Source of the DNA: Patescibacteria group bacterium UBA4787
GTDB taxonomy: Bacteria > Patescibacteriota > Patescibacteriia > UBA2591 > UBA4787
NCBI GenBank assembly: GCA_002402995.1
Contig: DHGX01000001.1
Coordinates: 85,625-149,624, forward strand
Direction of reading: 5' to 3'
DNA: 64,000 bases
In this document: positions 1 to 64,000 of the stretch, piece after piece
How the letters are laid out: each line of letters begins with the position of its first letter
How positions within the stretch are numbered: the stretch's first letter is position 1
Made by a program: the position numbers and the translations under genes
The notes under the pieces: model-generated
Told to the model about the DNA's origin: nothing
The model's input: only the letters and a program-made list of their open reading frames with translations
The model's database searches: none

Positions 1-644
1 ATTTTAAAGAAGAAAACGGGTGTTTCGTAAAGAATAAAGTTATTTTTTATCGCCACAACGGAAAAGAGAATAAAGTTATTAGTCTTAAAGATATCAAAAT
101 ATTGGGTCAACATAATTTAGAAAATATTTTAGCAGCCACAACAACATCTTTAGTGGACGGTATTAAAAGCAAAGACATTAAAGAAGCGATTAAAAATTTT
201 TCCGGCGTGCCAGATCGTTTTGAGTTAACCAGAACGTGGCATGGTGTTAAATTCATCAATGACACAACCGCTACAACACCGGAAGCTTCAATCAATGCTA
301 TTAAAATTTGTCGATCATTTTCGTATAAAAATATATTTTTGATCGCTGGCGGCGCGGACAAAAAATTGAATTATACTTCCTGGGCGGGCGCGGTTAAAAA
401 ATATTCCGCTCAACCCTTTTTATTAGAAGGAACAGCTACTCCTAAGATTTATCAATCTCTTGGCAAGAGAGGCATAAAAGCGGTTATTTTCGATGACCTC
501 AAAAAATGCTTTAATCAAATTATTAGTTTGGTTAAAAGGGGCGACACCGTTCTTTTGTCTCCAGCCGCGGCTAGTTTCGGGATGTTCAAAAATGAATTTG
601 ATCGCGGCCGCCAGTTTACTCAATTAGCGAAATTGTTAAAATAG
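1..644 (+). CDS. murD: UDP-N-acetylmuramoylalanine--D-glutamate ligase (MurD), C-terminal part. The frame is open from the window edge, so the N-terminus lies upstream.
   Basis: The frame carrying ORF 102..644 has no stop back to base 3. It contains the Mur-ligase motif GQHNLENILAA and a C-terminal Mur ligase domain, followed by ftsW (dcw order). Confidence 0.7.
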   Translation, partial: FKEENGCFVKNKVIFYRHNGKENKVISLKDIKILGQHNLENILAATTTSLVDGIKSKDIKEAIKNFSGVPDRFELTRTWHGVKFINDTTATTPEASINAIKICRSFSYKNIFLIAGGADKKLNYTSWAGAVKKYSAQPFLLEGTATPKIYQSLGKRGIKAVIFDDLKKCFNQIISLVKRGDTVLLSPAAASFGMFKNEFDRGRQFTQLAKLLK

Positions 645-756
645 AATAGAACAGAACCATAGAAAATAGAAAGTAGAATTATCAACGAATTTACTCCGCC
701 AACTGGCGGAACAAATTTACGAATTATGAGTTTAGAAATTAGAATTTTTTAATATT

Positions 757-1857
757 ATGTTCAAATCAGAGCATCAGCCGGATTATATTCTTATCGTCAT
801 TACTGTAATTATTTTATTTTTAGGTTTAGTGGTTTTGTCTTCAGCTTCTTCGGTGGTTGGTTTCCAAAAATTCGGCGACAGCTATTATTTTTTAAAACAT
901 CAATTATTAGTCGGAGTTCTGCCAGGACTTATTTTATTTTATTTAGCCAGTAAACTAGACTATCAAATTTTAAAAAAGATCGCTTTGCCATTTTTAATAA
1001 TAAGCGTTATTTTAAATTTTTTGGTTTTTGCTCCGGTAATTGGTTTCTCAAGCGGTGGAGCCCATCGTTGGATTAGAATATTCGGTTTTATTTTTCAGCC
1101 CAGTGAATTATTAAAATTAAGTTTCTTATTATATTTGGCCAGCTGGCTTGATGCCAGACCCAACAGGGTAAAATCATTATATGAAGGGTTTTTGCCCTTT
1201 GTCGCGGTTCTGGTTCTGGTTTCTATCCCGGTTGTTTTACAACCAGATCTGGGAAGCTTGATTATTATTTTTATTATTGCCGTGTCAGTCTATTTTATGG
1301 CCGGCGCAAAAGCCAGTCATTTTTTGATTTTAATTAGCGCTATTTTGGCTATAGTTTTTTTGGCTATTTTATTAGAGCCTTATCGTTTGACTAGATTAAC
1401 CACTTTTCTTCATCCGAGTCTAGATCCGCAGGGAATCGGTTATCACATCAAACAATCTTTGATAGCTGTTGGCTCGGGCGGATTTTTCGGTTTGGGTCTC
1501 GGGCATTCACGCCAAAAATATCTTTATTTGCCGGAGGCTCATAGTGATTCCATTTTCGCGGTGATGGCCGAAGAATTGGGCTTTTTTATGATTCTGGCTT
1601 TTCTCGGGATAATTTTACTTTTAGCCTATCGTTGTCTTAAGATTGCCAGAAAAGCGCCGGATCACTTTGGTAAAATTTTGGTTAGCGGGGTTATGGTTTG
1701 GTTCATCTTGCAAGCTTTTATAAATATCGGAGCAATGATCAATCTTTTTCCTTTGACTGGTATTCCTCTACCCCTGATTAGTTCTGGAGGAACGGCGATG
1801 ATTGTTTTTTTGGCTGCCTTGGGTATAGTAGTTAATATTTCAAAAGAGACAATCTAA
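757..1857 (+). CDS. ftsW: SEDS-family peptidoglycan glycosyltransferase FtsW/RodA
   Basis: Ten-TM-type hydrophobic profile with SEDS motifs (e.g. GGAHRWI, PEAHSDSIFAV and LPLTGIPLPLISSGGT). It sits directly after murD. Confidence 0.8.
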   Translation: MFKSEHQPDYILIVITVIILFLGLVVLSSASSVVGFQKFGDSYYFLKHQLLVGVLPGLILFYLASKLDYQILKKIALPFLIISVILNFLVFAPVIGFSSGGAHRWIRIFGFIFQPSELLKLSFLLYLASWLDARPNRVKSLYEGFLPFVAVLVLVSIPVVLQPDLGSLIIIFIIAVSVYFMAGAKASHFLILISAILAIVFLAILLEPYRLTRLTTFLHPSLDPQGIGYHIKQSLIAVGSGGFFGLGLGHSRQKYLYLPEAHSDSIFAVMAEELGFFMILAFLGIILLLAYRCLKIARKAPDHFGKILVSGVMVWFILQAFINIGAMINLFPLTGIPLPLISSGGTAMIVFLAALGIVVNISKETI

Positions 1858-1866
1858 AATAGACAT

Positions 1867-2277
1867 ATGAGTGGTTCGCGCCTCAAACAAAAATTGCCGT
1901 TCATTCATTCGCCGGCTTTTACTCTGGTTTTGTTATTTCTTTTTTTGTTTTTGACAATCGCTTTGATCAAAGAGACTGCAAAATTTATTAATATTTCCCG
2001 TCAACTTTCTTCGGCCAGAAAAGGCATCGTAAAATTAGAAGAAAAAAATCAGAATATGGCAAGCGAGCTGAATTATTTACAGGATGATTTTTCTAAAGAA
2101 AAGGAGGCGCGCGAAAAATTAAATATGCTTAAACCTGGCGAAAAGAAAATTATTATTCAAGCGTCTGGCAAAAATTTTAAAAATAATGACTGGGTTGCCG
2201 GATTGACGCTGAAAAAAGAATCTCTATGGCAAAAAATTTATCAGTGGGTAAGTTCCTTGTTTCATCTTTATAATTGA
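1867..2277 (+). CDS. Septum-formation initiator (FtsB/DivIC/FtsL-like) bitopic coiled-coil protein
   Basis: Single N-terminal TM followed by a leucine-zipper-like coiled coil (LEEKNQNMASELNYLQDDFSKEKEAREKLNMLKP). Position in the dcw cluster supports the call. Confidence 0.5.
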   Translation: MSGSRLKQKLPFIHSPAFTLVLLFLFLFLTIALIKETAKFINISRQLSSARKGIVKLEEKNQNMASELNYLQDDFSKEKEAREKLNMLKPGEKKIIIQASGKNFKNNDWVAGLTLKKESLWQKIYQWVSSLFHLYN

Positions 2278-2640
2278 TTGTTTATCCAGGTTTCAATATC
2301 GTTGCGCCATACCGGTTCTAATATTATCTTCGCTAAATTTTATATCAAATTAAATACTCTACATTTCCTCAAACAGGTTTTAATATCGTCCTATCCGGAG
2401 AGCCAAGCGGGATTTGCAGAGCCGAAAGCTCCGCTTTTCTCTTTGTTAGAGCCTATCTGGGCAGGTTCTAACCGTCCAATCTTTTGTTTTATTGTAAGAA
2501 AAATTGAAAGCCACTCCGCTGTTTTTTATACCGCCACCGGACGCGACGAGATATTCAATTTATTTATAAACGTAAATATTACTGATAAAGATGTGCGTAA
2601 ATTACATAATAAAGAAGTTAAAGAATTAAAAAAATTATGA
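2278..2640 (+). CDS. Hypothetical protein (weak call)
   Basis: ORF only; no recognisable motifs and no clear RBS. Confidence 0.2.
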   Translation: MFIQVSISLRHTGSNIIFAKFYIKLNTLHFLKQVLISSYPESQAGFAEPKAPLFSLLEPIWAGSNRPIFCFIVRKIESHSAVFYTATGRDEIFNLFINVNITDKDVRKLHNKEVKELKKL

Positions 2641-3107
2641 ATAATACACTCAAACTCATCGTCGCCATCGTAGTTTCTGAGCTGGCCGGTATTATCGGCT
2701 CGGTATTTACGACTCCGTCCATTGCCGGCTGGTACGCAGGACTGGTTAAGCCTGCCCTAAATCCGCCGGCATGGGTGTTTGGTCCGGTCTGGACGACGTT
2801 ATTCGTTCTTATGGGCATCGCGGCATTCCTGATCTGGAAGAAAGGATTGGATCGTAGGGATATTAAGATAGCTCTCGGTATATTTCTCGGTCAGCTAGTT
2901 TTAAACACGCTTTGGTCGATTATCTTTTTCGGCTTGCATTCTCCGGGCGGTGCGTTCATTGAGATTATATTCCTCTGGCTTGCCATCCTCGCTACGATCG
3001 CTACTTTCGCAAGAATTTCTAAACCGGCTGCATGGCTTTTGGTGCCCTACGTTCTTTGGGTGAGTTTCGCCTCGTATTTAAACTTTGCCATCTGGTCGTT
3101 GAATTAA
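2637..3107 (+). CDS. tspO: TspO/MBR family tryptophan-rich sensory protein
   Basis: Five-TM protein with W-rich TspO signature stretches (WYAGLVKPALNPPAWVFGPVWTTLF and LWSIIFFG). Confidence 0.8.
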   Translation: MNNTLKLIVAIVVSELAGIIGSVFTTPSIAGWYAGLVKPALNPPAWVFGPVWTTLFVLMGIAAFLIWKKGLDRRDIKIALGIFLGQLVLNTLWSIIFFGLHSPGGAFIEIIFLWLAILATIATFARISKPAAWLLVPYVLWVSFASYLNFAIWSLN

Positions 3108-3493
3108 ATCCATTAAGCAAATATGACTCGCTGTAATTTGCTTAATATCGCGTAAGTTAAGCAAATCGTCCCGTCCCAAGCTCGCAATTTTGGGCAACGC
3201 GCCGGGTCAGATTCTCAATCGGTATCCAACTACCCCGGGGACAAAGCTCGCCTCCGGGGCAAACAGGTGGCAAATTCGAATCAATCCTCTTTGTATTCGG
3301 CCAGCAGTTGATTCATTTGGGAGAGAACGACGGTCAGATGCTTGTATTCATCCGCCCAATCAAACGTTCGGAAATCGTTGAGCAGGGCGAGCTCACAAGA
3401 GAGTCAACTTTGGCTGGTTTTTATTCGTGATTATTTTCAGATTCGCATTGCTCTAGCTGGCGAATATTTATAAAGATGCTAAACTGAATATAT

Positions 3494-4072
3494 ATGTGGT
3501 GGGATTATTTCATTTTCCAAAAACTGAATTATTTGATTAATCATAAAACCATGACCGGTTTTTATTTTGATACAGCTACAATCTTTTTGGCTGATATTTT
3601 GATATTTTTTATTCCAGCTTTAATTTTAATCTTTTATTTTTTAGCCCCCAAAATAAAGAAAATAATTTATCAACAAGCTATAATAGTGGCCGCTTTATCG
3701 GCCGCATTTGCTTTTTCAGTAAGCCAGATTATTGGAAAGATTTATTTTCGCCCCAGACCATTCGTATCGCATCAGGAAACGATTCGTTTAATCAAGGCAT
3801 TAGAGACTATATCCGACAAATCTTTCCCTTCGGACCATACTACTGTGTCCTTTGCTATTGCTTTTGCCGTATTTTTTTATAATCGTTATTTGGGGTGGAT
3901 CTTATTGATTATGAGTCTTTTGATCGGCGCGGCGAGAATTATCGCCGGGGTTCATTATCCTTTAGATGTTTTAGGCGGTATAGTTCTTGGTTTATTAAGC
4001 GCGCTATTGGTTAAATTTCTTTTTGAGACTAAAATAAAGAATAAAATATGGCCGACCTCGTCGAACAATTAA
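3494..4072 (+). CDS. PAP2-family phosphatase (undecaprenyl-diphosphatase-like)
   Basis: PAP2 motifs KIYFRPRP, PSDH and ARIIAGVHYPLDVLGG in a polytopic membrane protein. The true start may be the internal Met at about 3551. Confidence 0.7.
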   Translation: MWWDYFIFQKLNYLINHKTMTGFYFDTATIFLADILIFFIPALILIFYFLAPKIKKIIYQQAIIVAALSAAFAFSVSQIIGKIYFRPRPFVSHQETIRLIKALETISDKSFPSDHTTVSFAIAFAVFFYNRYLGWILLIMSLLIGAARIIAGVHYPLDVLGGIVLGLLSALLVKFLFETKIKNKIWPTSSNN

Positions 4073-4686
4073 TCGCCAGCAAATATCTTAAAGCACCTCA
4101 CTTGATTAAAGCGTTTAAAAAAATTAAACGCGAAGATTTCGTTTTACCTGGAGCGAAAGAAGAAGCAGGGCTAAACGTTCCTTTAAATATAGGATTCGGC
4201 CAAACAATTTCTCAACCCTTAACCGTGGCCTTTATGTTAGAACTATTAGAACCAAGAAAAACCGAAAAAGTCTTAGATATTGGTTCGGGATCGGGTTGGG
4301 TGTCGGCTTTATTGACAGAGATAGTCGGCGAAAGTGGCAGAGTCTACGCCATTGAACGAATCGAGGAATTAAAAAGTTTCGGTGAACAAAATACGGAAAA
4401 ATATAGATTTGTTTCCGACGGGCGGTTGAAATTTTTTGTAGGCGATGGCGCAAAAGGACTGCCGGAATACGCGCCTTTTGACGTGATTCACGTGGCTGCT
4501 AGCGCTGCGACAATTCCGTCAGCCTTATTGGATCAACTGGCAATTGGCGGGCGCTTGATCATACCTGAGGGTGTGGACACCCAAGAATTAGTTTTAATTG
4601 AACGTAAAAGCGAAAATGAATATACTCAGCGCCGTTTTAGTGGTTTTGTCTTCGTACCCCTAATCTCCAAAACAATAAATAGATAG
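4048..4686 (+). CDS. pcm: Protein-L-isoaspartate O-methyltransferase
   Basis: GQTISQP motif, LDIGSGSGW SAM-binding motif, and the expected overall length. Confidence 0.85.
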   Translation: MADLVEQLIASKYLKAPHLIKAFKKIKREDFVLPGAKEEAGLNVPLNIGFGQTISQPLTVAFMLELLEPRKTEKVLDIGSGSGWVSALLTEIVGESGRVYAIERIEELKSFGEQNTEKYRFVSDGRLKFFVGDGAKGLPEYAPFDVIHVAASAATIPSALLDQLAIGGRLIIPEGVDTQELVLIERKSENEYTQRRFSGFVFVPLISKTINR

Positions 4687-4719
4687 GTTCGTAAAATTAA
4701 ATTATAAATTTTTAAAATT

Positions 4720-5118
4720 ATGGCCGAACCAAAATTAAGCCCTAAATGGTTAAGGCTTGTTATTTTCTGGATAGGTATTATCGCGACTGTAACATATAGG
4801 GCGATTATTATTTTTAATCATTATAAAATTTATTTTTGGTCGGATGTTCTATGGTATGTCGGCACCATAGGTTTCGTGATTTATTTCTGGCATCGCTCCC
4901 AAATTTCTGAACGCCGCATCAAAGTTATTCAAGAACAAAATCTGGGAGAAAAAATCAGACAGTCGTCCCTCGATTCCGAAACTAAAGAATCGGTTAATTA
5001 TGTGATTGGGGGCTTGTCTTCTTCTATGGAAAAATGGAATTATACCGCAATTTTTATTACTTCTGGACTAGCCTTGTTTTTTATGGTCGCTTTGAATTTA
5101 TTCAAATTAAGTAAATAG
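4720..5118 (+). CDS. Hypothetical membrane protein
   Basis: Two to three predicted TM helices; no recognised domain. Confidence 0.35.
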   Translation: MAEPKLSPKWLRLVIFWIGIIATVTYRAIIIFNHYKIYFWSDVLWYVGTIGFVIYFWHRSQISERRIKVIQEQNLGEKIRQSSLDSETKESVNYVIGGLSSSMEKWNYTAIFITSGLALFFMVALNLFKLSK

Positions 5119-5252
5119 AAGGTGCTTTACTTAAATTTCACCGGCTTTATAATAGAGGGTGTTAATCCTGTGTTTCCGCCGGTCGGCGGATCGTTCGCTT
5201 GATAATAAATTATTGAACCAAATGAATCTAAAATTATTTATTTTATAAAATT

Positions 5253-5819
5253 ATGCCACTTAATATTGATACAATTCCCGGGGGTAAGGAATTAATTGAT
5301 GCTCAAAAAACTCTCGAGACCGCTGGTATTATTGAAGGTATGCGCGTAGGAGATTTAGGCTGTGGCGCTCGCGGACTTTTTGCTCTACAAACAGCCAAAT
5401 TGGTTGGTCGCAAAGGATTGGTTTATGCTATAGATATTTTAAAAAATATTTTACATGGCATTGAAATAAACGCCAAAGAATATGGACTGAGTAACATCAA
5501 AACCGTTTGGTCGGATTTAGAAATTTATGGCGCTACAAAAATTCAGGAAAATTCTTTGGATATGTGTTTGTTGATCAATGTGCTTTTTCAAACCAAAGAC
5601 GATAAAACCGTAATTAGAGAGGCGGCGCGATTATTAAAAAACGGCGGCCGATTGTTGGTGGTTGATTGGGAAAAAACCGGCGCTCCTTTTGGTCCGAAAG
5701 TTGAAGAGAGGGTTAATGTTGATGCTCTGAAGAAATTCGCGCAAGAAATTGATATGATATTGGAAAAAGAATTTGAGCCAGGGCCTTATCACTTTGCGAC
5801 AGTTTTTATTAAAAAATAG
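5253..5819 (+). CDS. Class I SAM-dependent methyltransferase
   Basis: Motif I (VGDLGCGARG) and a post-I acidic residue; LLKNGGRLLVVDWE is motif IV-like. Confidence 0.65.
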   Translation: MPLNIDTIPGGKELIDAQKTLETAGIIEGMRVGDLGCGARGLFALQTAKLVGRKGLVYAIDILKNILHGIEINAKEYGLSNIKTVWSDLEIYGATKIQENSLDMCLLINVLFQTKDDKTVIREAARLLKNGGRLLVVDWEKTGAPFGPKVEERVNVDALKKFAQEIDMILEKEFEPGPYHFATVFIKK

Positions 5820-5876
5820 AAGGTGTTAAACCTTTTGTTGTTGCGTTCGCTCGCTTAATAATAAATTATTCATATA

Positions 5877-6236
5877 ATGGGACTAACCCAAGAAATCGGC
5901 CGTCGTGGGGAAAACGAGGCGGTTGATTTTTTAAAAAAGAAAAAATATAAAATAATTGGACGCAACTTCCGCACGTCTAAATTTGGCGAAATTGATATTA
6001 TTGCCGAAAACAATAACCAGCTGATTTTCGTGGAAGTTAAAGCGAAAACAAATTATAACTTCGGGGCCCCAGAAGAAGAATTCACGCGATATAAAAAGAA
6101 AAAAATGCGACGCGCTATTCAAGATTATTTTTGGGCCAAAAAGTTAGAAACCGAAAATTGGCGTATTGATTTGGTTGCCGTCGATTTTCTACGAGATAGA
6201 ACGGAAATTCGCCAACATACTATTTATCAAGATTAA
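5877..6236 (+). CDS. yraN: YraN-family (UPF0102) PD-(D/E)xK endonuclease-like protein
   Basis: GRRGENEAVDFL...GEIDIIAE...VEVKAK pattern typical of YraN. Confidence 0.75.
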   Translation: MGLTQEIGRRGENEAVDFLKKKKYKIIGRNFRTSKFGEIDIIAENNNQLIFVEVKAKTNYNFGAPEEEFTRYKKKKMRRAIQDYFWAKKLETENWRIDLVAVDFLRDRTEIRQHTIYQD

Positions 6237-6257
6237 GATTTTATTTTCCATCGCCAC

Positions 6258-6287
6258 TTGACAAAAAGCCTTAATTTTAAGTAAAAT
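6258..6287 (+). promoter_or_regulatory. Sigma70-like promoter (TTGACA, about 18 nt spacer, TAAAAT) upstream of the ARC ATPase gene
   Basis: cTTGACAaaaagccttaattttaagTAAAAT; followed by the GTTCTTTAAA leader motif at about 6333. Confidence 0.5.
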
Positions 6288-6369
6288 TAGATTGTCTTCT
6301 ATTTTAAGACAGAATAAAAATAAAATAGTTCTTTAAATAAAAAATCAAAATGGGAAAGGAGGGTGTAAA

Positions 6370-8094
6370 ATGCCCGAAACCTTGAAACAGCGTCTGCAGA
6401 AGTGGATTCGCGACGAGGGTAGTTCAATCGATAAACTGGTCGAGTTTATTCAGCAGGAAATCAACGCGGTTATCCAGGAAAAGATCAAGCAGGTCGGAGC
6501 TTTAGTCGAGAAACTAAAGAATAGCGAAAATGCGCGACTCGATTTATTTGAGAAGTTCCAGGAACTAGTGAAGCGCTACAAGAATCTGAAAGAGCCGCCT
6601 TCAAGCTATGGCCGTGTTTTAGACAAACAGAGCGAACACGATCGTCTATTAAATCAAGACACTAAAACCGTAACCATTATCACTGCCGAAGGACGGATTA
6701 TGAAGGTTTTAGCCGAATCCGATGAGCTGTATAACAGGTTAAAATTCGGCGACAGCGTAGTAATAAACGCTAACGGCAACATTACGGCCTGCGGCTCGTT
6801 CCTCGGTAATGGTAGAACTGCGACCATCGAAATTGTCCTTGATGCGCGCCGGGCCCTGATCAATACGGGTACGGATCACAAAGAGGAGGTTTATTTGGTC
6901 CCTGGTTTCGCCAGTTTGAAATCTGGTGACGTGGTGGTTTACGATCCGTATTCGCACTTCGTTCTGGAGAAGATTCCGAAGGACGCCAATTTGAGCGAAC
7001 TGGAGCTGGAAAAGGTTCCGAACATTTCTTTGGACGACATCGGCGGTTTGCCGGAACAGAAAAGCACTATTGCTTTTAATATCTTGTCGCCGTTGGTTTA
7101 TCCCGAGATTTTCCAGAAACAGAAGCTCGAAATGTCCAAGGGCGCGATTTTGATCGGCCCTCCGGGCTGCGGCAAGACCATGATGGCCAAAGCGATCGCT
7201 CACGAACTGACGATGCATATGCGGGAAAAGCTCAAGAACCCAACGGCTATGGGCTGCTTCCTTTATGTGCGCGGTCCGGAACTTTCCGCCTGGTTGGTCG
7301 GTATGACCGAGTACAAGCTGCGCGAATTGTTCAAGAAAGCGGTGGAGAAAGCCAAGGAAACTGGTATTCCAACCGTCATTTACATTGACGAGGTGGAATC
7401 TTTTTTGAGGACGCGTGGAACAGGGATCTCTTCTGATGTGAAGGACGATTACGTGACCCAATTTAACTCTTTGGTTGACGGCCTTGACGAGACCGGCGGT
7501 CTGGTGTTTGTGCTGGCAGCCTCTAATCGTCCGGACATGATCGACCCGGCTGTGATGCGCGAAGGCCGACTTGACCTGAAGGTGATGGTCAGCCGTCCGA
7601 CACGCACAGAGCATGCCGAGGACATCCTGCGCAAGTATTTGACTTCGGATCTTTATTTCGACAAGTGTCACGAGAATGACGATAAGACGGTCTTGGTCAA
7701 CGAGTGGATCAAGAAAATCGCCAACTTCATTTTCGCGGACACGGAAGAGACGGAGTTCATGCGAGTGGACTATGTTGACGGCACAAACGAGGTTCTGTAT
7801 TTCCGGCATTTCGTTTCCGGCGCATTACTGAAAGCAATCGTCGATGAGGCGAAGCGCAAAGCTATCCGGCGGGAAATGGAAAAGCGCGGTGACTGTGGCT
7901 TAACGATAGACGACTTCTTGTCGGCTACAACGGAAAAGTTCTGCCAGAATAAACATCTGATTGACAAAGATGCTCTGCGGCAGGAATTCATTCTGCGGCC
8001 GGGCAAGACCGTTGAGAAGGTCATCAGCCTCGTGGAAACCAAGGAGGTGGAGAAGGAGCGCGGTGGTCTGAATGTTGACAGTGATGCTGTGTAA
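6370..8094 (+). CDS. arc: Proteasome-associated AAA+ ATPase (ARC/Mpa-type)
   Basis: N-terminal coiled coil, a middle OB-like region, and a AAA module with Walker A GPPGCGKT, Walker B IYIDEVE and a second region of homology. It lies adjacent to pup, dop and prcBA genes. The C-terminus ends ...DSDAV and has no GQYL/HbYX motif. Confidence 0.8.
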   Translation: MPETLKQRLQKWIRDEGSSIDKLVEFIQQEINAVIQEKIKQVGALVEKLKNSENARLDLFEKFQELVKRYKNLKEPPSSYGRVLDKQSEHDRLLNQDTKTVTIITAEGRIMKVLAESDELYNRLKFGDSVVINANGNITACGSFLGNGRTATIEIVLDARRALINTGTDHKEEVYLVPGFASLKSGDVVVYDPYSHFVLEKIPKDANLSELELEKVPNISLDDIGGLPEQKSTIAFNILSPLVYPEIFQKQKLEMSKGAILIGPPGCGKTMMAKAIAHELTMHMREKLKNPTAMGCFLYVRGPELSAWLVGMTEYKLRELFKKAVEKAKETGIPTVIYIDEVESFLRTRGTGISSDVKDDYVTQFNSLVDGLDETGGLVFVLAASNRPDMIDPAVMREGRLDLKVMVSRPTRTEHAEDILRKYLTSDLYFDKCHENDDKTVLVNEWIKKIANFIFADTEETEFMRVDYVDGTNEVLYFRHFVSGALLKAIVDEAKRKAIRREMEKRGDCGLTIDDFLSATTEKFCQNKHLIDKDALRQEFILRPGKTVEKVISLVETKEVEKERGGLNVDSDAV

Positions 8095-8102
8095 ATCAAT
8101 CC

Positions 8103-8136
8103 AGAGGGGAGCTCAAGCTTCCCTCTTTTATTTATT
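8103..8136 (+). terminator. Rho-independent terminator after arc
   Basis: agaggggagctcaagcttccctc hairpin followed by TTTTATTTATTT. Confidence 0.6.
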
Positions 8137-8216
8137 TAATTAATTTTTTATTGACCAATGCACCTCGGCTTATTTTATCAAAAATAACGACTGTTGATAA
8201 AAACTTCTAAATGGGG

Positions 8217-8246
8217 TTGACAAATTGGGTTTTTTACAACTATAAT
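8217..8246 (+). promoter_or_regulatory. Promoter (TTGACA, 18 nt spacer, TATAAT) upstream of the dop-like gene
   Basis: gTTGACAaattgggttttttacaacTATAAT; leader motif CGTTCTTTAAA at 8269-8279; strong SD AAAGGGGG before the ATG at 8298. Confidence 0.6.
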
Positions 8247-8297
8247 TAAGTATTAAAAAATTAAATATCGTTCTTTAAAAAGAAAGGGGGTAACTCA

Positions 8298-9869
8298 ATG
8301 AGAATCCCAAAAGTTTTTGGCATAGAAACCGAATGGTCTGTTCGTGTTCGAACGCGCAATAGCGTCAGGTTAGCTAACGCCAAAGAATTCGGCGTATTAA
8401 TAAAATTTATACGCGAATTTTTTACTTTGACCAACACCAGACAAGATTCCCAATGGGAGGCTTGTTCGGTTGATGCTGACCGCGAGTTAGAGCAAGAAAT
8501 AGATCTGCGGCATATCGAGAGTGTTGGTTATCTACCGAACGGCGCTCGTTTATATGTCGACTGGCCGCATTTGGAATATTCAACGCCCGAATGTCAGACG
8601 ATTCGTGATTTAATCGCCGCTGACCAAGCTGGCAATTGGCTGCTTAATATGGCCGCCAAAAAAGCCAGTCAACTCTTGAAAAGAGAGATTATAATTATCA
8701 AAGATAATTCCGATCGCAAAGGCGTTTCTTATGCCAGCCACGAGAATTATTCTTTGCAGCCCAGAACATTTAAGGCCATGATCGACCGACAGAACAGCGA
8801 AGCTCGCGATTTGATTTTGCCGTTTTTGGTAACGCGTCAAATTTTGGCCGGAGCCGGCAAAGTTGGTTCCGAAGCTAATAATTTGAGATCTGCAGATTAC
8901 GGCGAAACAAATTTTCAGATTTCGCAACGCGCAGATTTTATCAATGAAATTATCGGTATCGCCACTACGTCGCCGCGCAATCTGATCAACAGGCGCGATG
9001 AACCACATGCTGATTCTGATCTCTGCCGGCGATTGCATGTTATTATTGGTGATGCCAATTTCTGCGATTGGTCTTATTTTTTGCGCGTTGGAACCTACGC
9101 TCTGGTTTTGCGCATGCTGGAAGATTGCTTTATCGGCAATTCGCCAGTTTGTGTCGACAACCACTGGCTCGAAGCGCTTTATCAGACCTCGCGAGATTTG
9201 ACATGCAAGAAGAAGTTGCAGATTGGCACGGCTAGTCAATCACAGATGAATCCGATCGAGATTCAGCGTTGGTATCTTGGCTTAGTCAAGGAATATCTTG
9301 CCGAGTTTAAAGGCAGCGCCGAAGATCATGAGGTTTGTGAAAAATGGGAATATGTTTTAAACGCTCTGGACAACGACCCGAACCAATTGTTCGGCGTCTT
9401 GGACTGGGTAACAAAGAAATGTATTCTTGATCAATATCTTCAACACCAAGGCTTGCTTTGGCAGGATTCTCGGCTCCGTGTAATCGACATAGCTTACCAC
9501 AATATTAGCGATGAGGCTGGTCTTTATTATCAATTTTTAAAAAAAGGGAAAATCCAGAAATTGATTAATAACGAGTTGTTAATGGATAGGGTTCATAATC
9601 CTCCCGTTGACACACGCGCCTATTTGCGCGGAAAGATCGCTCGGCTTTATCCTGAGTTTGTGGAAGATTGGGAGATAATTTCCAATCGCATGCCAAGTAG
9701 ATTTCGTAAGGAACAGTTGGATTCGTTAAGGGTTATCCTAGAAGAAAAACACATTATTACTTTGGGTAACCCGGTTTTAACGCGAGAAGAGAGCGAAGAA
9801 ATTTTCAAACAAATTATTAATCTTTTGAAATCATGGAAAGGAGGAAGCGAAGATGTTAACACGACTTGA
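8298..9869 (+). CDS. dop: Pup ligase/deamidase family protein, Dop-like (candidate Pup deamidase/depupylase)
   Basis: FGIETEW start motif and NGARLYVD.P..EYSTPEC. SHENYS, LPFLVTRQILAGAGKV, INRRDEPHAD, RRLHVIIGDAN and NPPVDTRAYLRG are all PafA/Dop signatures. It has the longest insertion of the three paralogs between GIETE and NGARLY and a C-terminal extension, which is Dop-like. Confidence 0.75.
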   Translation: MRIPKVFGIETEWSVRVRTRNSVRLANAKEFGVLIKFIREFFTLTNTRQDSQWEACSVDADRELEQEIDLRHIESVGYLPNGARLYVDWPHLEYSTPECQTIRDLIAADQAGNWLLNMAAKKASQLLKREIIIIKDNSDRKGVSYASHENYSLQPRTFKAMIDRQNSEARDLILPFLVTRQILAGAGKVGSEANNLRSADYGETNFQISQRADFINEIIGIATTSPRNLINRRDEPHADSDLCRRLHVIIGDANFCDWSYFLRVGTYALVLRMLEDCFIGNSPVCVDNHWLEALYQTSRDLTCKKKLQIGTASQSQMNPIEIQRWYLGLVKEYLAEFKGSAEDHEVCEKWEYVLNALDNDPNQLFGVLDWVTKKCILDQYLQHQGLLWQDSRLRVIDIAYHNISDEAGLYYQFLKKGKIQKLINNELLMDRVHNPPVDTRAYLRGKIARLYPEFVEDWEIISNRMPSRFRKEQLDSLRVILEEKHIITLGNPVLTREESEEIFKQIINLLKSWKGGSEDVNTT

Positions 9870-10602
9870 GTTGACTTGGCGATTAATGGATGAGCTAATC
9901 GCTCAATTCCTGAAATTGCCGAGCGCGATAGGACAGAGCGACTTTAAACTGGAAGAGTATTTACAGCAATCCCATCTTCACGGTACCACCGTCCTCGCTC
10001 TGAAATATCAGGGTGGAGTGCTGTTAGGTGGAGACGGTCGGGCTTCCGGCATGGATTTCCGTATTTTTACGGACAAAACTCCGAAGGTTTATCCGGTTTC
10101 CGAGTCGACTGCTTACGGTCTTTCTGGGGACGCTCATCTGGGTATTGAGGTGGGAAAGATCTTGGCTTTGACGCTTAAGAATTACGAGAAGAAAGAGTTT
10201 CGAGCCATGAGTTTTGTCGCTCAAACCAAGATGTTGGCTAAAATGATCGAGCGTTTACTGCCAATGGCTATGCAGGGCCGTATCGTGATGCCGATTTTCG
10301 TGTCATGTCAGGAAATCTGCACGATTTATCCGAATGGCATGGTGGTAAGGGGAGATGAAGGTTATGGTGGAATTGGTTCGGGTAGTCCTCACGCCATTCA
10401 TCGCATCAAGGCTCGTTTGGCTGATAACCCCAATCCAGATAAAACCAGGGCGATAGAAATTATACTCGAAGCTTTTGCGGAAGCTCATAAGAGTGATGCC
10501 GCAACCGGCTCTAATTTGCTGATTTATAGTCTGGAAGAGTCGGGAATCGCTATCGTTCGCAACGATGTCGGAAACGGACCGTTTTCGATGAACCTGTTGT
10601 AA
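9853..10602 (+). CDS. prcB: 20S proteasome beta subunit (PrcB) with propeptide
   Basis: The propeptide is followed by the active-site HG/TTVLALKYQGGVLLGGDGR, which matches the mycobacterial TTIVALKYPGGVVMAGDRR. The GIGSGS and AATGS motifs are present. The start overlaps the dop end by 17 nt and is preceded by GGAAAGGAGG. Confidence 0.85.
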   Translation: MLTRLELTWRLMDELIAQFLKLPSAIGQSDFKLEEYLQQSHLHGTTVLALKYQGGVLLGGDGRASGMDFRIFTDKTPKVYPVSESTAYGLSGDAHLGIEVGKILALTLKNYEKKEFRAMSFVAQTKMLAKMIERLLPMAMQGRIVMPIFVSCQEICTIYPNGMVVRGDEGYGGIGSGSPHAIHRIKARLADNPNPDKTRAIEIILEAFAEAHKSDAATGSNLLIYSLEESGIAIVRNDVGNGPFSMNLL

Positions 10603-10617
10603 TCGTGAGGTGAAATA

Positions 10618-11322
10618 ATGGCTGATAAATTGGATCTCATTGCCAACGACAAAGATAATGCCTTGCCGGTTATCGCAGTCAGCACCAAAGACGGCATACT
10701 TCTTGTCGCAATTAATTTTTCCATTAGTCCGGAGGATTCCGATACCTACATCCACAAACTTTCAGAGATCCATGACAATATCGGCATGGGCGCTTGTGGC
10801 AATAGCAGCGAGTATGATCCGCTGCGCAGGCAGTTTATCGACGTCGTTGATAGGCTTGCCTACGAGTTGTCCAAGGACGATATTGTCTTGAAGAGTCTGG
10901 CCAATAGTTTGGCCGGAGAGTTGCGCGATGTATATCGCAATCCCCGTCTGGTTCCTCGTGTGGTCTTCTTCGTCTTGGTGGAATGTCAGGAAGATTCGAA
11001 GCGGGATCGTTTCGTCCGGATCGGTCTCGACGGCAAGTTCAAGATCTTTAATAATTTCACGGTGATCGGCGGCAACGACAAAGAGGTTGGCGCTCTAATG
11101 GATAACCTCAGGTCCGTCGAATTTTTGGAGATGGACTGGCCGACCGCTTTAACCGCGATCAAGGAAGCGATAAAGAAAACCAACATCGCCCGGATCGCTG
11201 GCGCAAAGAAATCGGACAAGACCGTCGAACCGTTCCCATCCCTGGAGCTGGCAATTCTCTGGCGTGGAAGAACTGGCAGAAAATGGCAGCTTTTGCCGCA
11301 TCAAATTAAGGAGGTGAAATAA
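10618..11322 (+). CDS. prcA: 20S proteasome alpha subunit (PrcA)
   Basis: VIAVSTKDGILLVA, KLSEIHDNIGMGACGNSSEYDPLRR and VIGGNDKE align with PrcA segments. It follows prcB. Confidence 0.75.
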   Translation: MADKLDLIANDKDNALPVIAVSTKDGILLVAINFSISPEDSDTYIHKLSEIHDNIGMGACGNSSEYDPLRRQFIDVVDRLAYELSKDDIVLKSLANSLAGELRDVYRNPRLVPRVVFFVLVECQEDSKRDRFVRIGLDGKFKIFNNFTVIGGNDKEVGALMDNLRSVEFLEMDWPTALTAIKEAIKKTNIARIAGAKKSDKTVEPFPSLELAILWRGRTGRKWQLLPHQIKEVK

Positions 11323-11323
11323 A

Positions 11324-11527
11324 ATGCTTAAAAAGCAGTTTCTATTCTTAACCCCAGACGAGCAAGAAAAAAAGGAGACTGAAAAACATCCTCTGGGGCC
11401 CAAGCCCGGCGGACCTGGCTCCGGTAAGAAGGCAGACAAAAATGATGATAACATCGATGACATCCTTGATGACATCATCGAACGGAATAAGCGGGTTAAT
11501 GAAACTGACGAGCGAGAGGGTCAGTAA
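11324..11527 (+). CDS. pup: Prokaryotic ubiquitin-like protein Pup (67 aa, C-terminal -EGQ)
   Basis: Small acidic, disordered protein whose C-terminal half DDNIDDILDDIIERNKRVNETDEREGQ resembles the Pup helix plus the terminal G-Q. Strong SD AAGGAGGTG. Located between prcA and a pafA-like gene. Confidence 0.6.
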   Translation: MLKKQFLFLTPDEQEKKETEKHPLGPKPGGPGSGKKADKNDDNIDDILDDIIERNKRVNETDEREGQ

Positions 11528-11535
11528 TATTTAAT

Positions 11536-11568
11536 CCCCGCACTTTAAAATAGTGCGGGGATTTTTTT
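11536..11568 (+). terminator. Rho-independent terminator after pup
   Basis: ccccgcactttaaaatagtgcgggg hairpin followed by ATTTTTTTAT. Confidence 0.7.
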
Positions 11569-11673
11569 ATAATCGCAATGAGCGAGGCAGCAGAAATTTT
11601 ATTTTTAGATTGCCGGACAGGTCAGATTATATATTGAAGAGAGGCATAGTTCTCCTCTTCTTCTATTTTAATT

Positions 11674-11708
11674 TGACAAATCATCAAAAAAAGATAAGAT
11701 TTATATAA
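11674..11708 (+). promoter_or_regulatory. Promoter (TTGACAAAT-type) upstream of pafA-like paralog 2
   Basis: tTTGACAaatcatcaaaaaaagaTAAGATttatataag; GTTCCTTAAAA leader variant at about 11725. Confidence 0.45.
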
Positions 11709-11755
11709 GAAAAATAATAATGTTGTTCCTTAAAATTATTCAAGGAGAGAATAAA

Positions 11756-13285
11756 ATGAAGAAGAGAATTATTGGGATAGAGAATGAATATCGGATTCAG
11801 GCTCTGCCCGGATTCGATAAAAGCAGATACAAGGTTTATTTTCGGGGATTGAAAATAAGCTTGAATCAGTTTCTATCCAACGGAGCGAGGTTTTATTTGG
11901 ATTTTCCGAGCGAACTGCCGGAGTATTGCACGCCGGAAGTTACGACCATCCGTGAAGTTCTGGCGCATGAACGCGCCGGAGATTATATTGTCTGGGAGAG
12001 CCTGAAAGACATGATGGAAATTTTTAGGCGGAATACCAGTCAGCCAGGTCTCTTTTACAAATATCTGGCAAGTGGTTGTCATGAGAACTATCTTTTTTAT
12101 CTTGATGAAGCTATCAAGTCAACTGCGAATATCTACCCGCAGATGAGCGGCCACATCTTGGCAAGATTGGTGGCTTTTTTGGGGCCCTTCTTGGTCTCTC
12201 GACAGATTTTTTGCGGCGCTGGTTGGTGGTTAACAAATGAAGATGGGCGAAGTTATTTTAATATTTCGCAGCGCGCCCATTTTATGAAGCGTGATTACGG
12301 CGGAGACACGATGCAGAATAGGGCGATTATCAATTCTCGGAATGAATCATTGTGTTCGTCGAGCAATTATTCTCGTCTTCATCTCATTGTTGGCGACTCC
12401 AATATGAGCGATCTCTCTGGTTTTCTCAAGCTCGGCACCACGTCTATCGTTTTAAGGATGATCGAAGCAGGCTTCTTTGATCCACAAGACATTGTTCTAG
12501 TTGATCCGGTTGCGGCTATCGCTGTCATTTCCGATGATTTGAGCTGTAAGGCGACTGTCCAGGCCGGCGGTTTGCATCGTTCGCTTTCAGCCATTGACAT
12601 CCAAGAGTGGTATCTTAATAAAGCTCGTGAATTTTTTGAATGTCGAGAAGTATCCGAAGAGGAGAAGGAGGTTATAAAATATTGGCAGGAAGTTTTGGAC
12701 AAACTGCGCCGAGACCCCATGCTTCTCAAAGAGGAGATCGACTGGGTGATCAAATATAATTTGATTTGCCGTTATGCTGAAAAACACGGTGTTGATCTCG
12801 ATCATTGTTCGGACGAGGAGAGTGAAGCGCTGAGAGTCATTGACACTCATTATCATTCTCTAAATCCGGAGAGAGGTTTGTACCACAAGCTTCTCGGCGC
12901 TGGGAAGATCGCCAAGCTTATTAGTGATAAAGAGGTGGCTTTGGCAATAAAATCTCCACCGACTGATACGCGAGCCAAAGTCCGTGGTGACTTCATTTCT
13001 TTCATCCTGAAAAATCATGCGGATTTGGTTAGGTATTTCATCGTCAATTGGGACGCTATTCGTTATAATTATCGTGCTAATGGATTTTCTAGGCTGATCC
13101 ACGAATTTCAACCTAATCAAGACGATGAATCGGTGAAAGCCTGTGTTTTCAATCTCGGCGATCCGTTTCTTTCAACAGAAACTTGCAACAACTTCCAAGT
13201 ATTGGTTGAAGAGATTGAGTCTCACCAAGAATTTTTCAAATCTATGATACCAACTCCGTCTCCTGACCATCGCGATTATGAATAG
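11756..13285 (+). CDS. pafA: Pup ligase family protein, PafA-like (paralog 2)
   Basis: IGIENEY, NGARFYLDFP.ELPEYCTPE, GCHENYL, RLHLIVGDSNMSD, LKLGTTSIVLRMIE, EIDWVIKYNL, PPTDTRAKVRG. Start chosen at MKKRII with SD AAGGAGAG. The GIENE-to-NGARFY spacing is short, which is PafA-like. Confidence 0.8.
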   Translation: MKKRIIGIENEYRIQALPGFDKSRYKVYFRGLKISLNQFLSNGARFYLDFPSELPEYCTPEVTTIREVLAHERAGDYIVWESLKDMMEIFRRNTSQPGLFYKYLASGCHENYLFYLDEAIKSTANIYPQMSGHILARLVAFLGPFLVSRQIFCGAGWWLTNEDGRSYFNISQRAHFMKRDYGGDTMQNRAIINSRNESLCSSSNYSRLHLIVGDSNMSDLSGFLKLGTTSIVLRMIEAGFFDPQDIVLVDPVAAIAVISDDLSCKATVQAGGLHRSLSAIDIQEWYLNKAREFFECREVSEEEKEVIKYWQEVLDKLRRDPMLLKEEIDWVIKYNLICRYAEKHGVDLDHCSDEESEALRVIDTHYHSLNPERGLYHKLLGAGKIAKLISDKEVALAIKSPPTDTRAKVRGDFISFILKNHADLVRYFIVNWDAIRYNYRANGFSRLIHEFQPNQDDESVKACVFNLGDPFLSTETCNNFQVLVEEIESHQEFFKSMIPTPSPDHRDYE

Positions 13286-13326
13286 TCCCGTTCTGGCTGA
13301 TTGAAATCCCCATTTTATTTTTATTA

Positions 13327-13356
13327 ACGCTCCTAAATAATTAGGAGCGTTTTAAA
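13327..13356 (+). terminator. Terminator after pafA-like paralog 2
   Basis: gctcctaaataattaggagcg hairpin followed by TTTTAAATTT. Confidence 0.55.
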
Positions 13357-13357
13357 T

Positions 13358-13386
13358 TTGACAAATTATCAAAAAACGCTAAGCTT
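13358..13386 (+). promoter_or_regulatory. Promoter (TTGACAAAT-type) upstream of pafA-like paralog 3
   Basis: tTTGACAaattatcaaaaaacgcTAAGCT; CGTTCTTTACAAAGAAGGG leader nearly identical to the dop leader. Confidence 0.45.
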
Positions 13387-13430
13387 TAAATAATAAAATT
13401 AAAATCGTTCTTTACAAAGAAGGGAATAAA

Positions 13431-14900
13431 ATGCAAAAACGCATTTATGGTTTGGAGACTGAGTATAGGTGGTGGAGTTCCTTGCCGGAGAAAAACCCCG
13501 ATAATCCGAGTCAGGTTTTTTCCGGATATCATTTGAATACTATAGTCAATTACTATCCGGGTAATTATTCTGGCTTTTTGCCAAACGGCGCTAGGTTTTA
13601 TGTGGACATGGTTCGGTTTCCAGAGTTCTCAACTCCGGAATGTGCGAGTGTTAGAGATGCCGTGATTTGGGATAAGGCAGGGGAAAAAATAGTTTTCGAT
13701 TGTTTGGGCGGCGCTGTTGTCATCCGAAAAAGAAATTTAGGCAGCAACGGAAAAGTACAGGGTTGCCACGAGAATTATTTGATCGATCGCCAGGTCTTAT
13801 TGAAAGATCGCGACATCTCTCTCGGTCATGTCCATTTGGTCGAACGAGACTTTAATTATTTGGCCGATCGTCTAATTCCTTTTTTGGTGACGCGCCAGGT
13901 TTTCTGCGGCACCGGCGCCATTATGGAGTTCCCACAAATTCAGATAGGGGAAAATCCTTCAACTCAGTGTTTATATCGCTATGTCATTTCACAGCGAGCT
14001 TTCAGAATCGAGCATTTAATCCACGCCGAGACTACTAATAATCGGCCGATCATTAACATGCGCAATGAGCCTCTGTGCGGTGGCGACGAGAGATATTTCC
14101 GCCTGCATCTGATTCTGGGTGATTCTAATCTTTCAGAGTTTTCGACTTTCTTGAAATTGGGTACTACTGGCATAATCTTGCGGATGATTGAGGCTGATTT
14201 TTTAGACACAACCAGTATTGCTCTGCTTGATCCATTAGCAGCTCTTCGGCAAGTCGCGATAGATCCGACTTGCAAAAAAAGGCTAGACTTGGTTGATCAA
14301 CGTCAGTTTTCAGCTATCGACATTCAACAGTGGTATCTCGACAAAGCCAATAAGTTCTTCCAGCGCAACGAAGCTTCAGAAGAGGAAAAAGAAGTGATTG
14401 AGCGTTGGCAAGAAACGTTGGACAAACTGCGCCGAGACCCCATGCTTCTCAAAGAGGAGATCGACTGGGTGATCAAGCTCAACGCTTTGATAAGATATTG
14501 CGAATCTCGCAATTTATCTTTTGACAGCGAAGAAGCAAGGCGTCTTGACGTGGCTTATCATGATCTTGATCCGGATAATTCTCTCTACTTAAAACTTCTT
14601 AAACGTGGTCGCGTCAAGAGGTTAGTTGCCGAGGAAGAGATCGAGAACGCCATTGTTAATCCGCCCGATACGCGCGCCAAAATTAGAGGTTCTGTTATAC
14701 TGGCAATCAACGATTATATTAATCGTTCGTCTATTGGCCGTGATCGCGGCATCTTAATAAACTGGGATTTGGTTTCTGTGTATGCTTCTACGATTCCTCC
14801 TACCACTACTTCTGATAAGATAATAACACTAAGCGATCCTTTCGCGGTGGAAAATTCGGAAATCCAGGCTCTAGTCAACCAATTAAATGCTACACTTTAA
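13431..14900 (+). CDS. pafA: Pup ligase family protein, PafA-like (paralog 3)
   Basis: YGLETEY, NGARFYVD...FPEFSTPEC, GCHENYL, LIPFLVTRQVFCGTGA, RLHLILGDSNLSE, LKLGTTGIILRMIE, EIDWVIKLNAL and PPDTRAKIRG. Confidence 0.8.
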   Translation: MQKRIYGLETEYRWWSSLPEKNPDNPSQVFSGYHLNTIVNYYPGNYSGFLPNGARFYVDMVRFPEFSTPECASVRDAVIWDKAGEKIVFDCLGGAVVIRKRNLGSNGKVQGCHENYLIDRQVLLKDRDISLGHVHLVERDFNYLADRLIPFLVTRQVFCGTGAIMEFPQIQIGENPSTQCLYRYVISQRAFRIEHLIHAETTNNRPIINMRNEPLCGGDERYFRLHLILGDSNLSEFSTFLKLGTTGIILRMIEADFLDTTSIALLDPLAALRQVAIDPTCKKRLDLVDQRQFSAIDIQQWYLDKANKFFQRNEASEEEKEVIERWQETLDKLRRDPMLLKEEIDWVIKLNALIRYCESRNLSFDSEEARRLDVAYHDLDPDNSLYLKLLKRGRVKRLVAEEEIENAIVNPPDTRAKIRGSVILAINDYINRSSIGRDRGILINWDLVSVYASTIPPTTTSDKIITLSDPFAVENSEIQALVNQLNATL

Positions 14901-14934
14901 CCCCTACTATAAAACAGTAGGGGTTTTTATTTTA
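14901..14934 (+). terminator. Rho-independent terminator after paralog 3
   Basis: cccctactataaaacagtagggg followed by TTTTTATTTT. Confidence 0.7.
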
Positions 14935-14953
14935 ATTATCCCCACTTACAACT

Positions 14954-14982
14954 TGATTTTTTCGCCATTTTATATTATAATG
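14954..14982 (+). promoter_or_regulatory. Candidate promoter for nusA (TTGATT ... TATTATAAT)
   Basis: cTTGATTttttcgccattttaTATTATAAT, followed by the palindrome GACTAATtagtgatgATTAGTC (14993-15014). Confidence 0.4.
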
Positions 14983-15041
14983 TATTTAACGTGACTAATT
15001 AGTGATGATTAGTCATTTTTAATTTTCTAAATTTTTGAGAT

Positions 15042-16415
15042 ATGGAAATGTCAATTATTGAGGCGATTGAGCAAATTTGCTTAGAGAAAAGTCTTTCCAA
15101 AGAAAAAGTTTTAGAAGCAATTGAACAGGCTTTAGCTGCTGCTTATCGCAAAGACTTTGGAGAAAAAAACCAAAATATAAAAGTTGAGTTCAATCCGGTG
15201 AACGGAGCGATGAAAATCTTCGACATAAAAACGGTTGTCGAAGATTCTTTATTGGAAGAATTTCAGAAAGAGATGGAAGAAGGCGAATCTGAAGAAGCGC
15301 CCAGTTCGGAAATTGCATCTGAAGGAGAAAAAGAGAAGAAGCGTTTTAATCCTAGAACAGACATCGCCTTAACTGAAGCGCGCAGAATTAAAAAAAGCAT
15401 GAAACAGGGAGATGAAATAAAAATAGAGCTGTCTTTACCTGAGGATTTCGGACGCGTGGCTGCGCAAACCGCCAAGCAAGTTATTATTCAGAGATTGCGA
15501 GAAGCCGAGCGGCAGAATATTTTTGACACATTTAAAGATCAGGAAGGTAAGGTTCTTAACGGGGTTATCCAGCGTCGAGAAAACAATAATTTATTTGTCG
15601 TTGACTTGAACGGTACGGCAGCGGTTTTGCCTCCGTCTGAACAGGTGCGCGAAGAGAAATATTATCCTGGGCAGAAATTAAGATTTTATATCGCAACGGT
15701 AAATATGACGCCACGCGGTCCGGAGATTATAACATCTCGTCGACACAGCGAAATCGTGAAAGAACTTTTCCGTTTGGAAATACCGGAAATTAACAGTGGC
15801 GTCGTAGAGATAAAAGGCATCGCCCGCGAGGCTGGTTTACGTAGTAAGGTGGCAGTTATTAGCAATGACGAAAATATTGACCCGATTGGTTCTTGTATTG
15901 GGCAAAAAGGCGTTCGCATTCAAACAATTATTAACGAATTAAACGGCGAAAAAATAGATATTATCGAATACTCGGAAGACGCAGCTAAATTTATCGGCAA
16001 TGCTCTATCTCCGGCCAAGGTTACCTCGGTTGTTTTAAATGAACAAGAAAAAAAGACTATTGTTTCTGTTAAAGAAAATCAATTTTCTTTAGCTATCGGT
16101 CGTGATGGCCAGAATGTCCGCTTGGCAGCCCGTTTAACTGGTTGGGCTATTGAAGTTGTTAAAGATGGCGAAACGTTTGGCGAAGGCGTAAGCGCCAATC
16201 AAGAAGGAGAATTACAGGGTGGAGAAACCGGCGAACCGATAACAGAAATTGAAGCTGAACAACTCGGTGAAGAGGAAAAAACCAAAGAAGAATCTGTTCC
16301 GGAATTAGTCGAAGAATTAAAAGAAGAAATGTCTTCAGAAACGATAGGCGGAGAAATAGTGGCCGGCGCTGGCGAAGAGGTTGTTGAAGAAACCCCCGGA
16401 AAATTAGAAGAATAA
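15042..16415 (+). CDS. nusA: Transcription termination/antitermination factor NusA with acidic C-terminal tail
   Basis: N-terminal NusA domain (EAIEQICLEKSLSKEKVLEAIEQAL), S1 (GKVLNGVIQRRENNNLFVVDL), tandem KH (IGSCIGQKGVRIQ and AIGRDGQNVRLAARLTGW) and a Glu-rich tail. Confidence 0.85.
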   Translation: MEMSIIEAIEQICLEKSLSKEKVLEAIEQALAAAYRKDFGEKNQNIKVEFNPVNGAMKIFDIKTVVEDSLLEEFQKEMEEGESEEAPSSEIASEGEKEKKRFNPRTDIALTEARRIKKSMKQGDEIKIELSLPEDFGRVAAQTAKQVIIQRLREAERQNIFDTFKDQEGKVLNGVIQRRENNNLFVVDLNGTAAVLPPSEQVREEKYYPGQKLRFYIATVNMTPRGPEIITSRRHSEIVKELFRLEIPEINSGVVEIKGIAREAGLRSKVAVISNDENIDPIGSCIGQKGVRIQTIINELNGEKIDIIEYSEDAAKFIGNALSPAKVTSVVLNEQEKKTIVSVKENQFSLAIGRDGQNVRLAARLTGWAIEVVKDGETFGEGVSANQEGELQGGETGEPITEIEAEQLGEEEKTKEESVPELVEELKEEMSSETIGGEIVAGAGEEVVEETPGKLEE

Positions 16416-16542
16416 TCGTTTTTTATTTATAGACATATTTAAAAGCCGAAAATAATATCTCGGTTTTTTAATATAATTAGTTGGAATTGATTTTTTTCTC
16501 AAAAATACTAAGATTAGAACAATAATACAATAAAATAAATAT

Positions 16543-17769
16543 ATGCCTCAGGAAAAGAAAATAGAAAAATTTTCCAAAGACAATGAAGCTTTAATTAAGC
16601 TAGAAGTTTTTGATCCCGTCGTAGAATTGCAGAATATCAAAAAATTGTCCAAGGATGAACGACTAAAAGTTTTTCAAGAATACAAAGAAAAACTCATCGA
16701 GCAAAAAGAAAATTTAGCCAAAACGCAAGAAGCGCTTACGGCTTTAGTTCGATTCAATCCGGACAGGCCGCTGGAGGAATTGATAGAAAAAGCGCAACAA
16801 TTGGGCGACAAATTCGGTTTTTCTGAAGAACAAATGGAAACGATTAAATCAAATTTAAGACAATATTCTAAAAGACATAGTTTGGTCAAAGAGTTAAGAC
16901 AAAAATTTCCCAAAGACAACGAATTATTCAAGGCTTTATTTGGCCGTGAACCAAAAGGACGAATTGAAGTAATCGCCGGGCCGATAACTTTATATTTCCG
17001 TTGCCATGACATTAATGATTACGCCTATCTTTATATATATGGCTTTCTTAGAAAAGAAGAACCAACCATTGAACAAATAAATTTAGTTCAAAAAACCGGT
17101 GGTGCTAAATTAACTTTTGTTATCGGGATAAAAGATGAAATTAAGCAGCAACTTGCTTCTACAGATTTAATTGGCATTGAAAATGCTTCGATAAGACACG
17201 AATTTACTGATAAACAGAAAGGAATATTAGCTCACGAAGAGCAACACGCCATAAATTCTTTATTGTTCCCGTCAGAATATAATACTTATTATGTTTATTT
17301 GGATCTATTGGAAGCAAAAACCAAAACAGAGAAAGAGCTGGCGCTTAAAAGATATTTTAGGTTTTTGCGGGAAACCTACGACACTAGAGCCAAAAGCGAG
17401 ATTGTTGCTTATTTTAAAGAGGGCCGTCCCGTGGACCACGTATATGATTCATTAATTCGTCCGATTGAGGACGATGGTTTTTATGACTATTTTCCAAAAA
17501 ATCAACAAAAAGAATTAGTAGAACAAATTTTTAAAGGTTCGGTGGAACAAACCCCGGAGCTGAAACAAATGATCAATGATATGGTCCAAGAAATTTTCGC
17601 GAGAGAATATCACCAGACTATTAAAAGTGGTCTTAATGCTTTTGCGTCTTTACGCGATATGGGATATTCTTTGGAACAAACTATCGCTTTGTTCCAACAA
17701 GAGCCATTAACTAAGTGGCCCAAATTAGCTAAACGATTTATGGATCAATATGGTGGACAAAATAAATAA
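16543..17769 (+). CDS. Hypothetical protein with HExxH motif (tandem paralog 1)
   Basis: About 400 aa; AHEEQHAINS motif; paralogous to the next gene (shared FDPV.EL.NIK, NPD.PL.EL and PL.KWPK). Confidence 0.5.
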   Translation: MPQEKKIEKFSKDNEALIKLEVFDPVVELQNIKKLSKDERLKVFQEYKEKLIEQKENLAKTQEALTALVRFNPDRPLEELIEKAQQLGDKFGFSEEQMETIKSNLRQYSKRHSLVKELRQKFPKDNELFKALFGREPKGRIEVIAGPITLYFRCHDINDYAYLYIYGFLRKEEPTIEQINLVQKTGGAKLTFVIGIKDEIKQQLASTDLIGIENASIRHEFTDKQKGILAHEEQHAINSLLFPSEYNTYYVYLDLLEAKTKTEKELALKRYFRFLRETYDTRAKSEIVAYFKEGRPVDHVYDSLIRPIEDDGFYDYFPKNQQKELVEQIFKGSVEQTPELKQMINDMVQEIFAREYHQTIKSGLNAFASLRDMGYSLEQTIALFQQEPLTKWPKLAKRFMDQYGGQNK

Positions 17770-18955
17770 AAATTTCGAGACATCGGGAAAAGAGAAAAAT
17801 GAATCAAAAATCTTTGATCCGGTTTTAGAGTTGGAAAATATTAAACAAATCGAGGATCACGCTGAACGCCATGAGAAAATTAAAGAATACAAAGCAAAAT
17901 TAACGGAGCAAAAAGAGAGAATAGCCACCATGCAAGATTTGTTAATTAATTTTATTCGCCAAAACCCCGATATTCCACTCGACGAATTGTTGCAAAAATT
18001 AGAAAAAATGGGCAAAAATCTTAATTTAGCGGATTGGCAGACTGAGATCGGCAGAAAAATTTTGACTGAATACAATCGCCGTCATAATTTAATCAAAGAA
18101 TTGAAAGGGCAATATCCGGACGAACAAGAATTATTTTATTTTCTATTCGGCTGGAAACCGGAAGGAAAAATTGAATTTGTTGAAGGCCCCATAACCTTAA
18201 GTATTATTTGCCACGGATCTCGTGATTACGATAAGCTTCATTTCACTAACGGCGAATACCAAATAGGAGAAATTGAAATTACGAAGGAAGGATTAAAAGA
18301 AAGCACGAAGTCAGGGGGCTGTCATCTACACGGCTTAAAAGAACCATATAATGACTTAGTAAACATATTGAGGACAGATGTCGATAATTTTGACAACCTT
18401 CTAAATCACGAGGAACGGCATGCTATTTATAGTTTGTTCTCAGAAGTTTTCATAAAAGAAATAAACTGTTTATTCTTTGAGAAAGATTCTTCGCTTGAAG
18501 AAAATTTCGGTATCATAAGGAAATATGTGCGCGAACGCTGTTCTTTAGAAGAGGATGGGGCGGCAGACGAGATATTGGCATTTTTAAATGAGAGCGGGTG
18601 GTTCCCGCCAGAAGAAATTTTTGAATTATTAATTGAACCAGACGGTTTATATAATTTCACTGATTTAAGCAATATAGATCTGGTTAAGGAATGTTATGAT
18701 GAACTTAGAGGGAGTCTTAAATTGCCGCCGTCAGAAGATTTAAAAAGGAAGATTGAGAATATAGTTACAGAAATTTGGGTAAATGATTTTCAGAAACATA
18801 TTCAGGAGGGTATAAGGGCCTTTATGCTTTTAAAAGATTTGAATTTTTCTAACGAAGAAACGATGGCTTTTTTGTCAATCGAACCATTAGCCAAATGGCC
18901 CAAGGCGGTTAATCGTTTAATTGAACAGCGTCAGCTTAAGGGTAAATTAAATTAA
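17750..18955 (+). CDS. Hypothetical protein with HExxH motif (tandem paralog 2)
   Basis: About 400 aa; NHEERHAIYS motif; collinear similarity to 16543..17769. Confidence 0.5.
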   Translation: MVDKINKNFETSGKEKNESKIFDPVLELENIKQIEDHAERHEKIKEYKAKLTEQKERIATMQDLLINFIRQNPDIPLDELLQKLEKMGKNLNLADWQTEIGRKILTEYNRRHNLIKELKGQYPDEQELFYFLFGWKPEGKIEFVEGPITLSIICHGSRDYDKLHFTNGEYQIGEIEITKEGLKESTKSGGCHLHGLKEPYNDLVNILRTDVDNFDNLLNHEERHAIYSLFSEVFIKEINCLFFEKDSSLEENFGIIRKYVRERCSLEEDGAADEILAFLNESGWFPPEEIFELLIEPDGLYNFTDLSNIDLVKECYDELRGSLKLPPSEDLKRKIENIVTEIWVNDFQKHIQEGIRAFMLLKDLNFSNEETMAFLSIEPLAKWPKAVNRLIEQRQLKGKLN

Positions 18956-18978
18956 AATTAATTAATGATAATTTAATC

Positions 18979-20271
18979 ATGAAAAAAGAGAGCAAAAAAT
19001 TACCGCAAGGCTTACTTGAATACACAGTCGAGCTTTCAGCTGAAGAAATGAAGCCATATTTTGATCATGTTTTTGAAGAGATGGCAGTTAATCTTAAAAT
19101 TGACGGATTTCGGCCGGGCAAAGTTCCTACGGAAACAGCCAAACGCCATATTAACGAGGCCAAAATTTTGGAAGAGACAGCCGAGCGAGCGATTAACGAA
19201 AAATATCAAGAAATAATGTTGGCTGATAAGATTGTCCCCGCGGGTTTGCCGGAAGTTCACATTCAGAAAATTGCTAAAGATAACCCTTTTATATTTAAAT
19301 TTACCGTCCCTCTTCTTCCTAAAGTTAAACTCGGCGATCATAGGAAAATCAAAATTAAAAAAGAGAAGGTTGAAGTAATGGATGGACAGGTTGAAAAAGT
19401 TCTAAATGATTTGCAGAAAATGCGTCGAACGGAAGTCGTTGTTGATAGGGCTATTGGTCCGACAGACAAAGCCGAAGTGGACATTGAGATGTCTTTAAAC
19501 AAGGTTGTGCTGGAAAATGGTGTAGCTAAAAATACCGCGGTAGTAATGGACGAACCTTTTTATATTCCCGGCTTTGCCGAGAAAATATTAGGAGTTAAAA
19601 AAGGAGAAATTAAGGAATTTTCTCTAAAATATCCGGAGGATCATTACGATAAAAAATTGGCCGGCAGGGAAATTGACTTTAAGGTGAAAATTAACAATGT
19701 TTATGAAATTAAACTACCCGAATTAAATGACGAATTCGTTAAAACTTTGGGGAATTTCCCAGATCTTAGCGCCCTCAAAGAGCAAATTAAGAAAAATTTA
19801 ATCGAAGAGCAAGAATTAAAAGCGGACGAAAAAGCCGAATTAGAAATTCTAAAGCAATTAATAGAGGTTTCTGAATTTGAAGAAGTGCCGGAAATTCTTG
19901 TAAAAAGAGAGACCGAGATAATGCTTAATGAAATAGAATCATTTTTATCCCAGCAAAATTTGCGCTTGAACGATTATCTGGAACATCTCAAGAAAACCAA
20001 AGAATCTATGGGCCAAGAGCTGGCGCCTAAGGCGCTTGAGCGCGTTAAAACATCTTTGGCTTTAAGGGAATTAGCTCAAGCGCAAGAAGTCGTGGTTACC
20101 GACGAAGAGGCTGCTAAAGAAATTGAAAAAAGCGTGGTAATGTATGCCAATGATCCAAAAACATTAGAAAAACTTAATAGCGAATCGTACAAGAATTATG
20201 TTAGACAGATGATGACCACCAGAAAAGTCATAGAAAATCTAAAAAAGGACACCCTTAAAGAGAATAAATAA
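18979..20271 (+). CDS. tig: Trigger factor
   Basis: GFRPGKVP ribosome-binding signature, a PPIase-like middle region and a C-terminal helical arm; 430 aa. Confidence 0.85.
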   Translation: MKKESKKLPQGLLEYTVELSAEEMKPYFDHVFEEMAVNLKIDGFRPGKVPTETAKRHINEAKILEETAERAINEKYQEIMLADKIVPAGLPEVHIQKIAKDNPFIFKFTVPLLPKVKLGDHRKIKIKKEKVEVMDGQVEKVLNDLQKMRRTEVVVDRAIGPTDKAEVDIEMSLNKVVLENGVAKNTAVVMDEPFYIPGFAEKILGVKKGEIKEFSLKYPEDHYDKKLAGREIDFKVKINNVYEIKLPELNDEFVKTLGNFPDLSALKEQIKKNLIEEQELKADEKAELEILKQLIEVSEFEEVPEILVKRETEIMLNEIESFLSQQNLRLNDYLEHLKKTKESMGQELAPKALERVKTSLALRELAQAQEVVVTDEEAAKEIEKSVVMYANDPKTLEKLNSESYKNYVRQMMTTRKVIENLKKDTLKENK

Positions 20272-20298
20272 TCTTGGTTCTAATTTTAATTATCATTT

Positions 20299-20820
20299 AT
20301 GTTAGTGGCAGTTTTTTCTGATACGCACAACAATTTAACTAATCTCGAGAGAGCTATCAACATTCTCAAAGAATATCCGACGATTAAAGATTTAATCCAT
20401 TGCGGTGATATAGCGAACAAAGAGAGTTTGTTTTACCTCAGTAATAAATTTAAAGGAAATATCTTTATTGTATTTGGCAATATAGATAAAGAATTTGGTT
20501 TAGATGAATTTCTAGATAAACACCCCATAAAAAAAATAAAAATATTTAAAAATTTGGGATCGATAGAATTGAGCGGACGAAAAATATTCTTTATTCATAA
20601 AAAGCAAGATTTACCGCCAGGTTGTCAATTGGCGGATAAAGACGCCGATATAATCTTTTATGGCCATACGCATCGTCCGTGGGAGGAAAATTATGGCGGA
20701 ATTAGATTGATTAACCCCGGTAATCTAGAAGGAACTTTTTGTCGTCCGACTTTCGCTATTTATGATACTGCGAGCCAGGAAGTTAAATTAATCGACTTGG
20801 ACTTTTTTAAGAAATCTTAA
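20299..20820 (+). CDS. Metallophosphoesterase (YfcE/MJ0936-like)
   Basis: Motifs FSDTHNN, GDIAN and GHTHRPW. Confidence 0.7.
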   Translation: MLVAVFSDTHNNLTNLERAINILKEYPTIKDLIHCGDIANKESLFYLSNKFKGNIFIVFGNIDKEFGLDEFLDKHPIKKIKIFKNLGSIELSGRKIFFIHKKQDLPPGCQLADKDADIIFYGHTHRPWEENYGGIRLINPGNLEGTFCRPTFAIYDTASQEVKLIDLDFFKKS

Positions 20821-20979
20821 TTTTATGCGGGGTCTTGCCATTTTTTATATTTGTGTTAGTATTTATATACCTCTAATCGAACGAACATTATATCGATCAG
20901 AGGGCTAATAATAAAATTTTAAGCATTGAATTGTGTTAGTTCGTAAACCCAGTTGTGCTTAAAATGTTAAGGTTTTAAG

Positions 20980-21264
20980 ATGGCAAAGAATTTATTCGTA
21001 GGGAATCTTCCTTACAAAACCACCGGCGACGATTTAAAAAATATGTTCGCCCAAGCTGGAGAAGTCGAATCAGCTAGCGTTATCTCCGACAAATTTTCCG
21101 GTCGTTCACGAGGTTTCGGCTTCGTAGAAATGGCCGACGAAGATGCGGCCCAAGCAGCCATTAAGATGTTTAATGACTATGATATCGAAGGTCGTAAGTT
21201 GTTAGTTAACGAAGCTCGACCCAGGCAAGAAGGTGGTCGACGCAGCAATTTTGACAGAAATTAA
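20980..21264 (+). CDS. RRM-domain RNA-binding protein
   Basis: RNP2 LFVGNL and RNP1 RGFGFVEM; Gly/Arg-rich tail. Confidence 0.8.
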   Translation: MAKNLFVGNLPYKTTGDDLKNMFAQAGEVESASVISDKFSGRSRGFGFVEMADEDAAQAAIKMFNDYDIEGRKLLVNEARPRQEGGRRSNFDRN

Positions 21265-21290
21265 TTATTTCATATCAAATAACATCTGCG

Positions 21291-21323
21291 AAAAAGCAGC
21301 CCCGTCAGGGGCTGCTTTTATTG
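21291..21323 (+). terminator. Rho-independent terminator after the RRM gene
   Basis: aaaagcagccccgtcaggggctgctttt followed by ATTG. Confidence 0.65.
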
Positions 21324-21400
21324 TGGAGATAGTATTTATTTGGCAAGCAAGGGGAGTTGAACCCCTGTTATCAACTTACTCGTCCTCCGCAGCAGCAGAA

Positions 21401-21471
21401 AGCGAGTGAGGGGAATCGAACCCCTGTCATCAGCTTGGAAAGCTGAGGTAATGCCATTATACGACACTCGC
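21401..21471 (-). tRNA. tRNA-Gly (anticodon TCC)
   Basis: The reverse complement GCGAGTGTCGTATAATGGCATTACCTCAGCTTTCCAAGCTGATGACAGGGGTTCGATTCCCCTCACTCGCT folds as a cloverleaf with anticodon loop TTTCCAA and T-loop GGTTCGATTCC. Confidence 0.8.
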
Positions 21472-21571
21472 ACGAACTGTTACGGAGGATGGAGAAAGCT
21501 TCCACCGTCGTTGAAACAACTATGGCGGACAAGGAGGTAATACCGATACCTGCCCGTCCAAACTAGAATTC

Positions 21572-21602
21572 AGAATAAGGAGTTTAACGCTCCTTATTCT
21601 TA
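21572..21602. terminator. Bidirectional hairpin at the 3' end of the minus-strand gene
   Basis: aataaggagtttaacgctccttatt perfect 9-bp stem. Confidence 0.45.
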
Positions 21603-22375
21603 TCAATAATCGATTTATAGTATTTTTCTATATCGAGATCAATTTCATCAATTAAATACGGGCCGCCCACTCCAGCGAGTTTGGGTGCGCGCATCCAATT
21701 ACGAACCCTATCGTCAATACGATATTCACGCAAACCAGAAACCAGATATAAATAGCGTGGATTTTTTTCTCGATAAAGATTTTTATAGGTAGCGGCATAA
21801 AAAGCCATAGGTATATCTTGGTCTCGTTCATCCATTTCTGTACCTATGATATTAAATAGAGAGCCGCCGCCCGCCAAATTCTTTTTAGAAATTTCTTGAT
21901 TAGACGTATGATAACCTAAATATCGTCCGAGTTCTTGCGATATTTCGGCGATGCCCCAAAATATTGCTTCGGCAAATGCCGTTGGATTATTTTTTATTTC
22001 TGGTTTGTTTTCCACGTTTTCTTCAATAACCACTCTGATTACCTTCAAACGATTCTCGATTGGTGTAGCCAGAACAGCATCAACTACATCTCTGTTTTTT
22101 TGTTTTTTGACTAAACTAACAAATTCGTTTACAACTTTTTCTTCTAGGCCGACTTTTTTTAAGTCGTTGATAAAATCTAGCAGGATTTTCGAAAAAGCAA
22201 TTTCTCGAAAAATAATTTCTCTAATTTTTTCGCCCTCTTTCTCACTACCGGGTTCGTGGAATTCGGCCGTCTCCCTGAAAATCGTTTCTTTCTGGTCAAA
22301 GATTTCTGTAATCGGTTTTTCGGATTTTTTACCGACGATTTCTTGTTTGAATGTTGGTTTTTCAAAGGGAGTCAT
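21584..22375 (-). CDS. Hypothetical protein
   Basis: 263-aa ORF with balanced composition; the antisense ORF 21951..22385 is low-complexity. No recognised domain. Confidence 0.45.
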   Translation of the reverse strand: MTPFEKPTFKQEIVGKKSEKPITEIFDQKETIFRETAEFHEPGSEKEGEKIREIIFREIAFSKILLDFINDLKKVGLEEKVVNEFVSLVKKQKNRDVVDAVLATPIENRLKVIRVVIEENVENKPEIKNNPTAFAEAIFWGIAEISQELGRYLGYHTSNQEISKKNLAGGGSLFNIIGTEMDERDQDIPMAFYAATYKNLYREKNPRYLYLVSGLREYRIDDRVRNWMRAPKLAGVGGPYLIDEIDLDIEKYYKSIIDKNKER

Positions 22376-22634
22376 AGTTTTGTGATTATTTATTTAAAAT
22401 AATCCTACTTTAATTATATATCCGAATTAGATAATTAGCAAGATTTTGATTTAAATTGTGACGTATTTGTGGGTTATTTCCGAGCGAACGAAAAAAACGC
22501 ATAGTTAATACCTTTTATTTGACTGTCTTAATAATTATACAATCATCAAAAACGATTTGCTTAAAAATCTAATGACATTTATAATAATATCGTAAGTTGA
22601 TTATTCTAAATAATTTTAATTTTAATTTAAATTT

Positions 22635-23735
22635 ATGCGTAAAAGATTTTTTTATTTTGGACTATTGAGTCTAGCGATAGTTTTGACAGTATTTAGTTCT
22701 GCGGCAAAGGCTCAAGCTGCGCCAGTCAGCGCTCCGACAAAGATTGAATCAACGGTTAACACCGAAGCCCCAGCATTTTTGTCCTTTCTAAAAAATTTAG
22801 TTCAGAATATTAGATTAATTTTGACTACAGACCAAGTTAAAAAAGCTGAAATACAATTAAGATCAGCCGACCAGAACATTGCCGCGCTTAAAAGTTTATG
22901 CGATGAGCAAAAATGCGATTCAATTGAAAAACCCCAAAAATATTTAAATCGATTCGAAGAAAAGTTTCAAAAAAGCATTGATCAACTAGAGAAAGCCGAG
23001 CAGCAAGGAAAAGACGTGGCTAGTATGGTCGAGCAGTTGAAAGAAAATCATTTGCGCCAACAAGATGTTTTAGGCAAGGTTTTAGAAAAAGCTCCGGCAT
23101 TGGCCCAGCCGGCCATTCTTAATGCGATTGAAAAATCCAGCGCCAGTTTAGAAAATGCCATTGGCAAGATTGAAGGCCAGGAGAAAGCCAGCGAATTTAG
23201 GGTAAAATTAAATTTACAATTAAATAATCTAGGAGAAGCGGCGAGAAATAAGATTAAAGAGAAGATTCAATCAAAAATTCAAGAGAAAGCCAATTTAATT
23301 GAACAGGGGTTAAATCAGCCTGACGCCGCGCCGATCAAAGAACTGCGGAATGCCATCAAAAAACAGGGTGAACCGTTGTATCAGCAGGGCGCTCCTATGC
23401 TTAAAGAGCTGGAAAAGCAAGTAGATACCTTAAACAGCCAAGATTCTAAGAGAATAGTTCCCTCAACGTTAATTTTCTTTTACGGCTCAAGTTGTCCCCA
23501 TTGCCAAAATGTGGAAAAATATTTTACGGACAATAAAATCGCGGAGAAAATTAAATTTGATCAAAAAGAGGTATACGCCAATCCTAAAAATTCGGCTTTG
23601 TTGGTCCAATATGCCAAAAAATGCGGTATTAACGAAAACGAAATCGGCGTTCCTTTGCTTTGGGATGGATCAAAATGTTTTGTCGGCGATCAGGCGATTA
23701 TTGTTTATTTTCAAAGTATATTGGGCTTGAAATAG
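22635..23735 (+). CDS. Secreted coiled-coil protein with C-terminal thioredoxin-fold (CPHC) domain
   Basis: Signal peptide (LLSLAIVLTVFSSAAKAQA), a long helical region, and a C-terminal FFYGSSCPHCQNVEKYF...GVPLLWDG glutaredoxin/DsbA-like CxxC domain. Confidence 0.55.
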   Translation: MRKRFFYFGLLSLAIVLTVFSSAAKAQAAPVSAPTKIESTVNTEAPAFLSFLKNLVQNIRLILTTDQVKKAEIQLRSADQNIAALKSLCDEQKCDSIEKPQKYLNRFEEKFQKSIDQLEKAEQQGKDVASMVEQLKENHLRQQDVLGKVLEKAPALAQPAILNAIEKSSASLENAIGKIEGQEKASEFRVKLNLQLNNLGEAARNKIKEKIQSKIQEKANLIEQGLNQPDAAPIKELRNAIKKQGEPLYQQGAPMLKELEKQVDTLNSQDSKRIVPSTLIFFYGSSCPHCQNVEKYFTDNKIAEKIKFDQKEVYANPKNSALLVQYAKKCGINENEIGVPLLWDGSKCFVGDQAIIVYFQSILGLK

Positions 23736-23796
23736 GCTTTAATTTGAGAAGTAAGGGTCATTGACGAAAAAATTATCATTGGTAAAATATTAATGC

Positions 23797-23838
23797 AAAT
23801 AAAATCACGCAGCTTTGATCGAGCCGCGTGATTTTTTA
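23797..23838. terminator. Bidirectional terminator hairpin between convergent genes
   Basis: aatcacgcagctttgatcgagccgcgtgatttttta. Confidence 0.5.
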
Positions 23839-23849
23839 TTGAACAAATT

Positions 23850-24797
23850 TTATTTAATGCCGAGCATCTTGTCTATTTCTTTTTTTGATCTAGGCACCTC
23901 GATGCCGCGGCTTCGCAATCCTTCTGTAATTTTCGATTTGGAATTTTTTCCAGAATTTTCGGATATCTGTCGTATATCTGAAATATTTAATTGCGAAGAT
24001 AGTTTTCTGATTAAACGGTCTATTTTATTGCTGTCATCGGTTAAGTCTGCCAAATAATCATACAGAAAATCTTCAACAAAGATTTTAGCCAAAAGTTCGT
24101 CGTTATATTCTTTATCAAAGATTATTCTTCTTATAGTTTCATCGGCTGAGGAATAAATTTGGGGATATTGATTAAAAGAGTGAGAAAGGTTGATGTTGCC
24201 CGCTTTAAGGTCTTTATAAAGATGAGTATGAAGAGAGCCTAAAGAAATTAAGATTTTTAATTCTTTCCTGTTCTTATAATTCGGATTGTTGTCTAAAAAT
24301 TTTTTAATCTCATTTTTTATATTCTCTTTTATTTTTTCCTCTCTGGTAATGTTGGCCTCGGCTTCACCACGAACATATAAACGAATTTTTTCTATAGCCT
24401 CATCAAATTTTCCTTCTGCGAAGAAGCCCAAAGATTTTTCGAATATTTTCCGAGAGCTTCTGAACAATTTTCTTATTTCGGTGGCCTCTTTAGAAATATC
24501 AACAATAATAATGGGTTTTTTTGAATTATAGATTAAGCCATCTAAATAATTTAGAGCGGGATTTTGACAGGCGCTGGGTTTAATTGTGCCTTGGCTTAGA
24601 TCTTCTAAATATTTTTTTTCTTGTTCTCCCCACACATAATTTTCGGGTGCGTAAATGTCTGTTTCTTCAAAGAGCGATTTGATTTCTTTCACGTCTTCTC
24701 TGGTGCCATGTGGACTATAAAAAAAATGATAAGAAATTTTCGGTTCTTTTTCTTGTTGTTCGTCGCCGAGCTCTATCTTGTCGAACGATTTTTCCAT
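23850..24797 (-). CDS. Hypothetical protein, tandem paralog family member C
   Basis: Shares I.F..G.H.S...V, DIY.PE, IISLG..H...Y..LK and FEP segments with 24911..25741 and 25756..27003. The start was moved to MEKSFDK to avoid overlap with tRNA-Pro. Confidence 0.5.
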   Translation of the reverse strand: MEKSFDKIELGDEQQEKEPKISYHFFYSPHGTREDVKEIKSLFEETDIYAPENYVWGEQEKKYLEDLSQGTIKPSACQNPALNYLDGLIYNSKKPIIIVDISKEATEIRKLFRSSRKIFEKSLGFFAEGKFDEAIEKIRLYVRGEAEANITREEKIKENIKNEIKKFLDNNPNYKNRKELKILISLGSLHTHLYKDLKAGNINLSHSFNQYPQIYSSADETIRRIIFDKEYNDELLAKIFVEDFLYDYLADLTDDSNKIDRLIRKLSSQLNISDIRQISENSGKNSKSKITEGLRSRGIEVPRSKKEIDKMLGIK

Positions 24798-24825
24798 AGA
24801 GATATGGTTAGAACTAAGATATTTT

Positions 24826-24902
24826 TGGTCGGGGTGCGCGGATTCGAACCGCGGACCTTCTGCTCCCAAAGCAGACGCGCTAGCCAGCTGCGCTACACCC
24901 CG
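24826..24902 (-). tRNA. tRNA-Pro (anticodon TGG), CCA encoded
   Basis: The reverse complement CGGGGTGTAGCGCAGCTGGCTAGCGCGTCTGCTTTGGGAGCAGAAGGTCCGCGGTTCGAATCCGCGCACCCCGACCA gives a canonical cloverleaf. Confidence 0.9.
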
Positions 24903-24910
24903 TCTTGAAT

Positions 24911-25900
24911 TTATCTATTATAATCTTGTTTTTCTAATTTTTCAACCAATCTTTTAATACTGTCTTCGTTAGCTTCGTCAACTTCGTCATCAAAAATAAG
25001 TCCTTTTGATTCCAGAAATTTTCCAACTACGAAGATATTATTTGCTCTGATTTGATCTGACATTTTCTTCTCGCCTCTTAAATTTTCTTTTAATTCCACG
25101 GATAGTTTTTTTATCTCATCAAGAGAAATTCTTTTAGAGGCTTGTATAATCAGGCGGCTTATTAACCTTTCGTCTTTTGTTTCTTTGTCGATATGAGTTC
25201 TTATAAATCTTTCTATAAGAGCCTTGGCTAAAATATCTTGGTTAAATTTTTCCGGGCTTATTAATTCTTTTTCTCGTAAGGCAGTGCGATAAGGCTCAAA
25301 AATTATCGGTTTTTCTTGGGGATATTCTCGTTCTACGTTCTGTCCGAATTTTTTAAGATTTATATATGGCAGAGAATGAGATTCGCCCAGAGAAATGAGA
25401 ATATTGATTGCTTCTTTATTTTTTAGGCTGGGCCTATTATTAATAAATCTGGGAAGATATTTTTTCAGAGAATTAATAATATGATGGTCGCGCTTATTCT
25501 GAATATACGCGAAAAGATTCATTTCTTCGTTGATTAATTCTATCGCTTTAGCGAAATTGCCTTTAATGAAATTGTCGAAAACTTTTTGATTATAATTTTG
25601 AAATTTTTCTTCCATTTTTTCTATCTCTTTGTCGCCGCTTGATATATCAGCTAAAAATATTTCTTTGTTTGAGCCAAAAATAAGCTTTACCTCTTCTTTT
25701 TCAAAGTCTTCATAAATAGAGTCGCACCCCCATGTTTCCATAAATTTTTCAGGCGTTAATTCTCCGGCGGAAAGTTTTTTGAGGTCGTTTTTAAAATCCT
25801 CGCTATAGAAAGCAAATTCCGGAATATAAACATCGCAACCTCCAAAGTTTTTTGTAGTGGCGCCACGTTTTCTTTCGAGGTGTGAGGACCTAAGACAAAT
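24911..25900 (-). pseudogene. Paralog family member B, disrupted by a frameshift near 25850 (5' part in another frame, fused to the end of the upstream ORF)
   Basis: The minus-strand reading MKIKFVLGPHTSKENVAPLQKTLEV continues after a 1-nt shift as CDVYIPEFAFYSEDFKNDL...METWGCDSIY. Together these are collinear with the N-terminus of paralog A (MKIEFAFGWHASAKDVKFIQQKFESCDIYIPEMAFYSPEV). Confidence 0.45.
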
Positions 25901-27003
25901 TTAATTTTCATTTTTTCTCTAATCTTCTCTAATTCGTGAGTATCTTCAAGTTCTAAAACTTCAACTAATTCGCGAACCGTTTCGTCGTTAAGTTCGACTC
26001 CTTCTTCGAAAAGCACGCCCTTTGTTTCCAGTAAATCAAAGATTATTTTTATATTTTCTTTCCTGGCTTTTTCGTCTTTTTTATCCTCATAACGAGCCAT
26101 ATTTTCTTTTAATTTTCGGCTCAGGTTCTCAATTTCTTTAATATTTATTCTTTTGTTTATTTCAGAAAGTAGTTTATCTTTAACGCTTTGGTCCTTGATA
26201 AAACCGAACAGGGTGGATAAAAATTCAGTCATTAACGCCCGAGGCAGAAGATCTTTTGATATTTCTTTTTCTGGCATAAATTCTCTTTGCCGTAGCCCTT
26301 GTATTTGCGGTTCAAAGATAAACGGTTTTACCGGAAAGGATCGGCCAACATCATGACTATTTTTTAGTTGAATATAGGCCGGCGTATGGACTGCCCCCAA
26401 AGAAACCAAAACATTGATTTTTGGTTTTTTCTGCAATTTTTTATTTTTGCCAATAATTGCCGGCAAGTCATTTTTTATTTTTTCAGCGATATGTTCGTCT
26501 CGTTTCTTTTCTAAGTCGCTATAAAGATTAATTTCTTGGCTAATTGATTTTATGCCTTCTTCTAAGTCGCCCTCAAGAAATTTATCAAAATTTACCTCTC
26601 GTATTTTTCGGATATTTAGGTATTGATCTAACTCATGTCCATCGTCCGAAACATCAGCTAAGAATATTTCTTTATGCGAGTTGTAGATCATTTTAAGAAT
26701 AGCAAATAAGAAATCAGGAAAATTGCCTCCATGTTTTTCATAAAATTGGCTTGGTGAAAGTTTACCCGCAGAGATATTTTTTAAGTCTTTTTTAACTTCT
26801 GGGCTATAGAAGGCCATTTCCGGAATATAAATATCGCAACTCTCAAATTTTTGTTGAATAAATTTAACGTCTTTGGCAGAGGCATGCCATCCAAATGCAA
26901 ATTCAATTTTCATTTTTTCCCTGATTTCTCGTAAATCTTTTTCCGATAATTCTTTTTTTTTGTTTTGCGGGCGTATTTTCTTTTCTGACGGGGTAGAATT
27001 CAC
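25756..27003 (-). CDS. Hypothetical protein, tandem paralog family member A. The ORF runs without a stop into the start of member B.
   Basis: 415-aa ORF. Its C-terminal 40 aa restart the family N-terminal motif (L.EIREKMKI.F..G.H). Confidence 0.45.
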   Translation of the reverse strand: MNSTPSEKKIRPQNKKKELSEKDLREIREKMKIEFAFGWHASAKDVKFIQQKFESCDIYIPEMAFYSPEVKKDLKNISAGKLSPSQFYEKHGGNFPDFLFAILKMIYNSHKEIFLADVSDDGHELDQYLNIRKIREVNFDKFLEGDLEEGIKSISQEINLYSDLEKKRDEHIAEKIKNDLPAIIGKNKKLQKKPKINVLVSLGAVHTPAYIQLKNSHDVGRSFPVKPFIFEPQIQGLRQREFMPEKEISKDLLPRALMTEFLSTLFGFIKDQSVKDKLLSEINKRINIKEIENLSRKLKENMARYEDKKDEKARKENIKIIFDLLETKGVLFEEGVELNDETVRELVEVLELEDTHELEKIREKMKIKFVLGPHTSKENVAPLQKTLEVAMFIFRNLLSIARILKTTSKNFPPEN

Positions 27004-27063
27004 GATCAGCCATATTAAAGTTGGTCATAATTATGGATTTGTTTCGTTAAATTTATTTCGCAA

Positions 27064-28668
27064 TTATTTAACGGGGTAAACTTTTTTAATATCCACACCT
27101 GTATAATAATATTTTAAAATTTGCAGATAATTAGCGCCTTGTTGGGCGGCGACAATCGCGCTTCTTTGCGGCATGCCTACGCCGTGTCCTAATAATTTTT
27201 TGCCTACGCCCGGCGGATCATTTTTAGCGATTAAATACGGCACTGGAGCCGTGGTCATCCTGACGTCGTAAGAGCTGCGAGTGCGGCCATCGCTTTGCGC
27301 GAAATAATAAGCGACAATCGGGTCGTTATTGTATAGAATGACTTGTCCGCGAGTTTCTTCCGCTGCCCGGCCGATATTCGGCGCGCGTTTTTCAAAATTA
27401 TAGCCGCGGTAAACCTGGTCGGCCTGCGTAGCTTTTAAGGTGAAAATTGGTTCTTCGTCCGGCGTATCGGTGTATTTTGGATTTAGATATCTGAATATCG
27501 CATAGGTGCGAGCCGCGATTTTTTGCGCTTTTAATAGTTCGTAGGGCGATGAATCTGAAACCTCAGACACACTTTTGAGATATTTCTCCATAGGCAATTC
27601 GTTAATTAACCAACATCTTTCGGTATTCGGGTTATATTGAACTTCTATAAGACCGCGAAATTCATTGTCGTTAACTGGCATACCCCAAAAAGGTCCGTTA
27701 TTCCAACTGACAATTTTGAAAATTGTGTTTTCGTCTCTTGGTAAGAATCTTAATAGTTGGTCGGTCATTAATAATCGTTGGCCGTTAGAATTGATAAAAT
27801 ATCTTTTAAGATTAAAATCAAAATTAATTTCTAACAGGTCGCCACTCGTCGCATTTACGAGAAGGTTGTTATTTTTATCTCTGATTTCATAGGGCGCATT
27901 ATCCAAAGTTTGAATTTTAATAGGAAGATATTTTTCTTGATCTTTGGTGTCAGCGAAAAATAAGGCCACTCTAAGAGTTGGTTCGGTGAAACGAAGATCT
28001 TCAGGAATACTTTGATCCGAAGAAATCACCTGCCAGAAATAAGGAGTTGGAGAATTATTAATCTGTTCGTTGGCTATGGGTGGAGGAGGCGGCGACGGAT
28101 TTTTACCGCCATATACATTCATTATAATTTCAATTGTGCCACCGGGAATCGGGTCTTTGCCTGCGAATAGGCTGAGTTTATTGGAATAAGGGCCGTTGAT
28201 GTCAGGCGCTTTAACTTTGAATTTAAAAGTGCCGACGACATTCGGGTCAACATAATACTTAACGCGATAGGCTTCGTTTTGAGACAGCCACTCTTTGGCG
28301 TAAAAATCACTATTCTCGCCATTAATCATTTTCAAACTGACAGGCTTGTCGATATTTTTGCCGAGCCATTTTTGGGCGCCGATATTTTTAAATTTAACGA
28401 TAAAAGTCGCTTCTTCGCCAGCTTTTAATTTGAGCGGTTCAATCGGATTCTGCTCTACGCGCAAGGCCTTATAGGCTGGTTTGGCGACTTGTTCGGTTGT
28501 AGCGGTTGCCGCGTATGCATAATTCACCCCGAATTTATTTTGCAAAAAATTTCCCAATAAACTAAGCAACATAGAAACGATCACCACAATAATTATGGCG
28601 ATAAATAAGGCGAGCCAAACTTCTTTACTGGAATGACTTTTCTTGTTTTTTAATTCTTTTTCTTCCAT
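27064..28668 (-). CDS. SpoIID/LytB-domain protein (membrane anchored)
   Basis: N-terminal TM and a C-terminal SpoIID/LytB signature (YYFAQSDGRTRS and GHGVGMPQRSA). Confidence 0.8.
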   Translation of the reverse strand: MEEKELKNKKSHSSKEVWLALFIAIIIVVIVSMLLSLLGNFLQNKFGVNYAYAATATTEQVAKPAYKALRVEQNPIEPLKLKAGEEATFIVKFKNIGAQKWLGKNIDKPVSLKMINGENSDFYAKEWLSQNEAYRVKYYVDPNVVGTFKFKVKAPDINGPYSNKLSLFAGKDPIPGGTIEIIMNVYGGKNPSPPPPPIANEQINNSPTPYFWQVISSDQSIPEDLRFTEPTLRVALFFADTKDQEKYLPIKIQTLDNAPYEIRDKNNNLLVNATSGDLLEINFDFNLKRYFINSNGQRLLMTDQLLRFLPRDENTIFKIVSWNNGPFWGMPVNDNEFRGLIEVQYNPNTERCWLINELPMEKYLKSVSEVSDSSPYELLKAQKIAARTYAIFRYLNPKYTDTPDEEPIFTLKATQADQVYRGYNFEKRAPNIGRAAEETRGQVILYNNDPIVAYYFAQSDGRTRSSYDVRMTTAPVPYLIAKNDPPGVGKKLLGHGVGMPQRSAIVAAQQGANYLQILKYYYTGVDIKKVYPVK

Positions 28669-28695
28669 GTTTAAAATTATTTTAGCTGAAAATTA

Positions 28696-28841
28696 TGACT
28701 CAGTCAACCCCTCACATGGGAACGATATGTTTTGTCTTAGTTAGGGAAAGACATTTTTATTTTAAATAGATTTTTGGTTCTCGTTTCATGTATTAAAAGA
28801 AAAATATATTAAATTCCTTGATTGTTCCCATGTGAGGGGTT
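28696..28841. repeat. Perfect 20-bp inverted repeat pair (TCAACCCCTCACATGGGAAC / GTTCCCATGTGAGGGGTTGA) separated by about 106 bp
   Basis: Arms at 28696-28715 and 28822-28841. The second arm abuts the TTGACA of the downstream promoter. Confidence 0.7.
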
Positions 28842-28844
28842 GAT

Positions 28845-28874
28845 TTGACAAAAGGCGATTTTTGTGACTAAATA
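28845..28874 (+). promoter_or_regulatory. Promoter (TTGACAAAAG...TAAATA) for the 28935 gene
   Basis: tTTGACAaaaggcgatttttgtgacTAAATA; AAGTTCTTTAAAA leader at about 28885. Confidence 0.45.
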
Positions 28875-28934
28875 ATTTTAGTCAGAAAAAAGTTCTTTAA
28901 AATAAATTTTCAATCAATAAATAGGAGCCTGGTA

Positions 28935-29654
28935 ATGAGCAAGACAATCTTCTCGGTCGGCTTTGTACTGGTGTTTTTGGTAGGCCTTAGTTTCGCCCAA
29001 GCCGACCTTGATTCTACTACAACGGTTATCTCAGATCCTTCTTTAATTATGGACGACACAGAGAAGGAAATAGCCCATCGGAAATATCAGAGCTGGGACG
29101 AGATCTTTCGTTTAGGAAAGGCCCAGAAATCCTGTCGCGATTCTGGCGTTAATATCCCCGAGGAATATATTGCCTATACTCGCTACAAGATTGAGCAACT
29201 TTTCAGCGACTCAAGCAACTTTGTTTTCAACGAGAAGGAACTCAATTATATTGTTCAGCAAAAGTTGAGTGAGAAAGCAGGCAATCCGTCAGCCGAAAGC
29301 GTGAAAGTTTTTCTAAGAGACGGCCTAATCAAGGCGAGCGGGACGTTGCTGTCGCCTTTTCGCGCTTCAGTAGTTGTTATGATCAAATCAACGATCGATG
29401 ACAGCACCCACGACGCGAGACTAAAGGTAGTTTCTATGAAAATAAAACGCAAGAGCTTCTTCTCTAAATTCCTTCCTGTACCTCGTCCCATCGTCAATAA
29501 TTTAGCCAACCGCGACCTGAAGAAAATACTTGCTTTTATGCGCGAATATGGCTATCAGATGAAAATCGTCATAACGCCATCAGCTATTCGATTGCTCGGC
29601 CACAAGATAGAGCCGACAATATCGACAACGGCTAGTTTCAAAAACAAGAGGTGA
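28935..29654 (+). CDS. Hypothetical secreted protein
   Basis: Signal peptide MSKTIFSVGFVLVFLVGLSFAQA and SD AGGAGCC; no recognised domain. Confidence 0.4.
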   Translation: MSKTIFSVGFVLVFLVGLSFAQADLDSTTTVISDPSLIMDDTEKEIAHRKYQSWDEIFRLGKAQKSCRDSGVNIPEEYIAYTRYKIEQLFSDSSNFVFNEKELNYIVQQKLSEKAGNPSAESVKVFLRDGLIKASGTLLSPFRASVVVMIKSTIDDSTHDARLKVVSMKIKRKSFFSKFLPVPRPIVNNLANRDLKKILAFMREYGYQMKIVITPSAIRLLGHKIEPTISTTASFKNKR

Positions 29655-29677
29655 ATTAAATTCACCTCTTTTATTTA
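29646..29677 (+). terminator. Rho-independent terminator
   Basis: agaggtgaattaaattcacctct followed by TTTATTT. Confidence 0.65.
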
Positions 29678-29927
29678 GAATATTTAGAAAAAATATGGTA
29701 TACTAATGGAATAAAGGATATTAAGCCCTGTGTTTGTTTCACTCGCTCCAAAAAGCAAATGAATCTGTTTTCCCGCCTGCCAATGCCTTGAGCCGACCTA
29801 AATAAAAACTTTTTATTAAAGATGTCATATTGCTGCCATAAACAAAATAGTTCACGACAACACGGCATAAGGCGAATGGCGGGCAGGTCTCTCGCTTGTC
29901 CACAAATAAAATAACGAATTCTACAAA

Positions 29928-30524
29928 ATGACTTTATTAAAAAATAAACCTATCTTTTCTTGGATAATTGTAGTTGCCTTGCTCGCTCTGGTTATAGGGA
30001 TATTCACGCCCTTGTTATTTAATGATGAATTTTTTGAAAAAGAGCCCGCGTCTCAAAATAAAAAAATTGCAATTTATTTTAATAATAATCAGCTCAATCC
30101 GAACCTTAGCGACTGTAGTAAGACTTATCCAGTTTTTAGAACCATAAACGATGAAATTAATCTGTCGGAAGCGGCACTGAAAGAATTGTTCAAGGGTCCG
30201 ACCGAACAAGAAAAAGAGCAGGGCTATATTTCCTGGTTCTCTCCTCAAACAAAATTTATCTTAAAAAATCTTAAAATAGAAAATAATACAGCCTATGTTG
30301 ATTTAATAGACATTCGGTCTATTATCCCTAATGCTTCTAGTAGCTGTGGTAGCGCGGAATTTTTATCTGAAATAGAAAATACGCTTAAACAATTCCCCGA
30401 AATAGAAAAAATTATCTTTGCTATTAATGAAAAGCCGTCCGATTTTTACGAATGGATACAGATCGGCTGTGATAAGCAGTTGAATAATTGCGACGAAGGG
30501 CCCTTCGCTAATTTTAAAAAATAA
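29928..30524 (+). CDS. Membrane-anchored GerMN-like domain protein
   Basis: N-terminal TM; LKELFKGPTEQEKEQGYISWFSPQTKF...NNTAYVDL resembles the GerM N-terminal/GerMN fold. Weak. Confidence 0.4.
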   Translation: MTLLKNKPIFSWIIVVALLALVIGIFTPLLFNDEFFEKEPASQNKKIAIYFNNNQLNPNLSDCSKTYPVFRTINDEINLSEAALKELFKGPTEQEKEQGYISWFSPQTKFILKNLKIENNTAYVDLIDIRSIIPNASSSCGSAEFLSEIENTLKQFPEIEKIIFAINEKPSDFYEWIQIGCDKQLNNCDEGPFANFKK

Positions 30525-30717
30525 TTTATTTTTTACAATTATGAATGTTTATTTCAAAAACATTGGTGTAATGTTGCCGAAAATACTTTTGTCAAACAAA
30601 AAAGTCGACTTAAGGAAGTGGTCGGTAGTGGCCTGCGACCAATATGCTTCAGGGCCGGCCTATTGGCAAAAAGTTTCTATTTAGAGCGTCGGAAGATTAA
30701 ATAAGCCGTTCTAGCAA

Positions 30718-31281
30718 ATGAGCGTTTATACTCCAAAAATTCAAGAAGCATTGGAATTTGCCGCCAAAGTCCATCAGAATCAAAAAAGAAAGATCGGCGG
30801 TTTGCCATATTTAATACATTCTGTGGGTGTAGCCTTGATTTTGACAGGAATAAACACAGAAGAAGATTTGATCGCCGCCGCCTTACTCCATGACACCATA
30901 GAAGACGGCGAAGGAATTAACAAAGAAGTTTTAGCTAAAAAATTTGGTGATAGAGTAGCCGAAATTGTTTATGGGGTTAGTGAAAAAAGTAAATCATTGT
31001 CATGGCAAGAAAGAAAAGTTGAGGCACTTGATCATGTTGTCAGGGCGGGTTATGACGAGATTTTGGTTAAATCGGCCGACGTGGTTTATAATATGAATGA
31101 TGTCGCCACCAGTTATCAGAATGAGGGCGAGGCGATATTTGAGCACTTTAAGGCTGGCAAAGAACAGCAACTAGAGCGTTATCAAAAATTAGTTAAAACT
31201 ATAAAAAACAAATGGCCGCAGAACCCATTAATGCAGGAGTTAGAGGAAAAGCTGAGCAAGCTGGAGAATCTTTGGCAATAA
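30718..31281 (+). CDS. HD-domain phosphohydrolase, RelA/SpoT-type (p)ppGpp hydrolase-like
   Basis: HD motif (LIHSVGVA...AALLHDTIEDG) typical of the SpoT/RelA N-terminal hydrolase domain; 187 aa with no synthetase domain. Confidence 0.65.
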   Translation: MSVYTPKIQEALEFAAKVHQNQKRKIGGLPYLIHSVGVALILTGINTEEDLIAAALLHDTIEDGEGINKEVLAKKFGDRVAEIVYGVSEKSKSLSWQERKVEALDHVVRAGYDEILVKSADVVYNMNDVATSYQNEGEAIFEHFKAGKEQQLERYQKLVKTIKNKWPQNPLMQELEEKLSKLENLWQ

Positions 31282-31339
31282 ATTTTAATAATTAATAGAA
31301 CATAATTAATTTCTGGCGCAACGATTTATTTGATATTTG

Positions 31340-31588
31340 CCCCGTAATACAACTTCGATGAGACCGACTCTGGTCGGCCCAAAAATCATGGAAAATTTTG
31401 TTAGTTAGATTGATAAACCCCGTTAGAGATTTAAAATTAAATATATTTAGGAGATTGACAAGAGCCGTGAGGCGGCTTCGCCTTAGTTGGGCGACAAAAG
31501 ATAGTCTCGGCTGAATCTCTAACGGGGTAAACATAAATATTTATTAGGACATAAAAATTATTAAAAATATCGAAGATGATATACGGGG
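31340..31588 (+). mobile_element. Miniature inverted-repeat element, family B copy 1 (about 249 bp, includes a nested hairpin module)
   Basis: Imperfect TIRs CCCCGTAATACAACTTCGAT ... ATCGAAGATGATATACGGGG. A second copy lies at 35835-35975. The internal arms AACCCCGTTAGAGATT / AATCTCTAACGGGGT (31416-31431 and 31514-31527) enclose a TTGACA box. Confidence 0.55.
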
Positions 31589-31652
31589 TTTGCCAAAATC
31601 ATTTTATTTCTATAGAATAATTGAGTATTTTAAAATTAAAAGTCTTTTTAAT

Positions 31653-33050
31653 ATGCTTAAGAGAACTATTGTTTCGGACGCAGTGAATAAAGTAGGGCAA
31701 GAAGTCCGGCTTTGCGGTTGGGTTAATACGCGCCGTAATATGGGCAAAATTGTTTTTATTGATTTCCGCGATCGCAGCGGATTGGTTCAGGTTATTTTGG
31801 CGCCTAAAGAATTAGACGATGATTCACGGGAAGTCATTAAAATCATTCGCCCAGAATTCGTGTTAGAAATTATTGGTATGGTTAATGCGCGACCAGTTGG
31901 TCAAATAAAAGAAGAACAATTAACCGGCGCCGTGGAGATTATGGTCAGGTCGGTGAAAATATTGAATGAATCGGAGACTCCGCCCTTTGAAATTGATAAT
32001 GAAACTTTGCAGGCCAACGAGGAGCTTCGTTTGAAATATCGTTATTTGGATCTTCGTCATGAAAGGATGAAAAATAATATTATTATTCGAGACAAGATTT
32101 TTAAATATTTCCGCGATTATCTTTCTCAAAAAGATTTTTTGGAAATTGAAACCCCGATTTTATGTAAGGGCACACCGGAGGGGGCGCGTGAATATTTGGT
32201 GCCTTCGCGCGTTTATCCCGGCAAATTTTATGTTTTGGCGCAGTCGCCCCAGCAATTTAAGCAGCTGCTTATGGTTAGCGGCATGGAAAGATATTTTCAA
32301 ATCGCCAGGTGTTTCCGTGATGAAGACAGCCGCGGTGATCGCCAGCCTGAATTTACCCAATTAGACTTAGAAATTAGCTTTGTTGAGCGCGAAGACGTAA
32401 TGAATTTGATCGAAGACATGCAGATAGAAACCATTAAAGATTTATTTCCGTATAAGCATATAACCCAAACGCCATTTCCGCGATTTACTTGGAAAGAGGT
32501 GATGGAAAAATACGGCACGGATAAACCCGACATTCGCAAAGACAAAAACGATAAAGATGAACTGGGTTTCTGTTGGGTAGTTGATTTTCATTTCTTCGAG
32601 AAAACAGATGGCGGTAAATGGATTTTCACGCATAATCCTTTTTCCGCGCCAAAGACGGAATTTATGGAAAACCTGATGAAAAAAGAAAATATCGAAGAGA
32701 TCATAACCACCCAATACGATTTAGTTTTGAATGGCGTTGAGGTCGCTGGGGGTAGTATCCGTAATCATCAACCCGAGGCTTTAAGAAGGGTTTTCGAAAT
32801 TATGGATTTGAGCGAGGAACAGATTGAAAGTAACTTCGGTCATATGTTTGAAGCACTTAAATATGGAGCTCCGCCACATGGCGGCATTGCCATAGGGCTT
32901 GATCGTTTGGTTATGATTTTACAAAACGAACCCAGTATTCGCGAAGTTATAGCTTTCCCCAAAACCAGCGATGGCCGCGATCCGATGATGGGCGCGCCCT
33001 CAGAGATACCATCGGAAAAAATTAAAGAAGCCAACATTAATATTTTATAA
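31653..33050 (+). CDS. aspS: Aspartyl-tRNA synthetase (compact type without GAD insertion)
   Basis: N-terminal OB fold (VRLCGWVNTRRNMGKIVFIDFRDRSG), class II motif 2 FRDEDSRGDRQPEFTQLDLE, and motif 3 GGIAIGLDRLVM. Start set at MLKRTIV. Confidence 0.85.
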   Translation: MLKRTIVSDAVNKVGQEVRLCGWVNTRRNMGKIVFIDFRDRSGLVQVILAPKELDDDSREVIKIIRPEFVLEIIGMVNARPVGQIKEEQLTGAVEIMVRSVKILNESETPPFEIDNETLQANEELRLKYRYLDLRHERMKNNIIIRDKIFKYFRDYLSQKDFLEIETPILCKGTPEGAREYLVPSRVYPGKFYVLAQSPQQFKQLLMVSGMERYFQIARCFRDEDSRGDRQPEFTQLDLEISFVEREDVMNLIEDMQIETIKDLFPYKHITQTPFPRFTWKEVMEKYGTDKPDIRKDKNDKDELGFCWVVDFHFFEKTDGGKWIFTHNPFSAPKTEFMENLMKKENIEEIITTQYDLVLNGVEVAGGSIRNHQPEALRRVFEIMDLSEEQIESNFGHMFEALKYGAPPHGGIAIGLDRLVMILQNEPSIREVIAFPKTSDGRDPMMGAPSEIPSEKIKEANINIL

Positions 33051-33061
33051 TATTAGACTCA

Positions 33062-33961
33062 ATGGCCCGCATTTTTAAATTAGCTTGGCAAAATTTTGTC
33101 CGCAATATTTGGTTGTCGTGCACATTAATTATCATTTTGATATTAATGTTTTTTTCGTTTAGTATCGTCAGCGGCATAAATTTGATAATACGCGAAACAG
33201 TCAATAGCTTACGCAATCGAGTTGATTTGAGCCTTTATTTTAAGCCGAATGCAGGGGAAGAGAAAATAAATGTTTTAAAAAATCAGCTTCAAAAGATGCC
33301 GGAAATTCAAGAGATTAATTATGTATCACCAGAAGAAGCTTTAGTTAAATTTAAAGATCTTCACGTACAGGACAACCTAATCAATAAGTCACTGGAAGAA
33401 TTAGATAAGAATCCTTTTGGCGGCACGATTTTAATTAAAGTGAAATCAATTGAAGATTACGAAGCGGTTCGGGAATTATTAAAGGGCGATGCCTACCAAC
33501 AAATTATTCAAGAAATGAATTTTTATAATTATGAACAAGTAGTTACGCAAATCGATCAATGGGGGACAAAAATTAAATTTACCGGATTTTTGGTCAGCAG
33601 TATCTTTGTTCTAATCGTTGCCTTGGTCGTTTTTAACGCCATTCGATTGAGTATTTATGCTCGCCAGGAAGAAATTAAAATTATGCGACTAGTCGGGGCG
33701 TCAGCTGGATTTATTCGTTGGCCGTTTATTTTGGAAATAACATTTAGTATTTTATTGAGCTGGATTATCGCGGGCGGATGTTTTATTTCTTCTCTGTATT
33801 TTATTCAACCCAAGATTTTTGAATTTTTAAACTTTAATTTCCCGATTTCCACATATGTTTTGAATAATCTCCCGATATTTTTTGGGCCGCAATTAATTTT
33901 TGCTTTTCTGATTTGTATCTTGAGCTCCTCTTTGGCTATGCGCAAATATTTGGAGATTTAA
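33062..33961 (+). CDS. ftsX: FtsX-like permease
   Basis: N-terminal TM, a periplasmic domain and a C-terminal three-TM bundle with LRLVGAS..FIRWPF typical of FtsX. Confidence 0.7.
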   Translation: MARIFKLAWQNFVRNIWLSCTLIIILILMFFSFSIVSGINLIIRETVNSLRNRVDLSLYFKPNAGEEKINVLKNQLQKMPEIQEINYVSPEEALVKFKDLHVQDNLINKSLEELDKNPFGGTILIKVKSIEDYEAVRELLKGDAYQQIIQEMNFYNYEQVVTQIDQWGTKIKFTGFLVSSIFVLIVALVVFNAIRLSIYARQEEIKIMRLVGASAGFIRWPFILEITFSILLSWIIAGGCFISSLYFIQPKIFEFLNFNFPISTYVLNNLPIFFGPQLIFAFLICILSSSLAMRKYLEI

Positions 33962-33966
33962 TTTTT

Positions 33967-35355
33967 ATGTTAGCTTATTTTAAAACCAAGAGATTTAAAA
34001 TTTATTTGGGTTTAGCCCTGTCTATATTTATTGTTCTGCCGGTTTTGGCAGGGTTTTTTTATTTAGCTACTCCCATAGATAATTTGCGTGATTTAACACC
34101 CAAAGATCAGACGATCTTTTATGCTCATTTTAACGTCAATACGCGTCATCTGATTGGCAATCGCGCCTATCATTTTCTTAAAGATCATTGGCCAGAGAAG
34201 GAATTGACGCAATTATACGCGAGATACCCAATTTATGAGCTTTTTAAGTACAATTTTAATGTCGCAATTTTGGACGCTCTCGATGACTTTTCGTTGGTTC
34301 TTTTAAAAGACGAGAAAGACGGAACCATAAATCCGATTGTGATGTATCATTTTAAATCATCTTTTTCGTCGCCAACAATTGTAACTGGCGAAAAAAGAGA
34401 CAATCAAGTTTATAGTCGGCTACTTGATAATCGAATCGCAGTCATTGGCTTAAAAGAGAATTTATTGAATGAATTCTTGTCGCCGGCCCATTCGCCATTT
34501 TCTAAGATTATTTCGCCGCTTCAATATGTCAGCAATGATTTTTTGAACGGCTACGCGACTAATAATATTCTGCCGAGCAATAATTATTTTTCTTTTTTGG
34601 GGAAAGAAAGCGTACAAAAGATTGGCCAGATAAAATTTAGGGCCCGCAATCTTAAAAATTTAATTTTTTTTGAGGCTAGGGTTTTTGATGTAGGGAATGA
34701 AGAGGTTCGTCTTTTTGAAGATCATTTTTCAAATTTTGTTAACTTTTTATCGCCCCGGCCCGGGCTGGCTAGTTTTTTTAATATTGAAATCGATTCGAGT
34801 ATTAGAATTTTTCTCGGACTCAATAATGCTTCTTTAATTGATGGAGACAACGGGGCGCAAATTTATTTACGTGGTCCGCAATTTTCGCCAAATTTATTTT
34901 GGGAAGATTTTAAAAATAATTTAGCTCGAGCTTTTCCAGAAGAAAAAACGATACTTCTGCCCGATAAAACCAAGACGATCGAATATATTATGAACCTTGA
35001 TCGTTTTTCCGCCGAGAAAGAGCAAGTTGAAGATTTTACTTTAAATAAAATTATTATTAATCGTCCTGACTTATCATCGAAAAATCGAGAGCGCGCATGG
35101 GCTTTTAATGACCATTTCGTAATTTTAGGCAACAATATTAATTTTGTAAAAAATATTATCAACAATTATTATCTTAATTCCCAAGACAAGCGTTTCGTAA
35201 AAGATTTATTAATTCTAAAAACGAGATGTGTTCCTTTAGATAGCAAAAAAATAATTTTTTATAATTTTCCAGCACAAGGATGGTTTAAAAAATTAATTGC
35301 AGGCATGGTTCTTTCCGATAATTCTCTTCTCTGGGGCGGTTGTTTTTCGTACTAG
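33967..35355 (+). CDS. Hypothetical membrane-anchored protein
   Basis: Start at MLAYFKT directly after the ftsX stop; one N-terminal TM; no recognised domain. Confidence 0.4.
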   Translation: MLAYFKTKRFKIYLGLALSIFIVLPVLAGFFYLATPIDNLRDLTPKDQTIFYAHFNVNTRHLIGNRAYHFLKDHWPEKELTQLYARYPIYELFKYNFNVAILDALDDFSLVLLKDEKDGTINPIVMYHFKSSFSSPTIVTGEKRDNQVYSRLLDNRIAVIGLKENLLNEFLSPAHSPFSKIISPLQYVSNDFLNGYATNNILPSNNYFSFLGKESVQKIGQIKFRARNLKNLIFFEARVFDVGNEEVRLFEDHFSNFVNFLSPRPGLASFFNIEIDSSIRIFLGLNNASLIDGDNGAQIYLRGPQFSPNLFWEDFKNNLARAFPEEKTILLPDKTKTIEYIMNLDRFSAEKEQVEDFTLNKIIINRPDLSSKNRERAWAFNDHFVILGNNINFVKNIINNYYLNSQDKRFVKDLLILKTRCVPLDSKKIIFYNFPAQGWFKKLIAGMVLSDNSLLWGGCFSY

Positions 35356-35460
35356 CTTATTTGTGGGGATAAGTTGTGGATAAGGCTCTTGCCAGAAACG
35401 GCGATAAGCATAATATATTGTAATTATCTTAATAAATGACTAATCTTTATTTTTTATCTT

Positions 35461-35826
35461 ATGAACAAAAAAGACATGGAATTATTTAAAAATCGTCTGG
35501 AGGAGATGAAAAAGAGCGTAGAGGGCCAGCTAAGCGAAGTGGCTGAAAAAAGCTCGCATGGCGAGAACGTTTACGAAGCTAAATTCCCCGAATTTGGAGA
35601 CACGGAAGATGAAAATATTGACGAGGTAACCACTTTCGTTGATCGTCTCTCCATCGAAGAAAATTTAGAAAATCAATTACAAGAAATTAATTTGGCATTG
35701 GAAAAAATAAAAAAGAATAAATATGGTTTTTGCGAGTCTTGTGATAAAGAAATTCAAGAAAAAAGGCTAGAGGCCATACCAACCGCTCGTTGGTGTTTAG
35801 AATGTAAGGCAAAGATAAGCAAATAA
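35461..35826 (+). CDS. DksA/TraR-family C4 zinc-finger protein
   Basis: Coiled-coil N-terminus and C-terminal CESCDKEI...ARWCLEC four-Cys finger. Confidence 0.7.
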   Translation: MNKKDMELFKNRLEEMKKSVEGQLSEVAEKSSHGENVYEAKFPEFGDTEDENIDEVTTFVDRLSIEENLENQLQEINLALEKIKKNKYGFCESCDKEIQEKRLEAIPTARWCLECKAKISK

Positions 35827-35834
35827 TCATTATG

Positions 35835-35975
35835 CCCCGTAATACAACTTCGATGGGGCCGACGATAGTCGGCCCAGAACCCCCCCAGGAGAATTTTATT
35901 AGTTAGATTTATAAATATAAATAATATTTACCAAGATCCAAAAAATTATTAAAAATATCGAAGATGATATACGGG
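35835..35975 (+). mobile_element. Miniature inverted-repeat element, family B copy 2 (about 141 bp)
   Basis: Same termini as 31340-31588 (CCCCGTAATACAACTTCGATGGGGCCGAC...ATCGAAGATGATATACGGGG), lacking the nested module. Confidence 0.55.
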
Positions 35976-35977
35976 GT

Positions 35978-36427
35978 ATGTCAATTATTTATTTTAGGAT
36001 TAAAAGATGGTCTGCCATCTTATTAGTTCTTATTTTTTTTATTTTTGACCGCGCGCTAAAAGAAATTTATTTTTATTTCAACCATCATAAAAATTTATTT
36101 TATTTTTTTGATAGCGGATTATTTTTAAATAGAAATTTTGTTTTTGGAATGATCGAACCATCCTGTTTGATGATGATCGTCCTTGCTGTATTTTTTATTT
36201 TTTTAATTTGGCAGGCGATTAATTTTTGGCAGAAAAATTCTTGGGTTAACTTTTTTGCTTTTAGTTTAATTATCGCCGGAGCCTTCTCAAATATTTTGGA
36301 CAGATTTTTTTACGAAGCCGTGGTAGATTATTGGCAGATGCGGAATTTAAATATTTTTAATTTTTCCGATATAATGATTATCGGCGGTTTAATTATTTTT
36401 ATAATTAATTTTTTAAAGAAAAAATAA
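35978..36427 (+). CDS. lspA: Lipoprotein signal peptidase II
   Basis: LspA motifs (IIAGAFSNILDRFFYEAVVDY and FNFSDIMIIGG). The start is uncertain because the annotated ATG lies at the edge of the family-B element. Confidence 0.65.
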   Translation: MSIIYFRIKRWSAILLVLIFFIFDRALKEIYFYFNHHKNLFYFFDSGLFLNRNFVFGMIEPSCLMMIVLAVFFIFLIWQAINFWQKNSWVNFFAFSLIIAGAFSNILDRFFYEAVVDYWQMRNLNIFNFSDIMIIGGLIIFIINFLKKK

Positions 36428-36536
36428 GAGGTATTAAACCCTGTGTTATCTGCGCTCGCCCCGCCTTAACTCGCGTCGGCGAGGCAGCCGGGAAAAGAAA
36501 ATTCATTTGCTTTTCACTCACTCGCTTAATAATAAT
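36428..36536 (+). repeat. Intergenic repeat family 1 copy (AGGTATTAAACCCTGTGTT ... CACTCGCTTAATAATAA)
   Basis: Shares both end modules and the internal GAAAAG.AAAT.CATTTGCTTTTC palindrome with copies at 5157, 5821, 22471, 29714, 39861, 40434 and 58147. Confidence 0.6.
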
Positions 36537-36545
36537 CAAAATAAA

Positions 36546-38081
36546 ATGATTGCTAAACTTTTATCATCGGTTACCATTGGTTTGGATGCCAAAGCTGTAG
36601 AAATTGAAGTGGATGCCAGTCATGGCTTTCCGTGTTTTAATATTGTCGGCTTAGGCGACAAAGCCGTAGAGGAATCAAAAGAGCGGGTGCGATCCGCTAT
36701 TCATAATTCAGGATTTAAATTTCCTTCTCAAAAAAGATTGGTGATTAATCTGGCGCCAGCGGACATTAAAAAAGAAGGCACGATTTATGACTTGCCAATC
36801 GCGCTGGGCATTTTGATGGCTTCCGGACAGATTGACGAAAAATTATTGCCTAAAAATTCCATTTTCTTGGGAGAATTGGCTTTAAGCGGCGATTTGCGCC
36901 ATACGCGATCTGTTTTACCGATAATTCTTTTTGCTAAACAGCGTAAGATTAAGAACGTTTTTTTGCCCGAAGCCAATTTGAATGAAGCCCGGCTTGTTGA
37001 GGGCTTGAATGTTTATCCTCTAGAATCCCTTAATCATTTATTGGGTCATATTTCAAAAAGCCGATTAATCGAAGTGATCGAAAGCAAGGGGGCAGAAATT
37101 TCTCCGCGAACCGATTTTGAATTTGACTTCGCCTTTATCAAAGGACAAGAACATGTAAAACGAGCCATGGAGATTGCTGCCGCGGGTGGACATAATATTT
37201 TGATGACTGGCGCGCCAGGTTCCGGTAAAACTTTGTTGGCGCGCGCTATACCCTCCATTCTTCCGCTCTTGACCAAAGAAGAAATTCTAGAAATTACAAA
37301 AATTTACAGCATCTCCGGGTTATTGTCTGATGACCAGCCGCTAATTTTGGAGCGCCCGTTTCGCGCTCCGCATCATACGATTTCTGATGTAGCGATGGTG
37401 GGTGGCGGAACAAGTCCGCGTCCTGGTGAAGTGAGTTTGGCGCACCGCGGCGTTTTATTTCTGGACGAATTTCCTGAATTTTCTCGAGCCACGCTAGAAA
37501 GTTTGCGCCAGCCGTTAGAGGACGGTATAATCTCTGTTTCGCGCATTAAATTTAACATCAATTATCCGGCCAGATTTATTTTGGTCGCGGCTCAAAATCC
37601 TTGCCCCTGCGGTTATTTCGGCGATAAAAAGAAAAATTGCATTTGTTCTCCGGCGCAAATTATGCGTTATCGCCAAAAAATTTCCGGACCGCTACTGGAT
37701 CGCATTGATTTGCACGTGGAAGTGCCGCGCTTAGAATACAAAGAAATCGCCCAAGAAGCCGCGACAGAAGGTTCGGTCAGCGTTAGGGAAAGAGCGCAAA
37801 AAGCGCGCGATTTACAGCAAAATCGTTTTGATAAGCTTAATATTTTAACTAACGCGGAGATTAAAGCCGCGCAGATAGAGAAGTTTTGTTCTTTGAGCGC
37901 TGAAGCCAGGGAAATTTTGAAACGGGCGGTCGAAAGTTATGGTTTATCCGGTCGGGCTATTCATCGTTTGATGAAAGTTGGCCGCACTATTGCTGATTTG
38001 GCGCAAAGCGAAGAAATTTTGCCTCAACATTTGGCCGAAGCCATACAATATCGAGCCAAAACAGAAGAAAATAATCTCTAA
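36546..38081 (+). CDS. YifB/ComM-family Mg-chelatase-like AAA+ ATPase
   Basis: N-terminal Lon-like domain; Walker A GAPGSGKT; sensor and C-terminal ChlI-like segments (RAIHRLMKVGRTIADL). Confidence 0.85.
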   Translation: MIAKLLSSVTIGLDAKAVEIEVDASHGFPCFNIVGLGDKAVEESKERVRSAIHNSGFKFPSQKRLVINLAPADIKKEGTIYDLPIALGILMASGQIDEKLLPKNSIFLGELALSGDLRHTRSVLPIILFAKQRKIKNVFLPEANLNEARLVEGLNVYPLESLNHLLGHISKSRLIEVIESKGAEISPRTDFEFDFAFIKGQEHVKRAMEIAAAGGHNILMTGAPGSGKTLLARAIPSILPLLTKEEILEITKIYSISGLLSDDQPLILERPFRAPHHTISDVAMVGGGTSPRPGEVSLAHRGVLFLDEFPEFSRATLESLRQPLEDGIISVSRIKFNINYPARFILVAAQNPCPCGYFGDKKKNCICSPAQIMRYRQKISGPLLDRIDLHVEVPRLEYKEIAQEAATEGSVSVRERAQKARDLQQNRFDKLNILTNAEIKAAQIEKFCSLSAEAREILKRAVESYGLSGRAIHRLMKVGRTIADLAQSEEILPQHLAEAIQYRAKTEENNL

Positions 38082-38113
38082 TTCTATATTCTATATTCTA
38101 AATTCTAACTACT

Positions 38114-38695
38114 ATGATTCGAGAAGAAGCTTTAAAAATTTTAAACGAAAAAGTAAAAACGTCTAATTTAATAAAACATTGTTTAGCGGTGGAAGCCGTG
38201 ATGGTGGAATTGGCGAATTATTTTTCCACCCAAAGCGGATTCGTCACAGACGGAAAGGAAGACAGAGATAAATGGGCCTTGGCTGGTTTGTTGCACGATA
38301 TTGATTATGAAGAAACCAAGGATGAACCGGAACAGCATAGTTTGAAAGGCGCGCAATTTTTAGAATCATTGGGCCTAGAACCAGAAATCGTTTCCGCGGT
38401 GAAAAAACATAATAACGTCCACGGTTTGACGCGTGAAACAAAAATGGAAAAAGCTTTATTCTGCGCGGATCCCATCACAGGTTTGATCGTGGCCGCTACA
38501 TTAGTATTGACGGATAAGAAAATTAGCGTTTTAACCCCGGATAATGTTTTAAATCGTTTTAAGGAAAAGGGTTTTGCCAAAGGCGCGAATCGCGAACATA
38601 TTGCGGCTTGCAGTGAATTGGATTTAAACTTGGAGCAGTTTATCACTCTGTCGCTTTCAGCTATGCAAAAGATTTCCGGCGAAATTGGGTTGTAG
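38114..38695 (+). CDS. HD/HDIG-domain phosphohydrolase
   Basis: H...HD pair (KHCLAVEAV ... LLHDIDYE). Confidence 0.65.
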   Translation: MIREEALKILNEKVKTSNLIKHCLAVEAVMVELANYFSTQSGFVTDGKEDRDKWALAGLLHDIDYEETKDEPEQHSLKGAQFLESLGLEPEIVSAVKKHNNVHGLTRETKMEKALFCADPITGLIVAATLVLTDKKISVLTPDNVLNRFKEKGFAKGANREHIAACSELDLNLEQFITLSLSAMQKISGEIGL

Positions 38696-38732
38696 GCATA
38701 TATAATATCAAATAAATTTTAGAACTTAGGCT

Positions 38733-38760
38733 TGACAAAAGTCAAAAAATCCGCTACAAT
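38733..38760 (+). promoter_or_regulatory. Strong sigma70-like promoter (TTGACA, 16 nt spacer, TACAAT)
   Basis: cTTGACAaaagtcaaaaaatccgcTACAAT. It is followed by the leader hairpin CCTGTTGAATCTGTCGC/GCGACGGATTTTTAACAGG (38782-38822) and SD AAAGGAG. Confidence 0.6.
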
Positions 38761-38850
38761 CCAATTTAGATCATTAACATTCCTGTTGAATCTGTCGCAA
38801 AAAGCGACGGATTTTTAACAGGGTAAATAAAAACCAAAAGGAGAAAAACG

Positions 38851-39660
38851 ATGAGTAAAGTCATCGGCGCAGACGCGGCCAAATTGGCTGGTTTGCAGAT
38901 CGACACGCTCCAGAAAGCGCGTGACGGCCAGATCACCCTCGAACACTGGGAATGGTTTAATAAGTTAACGAAAACAGAGCGCGATCGGCTTTGCAGAGAC
39001 GGCCATGTCGATACCAGAAGTCAGGCCAGACAAACTATCGAAGCCGTAAATAAAGTGGTATCATCTGCCCAAGAAAGATGGGCCGCTTTTGATGACCTCT
39101 TCGATCGCCAGATTCAAACCCTGCGCGACCGGGGCTGTCCCAGCCAGGTATTGGCCATGCTCATCAGTCAGAAACCCCAGGTGCTGGCCAAAGCTTCGAC
39201 CATGACCTTCAAGGAAGGTCGCATCCCGTTCCTGTCAATCATCCCGTTCTCTGCACTCAATCTCTCGACCCAGATGTCCATGGTCAGAAATGGAAACCAG
39301 TCCGGCATCAGCTGTCTCGACACCAACGAGATCAAGGACATCGTCTCCACGCCTGTCCAGCCCTATTTCATCTTTGACGTGGAAGACGGCGAAGGCATGT
39401 TGGGCCGGTCCGTTCTGAAAGCCACTGAACTCATCAAGAGCCAGAACCGTTCCCCCTTAACCGCTGCCGAGGTCATCAGTCTCGGCATCCAGGCCAAGGC
39501 GCTGTCCAAGCGCTACGTGGACGCCGCTGGCTCCCGCTACAGGAACGACGACCGCGCCCCGTTTCTGTGCCTCGACGTCAGTCGGCCGGGACTCGGCTGG
39601 AACGGCGTCGACAGCTCGTTCAGCGAGTGTGGCTCGGCATCGTGCGGTAGTCGGTCCTAG
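38851..39660 (+). CDS. Hypothetical protein (GC-rich, probably horizontally acquired)
   Basis: 269-aa ORF with clearly higher GC than flanking genes, a good SD and its own terminator; no recognised domain. Confidence 0.5.
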   Translation: MSKVIGADAAKLAGLQIDTLQKARDGQITLEHWEWFNKLTKTERDRLCRDGHVDTRSQARQTIEAVNKVVSSAQERWAAFDDLFDRQIQTLRDRGCPSQVLAMLISQKPQVLAKASTMTFKEGRIPFLSIIPFSALNLSTQMSMVRNGNQSGISCLDTNEIKDIVSTPVQPYFIFDVEDGEGMLGRSVLKATELIKSQNRSPLTAAEVISLGIQAKALSKRYVDAAGSRYRNDDRAPFLCLDVSRPGLGWNGVDSSFSECGSASCGSRS

Positions 39661-39717
39661 GGTTTTGGAGCCTTGGGCCTTTCGGTCTTCTTGGTCTTTG
39701 GTTTTTTGGAAATTCAG

Positions 39718-39757
39718 AAAGCCCCAACACAAAAAAGTGTTGGGGCTTCTTTTTTTG
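39718..39757 (+). terminator. Rho-independent terminator
   Basis: gccccaacacaaaaaagtgttggggc followed by TTCTTTTTTT. Confidence 0.75.
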
Positions 39758-39793
39758 GCTTCGCCCCGCAGAGAAAATGAATATTTTCAGATA

Positions 39794-39860
39794 AGCCAAT
39801 CGACTGATTGGCTGATTCATTTTCTTCGGGGTTGACAAAAATATTTTATTTTGTTATTAT
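39794..39860 (+). promoter_or_regulatory. Palindromic operator-like site plus promoter
   Basis: AGCCAATCGACTGATTGGCT (39794-39813), a perfect 8-3-8 palindrome, lies 18 bp upstream of TTGACA (39832-39837), a 17-nt spacer and TATTAT. Confidence 0.5.
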
Positions 39861-39950
39861 TTTATTATCAAGCGAGTGAGAGAAGAACAAATCTGTTTGT
39901 TCTTCCGAGCGAGCACGGATAACACAGGGTTAATACCCTTTATTTGCCTT
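39861..39950 (-). repeat. Intergenic repeat family 1 copy (reverse orientation)
   Basis: TTATTATCAAGCGAGTGAG ... AACACAGGGTTAATACCC. Confidence 0.6.
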
Positions 39951-39999
39951 TTTGTTCTTTGCAAAAACTAAAGCCATAAACCCAAAACAGGAGAAAGAG

Positions 40000-40422
40000 A
40001 TGGTGTTTAAAAGCTATCAACAAATCTTGAAAGCCAAAAGTTTTATTCAAAAAATGCGGCTTGAAACAAGATCCGCCTGTTTGCAATATCGCCGCGTTAT
40101 GAAAAAGAAGGCGATTAATGTCTTGTCCTCGCTCAACAACCTAGAGCGCGATTTAATAGCCCGTAGCCAGCACCTGATTCATCAGGAACAGAAATCTCTC
40201 GAACGCATTATCGGACAAACGACAAAAGACAGCGAGGCGCTCAAGAGTAAAAATTGTCCTGATTTCGCGGCTATAGAAAATCGACTGATTAGTCAGGTCG
40301 GTGAATTAACAGTTAAGACCAAGGAACAGCTGTTGCCCATCCAGCGACAAATCGAGGAAATCGAAAGCCTTAAAAGGCAAATCGGGTTTTTAACCGGATT
40401 GAAAAGAATGCGACGCGCTTAA
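40000..40422 (+). CDS. Hypothetical coiled-coil protein
   Basis: Start at MVFKSY with SD ACAGGAGAAAGAG; helical heptad-rich; no domain recognised. Confidence 0.35.
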   Translation: MVFKSYQQILKAKSFIQKMRLETRSACLQYRRVMKKKAINVLSSLNNLERDLIARSQHLIHQEQKSLERIIGQTTKDSEALKSKNCPDFAAIENRLISQVGELTVKTKEQLLPIQRQIEEIESLKRQIGFLTGLKRMRRA

Positions 40423-40433
40423 TCAGCGCGTTT

Positions 40434-40632
40434 TATTATCAAGCGAGCGAGAGAAACGAGAAACGAAGTTTTTTATTTCCGACCACGCCCGACTTCGCCT
40501 TGAGTGATTTTTAAAAACAGTCTTTCTAAACTAATATTTGCGGGGGGGTTCGGTACTTCGCTATTACTGCGCGGAACGGCGAACTCAAGGCGGGCGGGGC
40601 GAGCGCAGATAACACAGGGTTAATATCCTTTA
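40434..40632 (-). repeat. Intergenic repeat family 1 copy (long variant, reverse orientation)
   Basis: TTATTATCAAGCGAGCGAG ... GGCGGGCGGGGCGAGCGCAGATAACACAGGGTTAATATCC. The GC-rich core matches the 36440-36480 copy in reverse complement. Confidence 0.6.
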
Positions 40633-40782
40633 TGCCGCGTCAGAATTTATATTTTGGCGCGGTTTTCATTTAAATTAAATCAGTCCTGGTTTGCGAGATT
40701 TATAATCTTGTTTTTATCATTTAAATCGGCTAAAATATAAGTCTAAGATGTTCAGCTTATCTAACAGTGTAAATATGAATTT

Positions 40783-41034
40783 ATGCAAGATTTTTTGGTT
40801 CAATATTACAACTGGATTATCTTTTTGGTCGGTGTTTGGGTTTTGCCCTGGAAGGGTATGGCTTTATGGAAAGCGGCTCACCGCAACGAAAAGATTTGGT
40901 TCATCATTCTTTTAATTGTTAATACGGTTGGTTTGCTGGAAATTTTTTACATCTTTGTTTGGATTAAATTTTTGGCCAAAGAAGAAAGCGCCTGGCAAAG
41001 ATTTTGGCATAAGGTTTTTCCTAAGAAGTCATAA
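40783..41034 (+). CDS. Small membrane protein (two TM helices)
   Basis: ORF with two hydrophobic helices. Confidence 0.3.
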   Translation: MQDFLVQYYNWIIFLVGVWVLPWKGMALWKAAHRNEKIWFIILLIVNTVGLLEIFYIFVWIKFLAKEESAWQRFWHKVFPKKS

Positions 41035-41047
41035 AGCGACGAGTATG

Positions 41048-41186
41048 CCAGGTAGTGAAAATTCGATAGTGCTTTTCGCTTCAGCTTACTATCTGGTTCT
41101 ATCATCAATAAAATATTGATTTTTACTACTAGTGCATTTATATTAATAACTGCACTTTTAAGAAACATCGAATTTCTACTACCTGG
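41048..41186 (+). mobile_element. 139-bp miniature inverted-repeat element, family C copy 1
   Basis: The TIRs ATGCCAGGTAGTGAAAATTCGATAG ... CATCGAATTTCTACTACCTGGTAT nearly match the second copy at 46587-46725 (same 139 bp length). The element ends 1 nt before the ATG at 41188. Confidence 0.65.
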
Positions 41187-41187
41187 T

Positions 41188-42333
41188 ATGAAAACTTCGC
41201 GCCCCAAAATTTATAGTTTTTTCACCTCGAAACTTACGATCAGTGTTTTTTTTATTATCGTCGTTGTCCTTAATATTTTGGTGGCAGTGTCTATCCGTTA
41301 TTCGATTAAAGCGCAAAAATCAAGCGAAGGAGAAAATGAATTTCTTAAACGAAAAATTAATTTCGATCAACCTTTTTATGTTAAAGGAATTTATCTGTCT
41401 TCCTGGACCGCCAGCGAACCTGTTTTGTTAAATAGGCTAATTGATTTAGCAAAAAAGAATAAACTTAACGCTGTAATTATTGATTTAAAAGACTCGCACG
41501 GAATAGTGGCTTATGAAAGTTCGGTGGAAACGGTAAAAAATTTAAAAACCAGCGAACCGCGTATAAAAAATCTAAAGAGCATATTAGAGAATCTGCATAA
41601 AGAAAATTTATATGCTATCGCGCGTTTGTCGGTTTTTCAGGATCCGACTTTAGCTTCCAGTAATCCTTCGGTGGCTTTGAAAAACAAAAATACAGGAAAG
41701 ATTTGGGCCGATAATAAAGGCTTGTTTTGGGTTGATCCGGCCTCTTTAGAGGTTTGGGATTATAATATAGCTCTGGCGAAAGAAGCTTGGCTGATGGGTT
41801 TTGATGAAATTAATTTTGATTACATTCGTTTTCCCTCAGACGGCAATATTTCCAATATTAGTTATCCTATTTGGGATGGCCTGGCGCCCAAAGAGGAGAT
41901 TATTCGGCGTTTTGCCGAGTACCAAAATATCGTTCTAAGTCCGCTTAACATCACGCGTTCCGCAGATTTGTTTGGTTTAACCTTTTGGCGGGATGACGAC
42001 TTGAACATCGGGCAAAATTTATCGTTATTAATTCCTTATTTCAATTATATTTGCCCTATGGTTTATCCTTCTCATTTTCCGCCCGGATTTGAGAATTTCA
42101 CTAATCCGGCCGAACATCCTTACGAGATTGTTTTCCGCAGTTTAGCCAAAGCTAAGGAAAAATTTATTGGCCAAAACGCTTTGCCGAGACCGTGGCTACA
42201 GGCTTTTGATTTGGGCGCGGAATATGACTCGGCTAAATTAGCTAAACAAATTAAGGCTGTGGAAGACGGCAACGGTTACGGTTGGCTATTATGGAACGCC
42301 CAAAATAAATACAATGATATTTTACCCTATTAA
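41188..42333 (+). CDS. TIM-barrel glycoside-hydrolase-like protein (GHL/DUF4015-type), membrane anchored
   Basis: Start moved to MKTSRPKIY immediately after the family-C element. N-terminal TM anchor, then GIYLSSWTA...NAVIIDLKD...AIARLSVFQD...GFDEINFDYIRFP segments typical of the putative glycoside hydrolase TIM-barrel family. Confidence 0.5.
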   Translation: MKTSRPKIYSFFTSKLTISVFFIIVVVLNILVAVSIRYSIKAQKSSEGENEFLKRKINFDQPFYVKGIYLSSWTASEPVLLNRLIDLAKKNKLNAVIIDLKDSHGIVAYESSVETVKNLKTSEPRIKNLKSILENLHKENLYAIARLSVFQDPTLASSNPSVALKNKNTGKIWADNKGLFWVDPASLEVWDYNIALAKEAWLMGFDEINFDYIRFPSDGNISNISYPIWDGLAPKEEIIRRFAEYQNIVLSPLNITRSADLFGLTFWRDDDLNIGQNLSLLIPYFNYICPMVYPSHFPPGFENFTNPAEHPYEIVFRSLAKAKEKFIGQNALPRPWLQAFDLGAEYDSAKLAKQIKAVEDGNGYGWLLWNAQNKYNDILPY

Positions 42334-42349
42334 TTTTTAAACTGAATTT

Positions 42350-42697
42350 ATGTCTCAGCGAAGACAAGAACAACTTAACGAATTGATTCAGCAAGAATTG
42401 TCACAAATTATTTTGCGCGAAGTAGAAATGCCCGAGGACTCTCTTTCAACCATTACCAACGTGGAAGTGGATAAAGATTATTTAACCGCCAAGGTGTTTT
42501 TGAGTGTCTTCCCCTTTAAGTATAGTCAACGCGTTTTAGGTAAACTGAGGAAAAAAGCAGGTTATTTGCAGTTTTTACTTAATAGAAAATTGGGCATGCG
42601 CTTGGTGCCAAAAATATTTTTTGAGCTGGATCAAACAGAAGAAAAAGCTTCAGAAATAGAAGACCTGCTTAATAAAATTTCACACTCGCCATCTTAA
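42350..42697 (+). CDS. rbfA: Ribosome-binding factor A
   Basis: RbfA pattern (R.E.L...I...L...V.DP...ITNVEV..D...AKVFLSV); 115 aa. Confidence 0.75.
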   Translation: MSQRRQEQLNELIQQELSQIILREVEMPEDSLSTITNVEVDKDYLTAKVFLSVFPFKYSQRVLGKLRKKAGYLQFLLNRKLGMRLVPKIFFELDQTEEKASEIEDLLNKISHSPS

Positions 42698-42864
42698 GCG
42701 GAATTTATTTGAATTTGAGGCATTTTCGGGGCTCGCAACTTAAGAATTGAATATTTATAGTTTTCCGCATGGTGTTTTCTGATAGTTTTGTTAGTATGTT
42801 ATAGTATCGACCAGTCAAAAAGTCGAAGCGAATAATAAATAAAATAACAAAATAATAAAAATTT

Positions 42865-44298
42865 ATGCGCCAAAAATGTAAAAAACACTCTAAAAAGGCC
42901 TTTGTTCAGATTCCGATAATCATGCTTGTTGCTTCTGTGGCTGCCTTGGGAGCTCTTCTCGTGGCTCCGGCGATAGTTAAAGTCGGGAATACGCGCTTAG
43001 CGCAAGTTGATTTGACTCAAGTCGTCGCTCCTGCTAATAATACGGAGTCTATCTCACAGGCTCAATCCATGCAGCCGGAAAAATCAATAATAATGAATCA
43101 AGGCCAGTCCGTCCAAATAGATCAGCCAATAATGCAACCAGGCACAGAACAGACTAATAGGCCGGAGATGAATTTACAAGAAATGAGGTCAGACTTTGAT
43201 CAAGAAAAACCAATTGATCCACAAGAAATTAAAAGCGTAACGCAACAATTGAAAGACATGCAGAAGGAGATTAAAAATCTTTTAACTCAACTTAAGAGTT
43301 TGCCGAAACTCGTTGATGAAGCAGCCCAGTTAAATGAAGCCCTTAGCCAGATTAATACTTTCGAACAGAACTTGAAAGATTCCTCAGTTGACACTTCTCA
43401 GAGAGAGGTGATACAGGAATTTTACGATGCTCGTTTCTGGGATACCATCCATGAGGTCAGGAACAGTTTCGTCAATCCGCGGGAAATAAAAAATGTTTTG
43501 AAACAAGCATCCGACTTGAAACAACAGATCAAAACACTTGCTATACAGGCAAAAAAATTGGCTAATTTGAGCGACGAGGTAAGTAAATTAAACGAACTTT
43601 CCGTTACGTTGGATAAATTTAAACAGGACATCAATAACCCGCCGGAGGATATGACACAGAGAGATGTTTTGCAAGAATTTTACGATGCCAGATATTGGGA
43701 CGATATTAATTCCATAAGAATGAAAATCGAATTCCCGAAACAGGTTAAACAGTTTGAGAAAGAATTATTAAGTGTGGAAAAATTATTAAAAAATAAGACG
43801 TATCAGAAAATCGCCATATTGGATATAGCGTCAATTACGAATACGGTTGCGGGTATGCGAACCACAATAAATGACGCAAAAGCTAAATTTAATAGCGGCG
43901 AAGTAGAAGACGCGATGCAATCCTTGCAGGACATTTACGGTGATTACGGTCCGGGCGACATAAATTGTGTGCTCAATTCTTTCCGTGACATTAATACCAA
44001 TTTACCAAAAGTCAAAGACGTTGAAATAAAGGCTTCGTTGCAAGATGTCATCGATCCTATAATTGAAGCAGTGAAAGACGAAGATTATCGCGGGGCTTGT
44101 CAGGGAGTAAATGAAATTAGAAATGAACTTTCTAAGATTATGCAATCAGCTTCCAGGGTTAAGTCTACGCTCGACACGAAAACTAGGCAGAAATTGGATA
44201 ACTTACAGCAATTAATAGATAAAAAGTTTGGCGGACAAGACAATAATGCGCCTCAAGATCAGATGAAATCACAAGAAATGAAACCGCAAGAGCAATAA
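42865..44298 (+). CDS. Secreted repetitive hypothetical protein
   Basis: Signal-peptide/TM N-terminus, a Q/N-rich region and an internal duplicated module QR(E/D)V(I/L)QEFYDAR(F/Y)WD.I. Confidence 0.45.
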   Translation: MRQKCKKHSKKAFVQIPIIMLVASVAALGALLVAPAIVKVGNTRLAQVDLTQVVAPANNTESISQAQSMQPEKSIIMNQGQSVQIDQPIMQPGTEQTNRPEMNLQEMRSDFDQEKPIDPQEIKSVTQQLKDMQKEIKNLLTQLKSLPKLVDEAAQLNEALSQINTFEQNLKDSSVDTSQREVIQEFYDARFWDTIHEVRNSFVNPREIKNVLKQASDLKQQIKTLAIQAKKLANLSDEVSKLNELSVTLDKFKQDINNPPEDMTQRDVLQEFYDARYWDDINSIRMKIEFPKQVKQFEKELLSVEKLLKNKTYQKIAILDIASITNTVAGMRTTINDAKAKFNSGEVEDAMQSLQDIYGDYGPGDINCVLNSFRDINTNLPKVKDVEIKASLQDVIDPIIEAVKDEDYRGACQGVNEIRNELSKIMQSASRVKSTLDTKTRQKLDNLQQLIDKKFGGQDNNAPQDQMKSQEMKPQEQ

Positions 44299-44392
44299 AG
44301 ATGATTAAAAGATATCAAATCCCGGGCACTAAAAATGTCCGGGATTTGTTTTTTGTTGACCTTTTCTCCTTATTTTGTAGAATAAAACAATT

Positions 44393-45778
44393 ATGTCTAA
44401 TGTTATTATTGATAAGCAAAAAATCGAAGAATTATTGACGCGCGGCGTGGAAAATATTTACCCGAACCGTGATTTCTTAGAAAAACTCTTGTATTCCAGA
44501 AAACGTTTAACTCTATATACGGGCTACGATCCAACAGCGCCAACCCTGCATATTGGCCATAGCATTACTATGCTAAAACTACGTCAATTTCAAGGATTGG
44601 GCCATAAAGTAATTATGCTTATTGGAGATTTTACCGGCATGATCGGCGATCCTACGGATAAAACCGCGACTCGCAAGCAGCTCACGCGCAAACAGGTATT
44701 GGAAAATTGTAAGGAATATAAAAAACAAGCGTCTGCAATTTTAGATTTTAAGGGCAAGAATCCGGTTGAATTGAAATATAACAGTAAATGGCTGGCGAAA
44801 ATGAATTTTGCCGAGGTTTTGGAGTTAGCTTCGCATTTTACGGTTCAGCGAATGTTAGAAAGAGATATGTTTGAAAAAAGAATGCTTATAACTTATGCGC
44901 GTTGTCGTAAATGTAATGATTTGTTTAAACCAAAAATTCAATTTAGCACGAAAGAAGCTTTTGATACAGCTCTTCCAATAATTATTTCTACTAATTGTCA
45001 AATTTGCGGAGAAAGAACGGTGGTCGAAAAAAAAGATTTAATTTTAGCGGAGTTGGAGTCGCCAGCCCCAATTTATCTCCATGAATTTTTATATCCTGTC
45101 ATGCAGGCCTACGATTCGGTAATAATGGATGTTGATGGTGAGGTCGGCGGCAACGACCAGACTTTTAATATGTTGGCCGGTCGGACATTAATGAAAGAAT
45201 TAAAAAACAAAGAAAAATTTGTTTTGACTACTAAACTTTTAACTGACACAAGCGGTAAAAAAATGGGCAAAAGCGAAGGCAATATGATTGCTTTGTCTGG
45301 CTCGCCTCAAGAGATGTTCGGTAAGGTAATGAGTTGGTCAGACGATTTGATTGTCAACGGTTTTATTCTATGTACCCGCTTGCCGGAGTCGGAAATTAAA
45401 AAATTAGAACAAGACTTAAAAAGCGGCGTCAATCCAAGAAATCTAAAAATTAAATTAGCCGGAGAAATTGTTAAAATTTACTACGGAGATAAAGCGGCCA
45501 ATTCGGCTGAAGAAAATTTCAATAAAATTTTCAGAGAGCATTTGATACCCGAAGATATAAAAACAGAAAAAATTAATCGAGGTAATCATAAGTTGATTGA
45601 TTTAATCTTTGATTATAGATTGGTTTCCAGCAAAGCAGAAGCGCGAAGATTAATTGAACAGGGAGGTGTGGAAATTAATCAAAATATCATTAAAGATTGG
45701 CAGGCGATTGTAAATATTGAATTACCTCAAATTATAAAGGCGGGGAAAAGAAGGTTTTTAAGACTTGACCCCAAATAA
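44393..45778 (+). CDS. tyrS: Tyrosyl-tRNA synthetase with C-terminal S4 domain and a Cys-containing insertion
   Basis: HIGH (PTLHIGH) and KMGKS motifs, a GYDPTA...GDFTGMIGDP TyrRS core, and a C-terminal S4 region (RRLIEQGGVEINQNII). Confidence 0.85.
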   Translation: MSNVIIDKQKIEELLTRGVENIYPNRDFLEKLLYSRKRLTLYTGYDPTAPTLHIGHSITMLKLRQFQGLGHKVIMLIGDFTGMIGDPTDKTATRKQLTRKQVLENCKEYKKQASAILDFKGKNPVELKYNSKWLAKMNFAEVLELASHFTVQRMLERDMFEKRMLITYARCRKCNDLFKPKIQFSTKEAFDTALPIIISTNCQICGERTVVEKKDLILAELESPAPIYLHEFLYPVMQAYDSVIMDVDGEVGGNDQTFNMLAGRTLMKELKNKEKFVLTTKLLTDTSGKKMGKSEGNMIALSGSPQEMFGKVMSWSDDLIVNGFILCTRLPESEIKKLEQDLKSGVNPRNLKIKLAGEIVKIYYGDKAANSAEENFNKIFREHLIPEDIKTEKINRGNHKLIDLIFDYRLVSSKAEARRLIEQGGVEINQNIIKDWQAIVNIELPQIIKAGKRRFLRLDPK

Positions 45779-45802
45779 ATTTTGTGTTAATATGTTGATA
45801 TT

Positions 45803-46114
45803 ATGTTAGCTATTAGATTTTCAAGACACGGGAAAAAAAATCAACCATTTTTTAGGATCGTTGTATCCGAAAAAGCCAAAGATCCAGTGGGAGATTTTTT
45901 AGAAGACTTAGGTTTTTATAACCCTCGTTCCAAAGAAGTTTCTTTTAAAAAAGAAAGAATTTTGCATTGGATCGGTTGTGGCGCTAAACCGAGCGCGACG
46001 GTTCACAATCTTCTGCTTAAACACGGCGTCACTACAGGTGAAAGAATTAAAGTAATGCGTCGTCACAAAAAAGACCAAGAGGAAAAAGAAGCCGCGCCGG
46101 CGCCAGCTGCTTAA
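45803..46114 (+). CDS. rpsP: 30S ribosomal protein S16
   Basis: MLAIRFSRHGKKNQPFFRIVV...FYNP S16 signature. Confidence 0.9.
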   Translation: MLAIRFSRHGKKNQPFFRIVVSEKAKDPVGDFLEDLGFYNPRSKEVSFKKERILHWIGCGAKPSATVHNLLLKHGVTTGERIKVMRRHKKDQEEKEAAPAPAA

Positions 46115-46206
46115 TATGCTTTATCTTTAAAATAAAGAAAGGTCGGATGAATTAAAAAATTATACTGGCATACTTTTGCGTGTCAGATAATAAACACAAA
46201 AAGAAT

Positions 46207-46512
46207 ATGGCTGCTAAGAATTCAGATCAAGAGTTTCTTGAGAATCTCGTTACTGCGCTTGTTAACAATCCTAAGGATGTTAAAATTGAGCGCCATGTTG
46301 ACGAGATGGGTGTTTTACTCACCATGAAAGTTAATCCCGCGGATATGGGCCAAATTATTGGCCGCGAGGGACAAACTGCTCGTGCCATTCGTACCCTTTT
46401 AAGATTAGTGGGCATGAAGAATAAAGCTCGCGTTAATCTTAAAATTGAGGAGCCGGAAGGCGGGAGAATGATGAAACCATCTACTTCAATTGACGAAGAT
46501 TTAAAAATTTAA
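46207..46512 (+). CDS. KH-domain RNA-binding protein (UPF0109/YlqC-like)
   Basis: The GxxG loop IIGREGQTARAIRTLL sits between rpsP and trmD, the conserved position. Confidence 0.75.
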   Translation: MAAKNSDQEFLENLVTALVNNPKDVKIERHVDEMGVLLTMKVNPADMGQIIGREGQTARAIRTLLRLVGMKNKARVNLKIEEPEGGRMMKPSTSIDEDLKI

Positions 46513-46586
46513 ACCTTGTTATTTATAATTAAAGGTTAGTAAAATCGCTCCATTGGAGCGATTTTACTTTCCGTTTTAAATATATG

Positions 46587-46725
46587 CCAGGTAGTGAAAA
46601 TTCGATAGTGCTTTTTGCTTCGGCTCATTACTTGGTTTCGTTGTTAACAAAATAACTAATCTTTGCTTCCAGCGCACTCCTTAATATAATCGCACTTCAA
46701 GAAGCATCGAATTTCTACTACCTGG
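46587..46725 (+). mobile_element. 139-bp miniature inverted-repeat element, family C copy 2
   Basis: Same TIRs as 41048-41186; ends 1 nt before the trmD ATG. Confidence 0.65.
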
Positions 46726-46726
46726 T

Positions 46727-47455
46727 ATGATTAAGTTCGATATTTTGACCATATTCCCCAAAGTTTTCGAAGGATATTTTTCTACTTCTATCATAAATCG
46801 GGCGAAGACAAAGAGACTCGTTAAAATTAGTATTCATAATCTGCGCGATTATACTTTTGATCGGCGCAAGACCATCGATGACCGGCCTTACGGCGGCGGC
46901 GCGGGTATGATTATGAAAGTCGAGCCGATTTATTTGGTTCTTAAAAAATTAACGCACAATTTTAGGAAAGACTCTAAACGAAAAATTATTCTGTTGCGGC
47001 CGTCTAAAAAGATTTTTAATCAAAATATAGCTCGCTCTTATAAAAACTTGAAACATATTATTTTGATTTGCGGTCACTATGAAGGCGTTGATGAACGGGT
47101 TGAACATTTTATTGACGAGTCTTTATCAGTCGGGAATTTCGTATTAACCGGCGGAGAATTGGCAGCGATGATTGTAGTCGATGCGATTACGAGGTTAGTC
47201 GACGGTTCAATTAAAAAAGAATCGCTGGGTGAAGAGTCATTCGATGATGAGGGTTGTCTCAAAATAGAATATCCTCAGTATACTCGTCCGGGAATTTTGA
47301 CAATTAAAGATAAATTCGGTAAAATAAAAGTATTGAAAGCGCCAAGAGTGTTGCTTTCAGGAAGTCATCAAAAGATCAGAGAATGGCGCCATGGCCAAGT
47401 AGCAGAAAAAGTGGCCAGAGCACTCCAAAAAAACAATAGGGGCAAAGATATTTAA
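46727..47455 (+). CDS. trmD: tRNA (guanine37-N1)-methyltransferase
   Basis: MIKFDILTIFPKVFEGYF N-terminus and the GGGAGM SPOUT-knot motif. Confidence 0.9.
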   Translation: MIKFDILTIFPKVFEGYFSTSIINRAKTKRLVKISIHNLRDYTFDRRKTIDDRPYGGGAGMIMKVEPIYLVLKKLTHNFRKDSKRKIILLRPSKKIFNQNIARSYKNLKHIILICGHYEGVDERVEHFIDESLSVGNFVLTGGELAAMIVVDAITRLVDGSIKKESLGEESFDDEGCLKIEYPQYTRPGILTIKDKFGKIKVLKAPRVLLSGSHQKIREWRHGQVAEKVARALQKNNRGKDI

Positions 47456-47512
47456 ATCGATACTTTTTGAAGAAAAATACTTCAAAACGTTATCGGCTAA
47501 TATATATGAGCT

Positions 47513-47541
47513 TGACAAATCTCAAAAAAATATTTATATTG
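47513..47541 (+). promoter_or_regulatory. Promoter of the 16S rRNA gene
   Basis: cTTGACAaatctcaaaaaaatatttATATTG; AAGTTCTTTAAAAA leader motif at about 47565. Confidence 0.5.
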
Positions 47542-47670
47542 AGTATTGTTAATTTATATAGCCAAGTTCTTTAAAAATTTATTTTTTAGTTCAAACCACT
47601 ACAAAAATTCTTAAATTTTTTGTAGTTGCAAATTTTGAGTTTTGTAAATTTTTAGTATCAAATTTTTGTT

Positions 47671-49193
<1,523 letters not shown>

Positions 49194-49342
49194 AGAGGAT
49201 ATATCCCGACTATATGTCGGGATGGTCGATACTTTTCTTTTCCCTTGGGAATTAAGAGTATTTTCTCAAATATTTGCAACTACAAAAAGCTTAGGAATTT
49301 TTTTATTTAAATTAAAAATTTTAATAATTTTTAACAAAAAAA

Positions 49343-49370
49343 CTGCCGACTCAAGGCAGTATTTTGTATT
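49343..49370 (+). terminator. Rho-independent terminator downstream of the 16S
   Basis: aaaaaaactgccgactcaaggcag followed by TATTTTGTATT. Confidence 0.55.
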
Positions 49371-49496
49371 ATTTGACTTTGATTGACCGTGTTTTAGCTA
49401 CAATCAAAACATAACTATTTATATAAATCACGTTGCGATCATAATAATTTTAAAAAGAATCAGAGAAAATTCAGTATCTTTTAATATAATTACATA

Positions 49497-49524
49497 TTGA
49501 CAAAAGACGGGTTTCTGCTATGTT
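49497..49524 (+). promoter_or_regulatory. Promoter for the 49578 gene
   Basis: TTGACAaaagacgggtttctgcTATGTT; SD AAAGGAGGT before the ATG. Confidence 0.45.
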
Positions 49525-49577
49525 TATATGAACATAATTTGTTCATTAAATAAAAATTAAAAAGGAGGTATCAGGTC

Positions 49578-50111
49578 ATGTACTCCGTGTTGATCGTTGT
49601 TGGTCTTTTTGCAATCATCGGTGTAGCTTCTGCTCTTGCTTCCCGTTCTTTGGAGATGGTTGTCCCTGTGACCATAGCCCTTGCAATCGTCGGTTTATTC
49701 GTCGGCTTGGCCGCCGTTTTGATAATTAGCTTTTTTCTGCCTATTACAACCGACATGATTTTGGTAGATTGTAAGACTTTGGCCGGCGTACAGGATGTTA
49801 ACGGAGTGTATGGTTCTTTTTTTCTCGGTTGTGGCGAAGTGAACGGTGAATTGGTTTATCGATATTTTGAGAAAATCGGAGCCAATTCTTATCGTCCCGC
49901 CGAGATAAGAACGCCATGCGACAGCCGCGTCGAAATCGTGGAAAAAGACGATCTCAAAATCGGCTTCTTAGAAATTTGGCAAACGACTACTTCGCTCCAT
50001 AACCCCAAACTGAAAAATTGGTTTTTTAATCTTGGGGGGGGTTCTAAGTTAGTAAAATTTATCGTGCCCAAGGGCTCAGTCGTCCGCCAATTCCGATTCG
50101 ATTTGCAATAA
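49578..50111 (+). CDS. Hypothetical membrane protein
   Basis: Two N-terminal TM helices and a strong SD; no domain recognised. Confidence 0.4.
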   Translation: MYSVLIVVGLFAIIGVASALASRSLEMVVPVTIALAIVGLFVGLAAVLIISFFLPITTDMILVDCKTLAGVQDVNGVYGSFFLGCGEVNGELVYRYFEKIGANSYRPAEIRTPCDSRVEIVEKDDLKIGFLEIWQTTTSLHNPKLKNWFFNLGGGSKLVKFIVPKGSVVRQFRFDLQ

Positions 50112-50123
50112 ATCGCATCAGTT

Positions 50124-50156
50124 AACCTGCTGTTAATCAACGGCAGGTTTTTATTA
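50124..50156 (+). terminator. Rho-independent terminator
   Basis: aacctgctgttaatcaacggcaggtt followed by TTTATT. Confidence 0.6.
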
Positions 50157-50201
50157 ATGGTTGATAATCTTGATTTATAAATAATTTATGAAATTAAAAA
50201 A

Positions 50202-50273
50202 TGCCGGAGGTCAGAATCGAACTGACAACGCAAGGATTTTCAGTCCTTCGCTCTACCACTGAGCTACTCCGGC
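50202..50273 (-). tRNA. tRNA-Phe (anticodon GAA)
   Basis: The reverse complement GCCGGAGTAGCTCAGTGGTAGAGCGAAGGACTGAAAATCCTTGCGTTGTCAGTTCGATTCTGACCTCCGGCA gives a canonical cloverleaf. Confidence 0.9.
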
Positions 50274-50363
50274 AAATAAATATGTATTTTGTTAATGGGC
50301 ATTTAGTCCACCAGCTGGTGGAGAACCCTAGTCCTCTTCCGCCTGCCCCGTTAAATTTCTGAA

Positions 50364-50434
50364 TGGGCGACCAAGGAATCGAACCCTGTTCTCTTCCGTG
50401 TAAAGGAAATGTTTTACCATTAAACTAGTCGCCC
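50364..50434 (-). tRNA. tRNA-Val (anticodon TAC)
   Basis: The reverse complement GGGCGACTAGTTTAATGGTAAAACATTTCCTTTACACGGAAGAGAACAGGGTTCGATTCCTTGGTCGCCCA. Confidence 0.85.
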
Positions 50435-50501
50435 AAGATTAATTTAACGGGGTGGATAAAGGAAGCTTAATCCCTTTATAATACCCATTATTTTTTTAAA
50501 G

Positions 50502-50574
50502 TGGACCCTAGGGGGCTCGAACCCCTCACCTCTTCCATGCCATGGAAGCGCTCTACCAACTGAGCTAAGGGCCC
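50502..50574 (-). tRNA. tRNA-Ala (anticodon GGC)
   Basis: The reverse complement GGGCCCTTAGCTCAGTTGGTAGAGCGCTTCCATGGCATGGAAGAGGTGAGGGGTTCGAGCCCCCTAGGGTCCA has the G3-T70 pair typical of tRNA-Ala. Confidence 0.85.
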
Positions 50575-50595
50575 ACACGTTTAACAATTTATAGT

Positions 50596-50670
50596 ATATT
50601 CGTCATGCTTCGTGAAATTGGTTCGCTACGGAATCAGACAAAAAGATTTTTGTCTGTCCCCCTGTTTGCC
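50596..50670 (-). repeat. Intergenic repeat family 2 copy
   Basis: The reverse complement ATAATTGGCAAACAGGGGGACAGACAAAAATCTTTTTGTCTGATTCCGTAGCGAACCAATTTCACGAAGCATGACGA matches copies at 55683 and 63536. Confidence 0.6.
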
Positions 50671-50703
50671 AATTATATAACTTTTGAGATAAAAATCAAG
50701 AGC

Positions 50704-51003
50704 TTAATAACCCTTTTGGTGTCTTTTTTGAATTTTTCTTTTGGTTTTTAAAAAAGCTTTTTCCAAATCAACGTGATGCCTGTTGGCGATGCTGGCCAAA
50801 CAAACTAATAAATCGCCAATTTCTTTTTCCAGATCAATTTTAACTTTTTTGCGATTTTTATTCCCGTCAATTTTCCTAATCATTTCCGCTACTTCGCCGA
50901 ATTCTTCTATTAAAAAAAGAATTTCGGTTTTTTCGTCAACTGGTTTGGAATTTTCTTCCCAATCTTCCCTAACCCAATCTTGAGCTTCTTTTAATTTAGT
51001 CAT
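50704..51003 (-). CDS. MazG-like nucleotide pyrophosphohydrolase (small, single domain)
   Basis: EEFGEVAEMIRK ... EIGDLLVCLASIANRHHVDLEKAF (EExxE plus a helical pair). Confidence 0.6.
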   Translation of the reverse strand: MTKLKEAQDWVREDWEENSKPVDEKTEILFLIEEFGEVAEMIRKIDGNKNRKKVKIDLEKEIGDLLVCLASIANRHHVDLEKAFLKTKRKIQKRHQKGY

Positions 51004-51016
51004 AAGAGATAATATT

Positions 51017-53281
51017 TTAATTTTCTAATTTGAGAGATAGAAGCTTGGAAACCTTGTCTTCGCCCATAGTTACGCCGTAGAGTATATTGGCAAAAGACAT
51101 TACGCGGCGATTGTGAGTGATAATCAAGAATTGTGTTTTGTCGTCTAACTCTCGTAAAATTTCGCCAAAACGTTCCGAGTTTTCTTCGTCCAAAGCCGCA
51201 TCCACTTCATCTAAAACAACAAACGGTGGTTTATTAATGGCAATAATTGCACAAATTAAAGCAATGGAGGTTAGGGTTTTCTCTCCACCCGACAAAACTT
51301 CAATGTGTTGGACTTTTTTGCCTGGCGGCGTGGCTAGAATTTCCACGTCATAATTTTGTTTTTTTTCTTTTTCCAGTTCTTCTTCGGCATTAATTTCCCT
51401 TTCTTGGTTATTTTTTTCTTCTCCATCCGCGGCTTCTTTTTGCTCTTCGTTTTCTTTTTCGTCCTCTGATTTTTTAAATATTAATTTCGCTTTGCCACCG
51501 CTAAAAAATATCTTAAAGTATTGATCAAATTTTTCATTAATTTTATTGAACGAAGCATGAAATTGATCTTCTATGATTTTGTCTAATTCGTTGACAATCT
51601 TGTTTAGTGTCTGCATAGCTTGTTTAAGGTCGGATGTTTGATTTGTTAGAAATTCATAACGGTTTTTGCATTCTGGATATTCTTTGGTTATTTCCGGATC
51701 AATTCCACCTATTAACTCCATTTGTCTTTTAAGGTGTTGGATGGTTTCAGTCAGGTCTTGGTTATTCTCAAGATTAATTTTTTCGATGTTAGTTATTTGT
51801 ATAATAGATAAGTCTGAAACACCAGTTTCTCTTTTTATCTCTTCACGTAAAGATTCCATTTTGGTTTCTATGCGCGCGCGTTCAATTTTCATTTCGTTTT
51901 CTTTGGACGATAATTTATCGAGTTCTAATTGTTCGTCATGGAGGATTCTTTGTGTGTCGATTATTTTGCTCATTTTTTCGCTCTCCAGGCGATTTTCTTC
52001 GGCCAGTTTTTTATCTAAGTCGTTCATCTGGTTGTCTAGACCACTGACCAATCCATCCAGCTTATTAAGCTTTTCTTCTAATTTGTTCGGTTCGCTTTCT
52101 ATGTCTTCCTTGTCTTGCGGTTCTTCGATTAAAGCTAAAATTTCTTTAATCTTTTTTATTTTGTCATTCAGGCTGGCTGATAGTTCGTCGCGATCAAATT
52201 TAGTTTTAACTTTCTCGAGTAAATTACAGTGAAGAGATATCAACTCTTTCAAGCGTTCTGCTACTAGCACCAAATTAACATCTGTTTTTATGCGTTGGTT
52301 TGTTTTTTCTCTTAGGGCTATCTTTAAGTCAATTAATTTTTCTTTGATGTCCATTCGTTCTTTAAGGCGCTCGTCTTTTAAGTGTTGGATTTTGCTATAT
52401 TCTTCCCTTAAATTTTTAAAAGTATTTTCTGCGGTTGGGGAGAAGGCATTGGCAAATTGTTTTTGTAGCCCACTAAAATTATATTTAGTTGAATCGTATT
52501 CTTGACTGATTTTTAATAATTCGTTGTTGATGTTTTTGAGCTGGCGGTCCAGATCGTTTAAAAATTCTTCATAATATTTTTTCTGGAAGAAGTGCAGGCG
52601 ATTTTCTATCTCTTGGCGTTGTTCGAGTTTTTTAATTTGGCGCGCCAGCGAACGCATACGCGGTTCAATTTCTTGCAAAACAATTTCTGCCTGGTTTAAG
52701 TTTTCCTGGGTTTTAGCTAATTTTCTTAAAGCCGAGTCTTTTTTTATCTGATGTTGGCGAACGCCAGTTGCTTCGTCAAAGAACAATTTTTTTTCATTAG
52801 CCGAGCTGTGCAGAATGGCATCAATCATGCCTTGTCCGATAATGCTGTAGCTTCTCTGTCCGACGTTGGCTTTAGCTAAGAGCATTACAATGTCTTGCAA
52901 CCTTGTTTGACTATTATTAATAAAATATTCACTCTCGCCGTTGCGATAAACGCGGCGCGTAATGTTAAACTGTTTAAAGTCGATGGGCGCCCAACCGTCT
53001 TCATTGTTGAAGGTTATAGAAACCTCCGCCAAACTAAGGCGCGACTTTTTTTCTGAACCGGAGAAAATAATATCTTCGGATTTTTTTCCGCGCAGAGATT
53101 TCAGACTCTGCTCACCCAAGCCCCAGCGAATAGCTTCTAATATATTAGATTTACCCGAACCGTTCGGACCGACAATAGCGGTAATGCCGCGACTTAAATC
53201 GTCGATCGGTTTGGGGAATTCTAATATAGTTTTATTGGCAAAAGATTTAAAGCCGTTAATTTCCAGTCTTTCTAAATGCAT
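51017..53281 (-). CDS. smc: SMC-family chromosome-segregation ATPase (short, 754 aa)
   Basis: N-terminal Walker A GPNGSGKSN, long coiled coils, and C-terminal signature LSGGEKTLTSIAL with Walker B FVVLDEVDAALD. Confidence 0.75.
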   Translation of the reverse strand: MHLERLEINGFKSFANKTILEFPKPIDDLSRGITAIVGPNGSGKSNILEAIRWGLGEQSLKSLRGKKSEDIIFSGSEKKSRLSLAEVSITFNNEDGWAPIDFKQFNITRRVYRNGESEYFINNSQTRLQDIVMLLAKANVGQRSYSIIGQGMIDAILHSSANEKKLFFDEATGVRQHQIKKDSALRKLAKTQENLNQAEIVLQEIEPRMRSLARQIKKLEQRQEIENRLHFFQKKYYEEFLNDLDRQLKNINNELLKISQEYDSTKYNFSGLQKQFANAFSPTAENTFKNLREEYSKIQHLKDERLKERMDIKEKLIDLKIALREKTNQRIKTDVNLVLVAERLKELISLHCNLLEKVKTKFDRDELSASLNDKIKKIKEILALIEEPQDKEDIESEPNKLEEKLNKLDGLVSGLDNQMNDLDKKLAEENRLESEKMSKIIDTQRILHDEQLELDKLSSKENEMKIERARIETKMESLREEIKRETGVSDLSIIQITNIEKINLENNQDLTETIQHLKRQMELIGGIDPEITKEYPECKNRYEFLTNQTSDLKQAMQTLNKIVNELDKIIEDQFHASFNKINEKFDQYFKIFFSGGKAKLIFKKSEDEKENEEQKEAADGEEKNNQEREINAEEELEKEKKQNYDVEILATPPGKKVQHIEVLSGGEKTLTSIALICAIIAINKPPFVVLDEVDAALDEENSERFGEILRELDDKTQFLIITHNRRVMSFANILYGVTMGEDKVSKLLSLKLEN

Positions 53282-53340
53282 TGATTAAGATTAGATGAAT
53301 TGATAAACGCATCTATTATACTATTTTAAAATAAAAATAA

Positions 53341-53366
53341 AAGAGGCTCTTTTTTGAGAGCCTCTA
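53341..53366. terminator. Hairpin terminator downstream of the 53393 gene
   Basis: agaggctcttttttgagagcctct. Confidence 0.5.
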
Positions 53367-53392
53367 AGGGTTTTTGGGTTGACTAGCAAAGC

Positions 53393-54052
53393 TTAGTCTT
53401 CTTGCTCAAGCGCACCACCTGTGGCGCCGGCGACGATTTGACCGTTTTTGGCTTCTTCGATGACCAGATTATCAATGTTGTCCTTCGGGGTGGTTGGTCC
53501 GGTCGGTCCAGCCGGAGGATGGGGCGACCAGTCAGACTTGATGATTCTGATCACTTCTTGGATGTCGGCATTTTTGAAGATTAGGCGCCAGGCAGCTTCA
53601 TTGGGTTCTCGGTTGACGCAGATAAAAAATTCTTTGCCTCCCCCAAGTCCTATCTTTTCTTCCAGCGCTCTTAAGACCGCGATGATCTCTCTGGGCTTGC
53701 GATTGATAAAGAGACGGTGCCAAGCATCGTGGATTTTGTGGAGTATTTTTTTCTTATTCCATGATTCGCTGGTGCCGCCGCGGGAACGCGGAATTAGATG
53801 ATGGACGGTCAGTTCATTGGGGTTGCGAGGTTGTACGGGGACGCGCGATTTTTTATCTTTTGTTCCCGTGGGGATCGCTGTTTTTTTACTCTTATGCCCG
53901 ATAACGGTTTTTATCTTGTCTACGTTTTTGACGGTGAGCCGGCTTCCGATTCTTTTTTCAAACAAGCGCAGTTGTTTTCTCCGTCTGCGTTTAACCGCGC
54001 TTTGTCTGATGCTAATCAGCTTCTTGCTTTTCTGGATTTTTTTACGTGCCAA
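53393..54052 (-). CDS. Basic protein with HNH-like motif
   Basis: Lys/Arg-rich N-terminus; HHLIPRSRGG...N...HKIHDAWH resembles an HNH nuclease core. GC is elevated at the 3' end. Confidence 0.3.
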   Translation of the reverse strand: MARKKIQKSKKLISIRQSAVKRRRRKQLRLFEKRIGSRLTVKNVDKIKTVIGHKSKKTAIPTGTKDKKSRVPVQPRNPNELTVHHLIPRSRGGTSESWNKKKILHKIHDAWHRLFINRKPREIIAVLRALEEKIGLGGGKEFFICVNREPNEAAWRLIFKNADIQEVIRIIKSDWSPHPPAGPTGPTTPKDNIDNLVIEEAKNGQIVAGATGGALEQED

Positions 54053-54100
54053 CTTATGACACCCCCTTTCTTTCTATTTTTATTTTAAAAGTGCGATTAA

Positions 54101-54826
54101 TTACTTTTTATTGAGATCTTTTTGAAATTTCACAAGAGCTTTCTTGGCTGCTTCGGTTTCGGCTTCTTGTTTATTGGTGCCTCTTCCCCGGGCGATAGGT
54201 TTGCCATCAACGACAGATATGGCTACAAATAATCTTTCGTGGGCTGGTCCGGTCTCGGAAACGATTTCATATCGGGGAGTCTTTTTTAGTTGAGCTTGTA
54301 CAATTTCTTGTAAAAGTGTTTTGGGGTCTTTGTCTTGGATAATTTTTACCGCCGATTTGGGAATACCAGTAATAATAAATTTGTTAACAAATTCTTTAGT
54401 CTTGATAAAACCTTGATCTAAGTAAATAGCGCCGATAAGAGCTTCTGTGGCATCGGCTAAAATTACTTTTTTAGCCTTGGGTTCTCCGATTAATTCGCCG
54501 CGGCCAAGGAATAGAAATTTTTCTAAATTTATTTTTTCAGCCGTATCTGATAGATTATTGGTATTAACAATAGCAGACCTTAAAAGTGTTAATTCGCCCT
54601 CCGGTTTGCGGAACATTTTAAATAGATATTCCGTAACAATCAATTCGAGGACTGCGTCGCCTAGAAATTCTAGTCTTTCGTTATGGTCCCACCTAACGAG
54701 TCGATTCTCATTTTTGAAAGATCGATGAGTAAGCGCTTCTCTGAGCAAATTGAAATGTCTGAATTTAATATTAATAAACTTTTCTAGTTTCTCAAGATTT
54801 TGATTGTTCGTTTTTATTTTCTGCAT
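54101..54826 (-). CDS. rnc: Ribonuclease III
   Basis: [20 protein letters not shown] RNase III signature and a C-terminal dsRBD (GPAHERLF...[10 protein letters not shown]). Confidence 0.9.
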
Positions 54827-55259
54827 CTTCTTTGCCTTTTATTTTTTCATAAATAGCTCCTAGCACGCCATTAACGAATTTACCGGAACTAATGCCACTG
54901 AACGCTTTGGCCACTTCAATAGCTTCATTTATGGCTACTTTAGGCGGCGTATTTTTAGACACGGCCAATTCATAAACGCCAATACGTAAAATATTGCGAT
55001 CAATCGAGGTGATTTGTTCAAGCGGCCATTGGGGCGCATATTCTTTAATATAGTTATCTATTTTGTCTAGATTGTCGATTATGCCAAAGACTAATTCTTC
55101 ACTGAATTTATTATCTCCATCCAGCATGCCGAATTCTTCAGAGTTTCTTTTAACAATTTCTATTAGTTCATTTTTGTCTAATTCTTTTTCCGCGCGCGAA
55201 AAATCCCATTCATAAAGGGTTTGCAGGGCGATAGTTCTACTCAAATGACGCGAGGCCAT
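54792..55259 (-). CDS. nusB: Transcription antitermination factor NusB
   Basis: [21 protein letters not shown] and [10 protein letters not shown]. Confidence 0.8.
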
Positions 55260-55281
55260 ATGATTTTTATTAAAAATCTAA

Positions 55282-55494
55282 TTATTTGCTCTTTTTATCT
55301 TTTTTGTCTTTTTTTGTTTTCTCGAGATTAACAACGATTTTTCCTTTATAGTTTCCGCAATGAATGCAGGCTTTATGCGGTAGGGTTTGTTTTTTGCACT
55401 GCGGACAAGTGGTAAGATTAATTTTTTTGAGTCTATATTGATATTCTCTCCTTTTTTGGCGACTTCTTGATCTTTTTTGAGTTGGTAGAGCCAT
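55282..55494 (-). CDS. rpmF: 50S ribosomal protein L32 with Lys-rich C-terminal extension
   Basis: MALPTQKRSRSRQKRR and the CPQCKK...CIHCGNYKGK zinc ribbon of L32. Confidence 0.8.
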   Translation of the reverse strand: MALPTQKRSRSRQKRREYQYRLKKINLTTCPQCKKQTLPHKACIHCGNYKGKIVVNLEKTKKDKKDKKSK

Positions 55495-55559
55495 AAGATT
55501 AATCTACATTTAAATTTATTAATTATTAAAGCTATAAATAAATATATCATTTTTTATAA

Positions 55560-55890
55560 TTTTTGGCAAGTTGATACCGAGAAGATTTTTAAAATTTAAT
55601 ATTTCGGCGCTATCCACACTTTATCCCCATTTTATCCTCGAAACTCCAAAAAATTTCGTTTCAATTATAAACGATCGATGTTATAATTGGCGAACGGAGG
55701 AACAGACAATTTTTTGTCTAATTCTGTAGCGAGCCAATTTCACAGAGCGAAGCAAGTATAATTGGCAGCAGGGATAAAACAAAAATTTTCCGCCAGCTGG
55801 CGGATTGATTTTATCCGAAGCGCTCAAATTTCAGAAGCGAGGCGACTATATTTTTTTTGTTGATCAAGCTAATAAAAATAAAATAAATTT
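55560..55890. promoter_or_regulatory. Candidate chromosomal origin (oriC) region upstream of dnaA
   Basis: Consecutive DnaA-box-like 9-mers cTATCCACA (55611), TTATCCCCA (55621) and TTATCCTCG (55632), and TTATCCGAA (55810). The flank is AT-rich and dnaA is immediately downstream. The region also contains repeat family 2 copies (55683-55760, and a degenerate one at 55757-55850). Confidence 0.5.
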
Positions 55891-57252
55891 ATGGAGATAA
55901 ATCGGGAACAATTGTGGCAGGCTGTTATGGCAGAATTAGAGTTAATTATTCCCCGAGTAAATTTTTTAACATGGTTCCAGAGCACGCATTTATTGACGGC
56001 TAATTGTGAGAGCGGCGAAGCGGTGGTCGGTGTGCCGAACAATTTTACCAAAGAATGGTTAGAGAAAAAATACCATAAATCTATACTTAATATTTTACAA
56101 AATTTAACTGACAACAAGGTTAAAATAATAATTTATCAAGTAGAGGGAACGCCAATCACTATTTCCAAAACTATCCCCAAGGTTGATTTAGCGCGCCTGG
56201 AAAAAATGATGCCGACAGAAGAGCCGAACATTTCTGAGCTTAATCCACGTTATACTTTCGAAATGTTTGTCGTGGGTAAAGGGAACGAGTTGGCTTATGC
56301 TGCCGCGCAAGCAGCCGCCGAAGCTCCCGGGGAAAAATATAACCCACTTTTTATCTACGGTGGTGTTGGTTTGGGTAAAACTCATCTTTTGCAAGCAATC
56401 GGCGGCGCCGTTTTAAAAAGAAATGGCCGTCTAAAAGTTATGTATACAAATGCCGAGAAATTTACCAATGAATTCGTCAGGGCTATTCGCGACGGCAACG
56501 TGGAAAAGTTTAAAAGAATTTATCGCAACCTGGACGTATTTTTAATCGACGATATACAATTTATCGCCGGCAAAGAAAGCACACAAGAAGAATTTTTCCA
56601 TACCTTTAATGCTTTGCATCAAAAAGACAAACAGATTGTAATAACATCCGATCGCTTGCCCAAAATTATTCCGGCTCTAGAAGAAAGGTTAATGTCCCGT
56701 TTTGAATGGGGCTTGATCGCCGATGTTTCTTCGCCAGACTTAGAAACCAGAATGGCTATTTTGAATAGCAAATGTAAAGAAAGGAATTATGAATTAAGCC
56801 AGGAAATTATCCAATATCTTGCCAGTCATATCCAGAAGAATGTGCGCGAATTAGAGGGCGCTTTAAGTAAAATTATGGCTTATCATGAGATGAATAGAAC
56901 GATTCCGACTATAGATTCAGTGAAACAAATAATGTCTAGTTTAGCCGCACAACCCAAGAAGTCTTTGATTAATTCAAAGCAGCTTATTAACGCAGTGGCA
57001 GAATTTTATGGGATCAAGCTTCCCGACTTGGTCGGCGATTCTCGAAAAAAAGAATTGGTTGGTCCGCGTCAAGTAGCTATGTTTTTATTGCGTGAAGAGT
57101 TAAACGTTTCGTTCCCATTCATCGGCCAAGAATTGGGTAATCGCGATCATACTACGGCTATGCACGCTCACGATAAAATCAAAAAAGAATTGGAGGGTGA
57201 TGGCCGCGTTAAACAAGAGATTGATTATATTAAACAAAGGCTTTATAATTAA
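55891..57252 (+). CDS. dnaA: Chromosomal replication initiator DnaA
   Basis: Walker A GGVGLGKTHLL, box VII, and the C-terminal DNA-binding helix (GNRDHTTAMHAHDKI). Confidence 0.9.
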   Translation: MEINREQLWQAVMAELELIIPRVNFLTWFQSTHLLTANCESGEAVVGVPNNFTKEWLEKKYHKSILNILQNLTDNKVKIIIYQVEGTPITISKTIPKVDLARLEKMMPTEEPNISELNPRYTFEMFVVGKGNELAYAAAQAAAEAPGEKYNPLFIYGGVGLGKTHLLQAIGGAVLKRNGRLKVMYTNAEKFTNEFVRAIRDGNVEKFKRIYRNLDVFLIDDIQFIAGKESTQEEFFHTFNALHQKDKQIVITSDRLPKIIPALEERLMSRFEWGLIADVSSPDLETRMAILNSKCKERNYELSQEIIQYLASHIQKNVRELEGALSKIMAYHEMNRTIPTIDSVKQIMSSLAAQPKKSLINSKQLINAVAEFYGIKLPDLVGDSRKKELVGPRQVAMFLLREELNVSFPFIGQELGNRDHTTAMHAHDKIKKELEGDGRVKQEIDYIKQRLYN

Positions 57253-57293
57253 TATTGTCGTCAATTTCTGATTTTTAGTTTTGAGCCAATTGT

Positions 57294-58130
57294 ATGTATA
57301 TTATTAAGGCCGATGGAAAACGTGAACGTTTTAATGCGAGAAAAATTCTGCGCACTTGTTTGCGTGCCGGCGCTGATCGAATATCGGCCAACGAGGTAAC
57401 GAATCGCATTAACCAAGAGGTGCGTGAAGGAATGACCACGCGCGAGATTTTACAACGCACGCTTTCTTATTTGAACGCAATTAATCCTGCGGTGGCTGCT
57501 AAATATTCTTTAAAAGATTCTATGTTCAAATTGGGTCCGGCTGGTTTCCAGTTCGAACAATTTTTATTAAGGATTTTTCAGGAATACGGATACCGAACAA
57601 AACATTCTCAAATTATTCAAGGCGCTTGCGTTAAACACGAAATAGATATTGTATTATTCTCAAAAAATATTTATTCAACAGTGGAATGCAAATATCATAA
57701 CTCTCCCGGCGTTTATACCGGCATTAAAGATGTACTTTATGTTTGGGCCAGATTTTTAGACCTGCGCGACGGTTACAAGAAAGGACTGTGCGCTAATTTT
57801 AAAGAAGCGTGGCTGGCTTCTAATACCAAGTTTTCCGACTGGACGATTCAATATGCTGAGTGTAAAAAAATGAAGCTTTTGGGTTGGAATTGGCCGGTCG
57901 AAGGAGGCCTGGAGAAATTAATTGAAAACAAAAAACTTTATCCAATCACAATTATCCCTAATTTGGAACCCGATCTTCGGGCAAGGTTCGTTAAAGCAAA
58001 TATTATATTGTGTCGTGACTTGGTTTCTTATGATTCAACTCGCCTATTATCTGTGGCCAAAGTTAAAGCCAGTCGTCTAAAAGATATAATTTCGTTGGCC
58101 GATCAGATATTGAATCATTCTAATTATTAA
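57294..58130 (+). CDS. ATP-cone domain protein with C-terminal PD-(D/E)xK nuclease-like domain
   Basis: N-terminal IIKADGKRERFNARKILRTCLRAG is ATP-cone-like; the C-terminal HEIDIVLF...VECKYH looks like a restriction-endonuclease-like core. Confidence 0.45.
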   Translation: MYIIKADGKRERFNARKILRTCLRAGADRISANEVTNRINQEVREGMTTREILQRTLSYLNAINPAVAAKYSLKDSMFKLGPAGFQFEQFLLRIFQEYGYRTKHSQIIQGACVKHEIDIVLFSKNIYSTVECKYHNSPGVYTGIKDVLYVWARFLDLRDGYKKGLCANFKEAWLASNTKFSDWTIQYAECKKMKLLGWNWPVEGGLEKLIENKKLYPITIIPNLEPDLRARFVKANIILCRDLVSYDSTRLLSVAKVKASRLKDIISLADQILNHSNY

Positions 58131-58146
58131 AAATTTGAATAAATTT

Positions 58147-58222
58147 ATTTGTGAGCAAGCGAGGGAAAAGCAAATGAATTTGCTTTTCCGAGCGAGCGAA
58201 ACAAACACAGGGTTAATAGTTT
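58147..58222 (-). repeat. Intergenic repeat family 1 copy (reverse orientation) with perfect internal palindrome
   Basis: GAGCAAGCGAGGGAAAAGCAAATGAATTTGCTTTTCCGAGCGAGCGAAACAAACACAGGGTTAATAG. Confidence 0.6.
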
Positions 58223-58298
58223 GACGTTTGCATAAGTTGACGCATAGAGCACGCTCTGTGCGGGCATCAAGCTTGCCCCGTGGTAAACACCTTTATAT

Positions 58299-59981
58299 AT
58301 GGATAATTCAACAAGCAAAATTAAATTAACCGAGGAAGAGGGAGCGGCAAAATTACAGGAAAAATTAAAAACAATTAGTAGTAAGGGCGAAGAAGAGGAA
58401 GTAGAAGAAAAAGCCCGTTTTGCCGGTTTAAGTTATGTCAACTTGGTTCGTTTTCCGATTGCGCCGGAAGCCCTATCTCTATTGACCCCAGAAGACGCTT
58501 TAAAATATCACGCCATTTGTTTTTATGCCGGCGAGCGAGACGCCAAGATTGGTTTTGTAAAAGCCGAAGACCAGACTGTCAAAGAAGTTAAAGAAATGAT
58601 TGAATCCATTTACCGCCTTAAATTAGAAGTTTTTTTAATTTCTCAGACAAGTTTCGATTACGGATATAAATTATACGCTTCTTTGCCCAAGGTTAGTAAA
58701 TTTGCTACAGGCGTGGAAATCACCGAAGAGAATTTGAAAAAATACCAAGTTGCCATCAAAACTTTCCGCGACTTGGACCAAAAAATTAAAGAAGTTTCTA
58801 TTTCCGACATTATTATTTTAATAATGGCTGCTTCTTTGCAATCTAGAAGCTCGGATATCCATATTGAGGCTGAAGAAGCAGACATTAAAATTAGATTTCG
58901 CGTAGACGGTGTTTTAATTGACGTAGCTTCTTTGCCGAAATCTTTTTGGAAACAAGTAGTCACTAGAATCAAATTGCTTTCCGGATTGAAAATCAATATT
59001 ATTGATAAACCGCAAGATGGCCGTTTTACGATTCATTTGTCTAACGAGAGTATTGATGTTCGTGTTTCTTGTTTGCCGACTGCTTTCGGGGAAAGCGTGG
59101 TGATGAGAATCTTGCGTTCGTCTTCAACCGGGCTTTCTTTTGACAATTTAGGTCTTCGCGGTACGGTTTACGAAAAATTGAAACAAGAAGTAGAGCGACC
59201 AAACGGCATGGTTATTACTACTGGCCCCACAGGTTCAGGTAAAACTACAACGCTATACGCGATTTTGAATAAAATTAATGATCCGGAGACAAAAATTATC
59301 ACACTAGAAGATCCCGTGGAATATCAACTGAAGGGTATTAATCAAAGTCAGGTTGATCCCAGTCGCAATTATACTTTCGCCGCGGGCTTAAGATCTATTT
59401 TGCGCCAAGATCCGGACGTAGTAATGGTTGGAGAAATTCGCGACCTAGAAACAGCAGAGATTGCTATCCAGGCGGCTCTAACTGGCCACTTAGTAATTTC
59501 GACTTTACATACTAATGATGCGGCTGGCGCTCTTCCGCGTTTTTTGTCTATGGGGGTCAAGCCATATCTATTAGCGCCGGCGATTAACGCGATTATTGGT
59601 CAGCGTTTGGTGCGGCGTATTTGCGAACACTGCAAAGAAGAAATGATTTTGTCGCCAGAAGTTTTAGAAAAAGCTAAAAAAACACTTTCAGACATTCCTT
59701 TTGTGTCCGGCGTGAAAGTTGATTTAAACACTCTTAAATTTTATCATGGTTTGGGTTGCGACGAATGCCAGGGTTTGGGTTATAAAGGACGTATAGGCAT
59801 TTATGAAGTTTTTAATATGAACGCGGAAATCGAAAAAGTGATTGTTGGCGGAGAAGTAAGCGAGTATTTAATACGCGATTTAGCTAAAAAACAGGGTATG
59901 TTGACTATGGCGCAAGACGGTATTCTAAAAGCCATAGAAGGTATCACCACCGTAGAAGAAGTTTTCCGTGTTACCGAGTAA
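58299..59981 (+). CDS. pilB: Type IV pilus / type II secretion ATPase (PilB/GspE)
   Basis: Walker A GPTGSGKTT, the Asp box, His box LVISTLHTND, and a C-terminal tetra-Cys CEHC...CDEC. Confidence 0.85.
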   Translation: MDNSTSKIKLTEEEGAAKLQEKLKTISSKGEEEEVEEKARFAGLSYVNLVRFPIAPEALSLLTPEDALKYHAICFYAGERDAKIGFVKAEDQTVKEVKEMIESIYRLKLEVFLISQTSFDYGYKLYASLPKVSKFATGVEITEENLKKYQVAIKTFRDLDQKIKEVSISDIIILIMAASLQSRSSDIHIEAEEADIKIRFRVDGVLIDVASLPKSFWKQVVTRIKLLSGLKINIIDKPQDGRFTIHLSNESIDVRVSCLPTAFGESVVMRILRSSSTGLSFDNLGLRGTVYEKLKQEVERPNGMVITTGPTGSGKTTTLYAILNKINDPETKIITLEDPVEYQLKGINQSQVDPSRNYTFAAGLRSILRQDPDVVMVGEIRDLETAEIAIQAALTGHLVISTLHTNDAAGALPRFLSMGVKPYLLAPAINAIIGQRLVRRICEHCKEEMILSPEVLEKAKKTLSDIPFVSGVKVDLNTLKFYHGLGCDECQGLGYKGRIGIYEVFNMNAEIEKVIVGGEVSEYLIRDLAKKQGMLTMAQDGILKAIEGITTVEEVFRVTE

Positions 59982-60050
59982 CGCACTTGACTCTTCAATA
60001 AGAAATAGGATAGAATTATCTTATTGATAAATAGCACTTTTAAAAATTCA

Positions 60051-60108
60051 CCCCGTTAAATCCTATAGAGTAGGAATTCCGACTAAAGTCGCAATTATTT
60101 AACAAGGG
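60051..60108 (+). promoter_or_regulatory. Leader hairpin CCCCGTTAAAT...ATTTAACAAGGG followed by GTAAATAAAAA and SD AAGGAGG
   Basis: Same architecture and 3' sequence (TTAACA(A)GGGTAAATAAAAA) as the leader at 38782-38835. Confidence 0.5.
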
Positions 60109-60143
60109 TAAATAAAAATTCTCAAAAAAAGGAGGATTCTAAA

Positions 60144-61008
60144 ATGAGGCGTAAAGACTGTGACAGCAAGAATGGTCTGCTTCTGCCATCAGAAGAGCTT
60201 ATTAAGGATAACATCTATCTGATCCAGGGTGTTTTGGAAATCGACATGTTCGGCTATCCTGATGAAGATGGTAATTATGTTCGCTACGACGAATGCTCGT
60301 TGCATTATGTCCGCGACAAGCTTCTACTCTACTGGATGAAGTTGATGAAAGGTGAGCTCAAGCTCGAGGACGAGGAAAGGCGTCCGCTTGTTATCGTCAT
60401 CGATTCACCTGGTGGTAACGTGGCCAGCATGTTCCAGGTTTACGACATCATGCAGAATTTGATAGGCATGGGTATCAAGATTTATACTGTCGGTTTGAGC
60501 CTGTGTGCTTCCGGCGGCGCTTTTCTTCTGATGTCAGGCACTAAGGGTTGCCGCTTTGTTCTGCCGCATACTCGCGTGATGTTGCATCTGGCCCGTCAGT
60601 CTTCCTCCGCAACGCCCGAAGGGGCCTCTGCCTCTCCCGCCGACCCCGTCCGTATCCCAGGGAGAAGCTTTAGAGGAAGACCAGGAAGATCGACTAAGAT
60701 TGTATGAAGAGCAGAAGCGAGTGTATGAAGAGACACTAAAAATAGCCGCTCGTAAGCGTAAACAGAAGGAAGAAGCGGACAAAGAAGCTTTGGCTGAATT
60801 CAGGCGCGTTCAAGAGAAGCTGGTAGATCTCATCATGAAGCACTGCAAAAACGGCGATCAGTCAAGTCGGTCGATCGTTCGGAGCGAGATGGCCAAAAAG
60901 GATTTTTGGTTCGAAGATCAGAAAACAGTTGACTACGGAATCGTCGACCATATCCTTTCGCCAGAAAACGCTCAAGAAATAACCGGATTGCCTCCGAAGG
61001 CTTCCTAG
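60144..61008 (+). pseudogene. clpP: ClpP-family serine protease homolog, reading frame broken (two overlapping ORFs, 60144..60707 and 60580..61008)
   Basis: The N-terminal part has IDSPGGNVASMFQVYDIMQ, GLSLCASGGAFLLMSG and HTRVMLH. The C-terminal part in a different frame has ...SEMAKKDFWFEDQKTVDYGIVDHIL. A roughly 60-bp, very GC-rich segment (60607-60662) sits at the frame junction. Confidence 0.5.
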
Positions 61009-61102
61009 CCTAAATCTGTTCCTGACCCAACTTTTCCGAAAAAGTAACAAAATAAAATCACCGATTTATAATAAATCGGTGATTTTTCTGTTAAATTTAA
61101 TT

Positions 61103-63523
61103 TTATTCACGGATTTTGATTTTGACATTTTCAATCTCAATTTCTTCTCTGGTTTGCTCTGCTACTTCTGACGAGATATTTACTTTGGCCAATTTATTGA
61201 TAATTTTCGCATATTCTAGGACATCTCTATCTTCGATAGAGATGTTTAATATTTTATTGTTTTCTATCTTATTGGTTGTGCGATAATTTCTGATACCGGC
61301 GATGATATTTTTTAATTTTTCAAATTCCGAAACAATTTTTTCGTTAATAAATCTTTTCTCGATTTTCGGCCACCTATCGATCATCAATAAATTTTCTGAC
61401 TTTTCTAAATTTATTTTATCTTTTAGGTTTTGGTAAATAGTTTCCGTCACAAAAGGCGCGAACGGATGGATTAAGCACAGTATATTTTTTAAAAGATATT
61501 TCAAAATGACCAAAGTATTGGCTTTCATCTCCGGCGTTGCGTCTTCAGCCACCTGAGTTTTGCTGATTTCCAAATACCAATCGGCAAATTCGTGCCAGAC
61601 AAAATCGTAAATTTTATGGCCAGCTTCTCCGAATTCGCAATTGTCTATATTTTTAGTTACTTCGCTAATAATTTCATTTAGGCGAGAGAGTATCCATTCG
61701 TCAACCAAGGTAATGGGTTCTATTTTTGTTTTGGGCAGATTGGCGTTATTGTCAATGTTCATTTCTATGAAGCGGGCGATATTCCAAAGTTTATTGATAA
61801 AATTGCGGCAGGCCAAAATTGTTTGTTCGTCGAATTTAATGGCCTGTTGGTCGCGGTTAGTCATATACATCAAACCAAAACGCGTGGCGTCGGATCCGTA
61901 TTTATTGATTAGTTCCAATGGATCAATGCCCGTACCTAAAGATTTGCTCATTCGCCGGCCCTCAACATTCAAAACAGTGGCATGAATGTAAACAGTTTCA
62001 AAAGGAATTTCTTTCATAAATTCCAAAGAAGAAAAAATCATTCTAGCTACCCACAAGAAAATAATATCCTTGGCCGTGGTTAAAAATGACGTAGGATAAA
62101 ATTCTTTTAGGTTTTTGGTTTTTTCCGGCCAGCCTAAAGCGGCGAACGGCCATAAAGCGGAAGAAAACCAAGTGTCCAACGTGTCTTCGTCTTGAATAAT
62201 ATTATTTGAGTCGCAATGCGGGCACTTATTCGGTTTGGTTTGGGAAACAATAGCTTCGCTTTTACAATCGCTACAATAATAAACTGGAATCCTGTGTCCC
62301 CACCATAATTGACGCGAGATGCACCAATCATCAATATTTTCCATCCAATTAATTAAAATATCGTGATAGCGTTCAGGCACGACTTTAACTTTGCCAGATT
62401 TAACCGCTTTAATGGCCGGTTTGATCAATTCGTCCATGCGCACAAACCATTGCTCGGAAATAATTGGCTCAATCGTCGTGCTGCAGCGGTCGCAATATCC
62501 GATTGAATGTTCGTAGTCTTCTATTTTATCCAACAATCCTTGTTGTTCTAAGAGTTTTACTATTTTTTCGCGCGCTTCTATGGTGGTTAGGCCTTCAAAG
62601 TCTTCGCCCGCTTCCTTGGTCATTTTCGCATCAGTGCCAATCACGTTAATAATGTCCAATTTATTAGTTTTTCCAATCTGCCAATCAACTTTATCGTGAG
62701 CCGGCGTTATTTTTACTGCGCCGGTGCCGAAAGTCATATCAATCTTATGGTCAGCCACAAATTTTATTTTGCGGTTAACGACAGGTAAGATAATGGTTTT
62801 GTCTAATAAATTTTTATATCTTTCGTCGTTGGGATTAATTGCCACGGCTGTATCGCCGAGCATGGTTTCCGGTCGGGTGGTGGCAACTGTCACATAACCA
62901 GAGTCATCTTCATAAGGATATTTGATATACCAAAGTTTAGTTTTTTCGGGTTTATATTTTACTTCTAAGTCGGAAATAGCGCTGTTGCAACGCGGGCACC
63001 AATTAACGATGCGTGGCCCTTTATAGATATAGCCCTTTTTCCAATAATTAACGAAAGCCTCAAAAACTGCTTGCGAATATTTTTCATCAAGCGTGAATCT
63101 CTGGCGCGACCAATCGCAAGAGCAGCCTAAAAGTTTGAGCTGGCTAACAATCAAACCGCCATATTCTTTAACCCATTGCCAAACTCGTTCAATAAATTTC
63201 TCTCGGCCCAACTGATGTCGGTTAGTTCCCTCTTTGACAAGCTGTTTTTCCACTACATTTTGCGTGGCAATACCCGCATGATCGGTGCCGGGCATCCAAA
63301 GCGTTTGGAAGCCCTGCATTCTTTTGAATCTGATTAATAAATCTTGAATCGTGTTATCCAGAGCGTGTCCCATATGCAGAGATCCGGTAACATTTGGCGG
63401 GGGGATCATAACCACATATTTTTTTTTGCAATTTTTTAAATTATCCGGGTTAAAAAATCCACTTTCTTCCCAAAGCTTATAGATTTTTTCTTCATTTTGT
63501 TTCGGCTCGTAAATTTTATCCAT
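61103..63523 (-). CDS. valS: Valyl-tRNA synthetase
   Basis: PPPNVTGSLHMGHA (HIGH), KMSKS (RMSKSLGT), and an editing-domain-sized insertion; 806 aa. Confidence 0.85.
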   Translation of the reverse strand: MDKIYEPKQNEEKIYKLWEESGFFNPDNLKNCKKKYVVMIPPPNVTGSLHMGHALDNTIQDLLIRFKRMQGFQTLWMPGTDHAGIATQNVVEKQLVKEGTNRHQLGREKFIERVWQWVKEYGGLIVSQLKLLGCSCDWSRQRFTLDEKYSQAVFEAFVNYWKKGYIYKGPRIVNWCPRCNSAISDLEVKYKPEKTKLWYIKYPYEDDSGYVTVATTRPETMLGDTAVAINPNDERYKNLLDKTIILPVVNRKIKFVADHKIDMTFGTGAVKITPAHDKVDWQIGKTNKLDIINVIGTDAKMTKEAGEDFEGLTTIEAREKIVKLLEQQGLLDKIEDYEHSIGYCDRCSTTIEPIISEQWFVRMDELIKPAIKAVKSGKVKVVPERYHDILINWMENIDDWCISRQLWWGHRIPVYYCSDCKSEAIVSQTKPNKCPHCDSNNIIQDEDTLDTWFSSALWPFAALGWPEKTKNLKEFYPTSFLTTAKDIIFLWVARMIFSSLEFMKEIPFETVYIHATVLNVEGRRMSKSLGTGIDPLELINKYGSDATRFGLMYMTNRDQQAIKFDEQTILACRNFINKLWNIARFIEMNIDNNANLPKTKIEPITLVDEWILSRLNEIISEVTKNIDNCEFGEAGHKIYDFVWHEFADWYLEISKTQVAEDATPEMKANTLVILKYLLKNILCLIHPFAPFVTETIYQNLKDKINLEKSENLLMIDRWPKIEKRFINEKIVSEFEKLKNIIAGIRNYRTTNKIENNKILNISIEDRDVLEYAKIINKLAKVNISSEVAEQTREEIEIENVKIKIRE

Positions 63524-63535
63524 ATTTATAGATTT

Positions 63536-63620
63536 TATAATTGGCGAGCGGAGGAATAGACAAATTTTTTTGTCTGATTCCGTAGCGAGTCAATTTCACG
63601 CGCAAAGCAAGTATATTCTA
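63536..63620 (+). repeat. Intergenic repeat family 2 copy upstream of valS
   Basis: ATAATTGGCGAGCGGAGGAATAGACAAATTTTTTTGTCTGATTCCGTAGCGAGTCAATTTCACGCGCAAAGCAAGTATA. Confidence 0.6.
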
Positions 63621-63667
63621 TATTACTTTTTTTGGTTTGACAATTCTTCATGTCACTCCTTCAGAGA

Positions 63668-63856
63668 TTGACAAATGGCAAATTTTTTGATTTAATCTTA
63701 TCAGCAAAAAGAAAATTTAAAATTATTTATTGATGTGGCGACCGCGCCCGATACGTATTCGTCAACTTGTGTAATCACCACCCAATAGATTTTGGTGGTT
63801 TGAGCTGTTTGTTTAAAAATAAGACGCCTCTCCAAAAGTGGAGAGATGTTTTTTAT
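63668..63856 (+). ncRNA. Candidate small RNA transcription unit (promoter to terminator, about 150 nt)
   Basis: The promoter TTGACA, 17 nt spacer, TTTAAT (63668-63696) and the terminator ctctccaaaagtggagag followed by ATGTTTTTTATTT (63826-63856) bracket a sequence with an internal hairpin ACCACCcaatagattttGGTGGT. There is no convincing ORF on the plus strand. Confidence 0.3.
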
Positions 63857-63904
63857 TTGATTTAATTCTTTGAAGCTTCGCTTTGTCAGTTGGCGAATCA
63901 AACT

Positions 63905-64000
63905 CCAAGATTTACTTCAGTAATTCCAACGCCTTGTCCAGTTGCGGGTCTTTCTTTTCTTCTAAGTCTTTATCGGTTATTTTAACTTCAATGTCCGGCT
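63905..64000 (-). CDS. 3' end of an unidentified minus-strand gene (partial, runs off the window)
   Basis: Open frame reading ...PDIEVKITDKDLEEKKDPQLDKALELLK* ending at 63905. Confidence 0.3.

What the first reader, a model, noticed from the sequence alone, without database searches (positions are those of the whole stretch)
31340..35975. Family B miniature element (two copies) with a nested hairpin module carrying a TTGACA box
Copies at 31340-31588 and 35835-35975 share CCCCGTAATACAACTTCGATG(A/G)G(A/G)CCGAC...GTCGGCCCA...TTTTGTTAGTTAGATT...ATTATTAAAAATATCGAAGATGATATACGGGG. The longer copy contains an extra module of about 110 bp bounded by AACCCCGTTAGAGATT / AATCTCTAACGGGGT. That module includes TTGACA and a GC hairpin (GAGCCGTGAGGCGGCTTCGCC). 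Both copies lie directly upstream of plus-strand genes (aspS, lspA). They may be composite MITEs that deliver outward promoters.
Basis: seen in the sequence. Interest (0 to 1): 0.5.

Follow-up and report, generated by a model that had tools for sequence, protein, structure and literature searches.

The report
Nested MITEs in a CPR genome
The two repeats are real copies of a small non-coding jumping-DNA element (a MITE), and one has a second MITE inserted inside it. The kind is ordinary, but the family appears undescribed, is spread across Candidate Phyla Radiation bacteria, and sits exactly at promoter -35 boxes and start codons.

Summary
Copy A (31340-31588, 249 bp) and copy B (35835-35976, 142 bp) are two insertions of one miniature inverted-repeat transposable element (MITE). 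It has 20-bp imperfect terminal inverted repeats (CCCCGTAATACAACTTCGAT ... ATCGAAGATGATATACGGGG) and 4-bp target-site duplications (TTTG and TATG).

A closely related, fully syntenic genome (L052/L053) has clean empty sites at both positions. The extra ~110-bp module in copy A is a separate MITE (family C, CCCCGTTAGAGATT ends, TAAA duplication). It is absent from the orthologous copy in L009.

Database scans found 28 distinct family-B elements (68-249 bp), only in Patescibacteria/CPR assemblies. The ends are almost invariant and the interiors are unrelated. No transposase-carrying partner was found.

The promoter-delivery idea is not supported:
- The aspS promoter-like site (TTGCCA-17-TAGAAT) already exists in the empty site.
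- The nested TTGACA has no -10 box and is not conserved.

The elements instead sit at existing signals. TTGA/TTTG duplications lie at the 5' edge of -35 hexamers, and TATG duplications are the downstream gene's start codon.

Verdict: a new member of a known kind (MITE), of moderate interest.

The parts
31336..31339 (+). Left copy of the TTTG target-site duplication of copy A
   Evidence: The empty site in L052/L053 reads ...ctggcaTTTGccaaaatc with a single TTTG.
31340..31359 (+). Left terminal inverted repeat of family-B copy A (CCCCGTAATACAACTTCGAT)
   Evidence: This sequence is identical in nearly all of the 28 distinct family members.
31361..31380 (+). GC-rich hairpin next to the left end of copy A (AGACCGAC-TCTG-GTCGGCCC)
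   Evidence: Fold. A hairpin in this position occurs in about 15 of 28 family members, with unrelated sequences.
31414..31417 (+). Left copy of the TAAA duplication made by the nested element
   Evidence: The orthologous copy in L009 has the uninterrupted sequence.
31418..31527 (+). Nested family-C MITE (110 bp). Ends are CCCCGTTAGAGATTTA / TGAATCTCTAACGGGG. It contains the non-conserved TTGACA and the GAGCCGTGAGGCGGCTTCGCC hairpin.
   Evidence: Homologous copies with their own 4-bp duplications occur in L003, L022, L025 and L032.
31528..31531 (+). Right copy of the TAAA duplication of the nested element
31569..31588 (+). Right terminal inverted repeat of copy A (ATCGAAGATGATATACGGGG)
31589..31592 (+). 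Right copy of the TTTG duplication of copy A. It overlaps the -35 hexamer TTGCCA (31590-31595) of the pre-existing aspS promoter-like site TTGCCA-17-TAGAAT (31590-31618).
35831..35834 (+). Left copy of the TATG duplication of copy B. The dksA-like gene's stop codon TAA ends at 35826.
   Evidence: The empty site in L052/L053 reads ...aaaataatcatTATGtcaatt.
35835..35854 (+). Left terminal inverted repeat of copy B
35856..35875 (+). GC-rich hairpin next to the left end of copy B (GGGCCGAC-GATA-GTCGGCCC)
   Evidence: Fold.
35957..35976 (+). Right terminal inverted repeat of copy B
35977..35980 (+). Right copy of the TATG duplication of copy B. ATG 35978-35980 is the lspA start codon.

Best explanation
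Copies A and B are two independent insertions of a non-autonomous DNA transposon (MITE), here called family B. It is about 140 bp long and non-coding, with 20-bp imperfect terminal inverted repeats.

Inferred mechanism: a DDE-type transposase supplied in trans binds the two ends and inserts the element at a 4-bp staggered cut, rarely 5 bp. Read in the element's frame, the target is roughly T-N-N-R. Repair of the stagger gives the flanking duplication.

Copy A was later hit by a second MITE of a related type (family C, CCCCGTTAGA ends, also a 4-bp duplication). This produced the 249-bp composite.

The copies that survive sit at the 5' edge of a -35 hexamer (TTGA or TTTG duplicated) or exactly on a start codon (TATG duplicated). 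The duplication regenerates an intact signal next to the gene. In the transcript the element folds into a long hairpin whose closing stem pulls the two flanks together. This probably explains why such insertions are tolerated in a genome with almost no spare intergenic DNA.

Shown: the repeats, the duplications, the empty sites, the nesting, the distribution and the target pattern.
Inferred: the enzyme class, the asymmetric target recognition, and near-neutrality through the hairpin.
For: Anatomy

Insertion proved
- L052/L053 carry a 92% identical LspA, the same gene order, and 87.5% DNA identity over aspS-ftsX. They hold a single TTTG and a single TATG with no element at either site.
- L054/L055 also lack copy B.

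Nesting proved
- L009, about 83% identical and syntenic, has copy A at the same site without the C module.
- L003 has the reverse arrangement, with B inside C.

Family
- There are 28 distinct elements of 68-249 bp, all from Patescibacteria assemblies (Doudnabacteria, Yanofskybacteria, Saccharibacteria, H41-bin211_1).
- End positions are 93-100% conserved, apart from one T/A-polymorphic position in the right end, while interiors have a median identity of 56%.
- They occur in both orientations and in different gene contexts; 27 of 28 are intergenic.

Duplications (by my count)
- 22 of 28 have a perfect 4-bp repeat.
- 2 have 5 bp (L003, L021), 1 has a 5-bp match (L009), and 3 are imperfect.

Strong hairpin
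- Folding z-scores are -6.0 and -6.5.
- Two two-sided compensatory changes occur in the terminal stem.

Targets
- 13 of 14 TTGA/TCAA/TTTG sites score at least 9 of 12 as -35/-10 promoters. Among intergenic TTGA sites in general, 21% do.
- All 9 TATG sites (6 family B, 3 family D) are start codons next to the element's right end. Among TATG sites outside coding sequence, 23% are start codons.

Not a described RNA family
- Rfam gave no hit.
Against: - No autonomous partner was found. Every pair of ends in one genome scan, one metagenome scan and three viral scans is at most 164 bp apart, apart from the window's 249-bp composite. No transposase domain turned up in 29 window ORFs.
- Copies at orthologous sites in very diverged genomes keep 40/40 end bases. 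L002/L015/L044 have flanking proteins only 62-65% identical. L020/L027 have interiors at random-level identity. A decaying selfish relic should not look like this, unless the same hot spot was hit repeatedly.
- Copy A is present in the window and in the outgroup L009 but absent from the closer relative L052. This needs either precise excision or parallel insertion.
- The start-codon and -35 pattern is stronger than tetramer preference alone predicts.
Confidence: 0.85

Rival explanations
1. Exapted element. The family began as a MITE, but the ends and hairpin are now kept by host-level selection as a functional module placed at gene starts. Possible roles are an RNase III or other double-strand RNA processing site, an insulator between an upstream gene and the next promoter, or a hairpin that bridges the upstream leader to the start codon.
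For: - Ends are 40/40 conserved at orthologous sites whose flanking proteins are only 62-65% identical. Interiors at the L020/L027 site are at random-level identity.
- A 3-nt central mismatch in the terminal stem is invariant across CPR lineages.
- Compensatory changes occur in the stem.
- A structurally conserved but sequence-variable hairpin sits beside the left end.
- Placement at -35 edges and start codons is precise.
Against: - Close relatives lack both window copies and show no other change at the sites, so these copies are dispensable.
- At -35 sites the elements occur in both orientations, 7 against 4, which argues against one strand-specific RNA role.
- No terminator-like feature lies inside them.
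- Repeated hits on a hot spot would also explain intact ends at shared sites.
Confidence: 0.12
2. One reading: composite MITEs that carry outward-facing promoters driving aspS and lspA.
For: - Both copies lie directly upstream of plus-strand genes.
- The nested module contains TTGACA.
- Outward promoters are known in some insertion sequences (PMC9330008).
Against: - The aspS promoter-like site is outside the element and pre-exists in the empty site.
- The nested TTGACA has no -10 box at 16-18 nt and is not conserved among family-C copies.
- No promoter-like hit faces outward from the right end of either copy.
- By my reading of the right end, TGATATACGGGG lacks the conserved final T of a -10 hexamer.
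- Promoter-like hits are no more frequent than in shuffles.
Confidence: 0.05
3. REP-like or IS200/IS605-type palindromic elements moved as single strands by a tyrosine (HUH) transposase.
For: - The whole element folds as a hairpin.
- There is a hairpin near one end.
- No DDE partner was found.
Against: - Elements of that class insert without duplicating the target and have no terminal inverted repeats (my own knowledge of the family).
- Here the flanking tetramer varies from copy to copy, is the same on both sides, and is single in empty sites.
Confidence: 0.02

Closest known systems
Correia elements (Neisseria miniature insertion sequences)
   Same: - Non-coding MITEs of about 100-155 bp with terminal inverted repeats of about 20-26 bp.
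- Many copies next to genes.
- Fold into long hairpins in transcripts.
- Vary in length by internal insertions or deletions.
   Different: - Correia elements duplicate TA and carry promoter elements and an IHF site in their ends (my own knowledge).
- Here the duplication is 4 bp (T-N-N-R) and no promoter is carried.
- The end sequences are unrelated.
- The host is CPR, not Neisseria.
MITEs derived from IS1380-family insertion sequences (distant prokaryotic relatives of piggyBac)
   Same: - Ends begin with CC.
- The target duplication is 4 bp, occasionally 5 bp, and A/T-rich and TTAA-like (TCAA, TTGA, TAAA, TTTA, TGAA, TTCA).
- The IS1380-piggyBac relationship is stated in PMC10140906.
- The family-table features (CC ends, 4-5 bp repeats) are recalled from ISfinder, not tested here.
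- Clean empty sites in a sister lineage would fit seamless excision.
   Different: - No IS1380-type transposase with these ends was found in any scan.
- There is no similarity to plasmid or phage records.
- The assignment is a lead, not a result.
Rickettsia palindromic elements (RPE)
   Same: - Small palindromic mobile repeats in a reduced genome.
- One family-B copy (L038: 68 bp plus a 4-bp duplication, 72 bp in total) is inserted in frame inside an alanine racemase gene and read through as 24 codons.
   Different: - 27 of 28 family-B copies are intergenic.
- RPEs are typically inside genes and show no clear duplications (my own knowledge).
Insertion sequences with defined landing sites, such as IS1202-group elements at XerCD sites
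   Same: Insertion next to a specific functional DNA signal rather than at random. The IS1202 example comes from the abstract of bioRxiv 10.1101/2022.12.17.520857, listed.
   Different: Here the signals are -35 hexamers and start codons. It is not known whether the pattern reflects the enzyme's preference or survival of harmless insertions.

Membership tests
Bacterial MITE | Small (under about 300-500 bp) and without coding capacity | tested here: met
   Elements are 68-164 bp and the composite is 249 bp. The only ORF overlapping copy A (31292-31534, minus strand, 80 aa) spans both elements. It cannot exist in L009, which lacks the nested part.
Bacterial MITE | Terminal inverted repeats | tested here: met
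   The ends are 20 bp. 17 of 20 positions are complementary in the commonest form and 16 of 20 in the window copies, with a conserved 3-nt central mismatch.
Bacterial MITE | Target-site duplication of fixed length that differs between copies | tested here: met
   By my count, 22 of 28 have a perfect 4-bp repeat. Two have 5 bp (L003, L021), one has a 5-bp match (L009) and three are imperfect.
Bacterial MITE | Filled and empty alleles at orthologous sites | tested here: met
   L052/L053 are empty at both window sites. L054/L055 are empty at site B. L009 is empty for the nested element.
Bacterial MITE | Multiple dispersed copies | tested here: met
   There are 2 copies in the 64-kb window, at least 4 in the MAG H41-bin211_1, 3 in L050, and 28 distinct copies overall.
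Bacterial MITE | A cognate autonomous element with the same ends | tested here: inconclusive
   None was found in the scans of genome contigs, metagenome contigs or viral contigs, nor among 29 window ORFs. The scans needed an exact match to 16 fixed bases, so a partner with slightly different ends would have been missed.
IS1380-derived element | Ends beginning with CC and a 4-5 bp duplication | tested here: met
   The ends are CCCCG..., and CCAGG... in sibling family D. The duplications are 4 or 5 bp. The family criteria themselves are recalled from ISfinder.
IS1380-derived element | Mobilised by an IS1380-type DDE transposase whose element carries matching ends | not testable with these tools
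Correia element | TA duplication and Correia-type 26-bp ends | tested here: not met
   The duplications are 4 bp and usually lack TA (for example TCAA, TTTG). The ends are unrelated.
REP / IS200-IS605-type palindromic element | No target duplication, subterminal hairpins rather than terminal inverted repeats | tested here: not met
   Duplications were verified against empty sites.
Curated RNA family (Rfam 15) | A match to a covariance model | tested here: not met
   Nothing reached a gathering score. The only weak hit was MtlS, at 20 bits against a gathering score of 80 and E = 2.5, on the nested element.
Intrinsic terminator | A GC hairpin followed by a T run | tested here: not met
   No terminator-like site lies inside either copy. 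The hairpins are followed by A-rich sequence.

The most novel reading that the evidence does not exclude
The 20-bp ends, with their invariant 3-nt central mismatch, would not be mere transposase sites of a selfish element. They would be maintained by selection in the host across CPR phyla. On this reading the elements are an 'orphan' mobile module with no conventional transposase partner. They would be installed at -35 hexamer edges and start codons, and removed seamlessly, by an enzyme or mechanism not yet described, and would act there on transcription or translation.
Probability: 0.12. Interest if true: 0.75.

Novelty: new member of a known kind. Interest (0 to 1): 0.45.

Why it matters
CPR/Patescibacteria genomes are tiny and are usually described as poor in mobile DNA. 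I found no paper describing MITEs in them.

This window shows that such a genome can carry several MITE families:
- Families B, C and D and a further family A are all present.
- They nest inside one another.
- They differ between relatives that share 87% DNA identity.

Practical consequences:
- These repeats break assemblies. L051 and L032 both end inside an element.
- They can change gene ends (L022) or insert in frame into genes (L038).

The landing pattern at -35 edges and start codons also provides a ready-made map of promoters and true start codons in organisms that cannot be grown alone.

Tried and rejected
- Rfam, at gathering and permissive thresholds: nothing.
- Viral contig scans with the ends of families B, D and C: no hits.
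- Plasmid and phage BLAST with copy B: only weak A/T-rich matches that do not cover the ends.
- Search for an autonomous copy: I looked for CCCCG...CGGGG pairs with a duplication up to 4 kb apart in all loci. Only MITE-sized pairs appeared. The one 1234-bp pair in L022 is two separate family-C elements flanking mltG.
- Pfam on 29 window ORFs: no transposase.
- An outward promoter in the right end (TGATATAC as an extended -10): rejected, because the hexamer lacks the conserved last T and sibling family D has nothing comparable.
- The hairpin beside the left end as a terminator: rejected, because there is no T run on either strand.
- Hits L001, L005, L008, L034, L036 and L037: single 20-mers in non-CPR or unrelated contexts with no partner end, treated as chance.
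- Whether the B::C composite moved as a unit (L032 has C at the same TAAA in a B copy at another site): undecided. The C parts differ at about 6 of 110 positions by my count from the alignment, while the B interiors are only 83% identical. This fits two independent hits on the same spot slightly better.
- Literature searches for the end sequences and for MITEs in CPR: nothing relevant.
Full report
**Observation.** The two regions are as described.
- Copy A spans 31340-31588 (249 bp).
- Both start with CCCCGTAATACAACTTCGAT and end with ATCGAAGATGATATACGGGG. The 21-mer at the left end occurs only at these two places, with none expected in shuffles.
- After removing the internal module of copy A, the two copies are 82% identical over their whole length. 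The interiors alone align far above shuffled controls, at score 74 against -61 +/- 12.
- The similarity is therefore real and is not an effect of A/T-rich sequence.

**What the ends are.**
- The right end is an imperfect reverse complement of the left. Read inward it is CCCCGTATATCA(T/A)CTTCGAT.
- The element thus has 20-bp terminal inverted repeats with a 3-nt central mismatch (ATA against TAT).
- Each copy is flanked by a 4-bp direct repeat: TTTG for copy A and TATG for copy B.
- The internal module of copy A (31418-31527) has its own inverted ends, CCCCGTTAGAGATTTA / TGAATCTCTAACGGGG, and its own flanking repeat, TAAA.

**Proof of insertion.** I searched for homologues of the window's LspA and fetched their contigs.
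- L052 (ENA) and L053 (JGI Ga0265296_1003339) have a 92% identical LspA and the same gene order: SpoIID, 238-aa protein, Germane, AspS, FtsX, 466-aa protein, DksA-like, LspA, ChlI, HD. They are 87.5% identical in DNA over aspS-ftsX.
- At both sites they have no element and a single copy of the tetramer...ctggcaTTTGccaaaatc... and ...aaaataatcatTATGtcaatt....
- L054/L055, more distant relatives, also lack copy B.
- L009/L024 is about 83% identical and syntenic. It carries copy A at the same site without the nested module, which gives an empty site for that element too.
- A separate read set (L051) shows the same left junction of copy B and breaks off inside the repeat.

**The family.**
- One scan of 185,579 species genomes and one of JGI metagenome contigs, using the degenerate end sequence, returned 50 loci.
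- After removing duplicates and six chance single hits, 28 distinct elements remain. All come from Patescibacteria assemblies: Doudnabacteria, Yanofskybacteria, Saccharibacteria and the Hainich MAG H41-bin211_1.
- Sizes are 68-164 bp, and 249 bp for the window's composite.
- End positions match the consensus in 26-28 of 28 elements, apart from one T/A-polymorphic position in the right end. Interiors have a median identity of 56%, close to what this aligner gives for unrelated sequence (53-56%).
- The central ATA/TAT asymmetry is invariant or nearly so.
- About half of the elements have a GC-rich hairpin directly after the left end, built from unrelated sequences. The two shortest elements (L013, L038) are just the ends plus this hairpin.
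- Whole elements fold far better than shuffles, with z-scores of -6.0 and -6.5.
- Two copies in L050 carry two-sided compensatory changes in the terminal stem.
- Rfam has no matching family.

**Relatives of the family.**
- Family C (CCCCGTTAGA... ends, 94-133 bp, 4-bp duplications) is widespread in the same organisms.
- B and C nest in each other in both directions. C is inside B in the window and in L032. B is inside C in L003, together with a third palindromic element.
- Aligning the window with L052 exposed a sibling family D, with ends CCAGGTAGTGAAAATTCGAT that match the family-B end at 14 of 20 positions. It is 139 bp long and duplicates TATG. It also has a central asymmetry at the same place.
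- Family D has copies at 41048-41186 and 46587-46725. A further copy in L052 and L054 corresponds to an empty site in the window.

**Where they land.** 27 of 28 family-B copies are intergenic. In the element's own frame the duplicated tetramers are T-N-N-R: TCAA 7 times, TTGA 4, TATG 6 (two imperfect), TTTG 3, and a few others. T-N-N-G occurs 10 times and its reverse complement C-N-N-A never. Two patterns stand out.
- *Promoter -35 edges.*
  - The TTGA/TCAA/TTTG sites are the first bases of a -35 hexamer that is followed at 16-18 nt by a good -10 hexamer. Examples are TTGACA-17-TATATT, TTGACC-18-TAAAAT and TTGCCA-16-TATAAT.
  - 13 of 14 sites score at least 9 of 12.
  - Only 21% of intergenic TTGA tetramers in the same loci do so. 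For the 11 TTGA/TCAA sites this gives P of about 1e-6, though not all sites are independent.
- *Start codons.*
  - All nine TATG sites (six B, three D) are the start codon of the gene beyond the element's right end.
  - Start codons make up 23% of TATG sites outside coding sequence.

In the window, copy A sits on TTTG|CCA of the aspS promoter-like site. Copy B splits the 5-nt gap between the dksA-like stop codon and the lspA ATG. Because the duplication regenerates the tetramer, an intact -35 box or start codon remains next to the gene.

**Reading of the mechanism.**
- The terminal repeats, the fixed-length duplications that differ between copies, the clean empty sites and the nesting are the signature of cut-and-paste or copy-in transposition by a DDE transposase acting in trans. 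The enzyme class is inferred, not shown.
- The bias for T at the first duplicated position, together with ends that are consistently different left and right, suggests asymmetric target recognition (inference).
- Whether the -35 and start-codon pattern comes from the enzyme's preference or from survival of harmless insertions in very short spacers cannot be decided here. At site B, TATG is the only T-N-N-R tetramer in the spacer (my reading of the sequence). At L012 and L017 the spacers are about 95-156 nt, yet the start codon was still hit.
- The hairpin may make insertions tolerable by bringing the flanks together in the mRNA (inference by analogy with split ribosome-binding sites).

**Promoter delivery.** This idea is not supported.
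- The aspS promoter-like site is outside the element and pre-exists in the empty site.
- The nested TTGACA has no -10 partner and is not conserved.
- Promoter-like hits in the region are at the chance level.

**Loose ends.**
- No autonomous partner was found in any scan or among 29 window ORFs.
- Copies at the same site in diverged genomes keep perfect ends. L002/L015/L044 have flanking proteins 62-65% identical. At the L020/L027 site the interiors are at random-level identity.
- Copy A is present in the window and in the outgroup L009 but not in the closer L052. Similarly, a family-D copy is in L052 and L054 but not in the window.
- Each of these cases needs either repeated hits on the same hot spot, or seamless excision, or selection on the ends.
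- CC-initial ends, 4-5 bp TTAA-like duplications and possible seamless excision recall the IS1380/piggyBac group. The IS1380-piggyBac relationship is stated in PMC10140906. This remains a lead from memory, not a tested assignment.

**Verdict.**
- The finding is real and is explained as two insertions of a MITE, one carrying a nested MITE.
- The kind is known. The family, and MITEs in CPR bacteria generally, appear undescribed in the searchable literature.
- The landing pattern and the very strong conservation of the ends across CPR lineages make it moderately interesting.

Noticed in passing
window 41048-41186 and 46587-46725; L052 8129-8265; L054 3392-3529: A sibling MITE family (D), 139 bp long. 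Its ends are CCAGGTAGTGAAAATTCGAT / ATCGAATTTCTACTACCTGG, matching the family-B end at 14 of 20 positions. It duplicates TATG at start codons. The window's site 38084-38104 is empty where L052 and L054 are filled.
   Followed up: partly
It is present in the window but absent from the aligned positions in L052, so it is also insertion-polymorphic.
   Followed up: partly
window 30524-31281: An HD-domain gene (30718-31281, 187 aa) with its upstream spacer is present in the window. It is absent between the Germane-domain gene and aspS in both L052 and L009.
   Followed up: no
L038 2916-2983: A 68-bp family-B element plus its 4-bp duplication (72 bp) lies in frame inside an alanine racemase gene. 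It is read through as 24 extra codons (...PRNTTSIAAEGGNHEMVEVDTRG...).
   Followed up: partly
L022 2493-2605 and 3616-3726: Two family-C elements flank mltG. One contains the gene's ATG. The other supplies its stop codon...KYL-PR* from TTA|CCCCGTTAG, where the pre-insertion sequence would read KYLR*.
   Followed up: partly
L003 956-1326: Triple nesting. A family-C element contains a family-B element and also a further palindromic insert of about 115 bp (CCTGCCCGACTTTGCCTTGAC...GTCAAGGCGGGCGGG).
   Followed up: no
L032 4998-5246: The same B::C composite, with C at the same TAAA, sits at a different genomic site (left flank ...atcatctcTATG), and the contig ends inside it. Either the composite moved as a unit or the same spot was hit twice. 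The C parts differ at about 6 of 110 positions by my count, and the B interiors are 83% identical.
   Followed up: partly
window 6370-14900: An AAA ATPase is followed by three Pup-ligase-family paralogues (8298-9869, 11720-13285, 13431-14900). Repeat D1 (12575-12753 / 14298-14476) lies within two of these paralogues.
   Followed up: no
window 55674-55715 and 63528-63569; 50611-50649 and 63562-63600: A 42-nt direct repeat (88% identical...TTATAATTGGCGARCGGAGGAA...) lies upstream of dnaA and next to the leuS start. A 39-nt inverted repeat (92% complementary) is nearby. These may be shared leader or promoter sequences, or another small element.
   Followed up: no
window 47666-49193: Rfam found the 16S rRNA gene but no 23S rRNA anywhere in the window. 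The next features are an ORF and three minus-strand tRNAs, so the rRNA genes appear unlinked.
   Followed up: no

Follow-up and report, generated by a model that had tools for sequence, protein, structure and literature searches.

The described sequences closest to the elements reported here are MITEs, the REP and REPIN sequences associated with RAYT proteins (Y1 HUH), the palindromes derived from IS200/IS605, and the attC sites of integrons. MITEs (e.g. the Correia elements of Neisseria) are non-coding, 30-250 nt long, and carry terminal inverted repeats and short duplications, as do the elements reported here, in which the duplication is 4 bp of the form TNNA. The defining mark of REP and REPIN sequences is a conserved tag, GTAG or CGTC, that stays unpaired at one end of the palindrome (PMC3733652).

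The window analysed is a 64,000 nt stretch of the genome of Patescibacteria group bacterium UBA4787 (contig DHGX01000001.1). A first-pass annotation had described three related sequences in it, the leaders of a DUF5701 gene and of a clpP-like gene and a module nested in a larger "family-B" element, and had read them as what looked like a portable leader or insertion module associated with foreign genes. All three are present as claimed, and the hairpins at 38782-38823, 60051-60108 and 31418-31527 fold much more stably than shuffled sequences, with z values of -6.0, -3.6 and -5.5, respectively. We put at about three in four the probability that the hairpins are members of a superfamily of mobile DNA elements that are small, palindromic and non-coding and have the ends 5'-CCCCGT…ACGGGG-3'. 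Family membership, mobility, the polarity of insertion and conservation or absence in relatives are directly supported.

Two classes of arm were distinguished, namely class I, ending …GTTAAAT or …GTTAGAT, and class II, ending …GTTAGAG or …GTTAGAA. Class I arm pairs (CCCCGTTAAAT…ATTTAACGGGG) were found in at least 119 contigs from more than 10 phyla when GTDB genomes were scanned with the pattern CCCCGTTAAATN{31-91}ATTTAACRRGG, against about 20 contigs expected by our own estimate. Among the matches listed, the phyla include Patescibacteria, WOR-3, Desulfobacterota, Omnitrophota, Bacteroidota, Calditrichota, Gemmatimonadota, Elusimicrobiota, Cloacimonadota and Planctomycetota. Pairs of the GTTAGAG type (CCCCGTTAGAG…CTCTAACGGGG) were found by a pattern scan in at least 120 metagenome contigs. 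The terminal inverted repeats are 11-15 nt long and are perfect in 245 elements recovered in a scan for inverted 11-mers beginning CCCCGT, and the two arms lie 7 to about 130 nt apart. Arms of 11-15 nt that stay identical from phylum to phylum are not usual in MITEs, which counts against the reading as mobile elements. A single MAG can contain identical copies at different loci; tandem and nested copies are common, and copies abutted with a 4-nt spacer, in the form ATTTAACGGGG-TGAA-CCCCGTTAAAT, are frequent. A T-shaped fold consisting of a stem and two hairpins was found in 40 of 75 short class I copies, where 7.8 would be expected with shuffled cargo.

Among the matches listed, the copies lie between tandem genes in 76 cases, divergent genes in 12 and convergent genes in 6, and the interior is found in both orientations relative to transcription. 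The neighbours are housekeeping genes, with no enrichment of any gene or protein family near the copies listed. No Rfam covariance model matched at its gathering score in the window or in 19 further loci, and relaxing the E value to 1 for 11 loci returned only the enclosed tRNAs and chance miRNA and T-box matches well below gathering scores. No paper describing a CCCCGT…ACGGGG palindrome family was found.

The two classes differ in the sequences that flank them. Identical 4-nt direct flanks are present in 70 of 135 GTTAGAG copies and 11 of 13 GTTAGAA copies among the matches listed, and direct flanks of 3, 5 and 6 nt were found 5, 3 and 0 times. In its terminal inverted repeats and its target-site duplication of 4 bp (consensus TNNA), class II behaves like a classical MITE. 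Class I copies are without a target-site duplication (direct flanks in only 9 of 87) and have instead a pyrimidine-rich 5' flank (YYYR; TTTA, TTCA, CCTG and CTTG were seen) and a purine-rich 3' flank (YRRR; TGAA, TAAA, CAAG and CAGG). Although they lie outside the scan pattern, TTYA/TRAA flanks are conserved among the class I matches listed. Class I junctions for which the ancestral sequence is known contain 4-8 extra nt; with no duplication either, class I is not accounted for by a simple cut-and-paste mechanism of the DDE type.

Between the window and the relatives L126, L129, L130, L131 and L258, orthologous sites differ in the presence or absence of elements. The portable module defined by its arms was borne out by empty sites in relatives and target-site duplications as well as by hundreds of copies elsewhere, where the first-pass annotation had named a lack of further instances as the result that would count against it. 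One element in L129 is absent from the orthologous site in the window, and its duplication, CTTG, lies within a -35 box. The elements in the window with duplications defined by such comparisons are listed below.

31340-31588, + strand: "family-B" element B1, CCCCGTAATAC…GATATACGGGG, upstream of a class II aminoacyl-tRNA synthetase gene; duplication TTTG
31418-31527, + strand: class II MITE-like element, CCCCGTTAGAGATT…AATCTCTAACGGGG, nested in B1; duplication TAAA at 31414-31417 and 31528-31531
35835-35976, + strand: "family-B" element B2, between a dksA-like gene and lspA; duplication TATG

The empty sites in L126 read GGCATTTG/CCAAAATC for B1 and ATCATTATG/TCAATTATT for B2, the slash marking the insertion point, and the B2 duplication regenerates the ATG of lspA. 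B2 lacks the element nested in B1 at 31418, while L129 and L132 have copies with a homologous interior at other sites. Both "family-B" elements and the module nested in B1 are therefore insertions, and the "family-B" elements behave in the same way as class II. The nested module is a class II copy; TAAAC lies directly 3' of it.

The leader of the clpP-like gene contains the following features.

59987-60016, + strand: promoter of the clpP-like gene, sigma-70-like (TTGACT-18-TAGAAT), located 5' of the element and conserved in L129 and L131
60051-60108, + strand: class I palindromic element in the 5' UTR, recognized by sequence and fold and absent in L129, L130 and L131
60109-60143, + strand: ancestral A-rich leader (TAAATAAAAA…) with an AGGAGG SD, outside the element as seen from the empty site in L129 and L130

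The element has the stem CCCCGTTAAAT/ATTTAACAAGGG and two hairpins, CCTA-TAGAG-TAGG and AATTCCGAC-TAAA-GTCGCAATT, and is followed by TAAATAAAAA, AGGAGG and the ATG at 60144; an extra TTCA (60047-60050) lies directly 5' of it. The orthologous leaders in L129, L130 and L131 read GCACTTTTAAAAA/TAAATAAAAATT across the empty site, and L131 has an unrelated GC hairpin at this position. The clpP-like leader hairpin is a lineage-specific insertion; three related genomes share the promoter, the A-rich leader and the SD but do not have the hairpin. As TAAATAAAAA is present at the empty site of relatives, only the GGG of the 13-mer shared by the two leaders belongs to the hairpin. TAAATAAAAA is a common A-rich leader word in this DNA (9 copies in the window, 2.6 expected). 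The class I copy inserted between the promoter and the SD, and in that position would be transcribed with the gene as a 5'-UTR stem-loop. We would guess that, so close to the 5' end, a stable stem-loop either protects the mRNA or is neutral, and any effect on stability or translation is one that we infer.

A tRNA-Val gene in the window is enclosed by an exact repeat of the arm motif seen in the clpP hairpin, where shuffles predict 0 occurrences. This copy and a degenerate one were absent from the first-pass annotation.

50346-50452, - strand: class I arms CCCCGTTAAATT and AATTTAACGGGG around a complete tRNA-Val(TAC) gene at 50363-50435
50457-50477, - strand: 5' part of the ancestral tRNA-Val in decayed form, AAAGGGATTAAGCTTCCTTTA, from alignment with L258; ends within the anticodon loop, with TCCA after it
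50296-50341, - strand: decayed 3' remnant of the ancestral tRNA-Val, CGGAAGAGGACTAGGGTTC…CTAAATGCCCA, from the same alignment
27045-27076, + strand: degenerate class I copy, CGTTAAAT…TCGCAATTATTTAACGGGG, with a weak fold and TAAAC at 27077-27081

The tRNA-Val genes of L258, L259 and L260 have no arms, and in the 3' remnant in the window a 16-nt palindrome takes the place of the T-loop. Probably, a class I cassette carrying tRNA-Val inserted into the resident tRNA-Val gene, at its anticodon loop, and took its place. Complete tRNA genes flanked by the arms are also found elsewhere within what is left of the cognate gene; among the loci examined, 11 tRNAs are enclosed by arms that extend the acceptor helix. 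The degenerate copy overlaps the stop codon of a SpoIID-domain gene. The window contains only five or six copies in total, several of them degenerate, and the arm words CCYYGTTA and TAACRRGGKWAAA occur 14 and 9 times, respectively (5.3 and 2.1 expected).

The hairpin upstream of the DUF5701 gene has a different history.

38732-38760, + strand: promoter of the DUF5701 gene, sigma-70-like (TTGACA-17-TACAAT), kept in each of the five leaders
38782-38823, + strand: conserved 5'-UTR hairpin of the DUF5701 gene, recognized by its fold and retained with the promoter in L126, L127, L128 and L132

Its arms are CCTGTTGAATCTGTCGC/GCGACGGATTTTTAACAGG, followed by TAAATAAAAA, AGGAG and the ATG at 38851, and at its base, CCTGTTGAAT/TTTTTAACAGG, the hairpin is similar to the arms of the family. 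It is conserved in the five genomes in at least three genomic contexts. One-sided, G-U compatible changes affect 7 of the 18 pairs of the stem, with no compensatory double change in any of the 18 across the five genomes. The hairpin is absent from more distant DUF5701 genes. It is an older leader stem-loop inherited with its gene and promoter, and may be an exapted copy of the palindrome family; its place in the family depends on a match to common arm variants with one or two mismatches, and the orthologues are less family-like. GGGTAAATAAAAA occurs exactly twice in the window, and orthologous DUF5701 leaders have CAGGACAAATAAAAA in its place and lack GGGTAAAT.

The idea of one leader shared by the two genes was therefore not sustained, the DUF5701 hairpin being gene-specific and the clpP-like hairpin missing from orthologous leaders. 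Nor is there a link to foreign genes, as had been suggested; relatives have both genes in synteny, all with an equally high GC content, and the genes are hence not recent acquisitions. The reservation that the similarity might reduce to the A-rich stretch next to the SD proved half right, in that this half is generic leader sequence, but the arm motif is a real family.

It is unlikely that both hairpins are instead a dedicated cis-regulatory RNA leader (riboswitch, thermosensor or protein-binding operator) selected for regulation. Both are very stable and lie between promoter and SD, and the DUF5701 hairpin has been kept across contexts with substitutions that preserve pairing, as G-U, on the sense strand only. 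However, none of the three orthologous clpP-like leaders has the hairpin, one having an unrelated hairpin, and the arms occur between unrelated genes of many phyla in either orientation to transcription. The lack of an Rfam match, of the hairpin in distant DUF5701 genes and of compensatory double changes also argues against regulation, which may still apply to the DUF5701 leader alone. That the duplex CCCCGUUAAAU/AUUUAACGGGG is a site for a host double-strand RNase (e.g. RNase III), releasing tRNAs and trimming mRNA leaders, is doubtful to a greater degree. Arms that extend the acceptor helix of enclosed tRNAs and stems of 11-15 bp, within the RNase III size range, would suit such a site, and a universal host enzyme would account for conservation across phyla. 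RNase III is not known to have a specific sequence requirement, and the orthologous tRNA-Val genes of three relatives do without arms. Spread at the DNA level is shown by the target-site duplications, by the empty sites and by copies lying in tandem or nested, and interiors in both orientations to transcription also count against processing.

That the arms are half-sites of a site-specific recombinase, of the Xer type or an invertase, is improbable. The frequent copies abutted with 4-nt spacers speak for it, as does GTTAAAT, the outer part of the XerD arm of Escherichia coli dif; universal Xer proteins would also explain both cross-phylum conservation and the absence of a dedicated gene. Identity with a Xer/dif site (11-bp arms, a 6-8 bp centre and inner ATAA/TTAT) was rejected, as the inner four bases are CCCC/GGGG rather than TTAT, the cargo varies from 7 to about 130 nt, and there is no partner arm in the flanking target DNA. 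Class II moreover has classical 4-bp duplications, and the one tyrosine recombinase gene found nearby, in L132, is merely flanked by two separate elements. Least credible, at a very low probability, is a chance likeness of two A-rich leaders that each have a hairpin. TAAATAAAAA is common in the window and ancestral at the clpP site, and GGGTAAAT is missing from DUF5701 orthologues, so that chance holds for the A-rich tail; for the arms it is refuted by the exact motif around tRNA-Val and in hundreds of contigs elsewhere. An intrinsic terminator was also considered and rejected, as neither leader has a GC-rich hairpin followed by a T run, the sequence 3' of the hairpins is A-rich, and the convergent-gene context is the rarest elsewhere.

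Under the preferred reading, the palindromic elements would transpose in trans and scatter through intergenic DNA. No autonomous element with the same ends and a transposase was found in 254 loci (1.7 Mb), where long-range matching arm pairs proved to be juxtaposed short elements. A tblastn search of the window and locus slices with an approximate, unverified IS200 TnpA query gave no hit with E <0.4. For class II, a DDE transposase would be our guess; ends beginning CC… with a 4-bp duplication are presumably those of an IS1380/piggyBac-like transposase.

Like MITEs, the elements are intergenic, multi-copy, nested and tandem; the hairpin would be co-transcribed when the insertion lies between promoter and gene, and landing in a promoter can rebuild the -35 box (L129 and L132). 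Unlike in MITEs, no parent insertion sequence with matching ends was found in the loci, identical ends of 11-15 nt recur in more than 10 phyla, class I has no duplication, and the interior is often a covarying hairpin pair or a whole tRNA gene. With REP/REPIN and IS200/IS605-derived palindromes they share dispersal as extragenic palindromes, mostly between same-strand genes, hairpin folding that is apparently under selection and, in class I, the lack of a duplication. The junction at 60047-60108 also fits insertion 3' of a tetranucleotide of an element with its own 3' tetranucleotide. However, there is no GTAG/CGTC tag, the flanks are YYYR/YRRR, and no RAYT or TnpA was detected in the window and loci. 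REPs are species-specific whereas these arms are cross-phylum, and the true duplications of class II are not made by Y1 transposition. Integron attC sites, known from similar uncultivated phyla, are likewise imperfect palindromes with GTTRRRY/RYYYAAC-like words (here GTTAAAT/ATTTAAC) and a variable, sometimes branched centre. Identity with attC was rejected; the word order is swapped, 5'-GTTAAAT…ATTTAAC-3' on both strands where attC needs 5'-RYYYAAC (R'') … GTTRRRY (R')-3', cassette arrays are absent, and no integrase lies nearby.

The tRNA-Val cassette resembles integrative elements that restore tRNA genes, in that insertion is into a tRNA gene (anticodon loop or D-loop) and tRNA function is kept. 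Mobile tRNA introns of Thermoproteales are a looser parallel, as are group I introns in Patescibacteria tRNA genes (PMC13011429); Rfam found no group I intron fold at the tRNA-Val site. In contrast to these elements and introns, there is no 3'-end duplication or splicing and no integrase here, and the insert is a palindrome-flanked unit of about 100 nt that carries a complete second tRNA of the same identity.

The three sequences recorded in the first-pass annotation, namely the leader hairpins of the DUF5701 and clpP-like genes and the module nested in the 'family-B' element B1, were found at their positions, and the observation is real. Searching the window for the arm words recovered two copies beyond these three. 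The elements are as follows, with z values comparing each fold with shuffles.

27045-27076: degenerate arm copy (arm-word search)
31340-31588, + strand: element B1
31418-31527: module nested in B1, a structured interior within a 17-bp stem, z = -5.5
35835-35976, + strand: 'family-B' element B2
38782-38823: long hairpin in the leader of the DUF5701 gene (ATG at 38851), dG -24 kcal/mol, z = -6.0
50346-50452: arms CCCCGTTAAATT…AATTTAACGGGG around a tRNA-Val (arm-word search)
60051-60108: stem bearing two small hairpins in the leader of the clpP-like gene (ATG at 60144), z = -3.6

The sequence GGGTAAATAAAAA is present at two places only in the window, and promoter-like sites lie upstream of both leader hairpins. 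The only Rfam matches in the window are one 16S rRNA gene and five tRNAs. The 16S rRNA gene (47666-49193) has no neighbouring 23S gene and is flanked by long complementary stretches that lack the CCCCGT motif. Other intergenic repeats are also present. One family, ATCAAGCGAGYGAGAGAA…TTCCGAGCGAGC…GATAACACAGGGTTAATACCCTTTAT, is found at 22477-22518, 39860-39943, 40440-40633 and 58160-58218, and its reverse complement adjoins a CCCCGTTAGAAG element in L127, a relative at the DUF5701 gene. A conserved 72-nt repeat has copies at 41044-41115 and 46583-46654 (82 % identity to each other), and a conserved promoter-proximal motif, TATAATTGGCGAACGGAGGAACAGACAA, is located at 55674-55715, 63528-63569 and about 50650-50690.

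Members of the family have the ends CCCCGT…ACGGGG, and arms ending in GTTAAAT or GTTAGAT (class I) or in GTTAGAG or GTTAGAA (class II). A scan of metagenomes with the GTTAGAG version, the one carried by the nested module 31418, matched at least 120 contigs. Among the matches listed, 70 of 135 GTTAGAG copies and 11 of 13 GTTAGAA copies have identical 4-nt direct flanks, with TAAA, TCAA, TTTA, TGAA and TTGA being frequent, and essentially no class II copies have direct-flank matches of 3, 5 or 6 nt. The class II target-site duplication is 4 bp, with the consensus TNNA. Related genomes supply empty sites for elements.

Filled and empty sites. L126, L129 and L130 are relatives at the DUF5701 or clpP-like gene; the inserted element is in parentheses and a slash marks the empty site.
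B1: filled in the window, …ATTTG(CCCCGTAATAC…ATACGGGG)TTTGCCAAAATC; empty in L126, GGCATTTG/CCAAAATC; duplication TTTG
B2: filled in the window, ATCATTATG(…)TATGTCAATT; empty in L126, ATCATTATG/TCAATTATT; duplication TATG
Nested module 31418: filled in B1; empty in B2; duplication TAAA
Homologue of module 31418: filled in L129 and L130, CGCACTTG(…)CTTGACC; empty in the window, CGCACTTGACT; duplication CTTG

The B2 insertion rebuilds the start of lspA. The homologue of module 31418 (3557-3675 in L129; also L130) is located within the clpP -35 box, and a class II copy at 2768-2877 in a further relative, L132, is in the -35 box of the DUF5701 gene of L132, with the duplication TTGA. In these class II insertions into the TTGA or CTTG of -35 boxes (L129, L132), the box is rebuilt via the target-site duplication. 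A class II remnant, consisting of a 3' arm only, is present at 7102-7114 in L131, a relative at the clpP-like gene.

Class I was sought with the pattern CCCCGTTAAAT, 31-91 nt, ATTTAACRRGG, using one genome per GTDB species, and at least 119 contigs matched compared to approximately 20 by chance (our own estimate). The matches listed were from Patescibacteria, WOR-3/Stahlbacteria, Desulfobacterota, Omnitrophota, Bacteroidota, Calditrichota, Gemmatimonadota, Elusimicrobiota, Cloacimonadota, Brocadiaceae and Bdellovibrionota, and included contigs labelled Gammaproteobacteria, one actinobacterial MAG and one Mucilaginibacter isolate. Four bases beyond the searched pattern are conserved (TTTA, TTCA, CCTG or CTTG at the 5' side; TGAA, TAAA, CAAG or CAGG at the 3' side) and, as these bases were absent from the search pattern, chance is ruled out. 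Many loci contain multiple copies, with a maximum of five in 8 kb, and WOR-3 UBA3073 and Omnitrophota AUK068 are examples of copy-rich MAGs. Identical interiors are found at separate loci within one MAG, and nested copies and tandem copies with a 4-nt separation are both common. Among the matches listed, copies are intergenic, between tandem (76), divergent (12) or convergent (6) gene pairs, and no neighbouring gene family is enriched, the most frequent being present at no more than 6 of 119 loci. Viral carriage was limited to two matches in IMG/VR.

The short copies share a structure. A stem with two adjacent hairpins (T-shape) is predicted for 40 of the 75 distinct short copies among the matches listed, versus 7.8 expected with shuffled cargo, and the 60051 copy has this fold. 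The sequences of the two inner hairpins are free to vary among copies while pairing is kept, and their order relative to transcription can be either way. No Rfam family was found for the element at gathering score (window and 19 loci) or at E up to 1 (11 loci); matches at the latter setting were the enclosed tRNAs and chance miRNA or T-box matches, which were far below gathering score. In the literature searched, the 11-mers occur in no relevant context, and MITEs in Patescibacteria, TNNA duplications and CPR palindromes likewise yielded nothing relevant. The terms palindrome, inverted repeat, MITE and pseudogene are all missing from a paper on tRNA introns in Patescibacteria (PMC13011429). 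A palindrome whose ends recur in more than 10 phyla and which is absent from Rfam and the searched papers points to a widespread mobilizing activity, whether that of a transposase or of a host enzyme that has been hijacked.

In class I, direct flanks are rare among the matches listed (9 of 87) and flanks of the form YYYR…YRRR are found in 55 of 87. The 5' and 3' flanks vary independently of each other, and usually one end is of the TTTA type and the other of the TTCA type. In a test of class I copies for target-site duplications (offsets 0-5, lengths 2-8), direct repeats stood out solely in copies from WOR-3 (loci L023, L026, L034, L085, L086 and L100), where they are 6-7 nt long and at offset 4 outside the arms; these repeats arise from the short CGCAGAT/ATCTGCG-like word arrays in which the copies are embedded. 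The insert at the clpP site is the element plus TTCA, with TTCA on one side only, and the tRNA junctions include 4-8 additional nucleotides. In an IS200/IS605-like scheme, insertion would occur 3' of a tetranucleotide and the element would bring its own 3' tetranucleotide. This scheme fits one class I junction and does not fit others, and tblastn of the window and loci for a Y1 transposase, using an approximate IS200 TnpA query, gave no hit with E below 0.4. Long-range arm pairs in 254 loci (1.7 Mb) revealed no autonomous copies. A recombinase gene in L132 was rejected as element cargo, as it is simply between two separate elements. Quasi-palindrome correction as the source of the inverted flanks was also rejected, perfectly complementary flank pairs being rarer than mixed ones. 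Integron attC sites, where the words fit GTTRRRY/RYYYAAC, were set aside as the arm order is inverted. Xer/dif was set aside too, as the sole common word is GTTAAAT, which we take to be the outer part of the XerD arm of E. coli dif, and there is neither a partner arm nor a fixed spacing.

The leader hairpins of the DUF5701 and clpP-like genes are different objects. The sole close homologues of the clpP-like gene, in three relatives (L129, L130 and L131), are intact (282 and 291 aa), and the gene order T2SSE, clpP-like, LeuRS is common to all three. Their leaders retain the promoter, …GCACTTTTAAAAA, TAAATAAAAATT… and the SD site and lack 60047-60108, though L131 has an unrelated GC hairpin at the equivalent position. 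On this comparison, the clpP-like hairpin is a recent insertion and TAAATAAAAA, found 9 times in the window versus 2.6 expected, belongs to the ancestral leader. The clpP-like gene in the window (60144-61008) has a +1 frame change around 60600-60640, in a Pro/Ala-rich linker. The frameshifted sequence is identical in three independent assemblies and is therefore not an assembly error; it represents either a pseudogene or recoding.

The DUF5701 gene is syntenic in L126 (71 % identity). L126, L127/L128 and L132 have all kept the promoter, the hairpin and the SD site; the gene context differs in L127/L128 and is another again in L132. The 5' arm of the hairpin is nearly invariant. The consensus structure has seven pairs with a one-sided change into or out of G-U, no compensatory change and two broken cells. 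Only the sense strand can form the G-U pairs, which favours a role for the hairpin as RNA. The orthologues carry CAGGACAAATAAAAA, and the 13-mer common to this leader and the clpP-like leader is thus restricted to this genome. The hairpin is absent from DUF5701 genes at 44-50 % identity. Its base in L126, CCCTGTTGAAT, has one mismatch to the common family variant CCCTGTTAAAT, which makes derivation from an old family copy plausible. More distant DUF5701 genes (L133-L137) adjoin bAvd, and L137 also includes a reverse transcriptase fragment; the target of a diversity-generating retroelement (DGR) has such a neighbourhood. The 3' end of the window gene (38851-39660) is its most GC-rich stretch (0.68), and no Avd or RT was recognized near this gene.

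All relatives have a high GC content in the DUF5701 and clpP-like genes (0.49-0.58 and about 0.49-0.50, respectively, versus 0.39-0.41 for the genomes). The first-pass annotation had considered them probably acquired, which is contradicted by their synteny in relatives and by the equal GC-richness there. GC-richness is a stable trait of both genes rather than a mark of recent transfer. 'Portable insertion module' was a correct description of the arms, and 'shared leader of foreign genes' was not.

Arm-enclosed tRNAs account for 11 of the 96 tRNAs in the examined loci, which were chosen via the arms. For 8 of the 11 it is possible to interpret the flanks as the two halves of a host tRNA gene, and host and cargo have the same amino-acid identity in six cases. 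In three relatives at the tRNA-Val locus (L258, L259 and L260), tRNA-Ala, tRNA-Val(TAC) and tRNA-Phe are consecutive and lack arms; a neighbouring gene in L258 is 92 % identical. In the window, the upstream Val spacer is retained, followed by a 5' remnant, …GCTTCCTTTA, that stops within the anticodon loop, then TCCA, the arms enclosing a different tRNA-Val(TAC), CAGG, a 3' remnant, CGGAAGAGGACTAGGGTTC…CTAAATGCCCA, and the conserved pre-Phe spacer. A perfect 16-nt palindrome, TCCACCAGCTGGTGGA, at 50307-50322 (minus strand) is in place of the T-loop in the decayed tRNA-Val remnant.

Arm-enclosed tRNAs interpreted as insertions in tRNA genes (cargo in host).
Window: Val-TAC in Val-TAC; host halves decayed, relatives intact
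L083: Val in Val; in-silico removal of the cassette restores a cloverleaf
L005: Ala in Ala; in-silico removal of the cassette restores a cloverleaf, the host being tRNA-Ala(TGC) after removal of the element and TAAA
L028 and L056: Thr-TGT in Thr-TGT; the cargo tRNA can be aligned with the flanks to either side of the anticodon loop
L243: Thr-CGT in Thr-CGT; flank alignment as in L028 and L056, plus a clean TAAA duplication
L182 and L188: D-loop insertions; cassette inside a host tRNA

The host tRNA of the Ala cassette in L188 (about 3818-3890) bears two adjacent small hairpins, TGTCCCTACGGGACA and TCTCCCGAAGGGAGA, in an extended anticodon stem. In the tRNA-Gly region of the window (21330-21400 and 21472-21560, minus strand), complementary CCTCCG…CGGAGG sequences are on both sides of the tRNA and downstream lies a fragment, CAGGGGTTCAACTCCCCTTGCTTGCCA, that resembles a T-arm and a CCA-bearing acceptor stem; an in-silico excision scan of this tRNA-Gly restored no host tRNA.

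The proposed cassette would be a unit of approximately 100 nt, made up of a complete tRNA gene and palindromic arms, that displaces a resident tRNA gene of matching identity by entering its anticodon loop or D-loop. In small genomes with single-copy tRNA genes, only cognate insertions would survive, and we infer that they do so only if the element supplies a working copy. We assign a probability of about 0.45 to the joint reading that an arm-defined mobile cassette replaces the cognate tRNA and that the elements form a superfamily, so far undescribed, of T-shaped hairpin transposons in many phyla. If true, this would mean horizontal turnover of essential tRNA genes; the tRNA-carrying copies suggest a horizontal replacement route for essential single-copy tRNA genes in reduced genomes that can be checked with existing metagenomes. 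For annotation, leader hairpins with such ends in Patescibacteria and other uncultivated bacteria are best read as mobile insertions rather than gene-specific regulators, and the elements also mark recent rearrangements, e.g. where a -35 box or a start codon has been rebuilt.

Among known elements, MITEs (e.g. the Correia elements) and REP/REPIN elements come closest. Unlike these, elements of the type found in the window have ends that are conserved across phyla, a T-shaped interior, insertion signatures of two classes and tRNA cargo.

What the first reader, a model, noticed from the sequence alone, without database searches (positions are those of the whole stretch)
41048..46725. Two copies of a 139-bp TIR-bounded miniature element that end exactly at the start codons of two unrelated genes
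Copies 41048-41186 and 46587-46725 have the same length and terminal inverted repeats (ATGCCAGGTAGTGAAAATTCG... / ...CGAATTTCTACTACCTGGTAT), but divergent interiors. In both the element is followed directly by ATG: 41188, a glycoside-hydrolase-like membrane protein, and 46727, trmD. Neither gene has a Shine-Dalgarno sequence. The element therefore either supplies the 5' UTR and translation-initiation context, or these genes are translated in an SD-independent way. Precise insertion at -1 of two start codons is striking.
Basis: seen in the sequence. Interest (0 to 1): 0.6.

Follow-up and report, generated by a model that had tools for sequence, protein, structure and literature searches.

The report
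Start-codon-hugging miniature transposons in Patescibacteria
The two 139-bp repeats are non-coding copies of a mobile DNA family from ultra-small (CPR) bacteria that inserts at gene start codons and duplicates the ATG; its full-length relatives encode only an 88-residue GIY-YIG nuclease, a design I could not find described.

Summary
Two 139-bp elements (41048-41186, 46587-46725) have 20-nt terminal inverted repeats. Each sits between direct TATG repeats, and the downstream ATG is the native start of the DUF4015 gene or of trmD.

Close relatives have empty sites with a single TATG and the same N-termini, so this is a 4-bp target-site duplication, not TA.

The family is widespread in Patescibacteria (59 GTDB loci, 62 metagenome loci). 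Of 89 distinct insertions, 70 abut the start codon of a long ORF.

Versions of 304-328 bp carry one ORF between the same repeats: an 87-93 aa Slx1/UPF0213-type GIY-YIG nuclease.
- It is usually in frame with the captured upstream ATG.
- Its stop codon is usually 20 nt before the host ATG.

The window copies are therefore MITEs of this family. Neither gene needs the element for initiation: only 9 of 49 long ORFs here have a Shine-Dalgarno sequence, and the empty sites lack one too.

That the nuclease mobilises the element is inferred. How far start-codon placement reflects targeting rather than TATG preference plus selection is unresolved. No description was found in the searched literature. 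Interest is high.

The parts
41044..41047 (+). Left copy of the target-site duplication TATG, copy 1. Its ATG (41045) opens an incidental 24-codon uORF running to 41119.
   Evidence: The empty site in L128 has a single TATG.
41048..41186 (+). MITE copy 1, 139 bp. Left TIR 41048-41067 (GA type), right TIR 41167-41186 (AG type).
   Evidence: As RNA it folds at -43.7 kcal/mol, z = -8.0.
41187..41190 (+). Right copy of the TATG duplication. ATG 41188-41190 is the native start codon of the DUF4015 putative glycoside hydrolase gene (41188-42333).
   Evidence: Pfam PF13200. The 93%- and 84%-identical orthologues are 381 aa and start at this ATG with no element.
46583..46586 (+). Left copy of the TATG duplication, copy 2. 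Its ATG (46584) opens an incidental 23-codon uORF running to 46655.
46587..46725 (+). MITE copy 2, 139 bp. Left TIR 46587-46606, right TIR 46706-46725.
   Evidence: As RNA it folds at -44.8 kcal/mol, z = -6.6.
46726..46729 (+). Right copy of the TATG duplication. ATG 46727-46729 is the native start codon of trmD (46727-47455).
   Evidence: The N-terminus MIKFDILTIFP is shared with orthologues whose sites are empty.
46538..46568 (+). Terminator-like hairpin after the KH-domain gene, 15 nt upstream of the insertion. It is host sequence, not part of the element, and is conserved in the empty-site relative.
35835..35976 (+). Related element of a second TIR type (CCCCGTAATACAACTTCGAT ... ATCGAAGATGATATACGGGG), flanked TATG|TATG. 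It abuts the start codon (35978) of a 149-aa lspA-like gene.
   Evidence: The empty site in L128 has a single TATG.
31340..31588 (+). Second copy of the second TIR type, flanked TTTG|TTTG. It carries a nested 110-bp element of a third type at 31418-31527, flanked TAAA|TAAA.

Best explanation
The two 139-bp sequences are non-autonomous copies (MITEs) of a Patescibacteria-specific family of tiny transposable elements.

Shown:
- The element has roughly 20-nt terminal inverted repeats with a conserved GA/AG mismatch at positions 10-11.
- It integrates with a 4-bp target-site duplication, almost always TATG.
- In about four of five insertions that TATG contains a gene's start codon. The duplication leaves one ATG upstream in the host's original initiation context and regenerates an intact ATG for the host ORF right after the right repeat.
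- Longer members (304-328 bp) carry a single ORF between the same repeats: an 87-93 aa stand-alone GIY-YIG nuclease of the Slx1/UPF0213 type.
- This ORF is co-directional with the host gene, usually in frame with the captured upstream ATG, and usually has its stop codon at the inner edge of the right repeat, 20 nt before the host ATG.
- Both insertions in this window happened after divergence from relatives that are 79-93% identical at the protein level.

Inferred:
- The GIY-YIG nuclease is the enzyme that mobilises both the long elements and the MITEs in trans. It probably acts as a structure-specific nuclease on the hairpin or cruciform that the imperfect repeats can form, and makes a 4-nt staggered cut at TATG.
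- The nuclease gene is expressed by hijacking the host gene's promoter and start codon. The host gene is then translated by coupling or re-initiation. In MITE transcripts, this would happen after the strong repeat stem that buries the AUG has been opened by ribosomes starting at the upstream ATG, or cut by RNase III.
- The genes tolerate the insertion because initiation in this genome is mostly SD-independent.
- The start-codon bias comes from TATG preference plus purifying selection in a compact genome, possibly with some extra targeting.
For: Observation and chance.

Family distribution: 59 loci in GTDB species genomes, nearly all Patescibacteria across several classes, with at least 15 contigs of one MAG.

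Target-site duplication:
- 59 of 89 distinct sites have identical 4-nt flanks: 49 TATG|TATG and 6 CATA|CATA (reverse-oriented).
- Non-ATG pairs TAAG, CGTA and AATG show it is a true duplication rather than element sequence.

Three filled/empty pairs against the syntenic relative L128 and others:
- DUF4015 gene.
- trmD.
- lspA-like gene, for the second TIR type.

Start-codon association:
- 70 of 89 sites, against 26% of background TATG sites (p about 1e-24).
- Against about 43% under a crude null of TATG preference plus no coding hits (p about 6e-12).
- After computational removal of the element, the next in-frame stop upstream is a median of 4 codons away.
- The same trmD TATG is occupied by a different family member in L128.

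Coding partner:
- Pfam GIY-YIG, E about 1e-18.
- 45 of 49 distinct long elements have an intact ORF.
- Y4, Y6, R27, H31, E51 and R61-R62-E63 are invariant, and Y17, G19 and N32 nearly invariant, across 38 proteins; a separate 22-sequence set agrees closely.
- The model has pLDDT 85 and its best structural matches are UPF0213 BH0048, Slx1 and I-TevI.
- 74 of 79 GIY-YIG hits in the held DNA lie between family-1 repeat ends.
- A 61%-identical GIY-YIG has correspondingly diverged repeats that keep the AG/GA mismatch.
- No other ORF was ever found between the repeats.

Compact layout: the stop codon is 20 nt before the host ATG in 30 of 45, the internal ATG is at +27 in 29 of 45, and 25 of 36 are in frame with the captured ATG.

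SD-independence.

Repeat stem in RNA.
Against: - No GIY-YIG enzyme is known to catalyse transposition (my own knowledge). Characterised ones nick DNA or leave 1-2-nt 3' overhangs, not a 4-nt stagger. Nothing here shows activity.
- This window has no GIY-YIG gene, so any mobilisation in trans must come from elsewhere in the genome or lie in the past.
- MITE interiors share no detectable sequence with the nuclease gene. The link rests on the repeats, the duplication and the target.
- The GA/AG arms are swapped relative to the nuclease gene in 4 of 45 long elements without forming a clean clade. I cannot explain this.
- A subset of elements is not at ATG and has no clean duplication: the TCGG|GAGG group upstream of an SD, and the Doudnabacteria copies.
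- How the host gene is translated downstream of a stem of about -44 kcal/mol is untested.
- The null model for targeting versus selection is crude. It was built from this window only and applied to insertions from many genomes.
Confidence: 0.78

Rival explanations
1. The start-codon position needs no targeting. The element simply prefers the tetranucleotide TATG. In a compact genome where over half of genes begin TATG and intergenic spacers are tiny, insertions anywhere else are removed by selection.
For: - 36 of 65 predicted genes in the window start with TATG. Start-codon TATGs are already about 43% of the TATG sites outside coding sequence.
- The flank logos show no specificity beyond T-A-T-G.
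- Some copies sit at non-start sites with clean duplications (TAAG, CGTA).
Against: - The observed share is 79% against about 43% under that null (p about 6e-12, crude).
- The same trmD start codon was hit independently by two family types in sister genomes.
- 63 of the 70 start-codon insertions have the GA-type arm on the upstream side, non-coding MITEs included. Gene disruption alone does not explain this.
Confidence: 0.4
2. The GIY-YIG gene is only cargo or an addiction-type passenger. The repeats are recognised by an unlinked, conventional transposase encoded elsewhere in these genomes, and that enzyme moves both the long and short forms.
For: - GIY-YIG nucleases have no known strand-transfer activity (my own knowledge).
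- An 88-aa single domain has no obvious DNA-binding module.
- MITE interiors are unrelated to the gene.
Against: - Every repeat-bounded element long enough to code carries this one ORF and nothing else: 45 of 49 intact, and 74 of 79 GIY-YIG hits lie between the repeats.
- No larger element with these repeats was seen among 130 loci.
- Repeats and nuclease diverge together in L096.
- The ORF fills the interior to the nucleotide, with its stop codon overlapping the right repeat. This looks like long co-evolution rather than capture.
Confidence: 0.18
3. The element is host-beneficial. It acts as a portable 5' leader or promoter, or as a translational control hairpin that regulates the genes it precedes.
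For: - The repeat stem buries the AUG and is very stable.
- Copy 1 contains a TTGATT-17-TATATT promoter-like site facing the gene.
- The right repeat necessarily forms the last 20 nt before the start codon.
Against: - The empty-site orthologues have the same starts with no element.
- The genes it precedes are unrelated.
- Copy 2 has no qualifying promoter-like site, and the counts do not exceed shuffles.
- Interiors vary from 20 to about 290 nt between copies.
- No Rfam family matches.
- The uORF shows no coding constraint.
Confidence: 0.08
4. It is a structured non-coding RNA gene or a conserved cis-regulatory RNA, not a mobile element.
For: - Folding energies are strong relative to shuffles.
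- The ends are identical across phyla.
Against: - Both strands fold equally well, as any inverted repeat does.
- Insertion polymorphism with target-site duplications.
- Many copies per genome at unrelated genes.
- The interior is not conserved.
- No Rfam match.
Confidence: 0.02

Closest known systems
Bacterial MITEs co-transcribed with genes, e.g. the Neisseria Correia/NEMIS elements (my own knowledge)
   Same: - About 100-150 bp and non-coding.
- Terminal inverted repeats of 20-26 nt, a target-site duplication, and many copies close to gene starts.
- The repeats form a long RNA hairpin in the host transcript that could be an RNase III substrate.
   Different: - The duplication here is 4 bp (TATG), not TA.
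- The insertion is exactly at the start codon rather than merely upstream.
- There is no sequence similarity.
- The coding partner is a GIY-YIG nuclease, whereas no autonomous partner is known for Correia elements.
- RNase III processing is untested here.
Slx1 / UPF0213 (BH0048, EF2693, YhbQ-like) branch of the GIY-YIG nuclease superfamily
   Same: - The nuclease in the long elements matches Pfam PF01541.
- Its nearest solved sequences and folds are BH0048, EF2693 and the Slx1 nuclease domain.
- The catalytic Tyr, Tyr, Arg, His and Glu positions are conserved.
- Slx1 is a structure-specific nuclease acting on branched DNA, which fits a hairpin or cruciform substrate.
   Different: - Slx1 and UPF0213 proteins are host repair or housekeeping proteins. 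They are not reported to be flanked by inverted repeats or to be mobile (my own knowledge).
- The protein here is minimal, at 87-93 aa.
- It lacks the RING/zinc-finger domain of Slx1.
Free-standing GIY-YIG homing endonuclease genes (T4 Seg proteins, I-TevI type)
   Same: A selfish GIY-YIG nuclease gene inserted between host genes and relying on host transcription.
   Different: - Homing endonucleases carry a separate DNA-binding domain.
- They spread by double-strand-break repair into the cognate allele.
- They have no inverted repeats, no target-site duplication and no non-coding miniature derivatives. Here all three are present.
IS200/IS605 elements and integron attC sites (ends that act as folded single strands)
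   Same: - Very small elements.
- Imperfect palindromes whose conserved mismatches could mark the strand or the end.
- Dependence on a short specific target tetranucleotide.
   Different: - IS200/IS605 elements have subterminal hairpins rather than terminal inverted repeats, make no target-site duplication and use an HUH transposase.
- attC sites need a tyrosine integrase.
- Neither enzyme nor those end structures are present here.
Penelope-like retroelements (eukaryotic)
   Same: The only well-known transposable elements that use a GIY-YIG endonuclease for integration (PMC8557442).
   Different: - They are retroelements with a reverse transcriptase.
- They are eukaryotic and several kilobases long.
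- They lack this repeat, duplication and start-codon architecture.

Membership tests
MITE (miniature inverted-repeat transposable element) | Short and non-coding | tested here: met
   Each copy is 139 bp. The only ORF is a 23-24-codon uORF with no third-position bias (17/27/26 minor alleles by codon position).
MITE (miniature inverted-repeat transposable element) | Terminal inverted repeats | tested here: met
   20-21-nt arms with 18 matching positions. There are 4 arm matches in the window against 0.09 expected.
MITE (miniature inverted-repeat transposable element) | Target-site duplication, shown by filled versus empty sites | tested here: met
   The window has TATG|element|TATG. L128, L130 and L123 have a single (T)ATG at the same gene starts. 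Non-ATG duplications TAAG, CGTA and AATG occur elsewhere.
MITE (miniature inverted-repeat transposable element) | Dispersed, multi-copy, at unrelated loci | tested here: met
   59 GTDB loci, including at least 15 contigs of MAG H41-bin211_1; 89 distinct insertion sites in all.
MITE (miniature inverted-repeat transposable element) | A longer coding element sharing the same terminal repeats | tested here: met
   Elements of 304-328 bp have identical repeats, the same duplication and a GIY-YIG ORF. None lies within this window. No interior homology between short and long forms.
   The duplication is 4 bp. Reverse-oriented copies are flanked CATA|CATA, and non-TA duplications (CCTG, AATG) occur.
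   No such ORF lies between repeat pairs in 130 held loci. Solo arms are truncated or degenerate copies.
GIY-YIG nuclease superfamily (for the ORF of the long elements) | GIY...YIG motifs plus conserved Arg, His/Asn and Glu | tested here: met
   PF01541, E 1e-17 to 1e-18. Y4, Y6, R27, H31 and E51 are invariant, and Y17, G19 and N32 at least 90% conserved, in 38 proteins; a 22-sequence set agrees.
GIY-YIG nuclease superfamily (for the ORF of the long elements) | GIY-YIG alpha/beta fold | tested here: met
   The model has pLDDT 85 with strand-strand-helix-strand-helix-helix order. Top PDB matches are 1zg2, Slx1 (7cq2, 6seh), 1ywl and I-TevI 1ln0.
GIY-YIG nuclease superfamily (for the ORF of the long elements) | Nuclease activity | not testable with these tools
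   Requires biochemistry.
Free-standing homing endonuclease gene | Separate DNA-binding domain, and spread by homing without repeats or a duplication | tested here: not met
   The protein is a single 88-aa catalytic domain. The elements have inverted repeats and a 4-bp duplication.
IS200/IS605 and derived palindrome-associated elements | No terminal inverted repeats, no duplication, HUH TnpA | tested here: not met
   Terminal inverted repeats and a duplication are present. The only ORF is GIY-YIG.
Described structured RNA or cis-regulatory leader | Match to a curated RNA family; conserved at orthologous loci | tested here: not met
   No Rfam hit at the gathering threshold. At E<=1 there were only chance snoRNA/miRNA hits far below threshold. 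The element is absent from orthologous sites in relatives.

The most novel reading that the evidence does not exclude
These repeats belong to a previously unrecognised class of prokaryotic transposable element.
- It is about 310 bp long, with terminal inverted repeats carrying a conserved internal mismatch.
- It makes a 4-bp TATG duplication.
- Its sole gene, and its mobilising enzyme, is a stand-alone 88-aa Slx1-like GIY-YIG nuclease.

The element would specifically colonise start codons. It captures the host ATG and initiation context for its own nuclease and hands the host ORF a regenerated ATG 20 nt after its stop codon. Its MITE derivatives would sit on several percent of gene starts in Patescibacteria genomes.
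Probability: 0.5. Interest if true: 0.9.

Novelty: categorically new. Interest (0 to 1): 0.8.

Why it matters
If the inference holds, this is among the smallest self-encoded mobile elements known. It would also be the first DNA transposon-like element driven by a GIY-YIG nuclease, adding an enzyme class to the known set (DDE, DEDD, HUH, serine, tyrosine, Cas1).

It shows a way for a parasite to live inside extremely compact genomes at little cost. It sits on the start codon, duplicates it, borrows the host's transcription and initiation, and passes ribosomes on to the host gene.

Practical consequences:
- Gene callers mis-start genes in CPR genomes. The DUF4015 gene here was called 24 codons too long, from a TTG inside the element.
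- The nucleases are annotated as 'excinuclease ABC subunit C' or as a generic endonuclease.
- The insertions are useful strain-level polymorphic markers.
- A minimal nuclease with a defined 20-nt end and a 4-nt target could interest tool developers.
- It bears on how SD-less or leaderless initiation works in Patescibacteria.

Tried and rejected
1. Known RNA family: the Rfam gathering scan of the window and E<=1 scans of both copies found nothing credible.

2. Leader peptide: the uORF opened by the upstream ATG (MPGSENSIVLFASA...) looked conserved and hydrophobic. Ten subfamily copies show no third-position excess (17/27/26), so there is no evidence that it codes.

3. MITE as an internal-deletion derivative of the nuclease gene: a short-word blastn of MITE interiors against nuclease-element interiors gave only chance-level 12-17-nt hits. 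My first impression of peptide similarity is withdrawn.

4. Outward promoter in the element: a consensus-type site occurs in copy 1 only and does not exceed shuffles. The candidate -35/-10 spacing varies among subfamily copies.

5. A larger autonomous element or a conventional transposase with the same ends: loci with a single arm turned out to be degenerate, truncated or contig-end copies.

6. Vectors: no match in phage or plasmid collections with the full nuclease element, and no repeat match in IMG/VR.

7. TA duplication, or a TATG carried by the element itself: rejected by reverse-oriented copies flanked CATA|CATA and by non-ATG duplications.

8. Extended target motif: flank logos show nothing beyond T-A-T-G and AT-rich upstream sequence.

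9. Literature: eight full-text searches combining GIY-YIG, Patescibacteria/CPR, MITE, inverted repeats, duplication, start codon and UPF0213 found no description. The nearest was a paper listing GIY-YIG domain proteins among genes Patescibacteria donate by horizontal transfer (PMC12455944). The library lacks most subscription-journal papers, so this is absence of evidence only.

Full report
**1. The observation.**
The window is a low-GC Patescibacteria (CPR) contig. It matches JGI metagenome 3300002703, contig draft_11086697, 82 kb, and carries CPR-typical DUF5652 and DUF5701 genes.

- The 18-nt core CCAGGTAGTGAAAATTCG (up to 3 mismatches) occurs exactly four times, as two inward-facing pairs at 41048/41169 and 46587/46708. 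The expectation is 0.09.
- Each pair bounds a 139-bp element. The two copies are 85% identical, with identical ends and more divergent interiors.
- Each is flanked by a direct TATG. The downstream ATG opens the DUF4015 gene (41188) or trmD (46727).
Its 'ATG...' and '...TAT' are flank sequence, not repeat sequence.

**2. It is a family, and a mobile one.**
A scan of one genome per GTDB species with the 20-nt arm found 59 loci. Essentially all are Patescibacteria: Paceibacteria, Saccharibacteria, and the Lipton-, Gottesman-, Doudna-, Berkel-, Terry- and Portnoybacteria. At least 15 contigs come from one MAG.

- Elements range from 60 to 327 bp.
- Every complete one has one ...AGTGAAAATTCG arm and one ...AGTAGAAATTCG arm, so positions 10-11 never pair.
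- Pooling these with 62 metagenome loci gives 89 distinct insertion sites. Of these, 59 have identical 4-nt flanks: 49 TATG|TATG and 6 CATA|CATA, the latter being the same target in the opposite orientation.
- Rarer pairs (TAAG, CGTA, AATG) prove that the 4 nt are duplicated target, not element sequence.

**3. Filled and empty sites.**
- Contig L128 is fully syntenic; its DUF4015 protein is 93% identical. It reads ...gtcgTAAagcagcgagTATGaaaatttcacgcccc where the window reads ...gtcaTAAagcgacgagTATG[139 bp]TATGaaaacttcgcgcccc. An 84% relative is also empty.
- For trmD, the 79% and 63% relatives have ...ttttatcATGatcaagtttgat and ...tatttttATGcttagatttgat. These are the same N-terminus, with no element and no SD.
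- In L128 the very same trmD TATG carries a different 228-bp element. Its repeats are related but distinct (CCCAGTAATACAACTTCCAG...), and it is again flanked TATG|TATG.
- The window itself holds two copies of that second repeat type. One (35835-35976) sits exactly at the start of an lspA-like gene, and L128 has the empty TATG there.

**4. Start codons.**
- The ATG touching the element opens an ORF of at least 60 codons in 70 of 89 sites: 63 on the side of the AG-type arm and 7 on the other.
- When the element and one TATG are removed computationally, the next upstream in-frame stop is a median of 4 codons away, and at most 10 codons in 45 of 62. These are therefore true first ATGs, often at tight operon junctions.
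- Only 26% of 5,040 background TATGs open such an ORF (p about 1e-24).
- A harsher null allows only TATGs outside coding sequence. It gives about 43%, because 36 of 65 predicted genes here begin TATG (p about 6e-12). This null is crude and was built from one window.
- Flank logos show nothing beyond T-A-T-G.
- TATG preference plus purifying selection therefore explains much of the bias, perhaps not all. The repeated hit on trmD and the 63:7 orientation bias hint at more.

**5. The coding partner.**
- The 313-327-bp members found in genomes carry an 87-91-aa ORF between the same repeats, matching Pfam GIY-YIG at E about 1e-18.
- A metagenome scan for both arms separated by 268-298 nt returned 62 loci. 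Of 49 distinct sequences, 45 have an intact ORF.
- The catalytic positions are invariant or nearly so: Y4/Y6, Y17-x-G19, R27, H31-N32, E51, R61-R62-E63.
- The predicted fold (pLDDT 85) best matches UPF0213 BH0048, the Slx1 nuclease domain, EF2693 and then I-TevI.
- A profile search finds 6,624 clusters (E <= 1e-5). The best 120 are 86-120 aa (all but three at most 105) and are annotated only generically, some as 'excinuclease ABC subunit C'.
- The layout is strikingly tight:
  - The internal ATG lies 27 nt from the left end in 29 of 45.
  - It is in frame and open with the captured host ATG in 25 of 36, giving MPGSENSxxI-MF(Y/H)YVY...
  - The stop codon overlaps the inner edge of the right repeat, 20 nt before the host ATG, in 30 of 45.
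- The gene always points the same way as the host gene.
- In the 874 kb of DNA held, 74 of 79 GIY-YIG hits lie between family-1 ends.
- One 61%-identical nuclease has diverged ends (CCCTGTAGTAGAATTTC / CCCTGAAGTGAAATTTC) that keep the AG/GA mismatch and the ATG|TATG flanks. An 82-bp MITE with CCCCG ends keeps the mismatch too.
- No other ORF type was found between such ends.

**6. What the window copies are.**
They belong to a 136-151-bp subfamily shared with MAG H41-bin211_1. They are non-coding: the uORF opened by the upstream ATG shows no codon-position bias. Their interior has no detectable similarity to the nuclease gene. They are MITEs that share the ends, duplication and target of the nuclease elements. 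The window has no nuclease gene.

**7. How it most likely works.**
Shown:
- Repeat-bounded insertion with a 4-bp TATG duplication.
- Recent insertion polymorphism.
- Occupancy of start codons.
- Exclusive association of the ends with a minimal, conserved GIY-YIG gene.

Inferred:
- The nuclease mobilises the elements. Its Slx1-like affinity and the conserved mismatch in otherwise co-evolving arms suggest that it recognises a folded hairpin or cruciform, as attC sites and IS200/IS605 ends are recognised.
- The nuclease is expressed from the host promoter and the captured ATG.
- The host ORF is translated by coupling or re-initiation 20 nt downstream.
- In MITE transcripts the repeats form a stem of about -44 kcal/mol that includes both UAUG copies. 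This stem would have to be opened by ribosomes starting at the upstream ATG, or cut by the RNase III encoded nearby.

Initiation here is natively SD-independent:
- Only 9 of 49 long ORFs have an SD.
- The 16S 3' end reads CCUCU.
- The empty sites lack an SD.

So the element does not supply the initiation context.

**8. Unexplained.**
- In 4 of 45 long elements the GA and AG arms are swapped relative to the nuclease gene, while the gene stays co-directional with the host. These four are not a clean clade.
- A clade flanked TCGG|GAGG sits upstream of an SD instead of on the ATG.
- Doudnabacteria copies have a 1-nt bulge in place of the mismatch and no clear duplication.

**9. Novelty.**
The closest things I know are bacterial MITEs such as Correia elements, Slx1/UPF0213 nucleases, free-standing GIY-YIG homing endonuclease genes, hairpin-ended IS200/IS605 elements with attC sites, and Penelope-like retroelements. 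They match in architecture, enzyme fold, lifestyle, end logic and use of a GIY-YIG endonuclease respectively. None combines these features.

Eight full-text searches found no description. One paper notes GIY-YIG proteins among genes Patescibacteria pass on by horizontal transfer. The element was absent from the phage, plasmid and IMG/VR collections.

I rate it categorically new as an element type. The caveats are that the enzyme's role is inferred and that the literature library is incomplete.

Noticed in passing
window 35835-35976 and 31340-31588 (nested element at 31418-31527): A second repeat type (CCCCGTAATACAACTTCGAT / ATCGAAGATGATATACGGGG). One copy is flanked TATG|TATG exactly at the start of an lspA-like gene, and L128 has the empty site. 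The other is flanked TTTG|TTTG; the TTG after it is in frame with the 465-aa ORF 31653-33050. It contains a nested 110-bp element of a third type (CCCCGTTAGAGATT, flanked TAAA|TAAA).
   Followed up: partly
L128 12540-12767 (also L129 6771-6998): In a 93%-identical sister genome, the same trmD start-codon TATG that holds the 139-bp element in the window is occupied by a different 228-bp element (ends CCCAGTAATACAACTTCCAG). The gene caller consequently mis-started trmD inside it.
   Followed up: partly
window 41116-41187 (equivalent to L001 642): The public gene call for the DUF4015 protein starts at a TTG inside the element (405 aa). Orthologues without the element are 381 aa and start at the ATG at 41188. 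The element is causing a start-site mis-annotation.
   Followed up: yes
window 49181-49194: The 16S rRNA 3' end reads GGATCACCTCTTTT, so the anti-Shine-Dalgarno is CCUCU instead of CCUCC. Only 9 of 49 long ORFs have an SD-like motif, and 36 of 65 predicted genes begin with TATG.
   Followed up: partly
window 47666-49193, with 47600-47636 and 49269-49305: The 16S rRNA gene stands alone: no 23S follows within the window, and tRNA genes lie on the opposite strand from 50201. It is bracketed by a 37-nt inverted repeat, presumably the processing stem.
   Followed up: no
window 28704-28726 / 28821-28843: Another pair of 23-nt inverted repeats (96% complementary) bounds a 140-bp segment in a divergent intergenic region. 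It has no target-site duplication and may be a further miniature element.
   Followed up: no
window 39909-39943, 40599-40633, 58192-58218, about 5173 (-); inverted copies 36437-36465 and 29726-29774: A repeated 27-35-nt motif, ...GAGCGAGC...ACACAGGGTTAATA..., lies in intergenic regions. One pair is 29 nt long and 100% complementary. Function unknown.
   Followed up: no
window 55674-55715 / 63528-63569, and 50611-50649 / 63562-63600: Two further intergenic repeats. One is a 42-nt direct repeat containing TATAAT followed by GGCGARCGGAGGAA (88% identical). The other is a 39-nt inverted pair (92% complementary). They may be shared promoter or leader modules.
   Followed up: no
L072, L095, L101, L102 (metagenome loci): The GA-type and AG-type arms are swapped relative to the nuclease gene, giving MPGSRNS... 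instead of MPGSENS... fusions. The gene still points with the host gene. Their nucleases do not form a clean clade, so the arm asymmetry has flipped more than once.
   Followed up: partly
L060 7573-7600: A solo left arm: ATG + CCAGGTAGTGAAAATTCGAT + ATGGATACAAAAG.... Only 20 nt of the element remain between two ATGs. This may be a deletion footprint.
   Followed up: no
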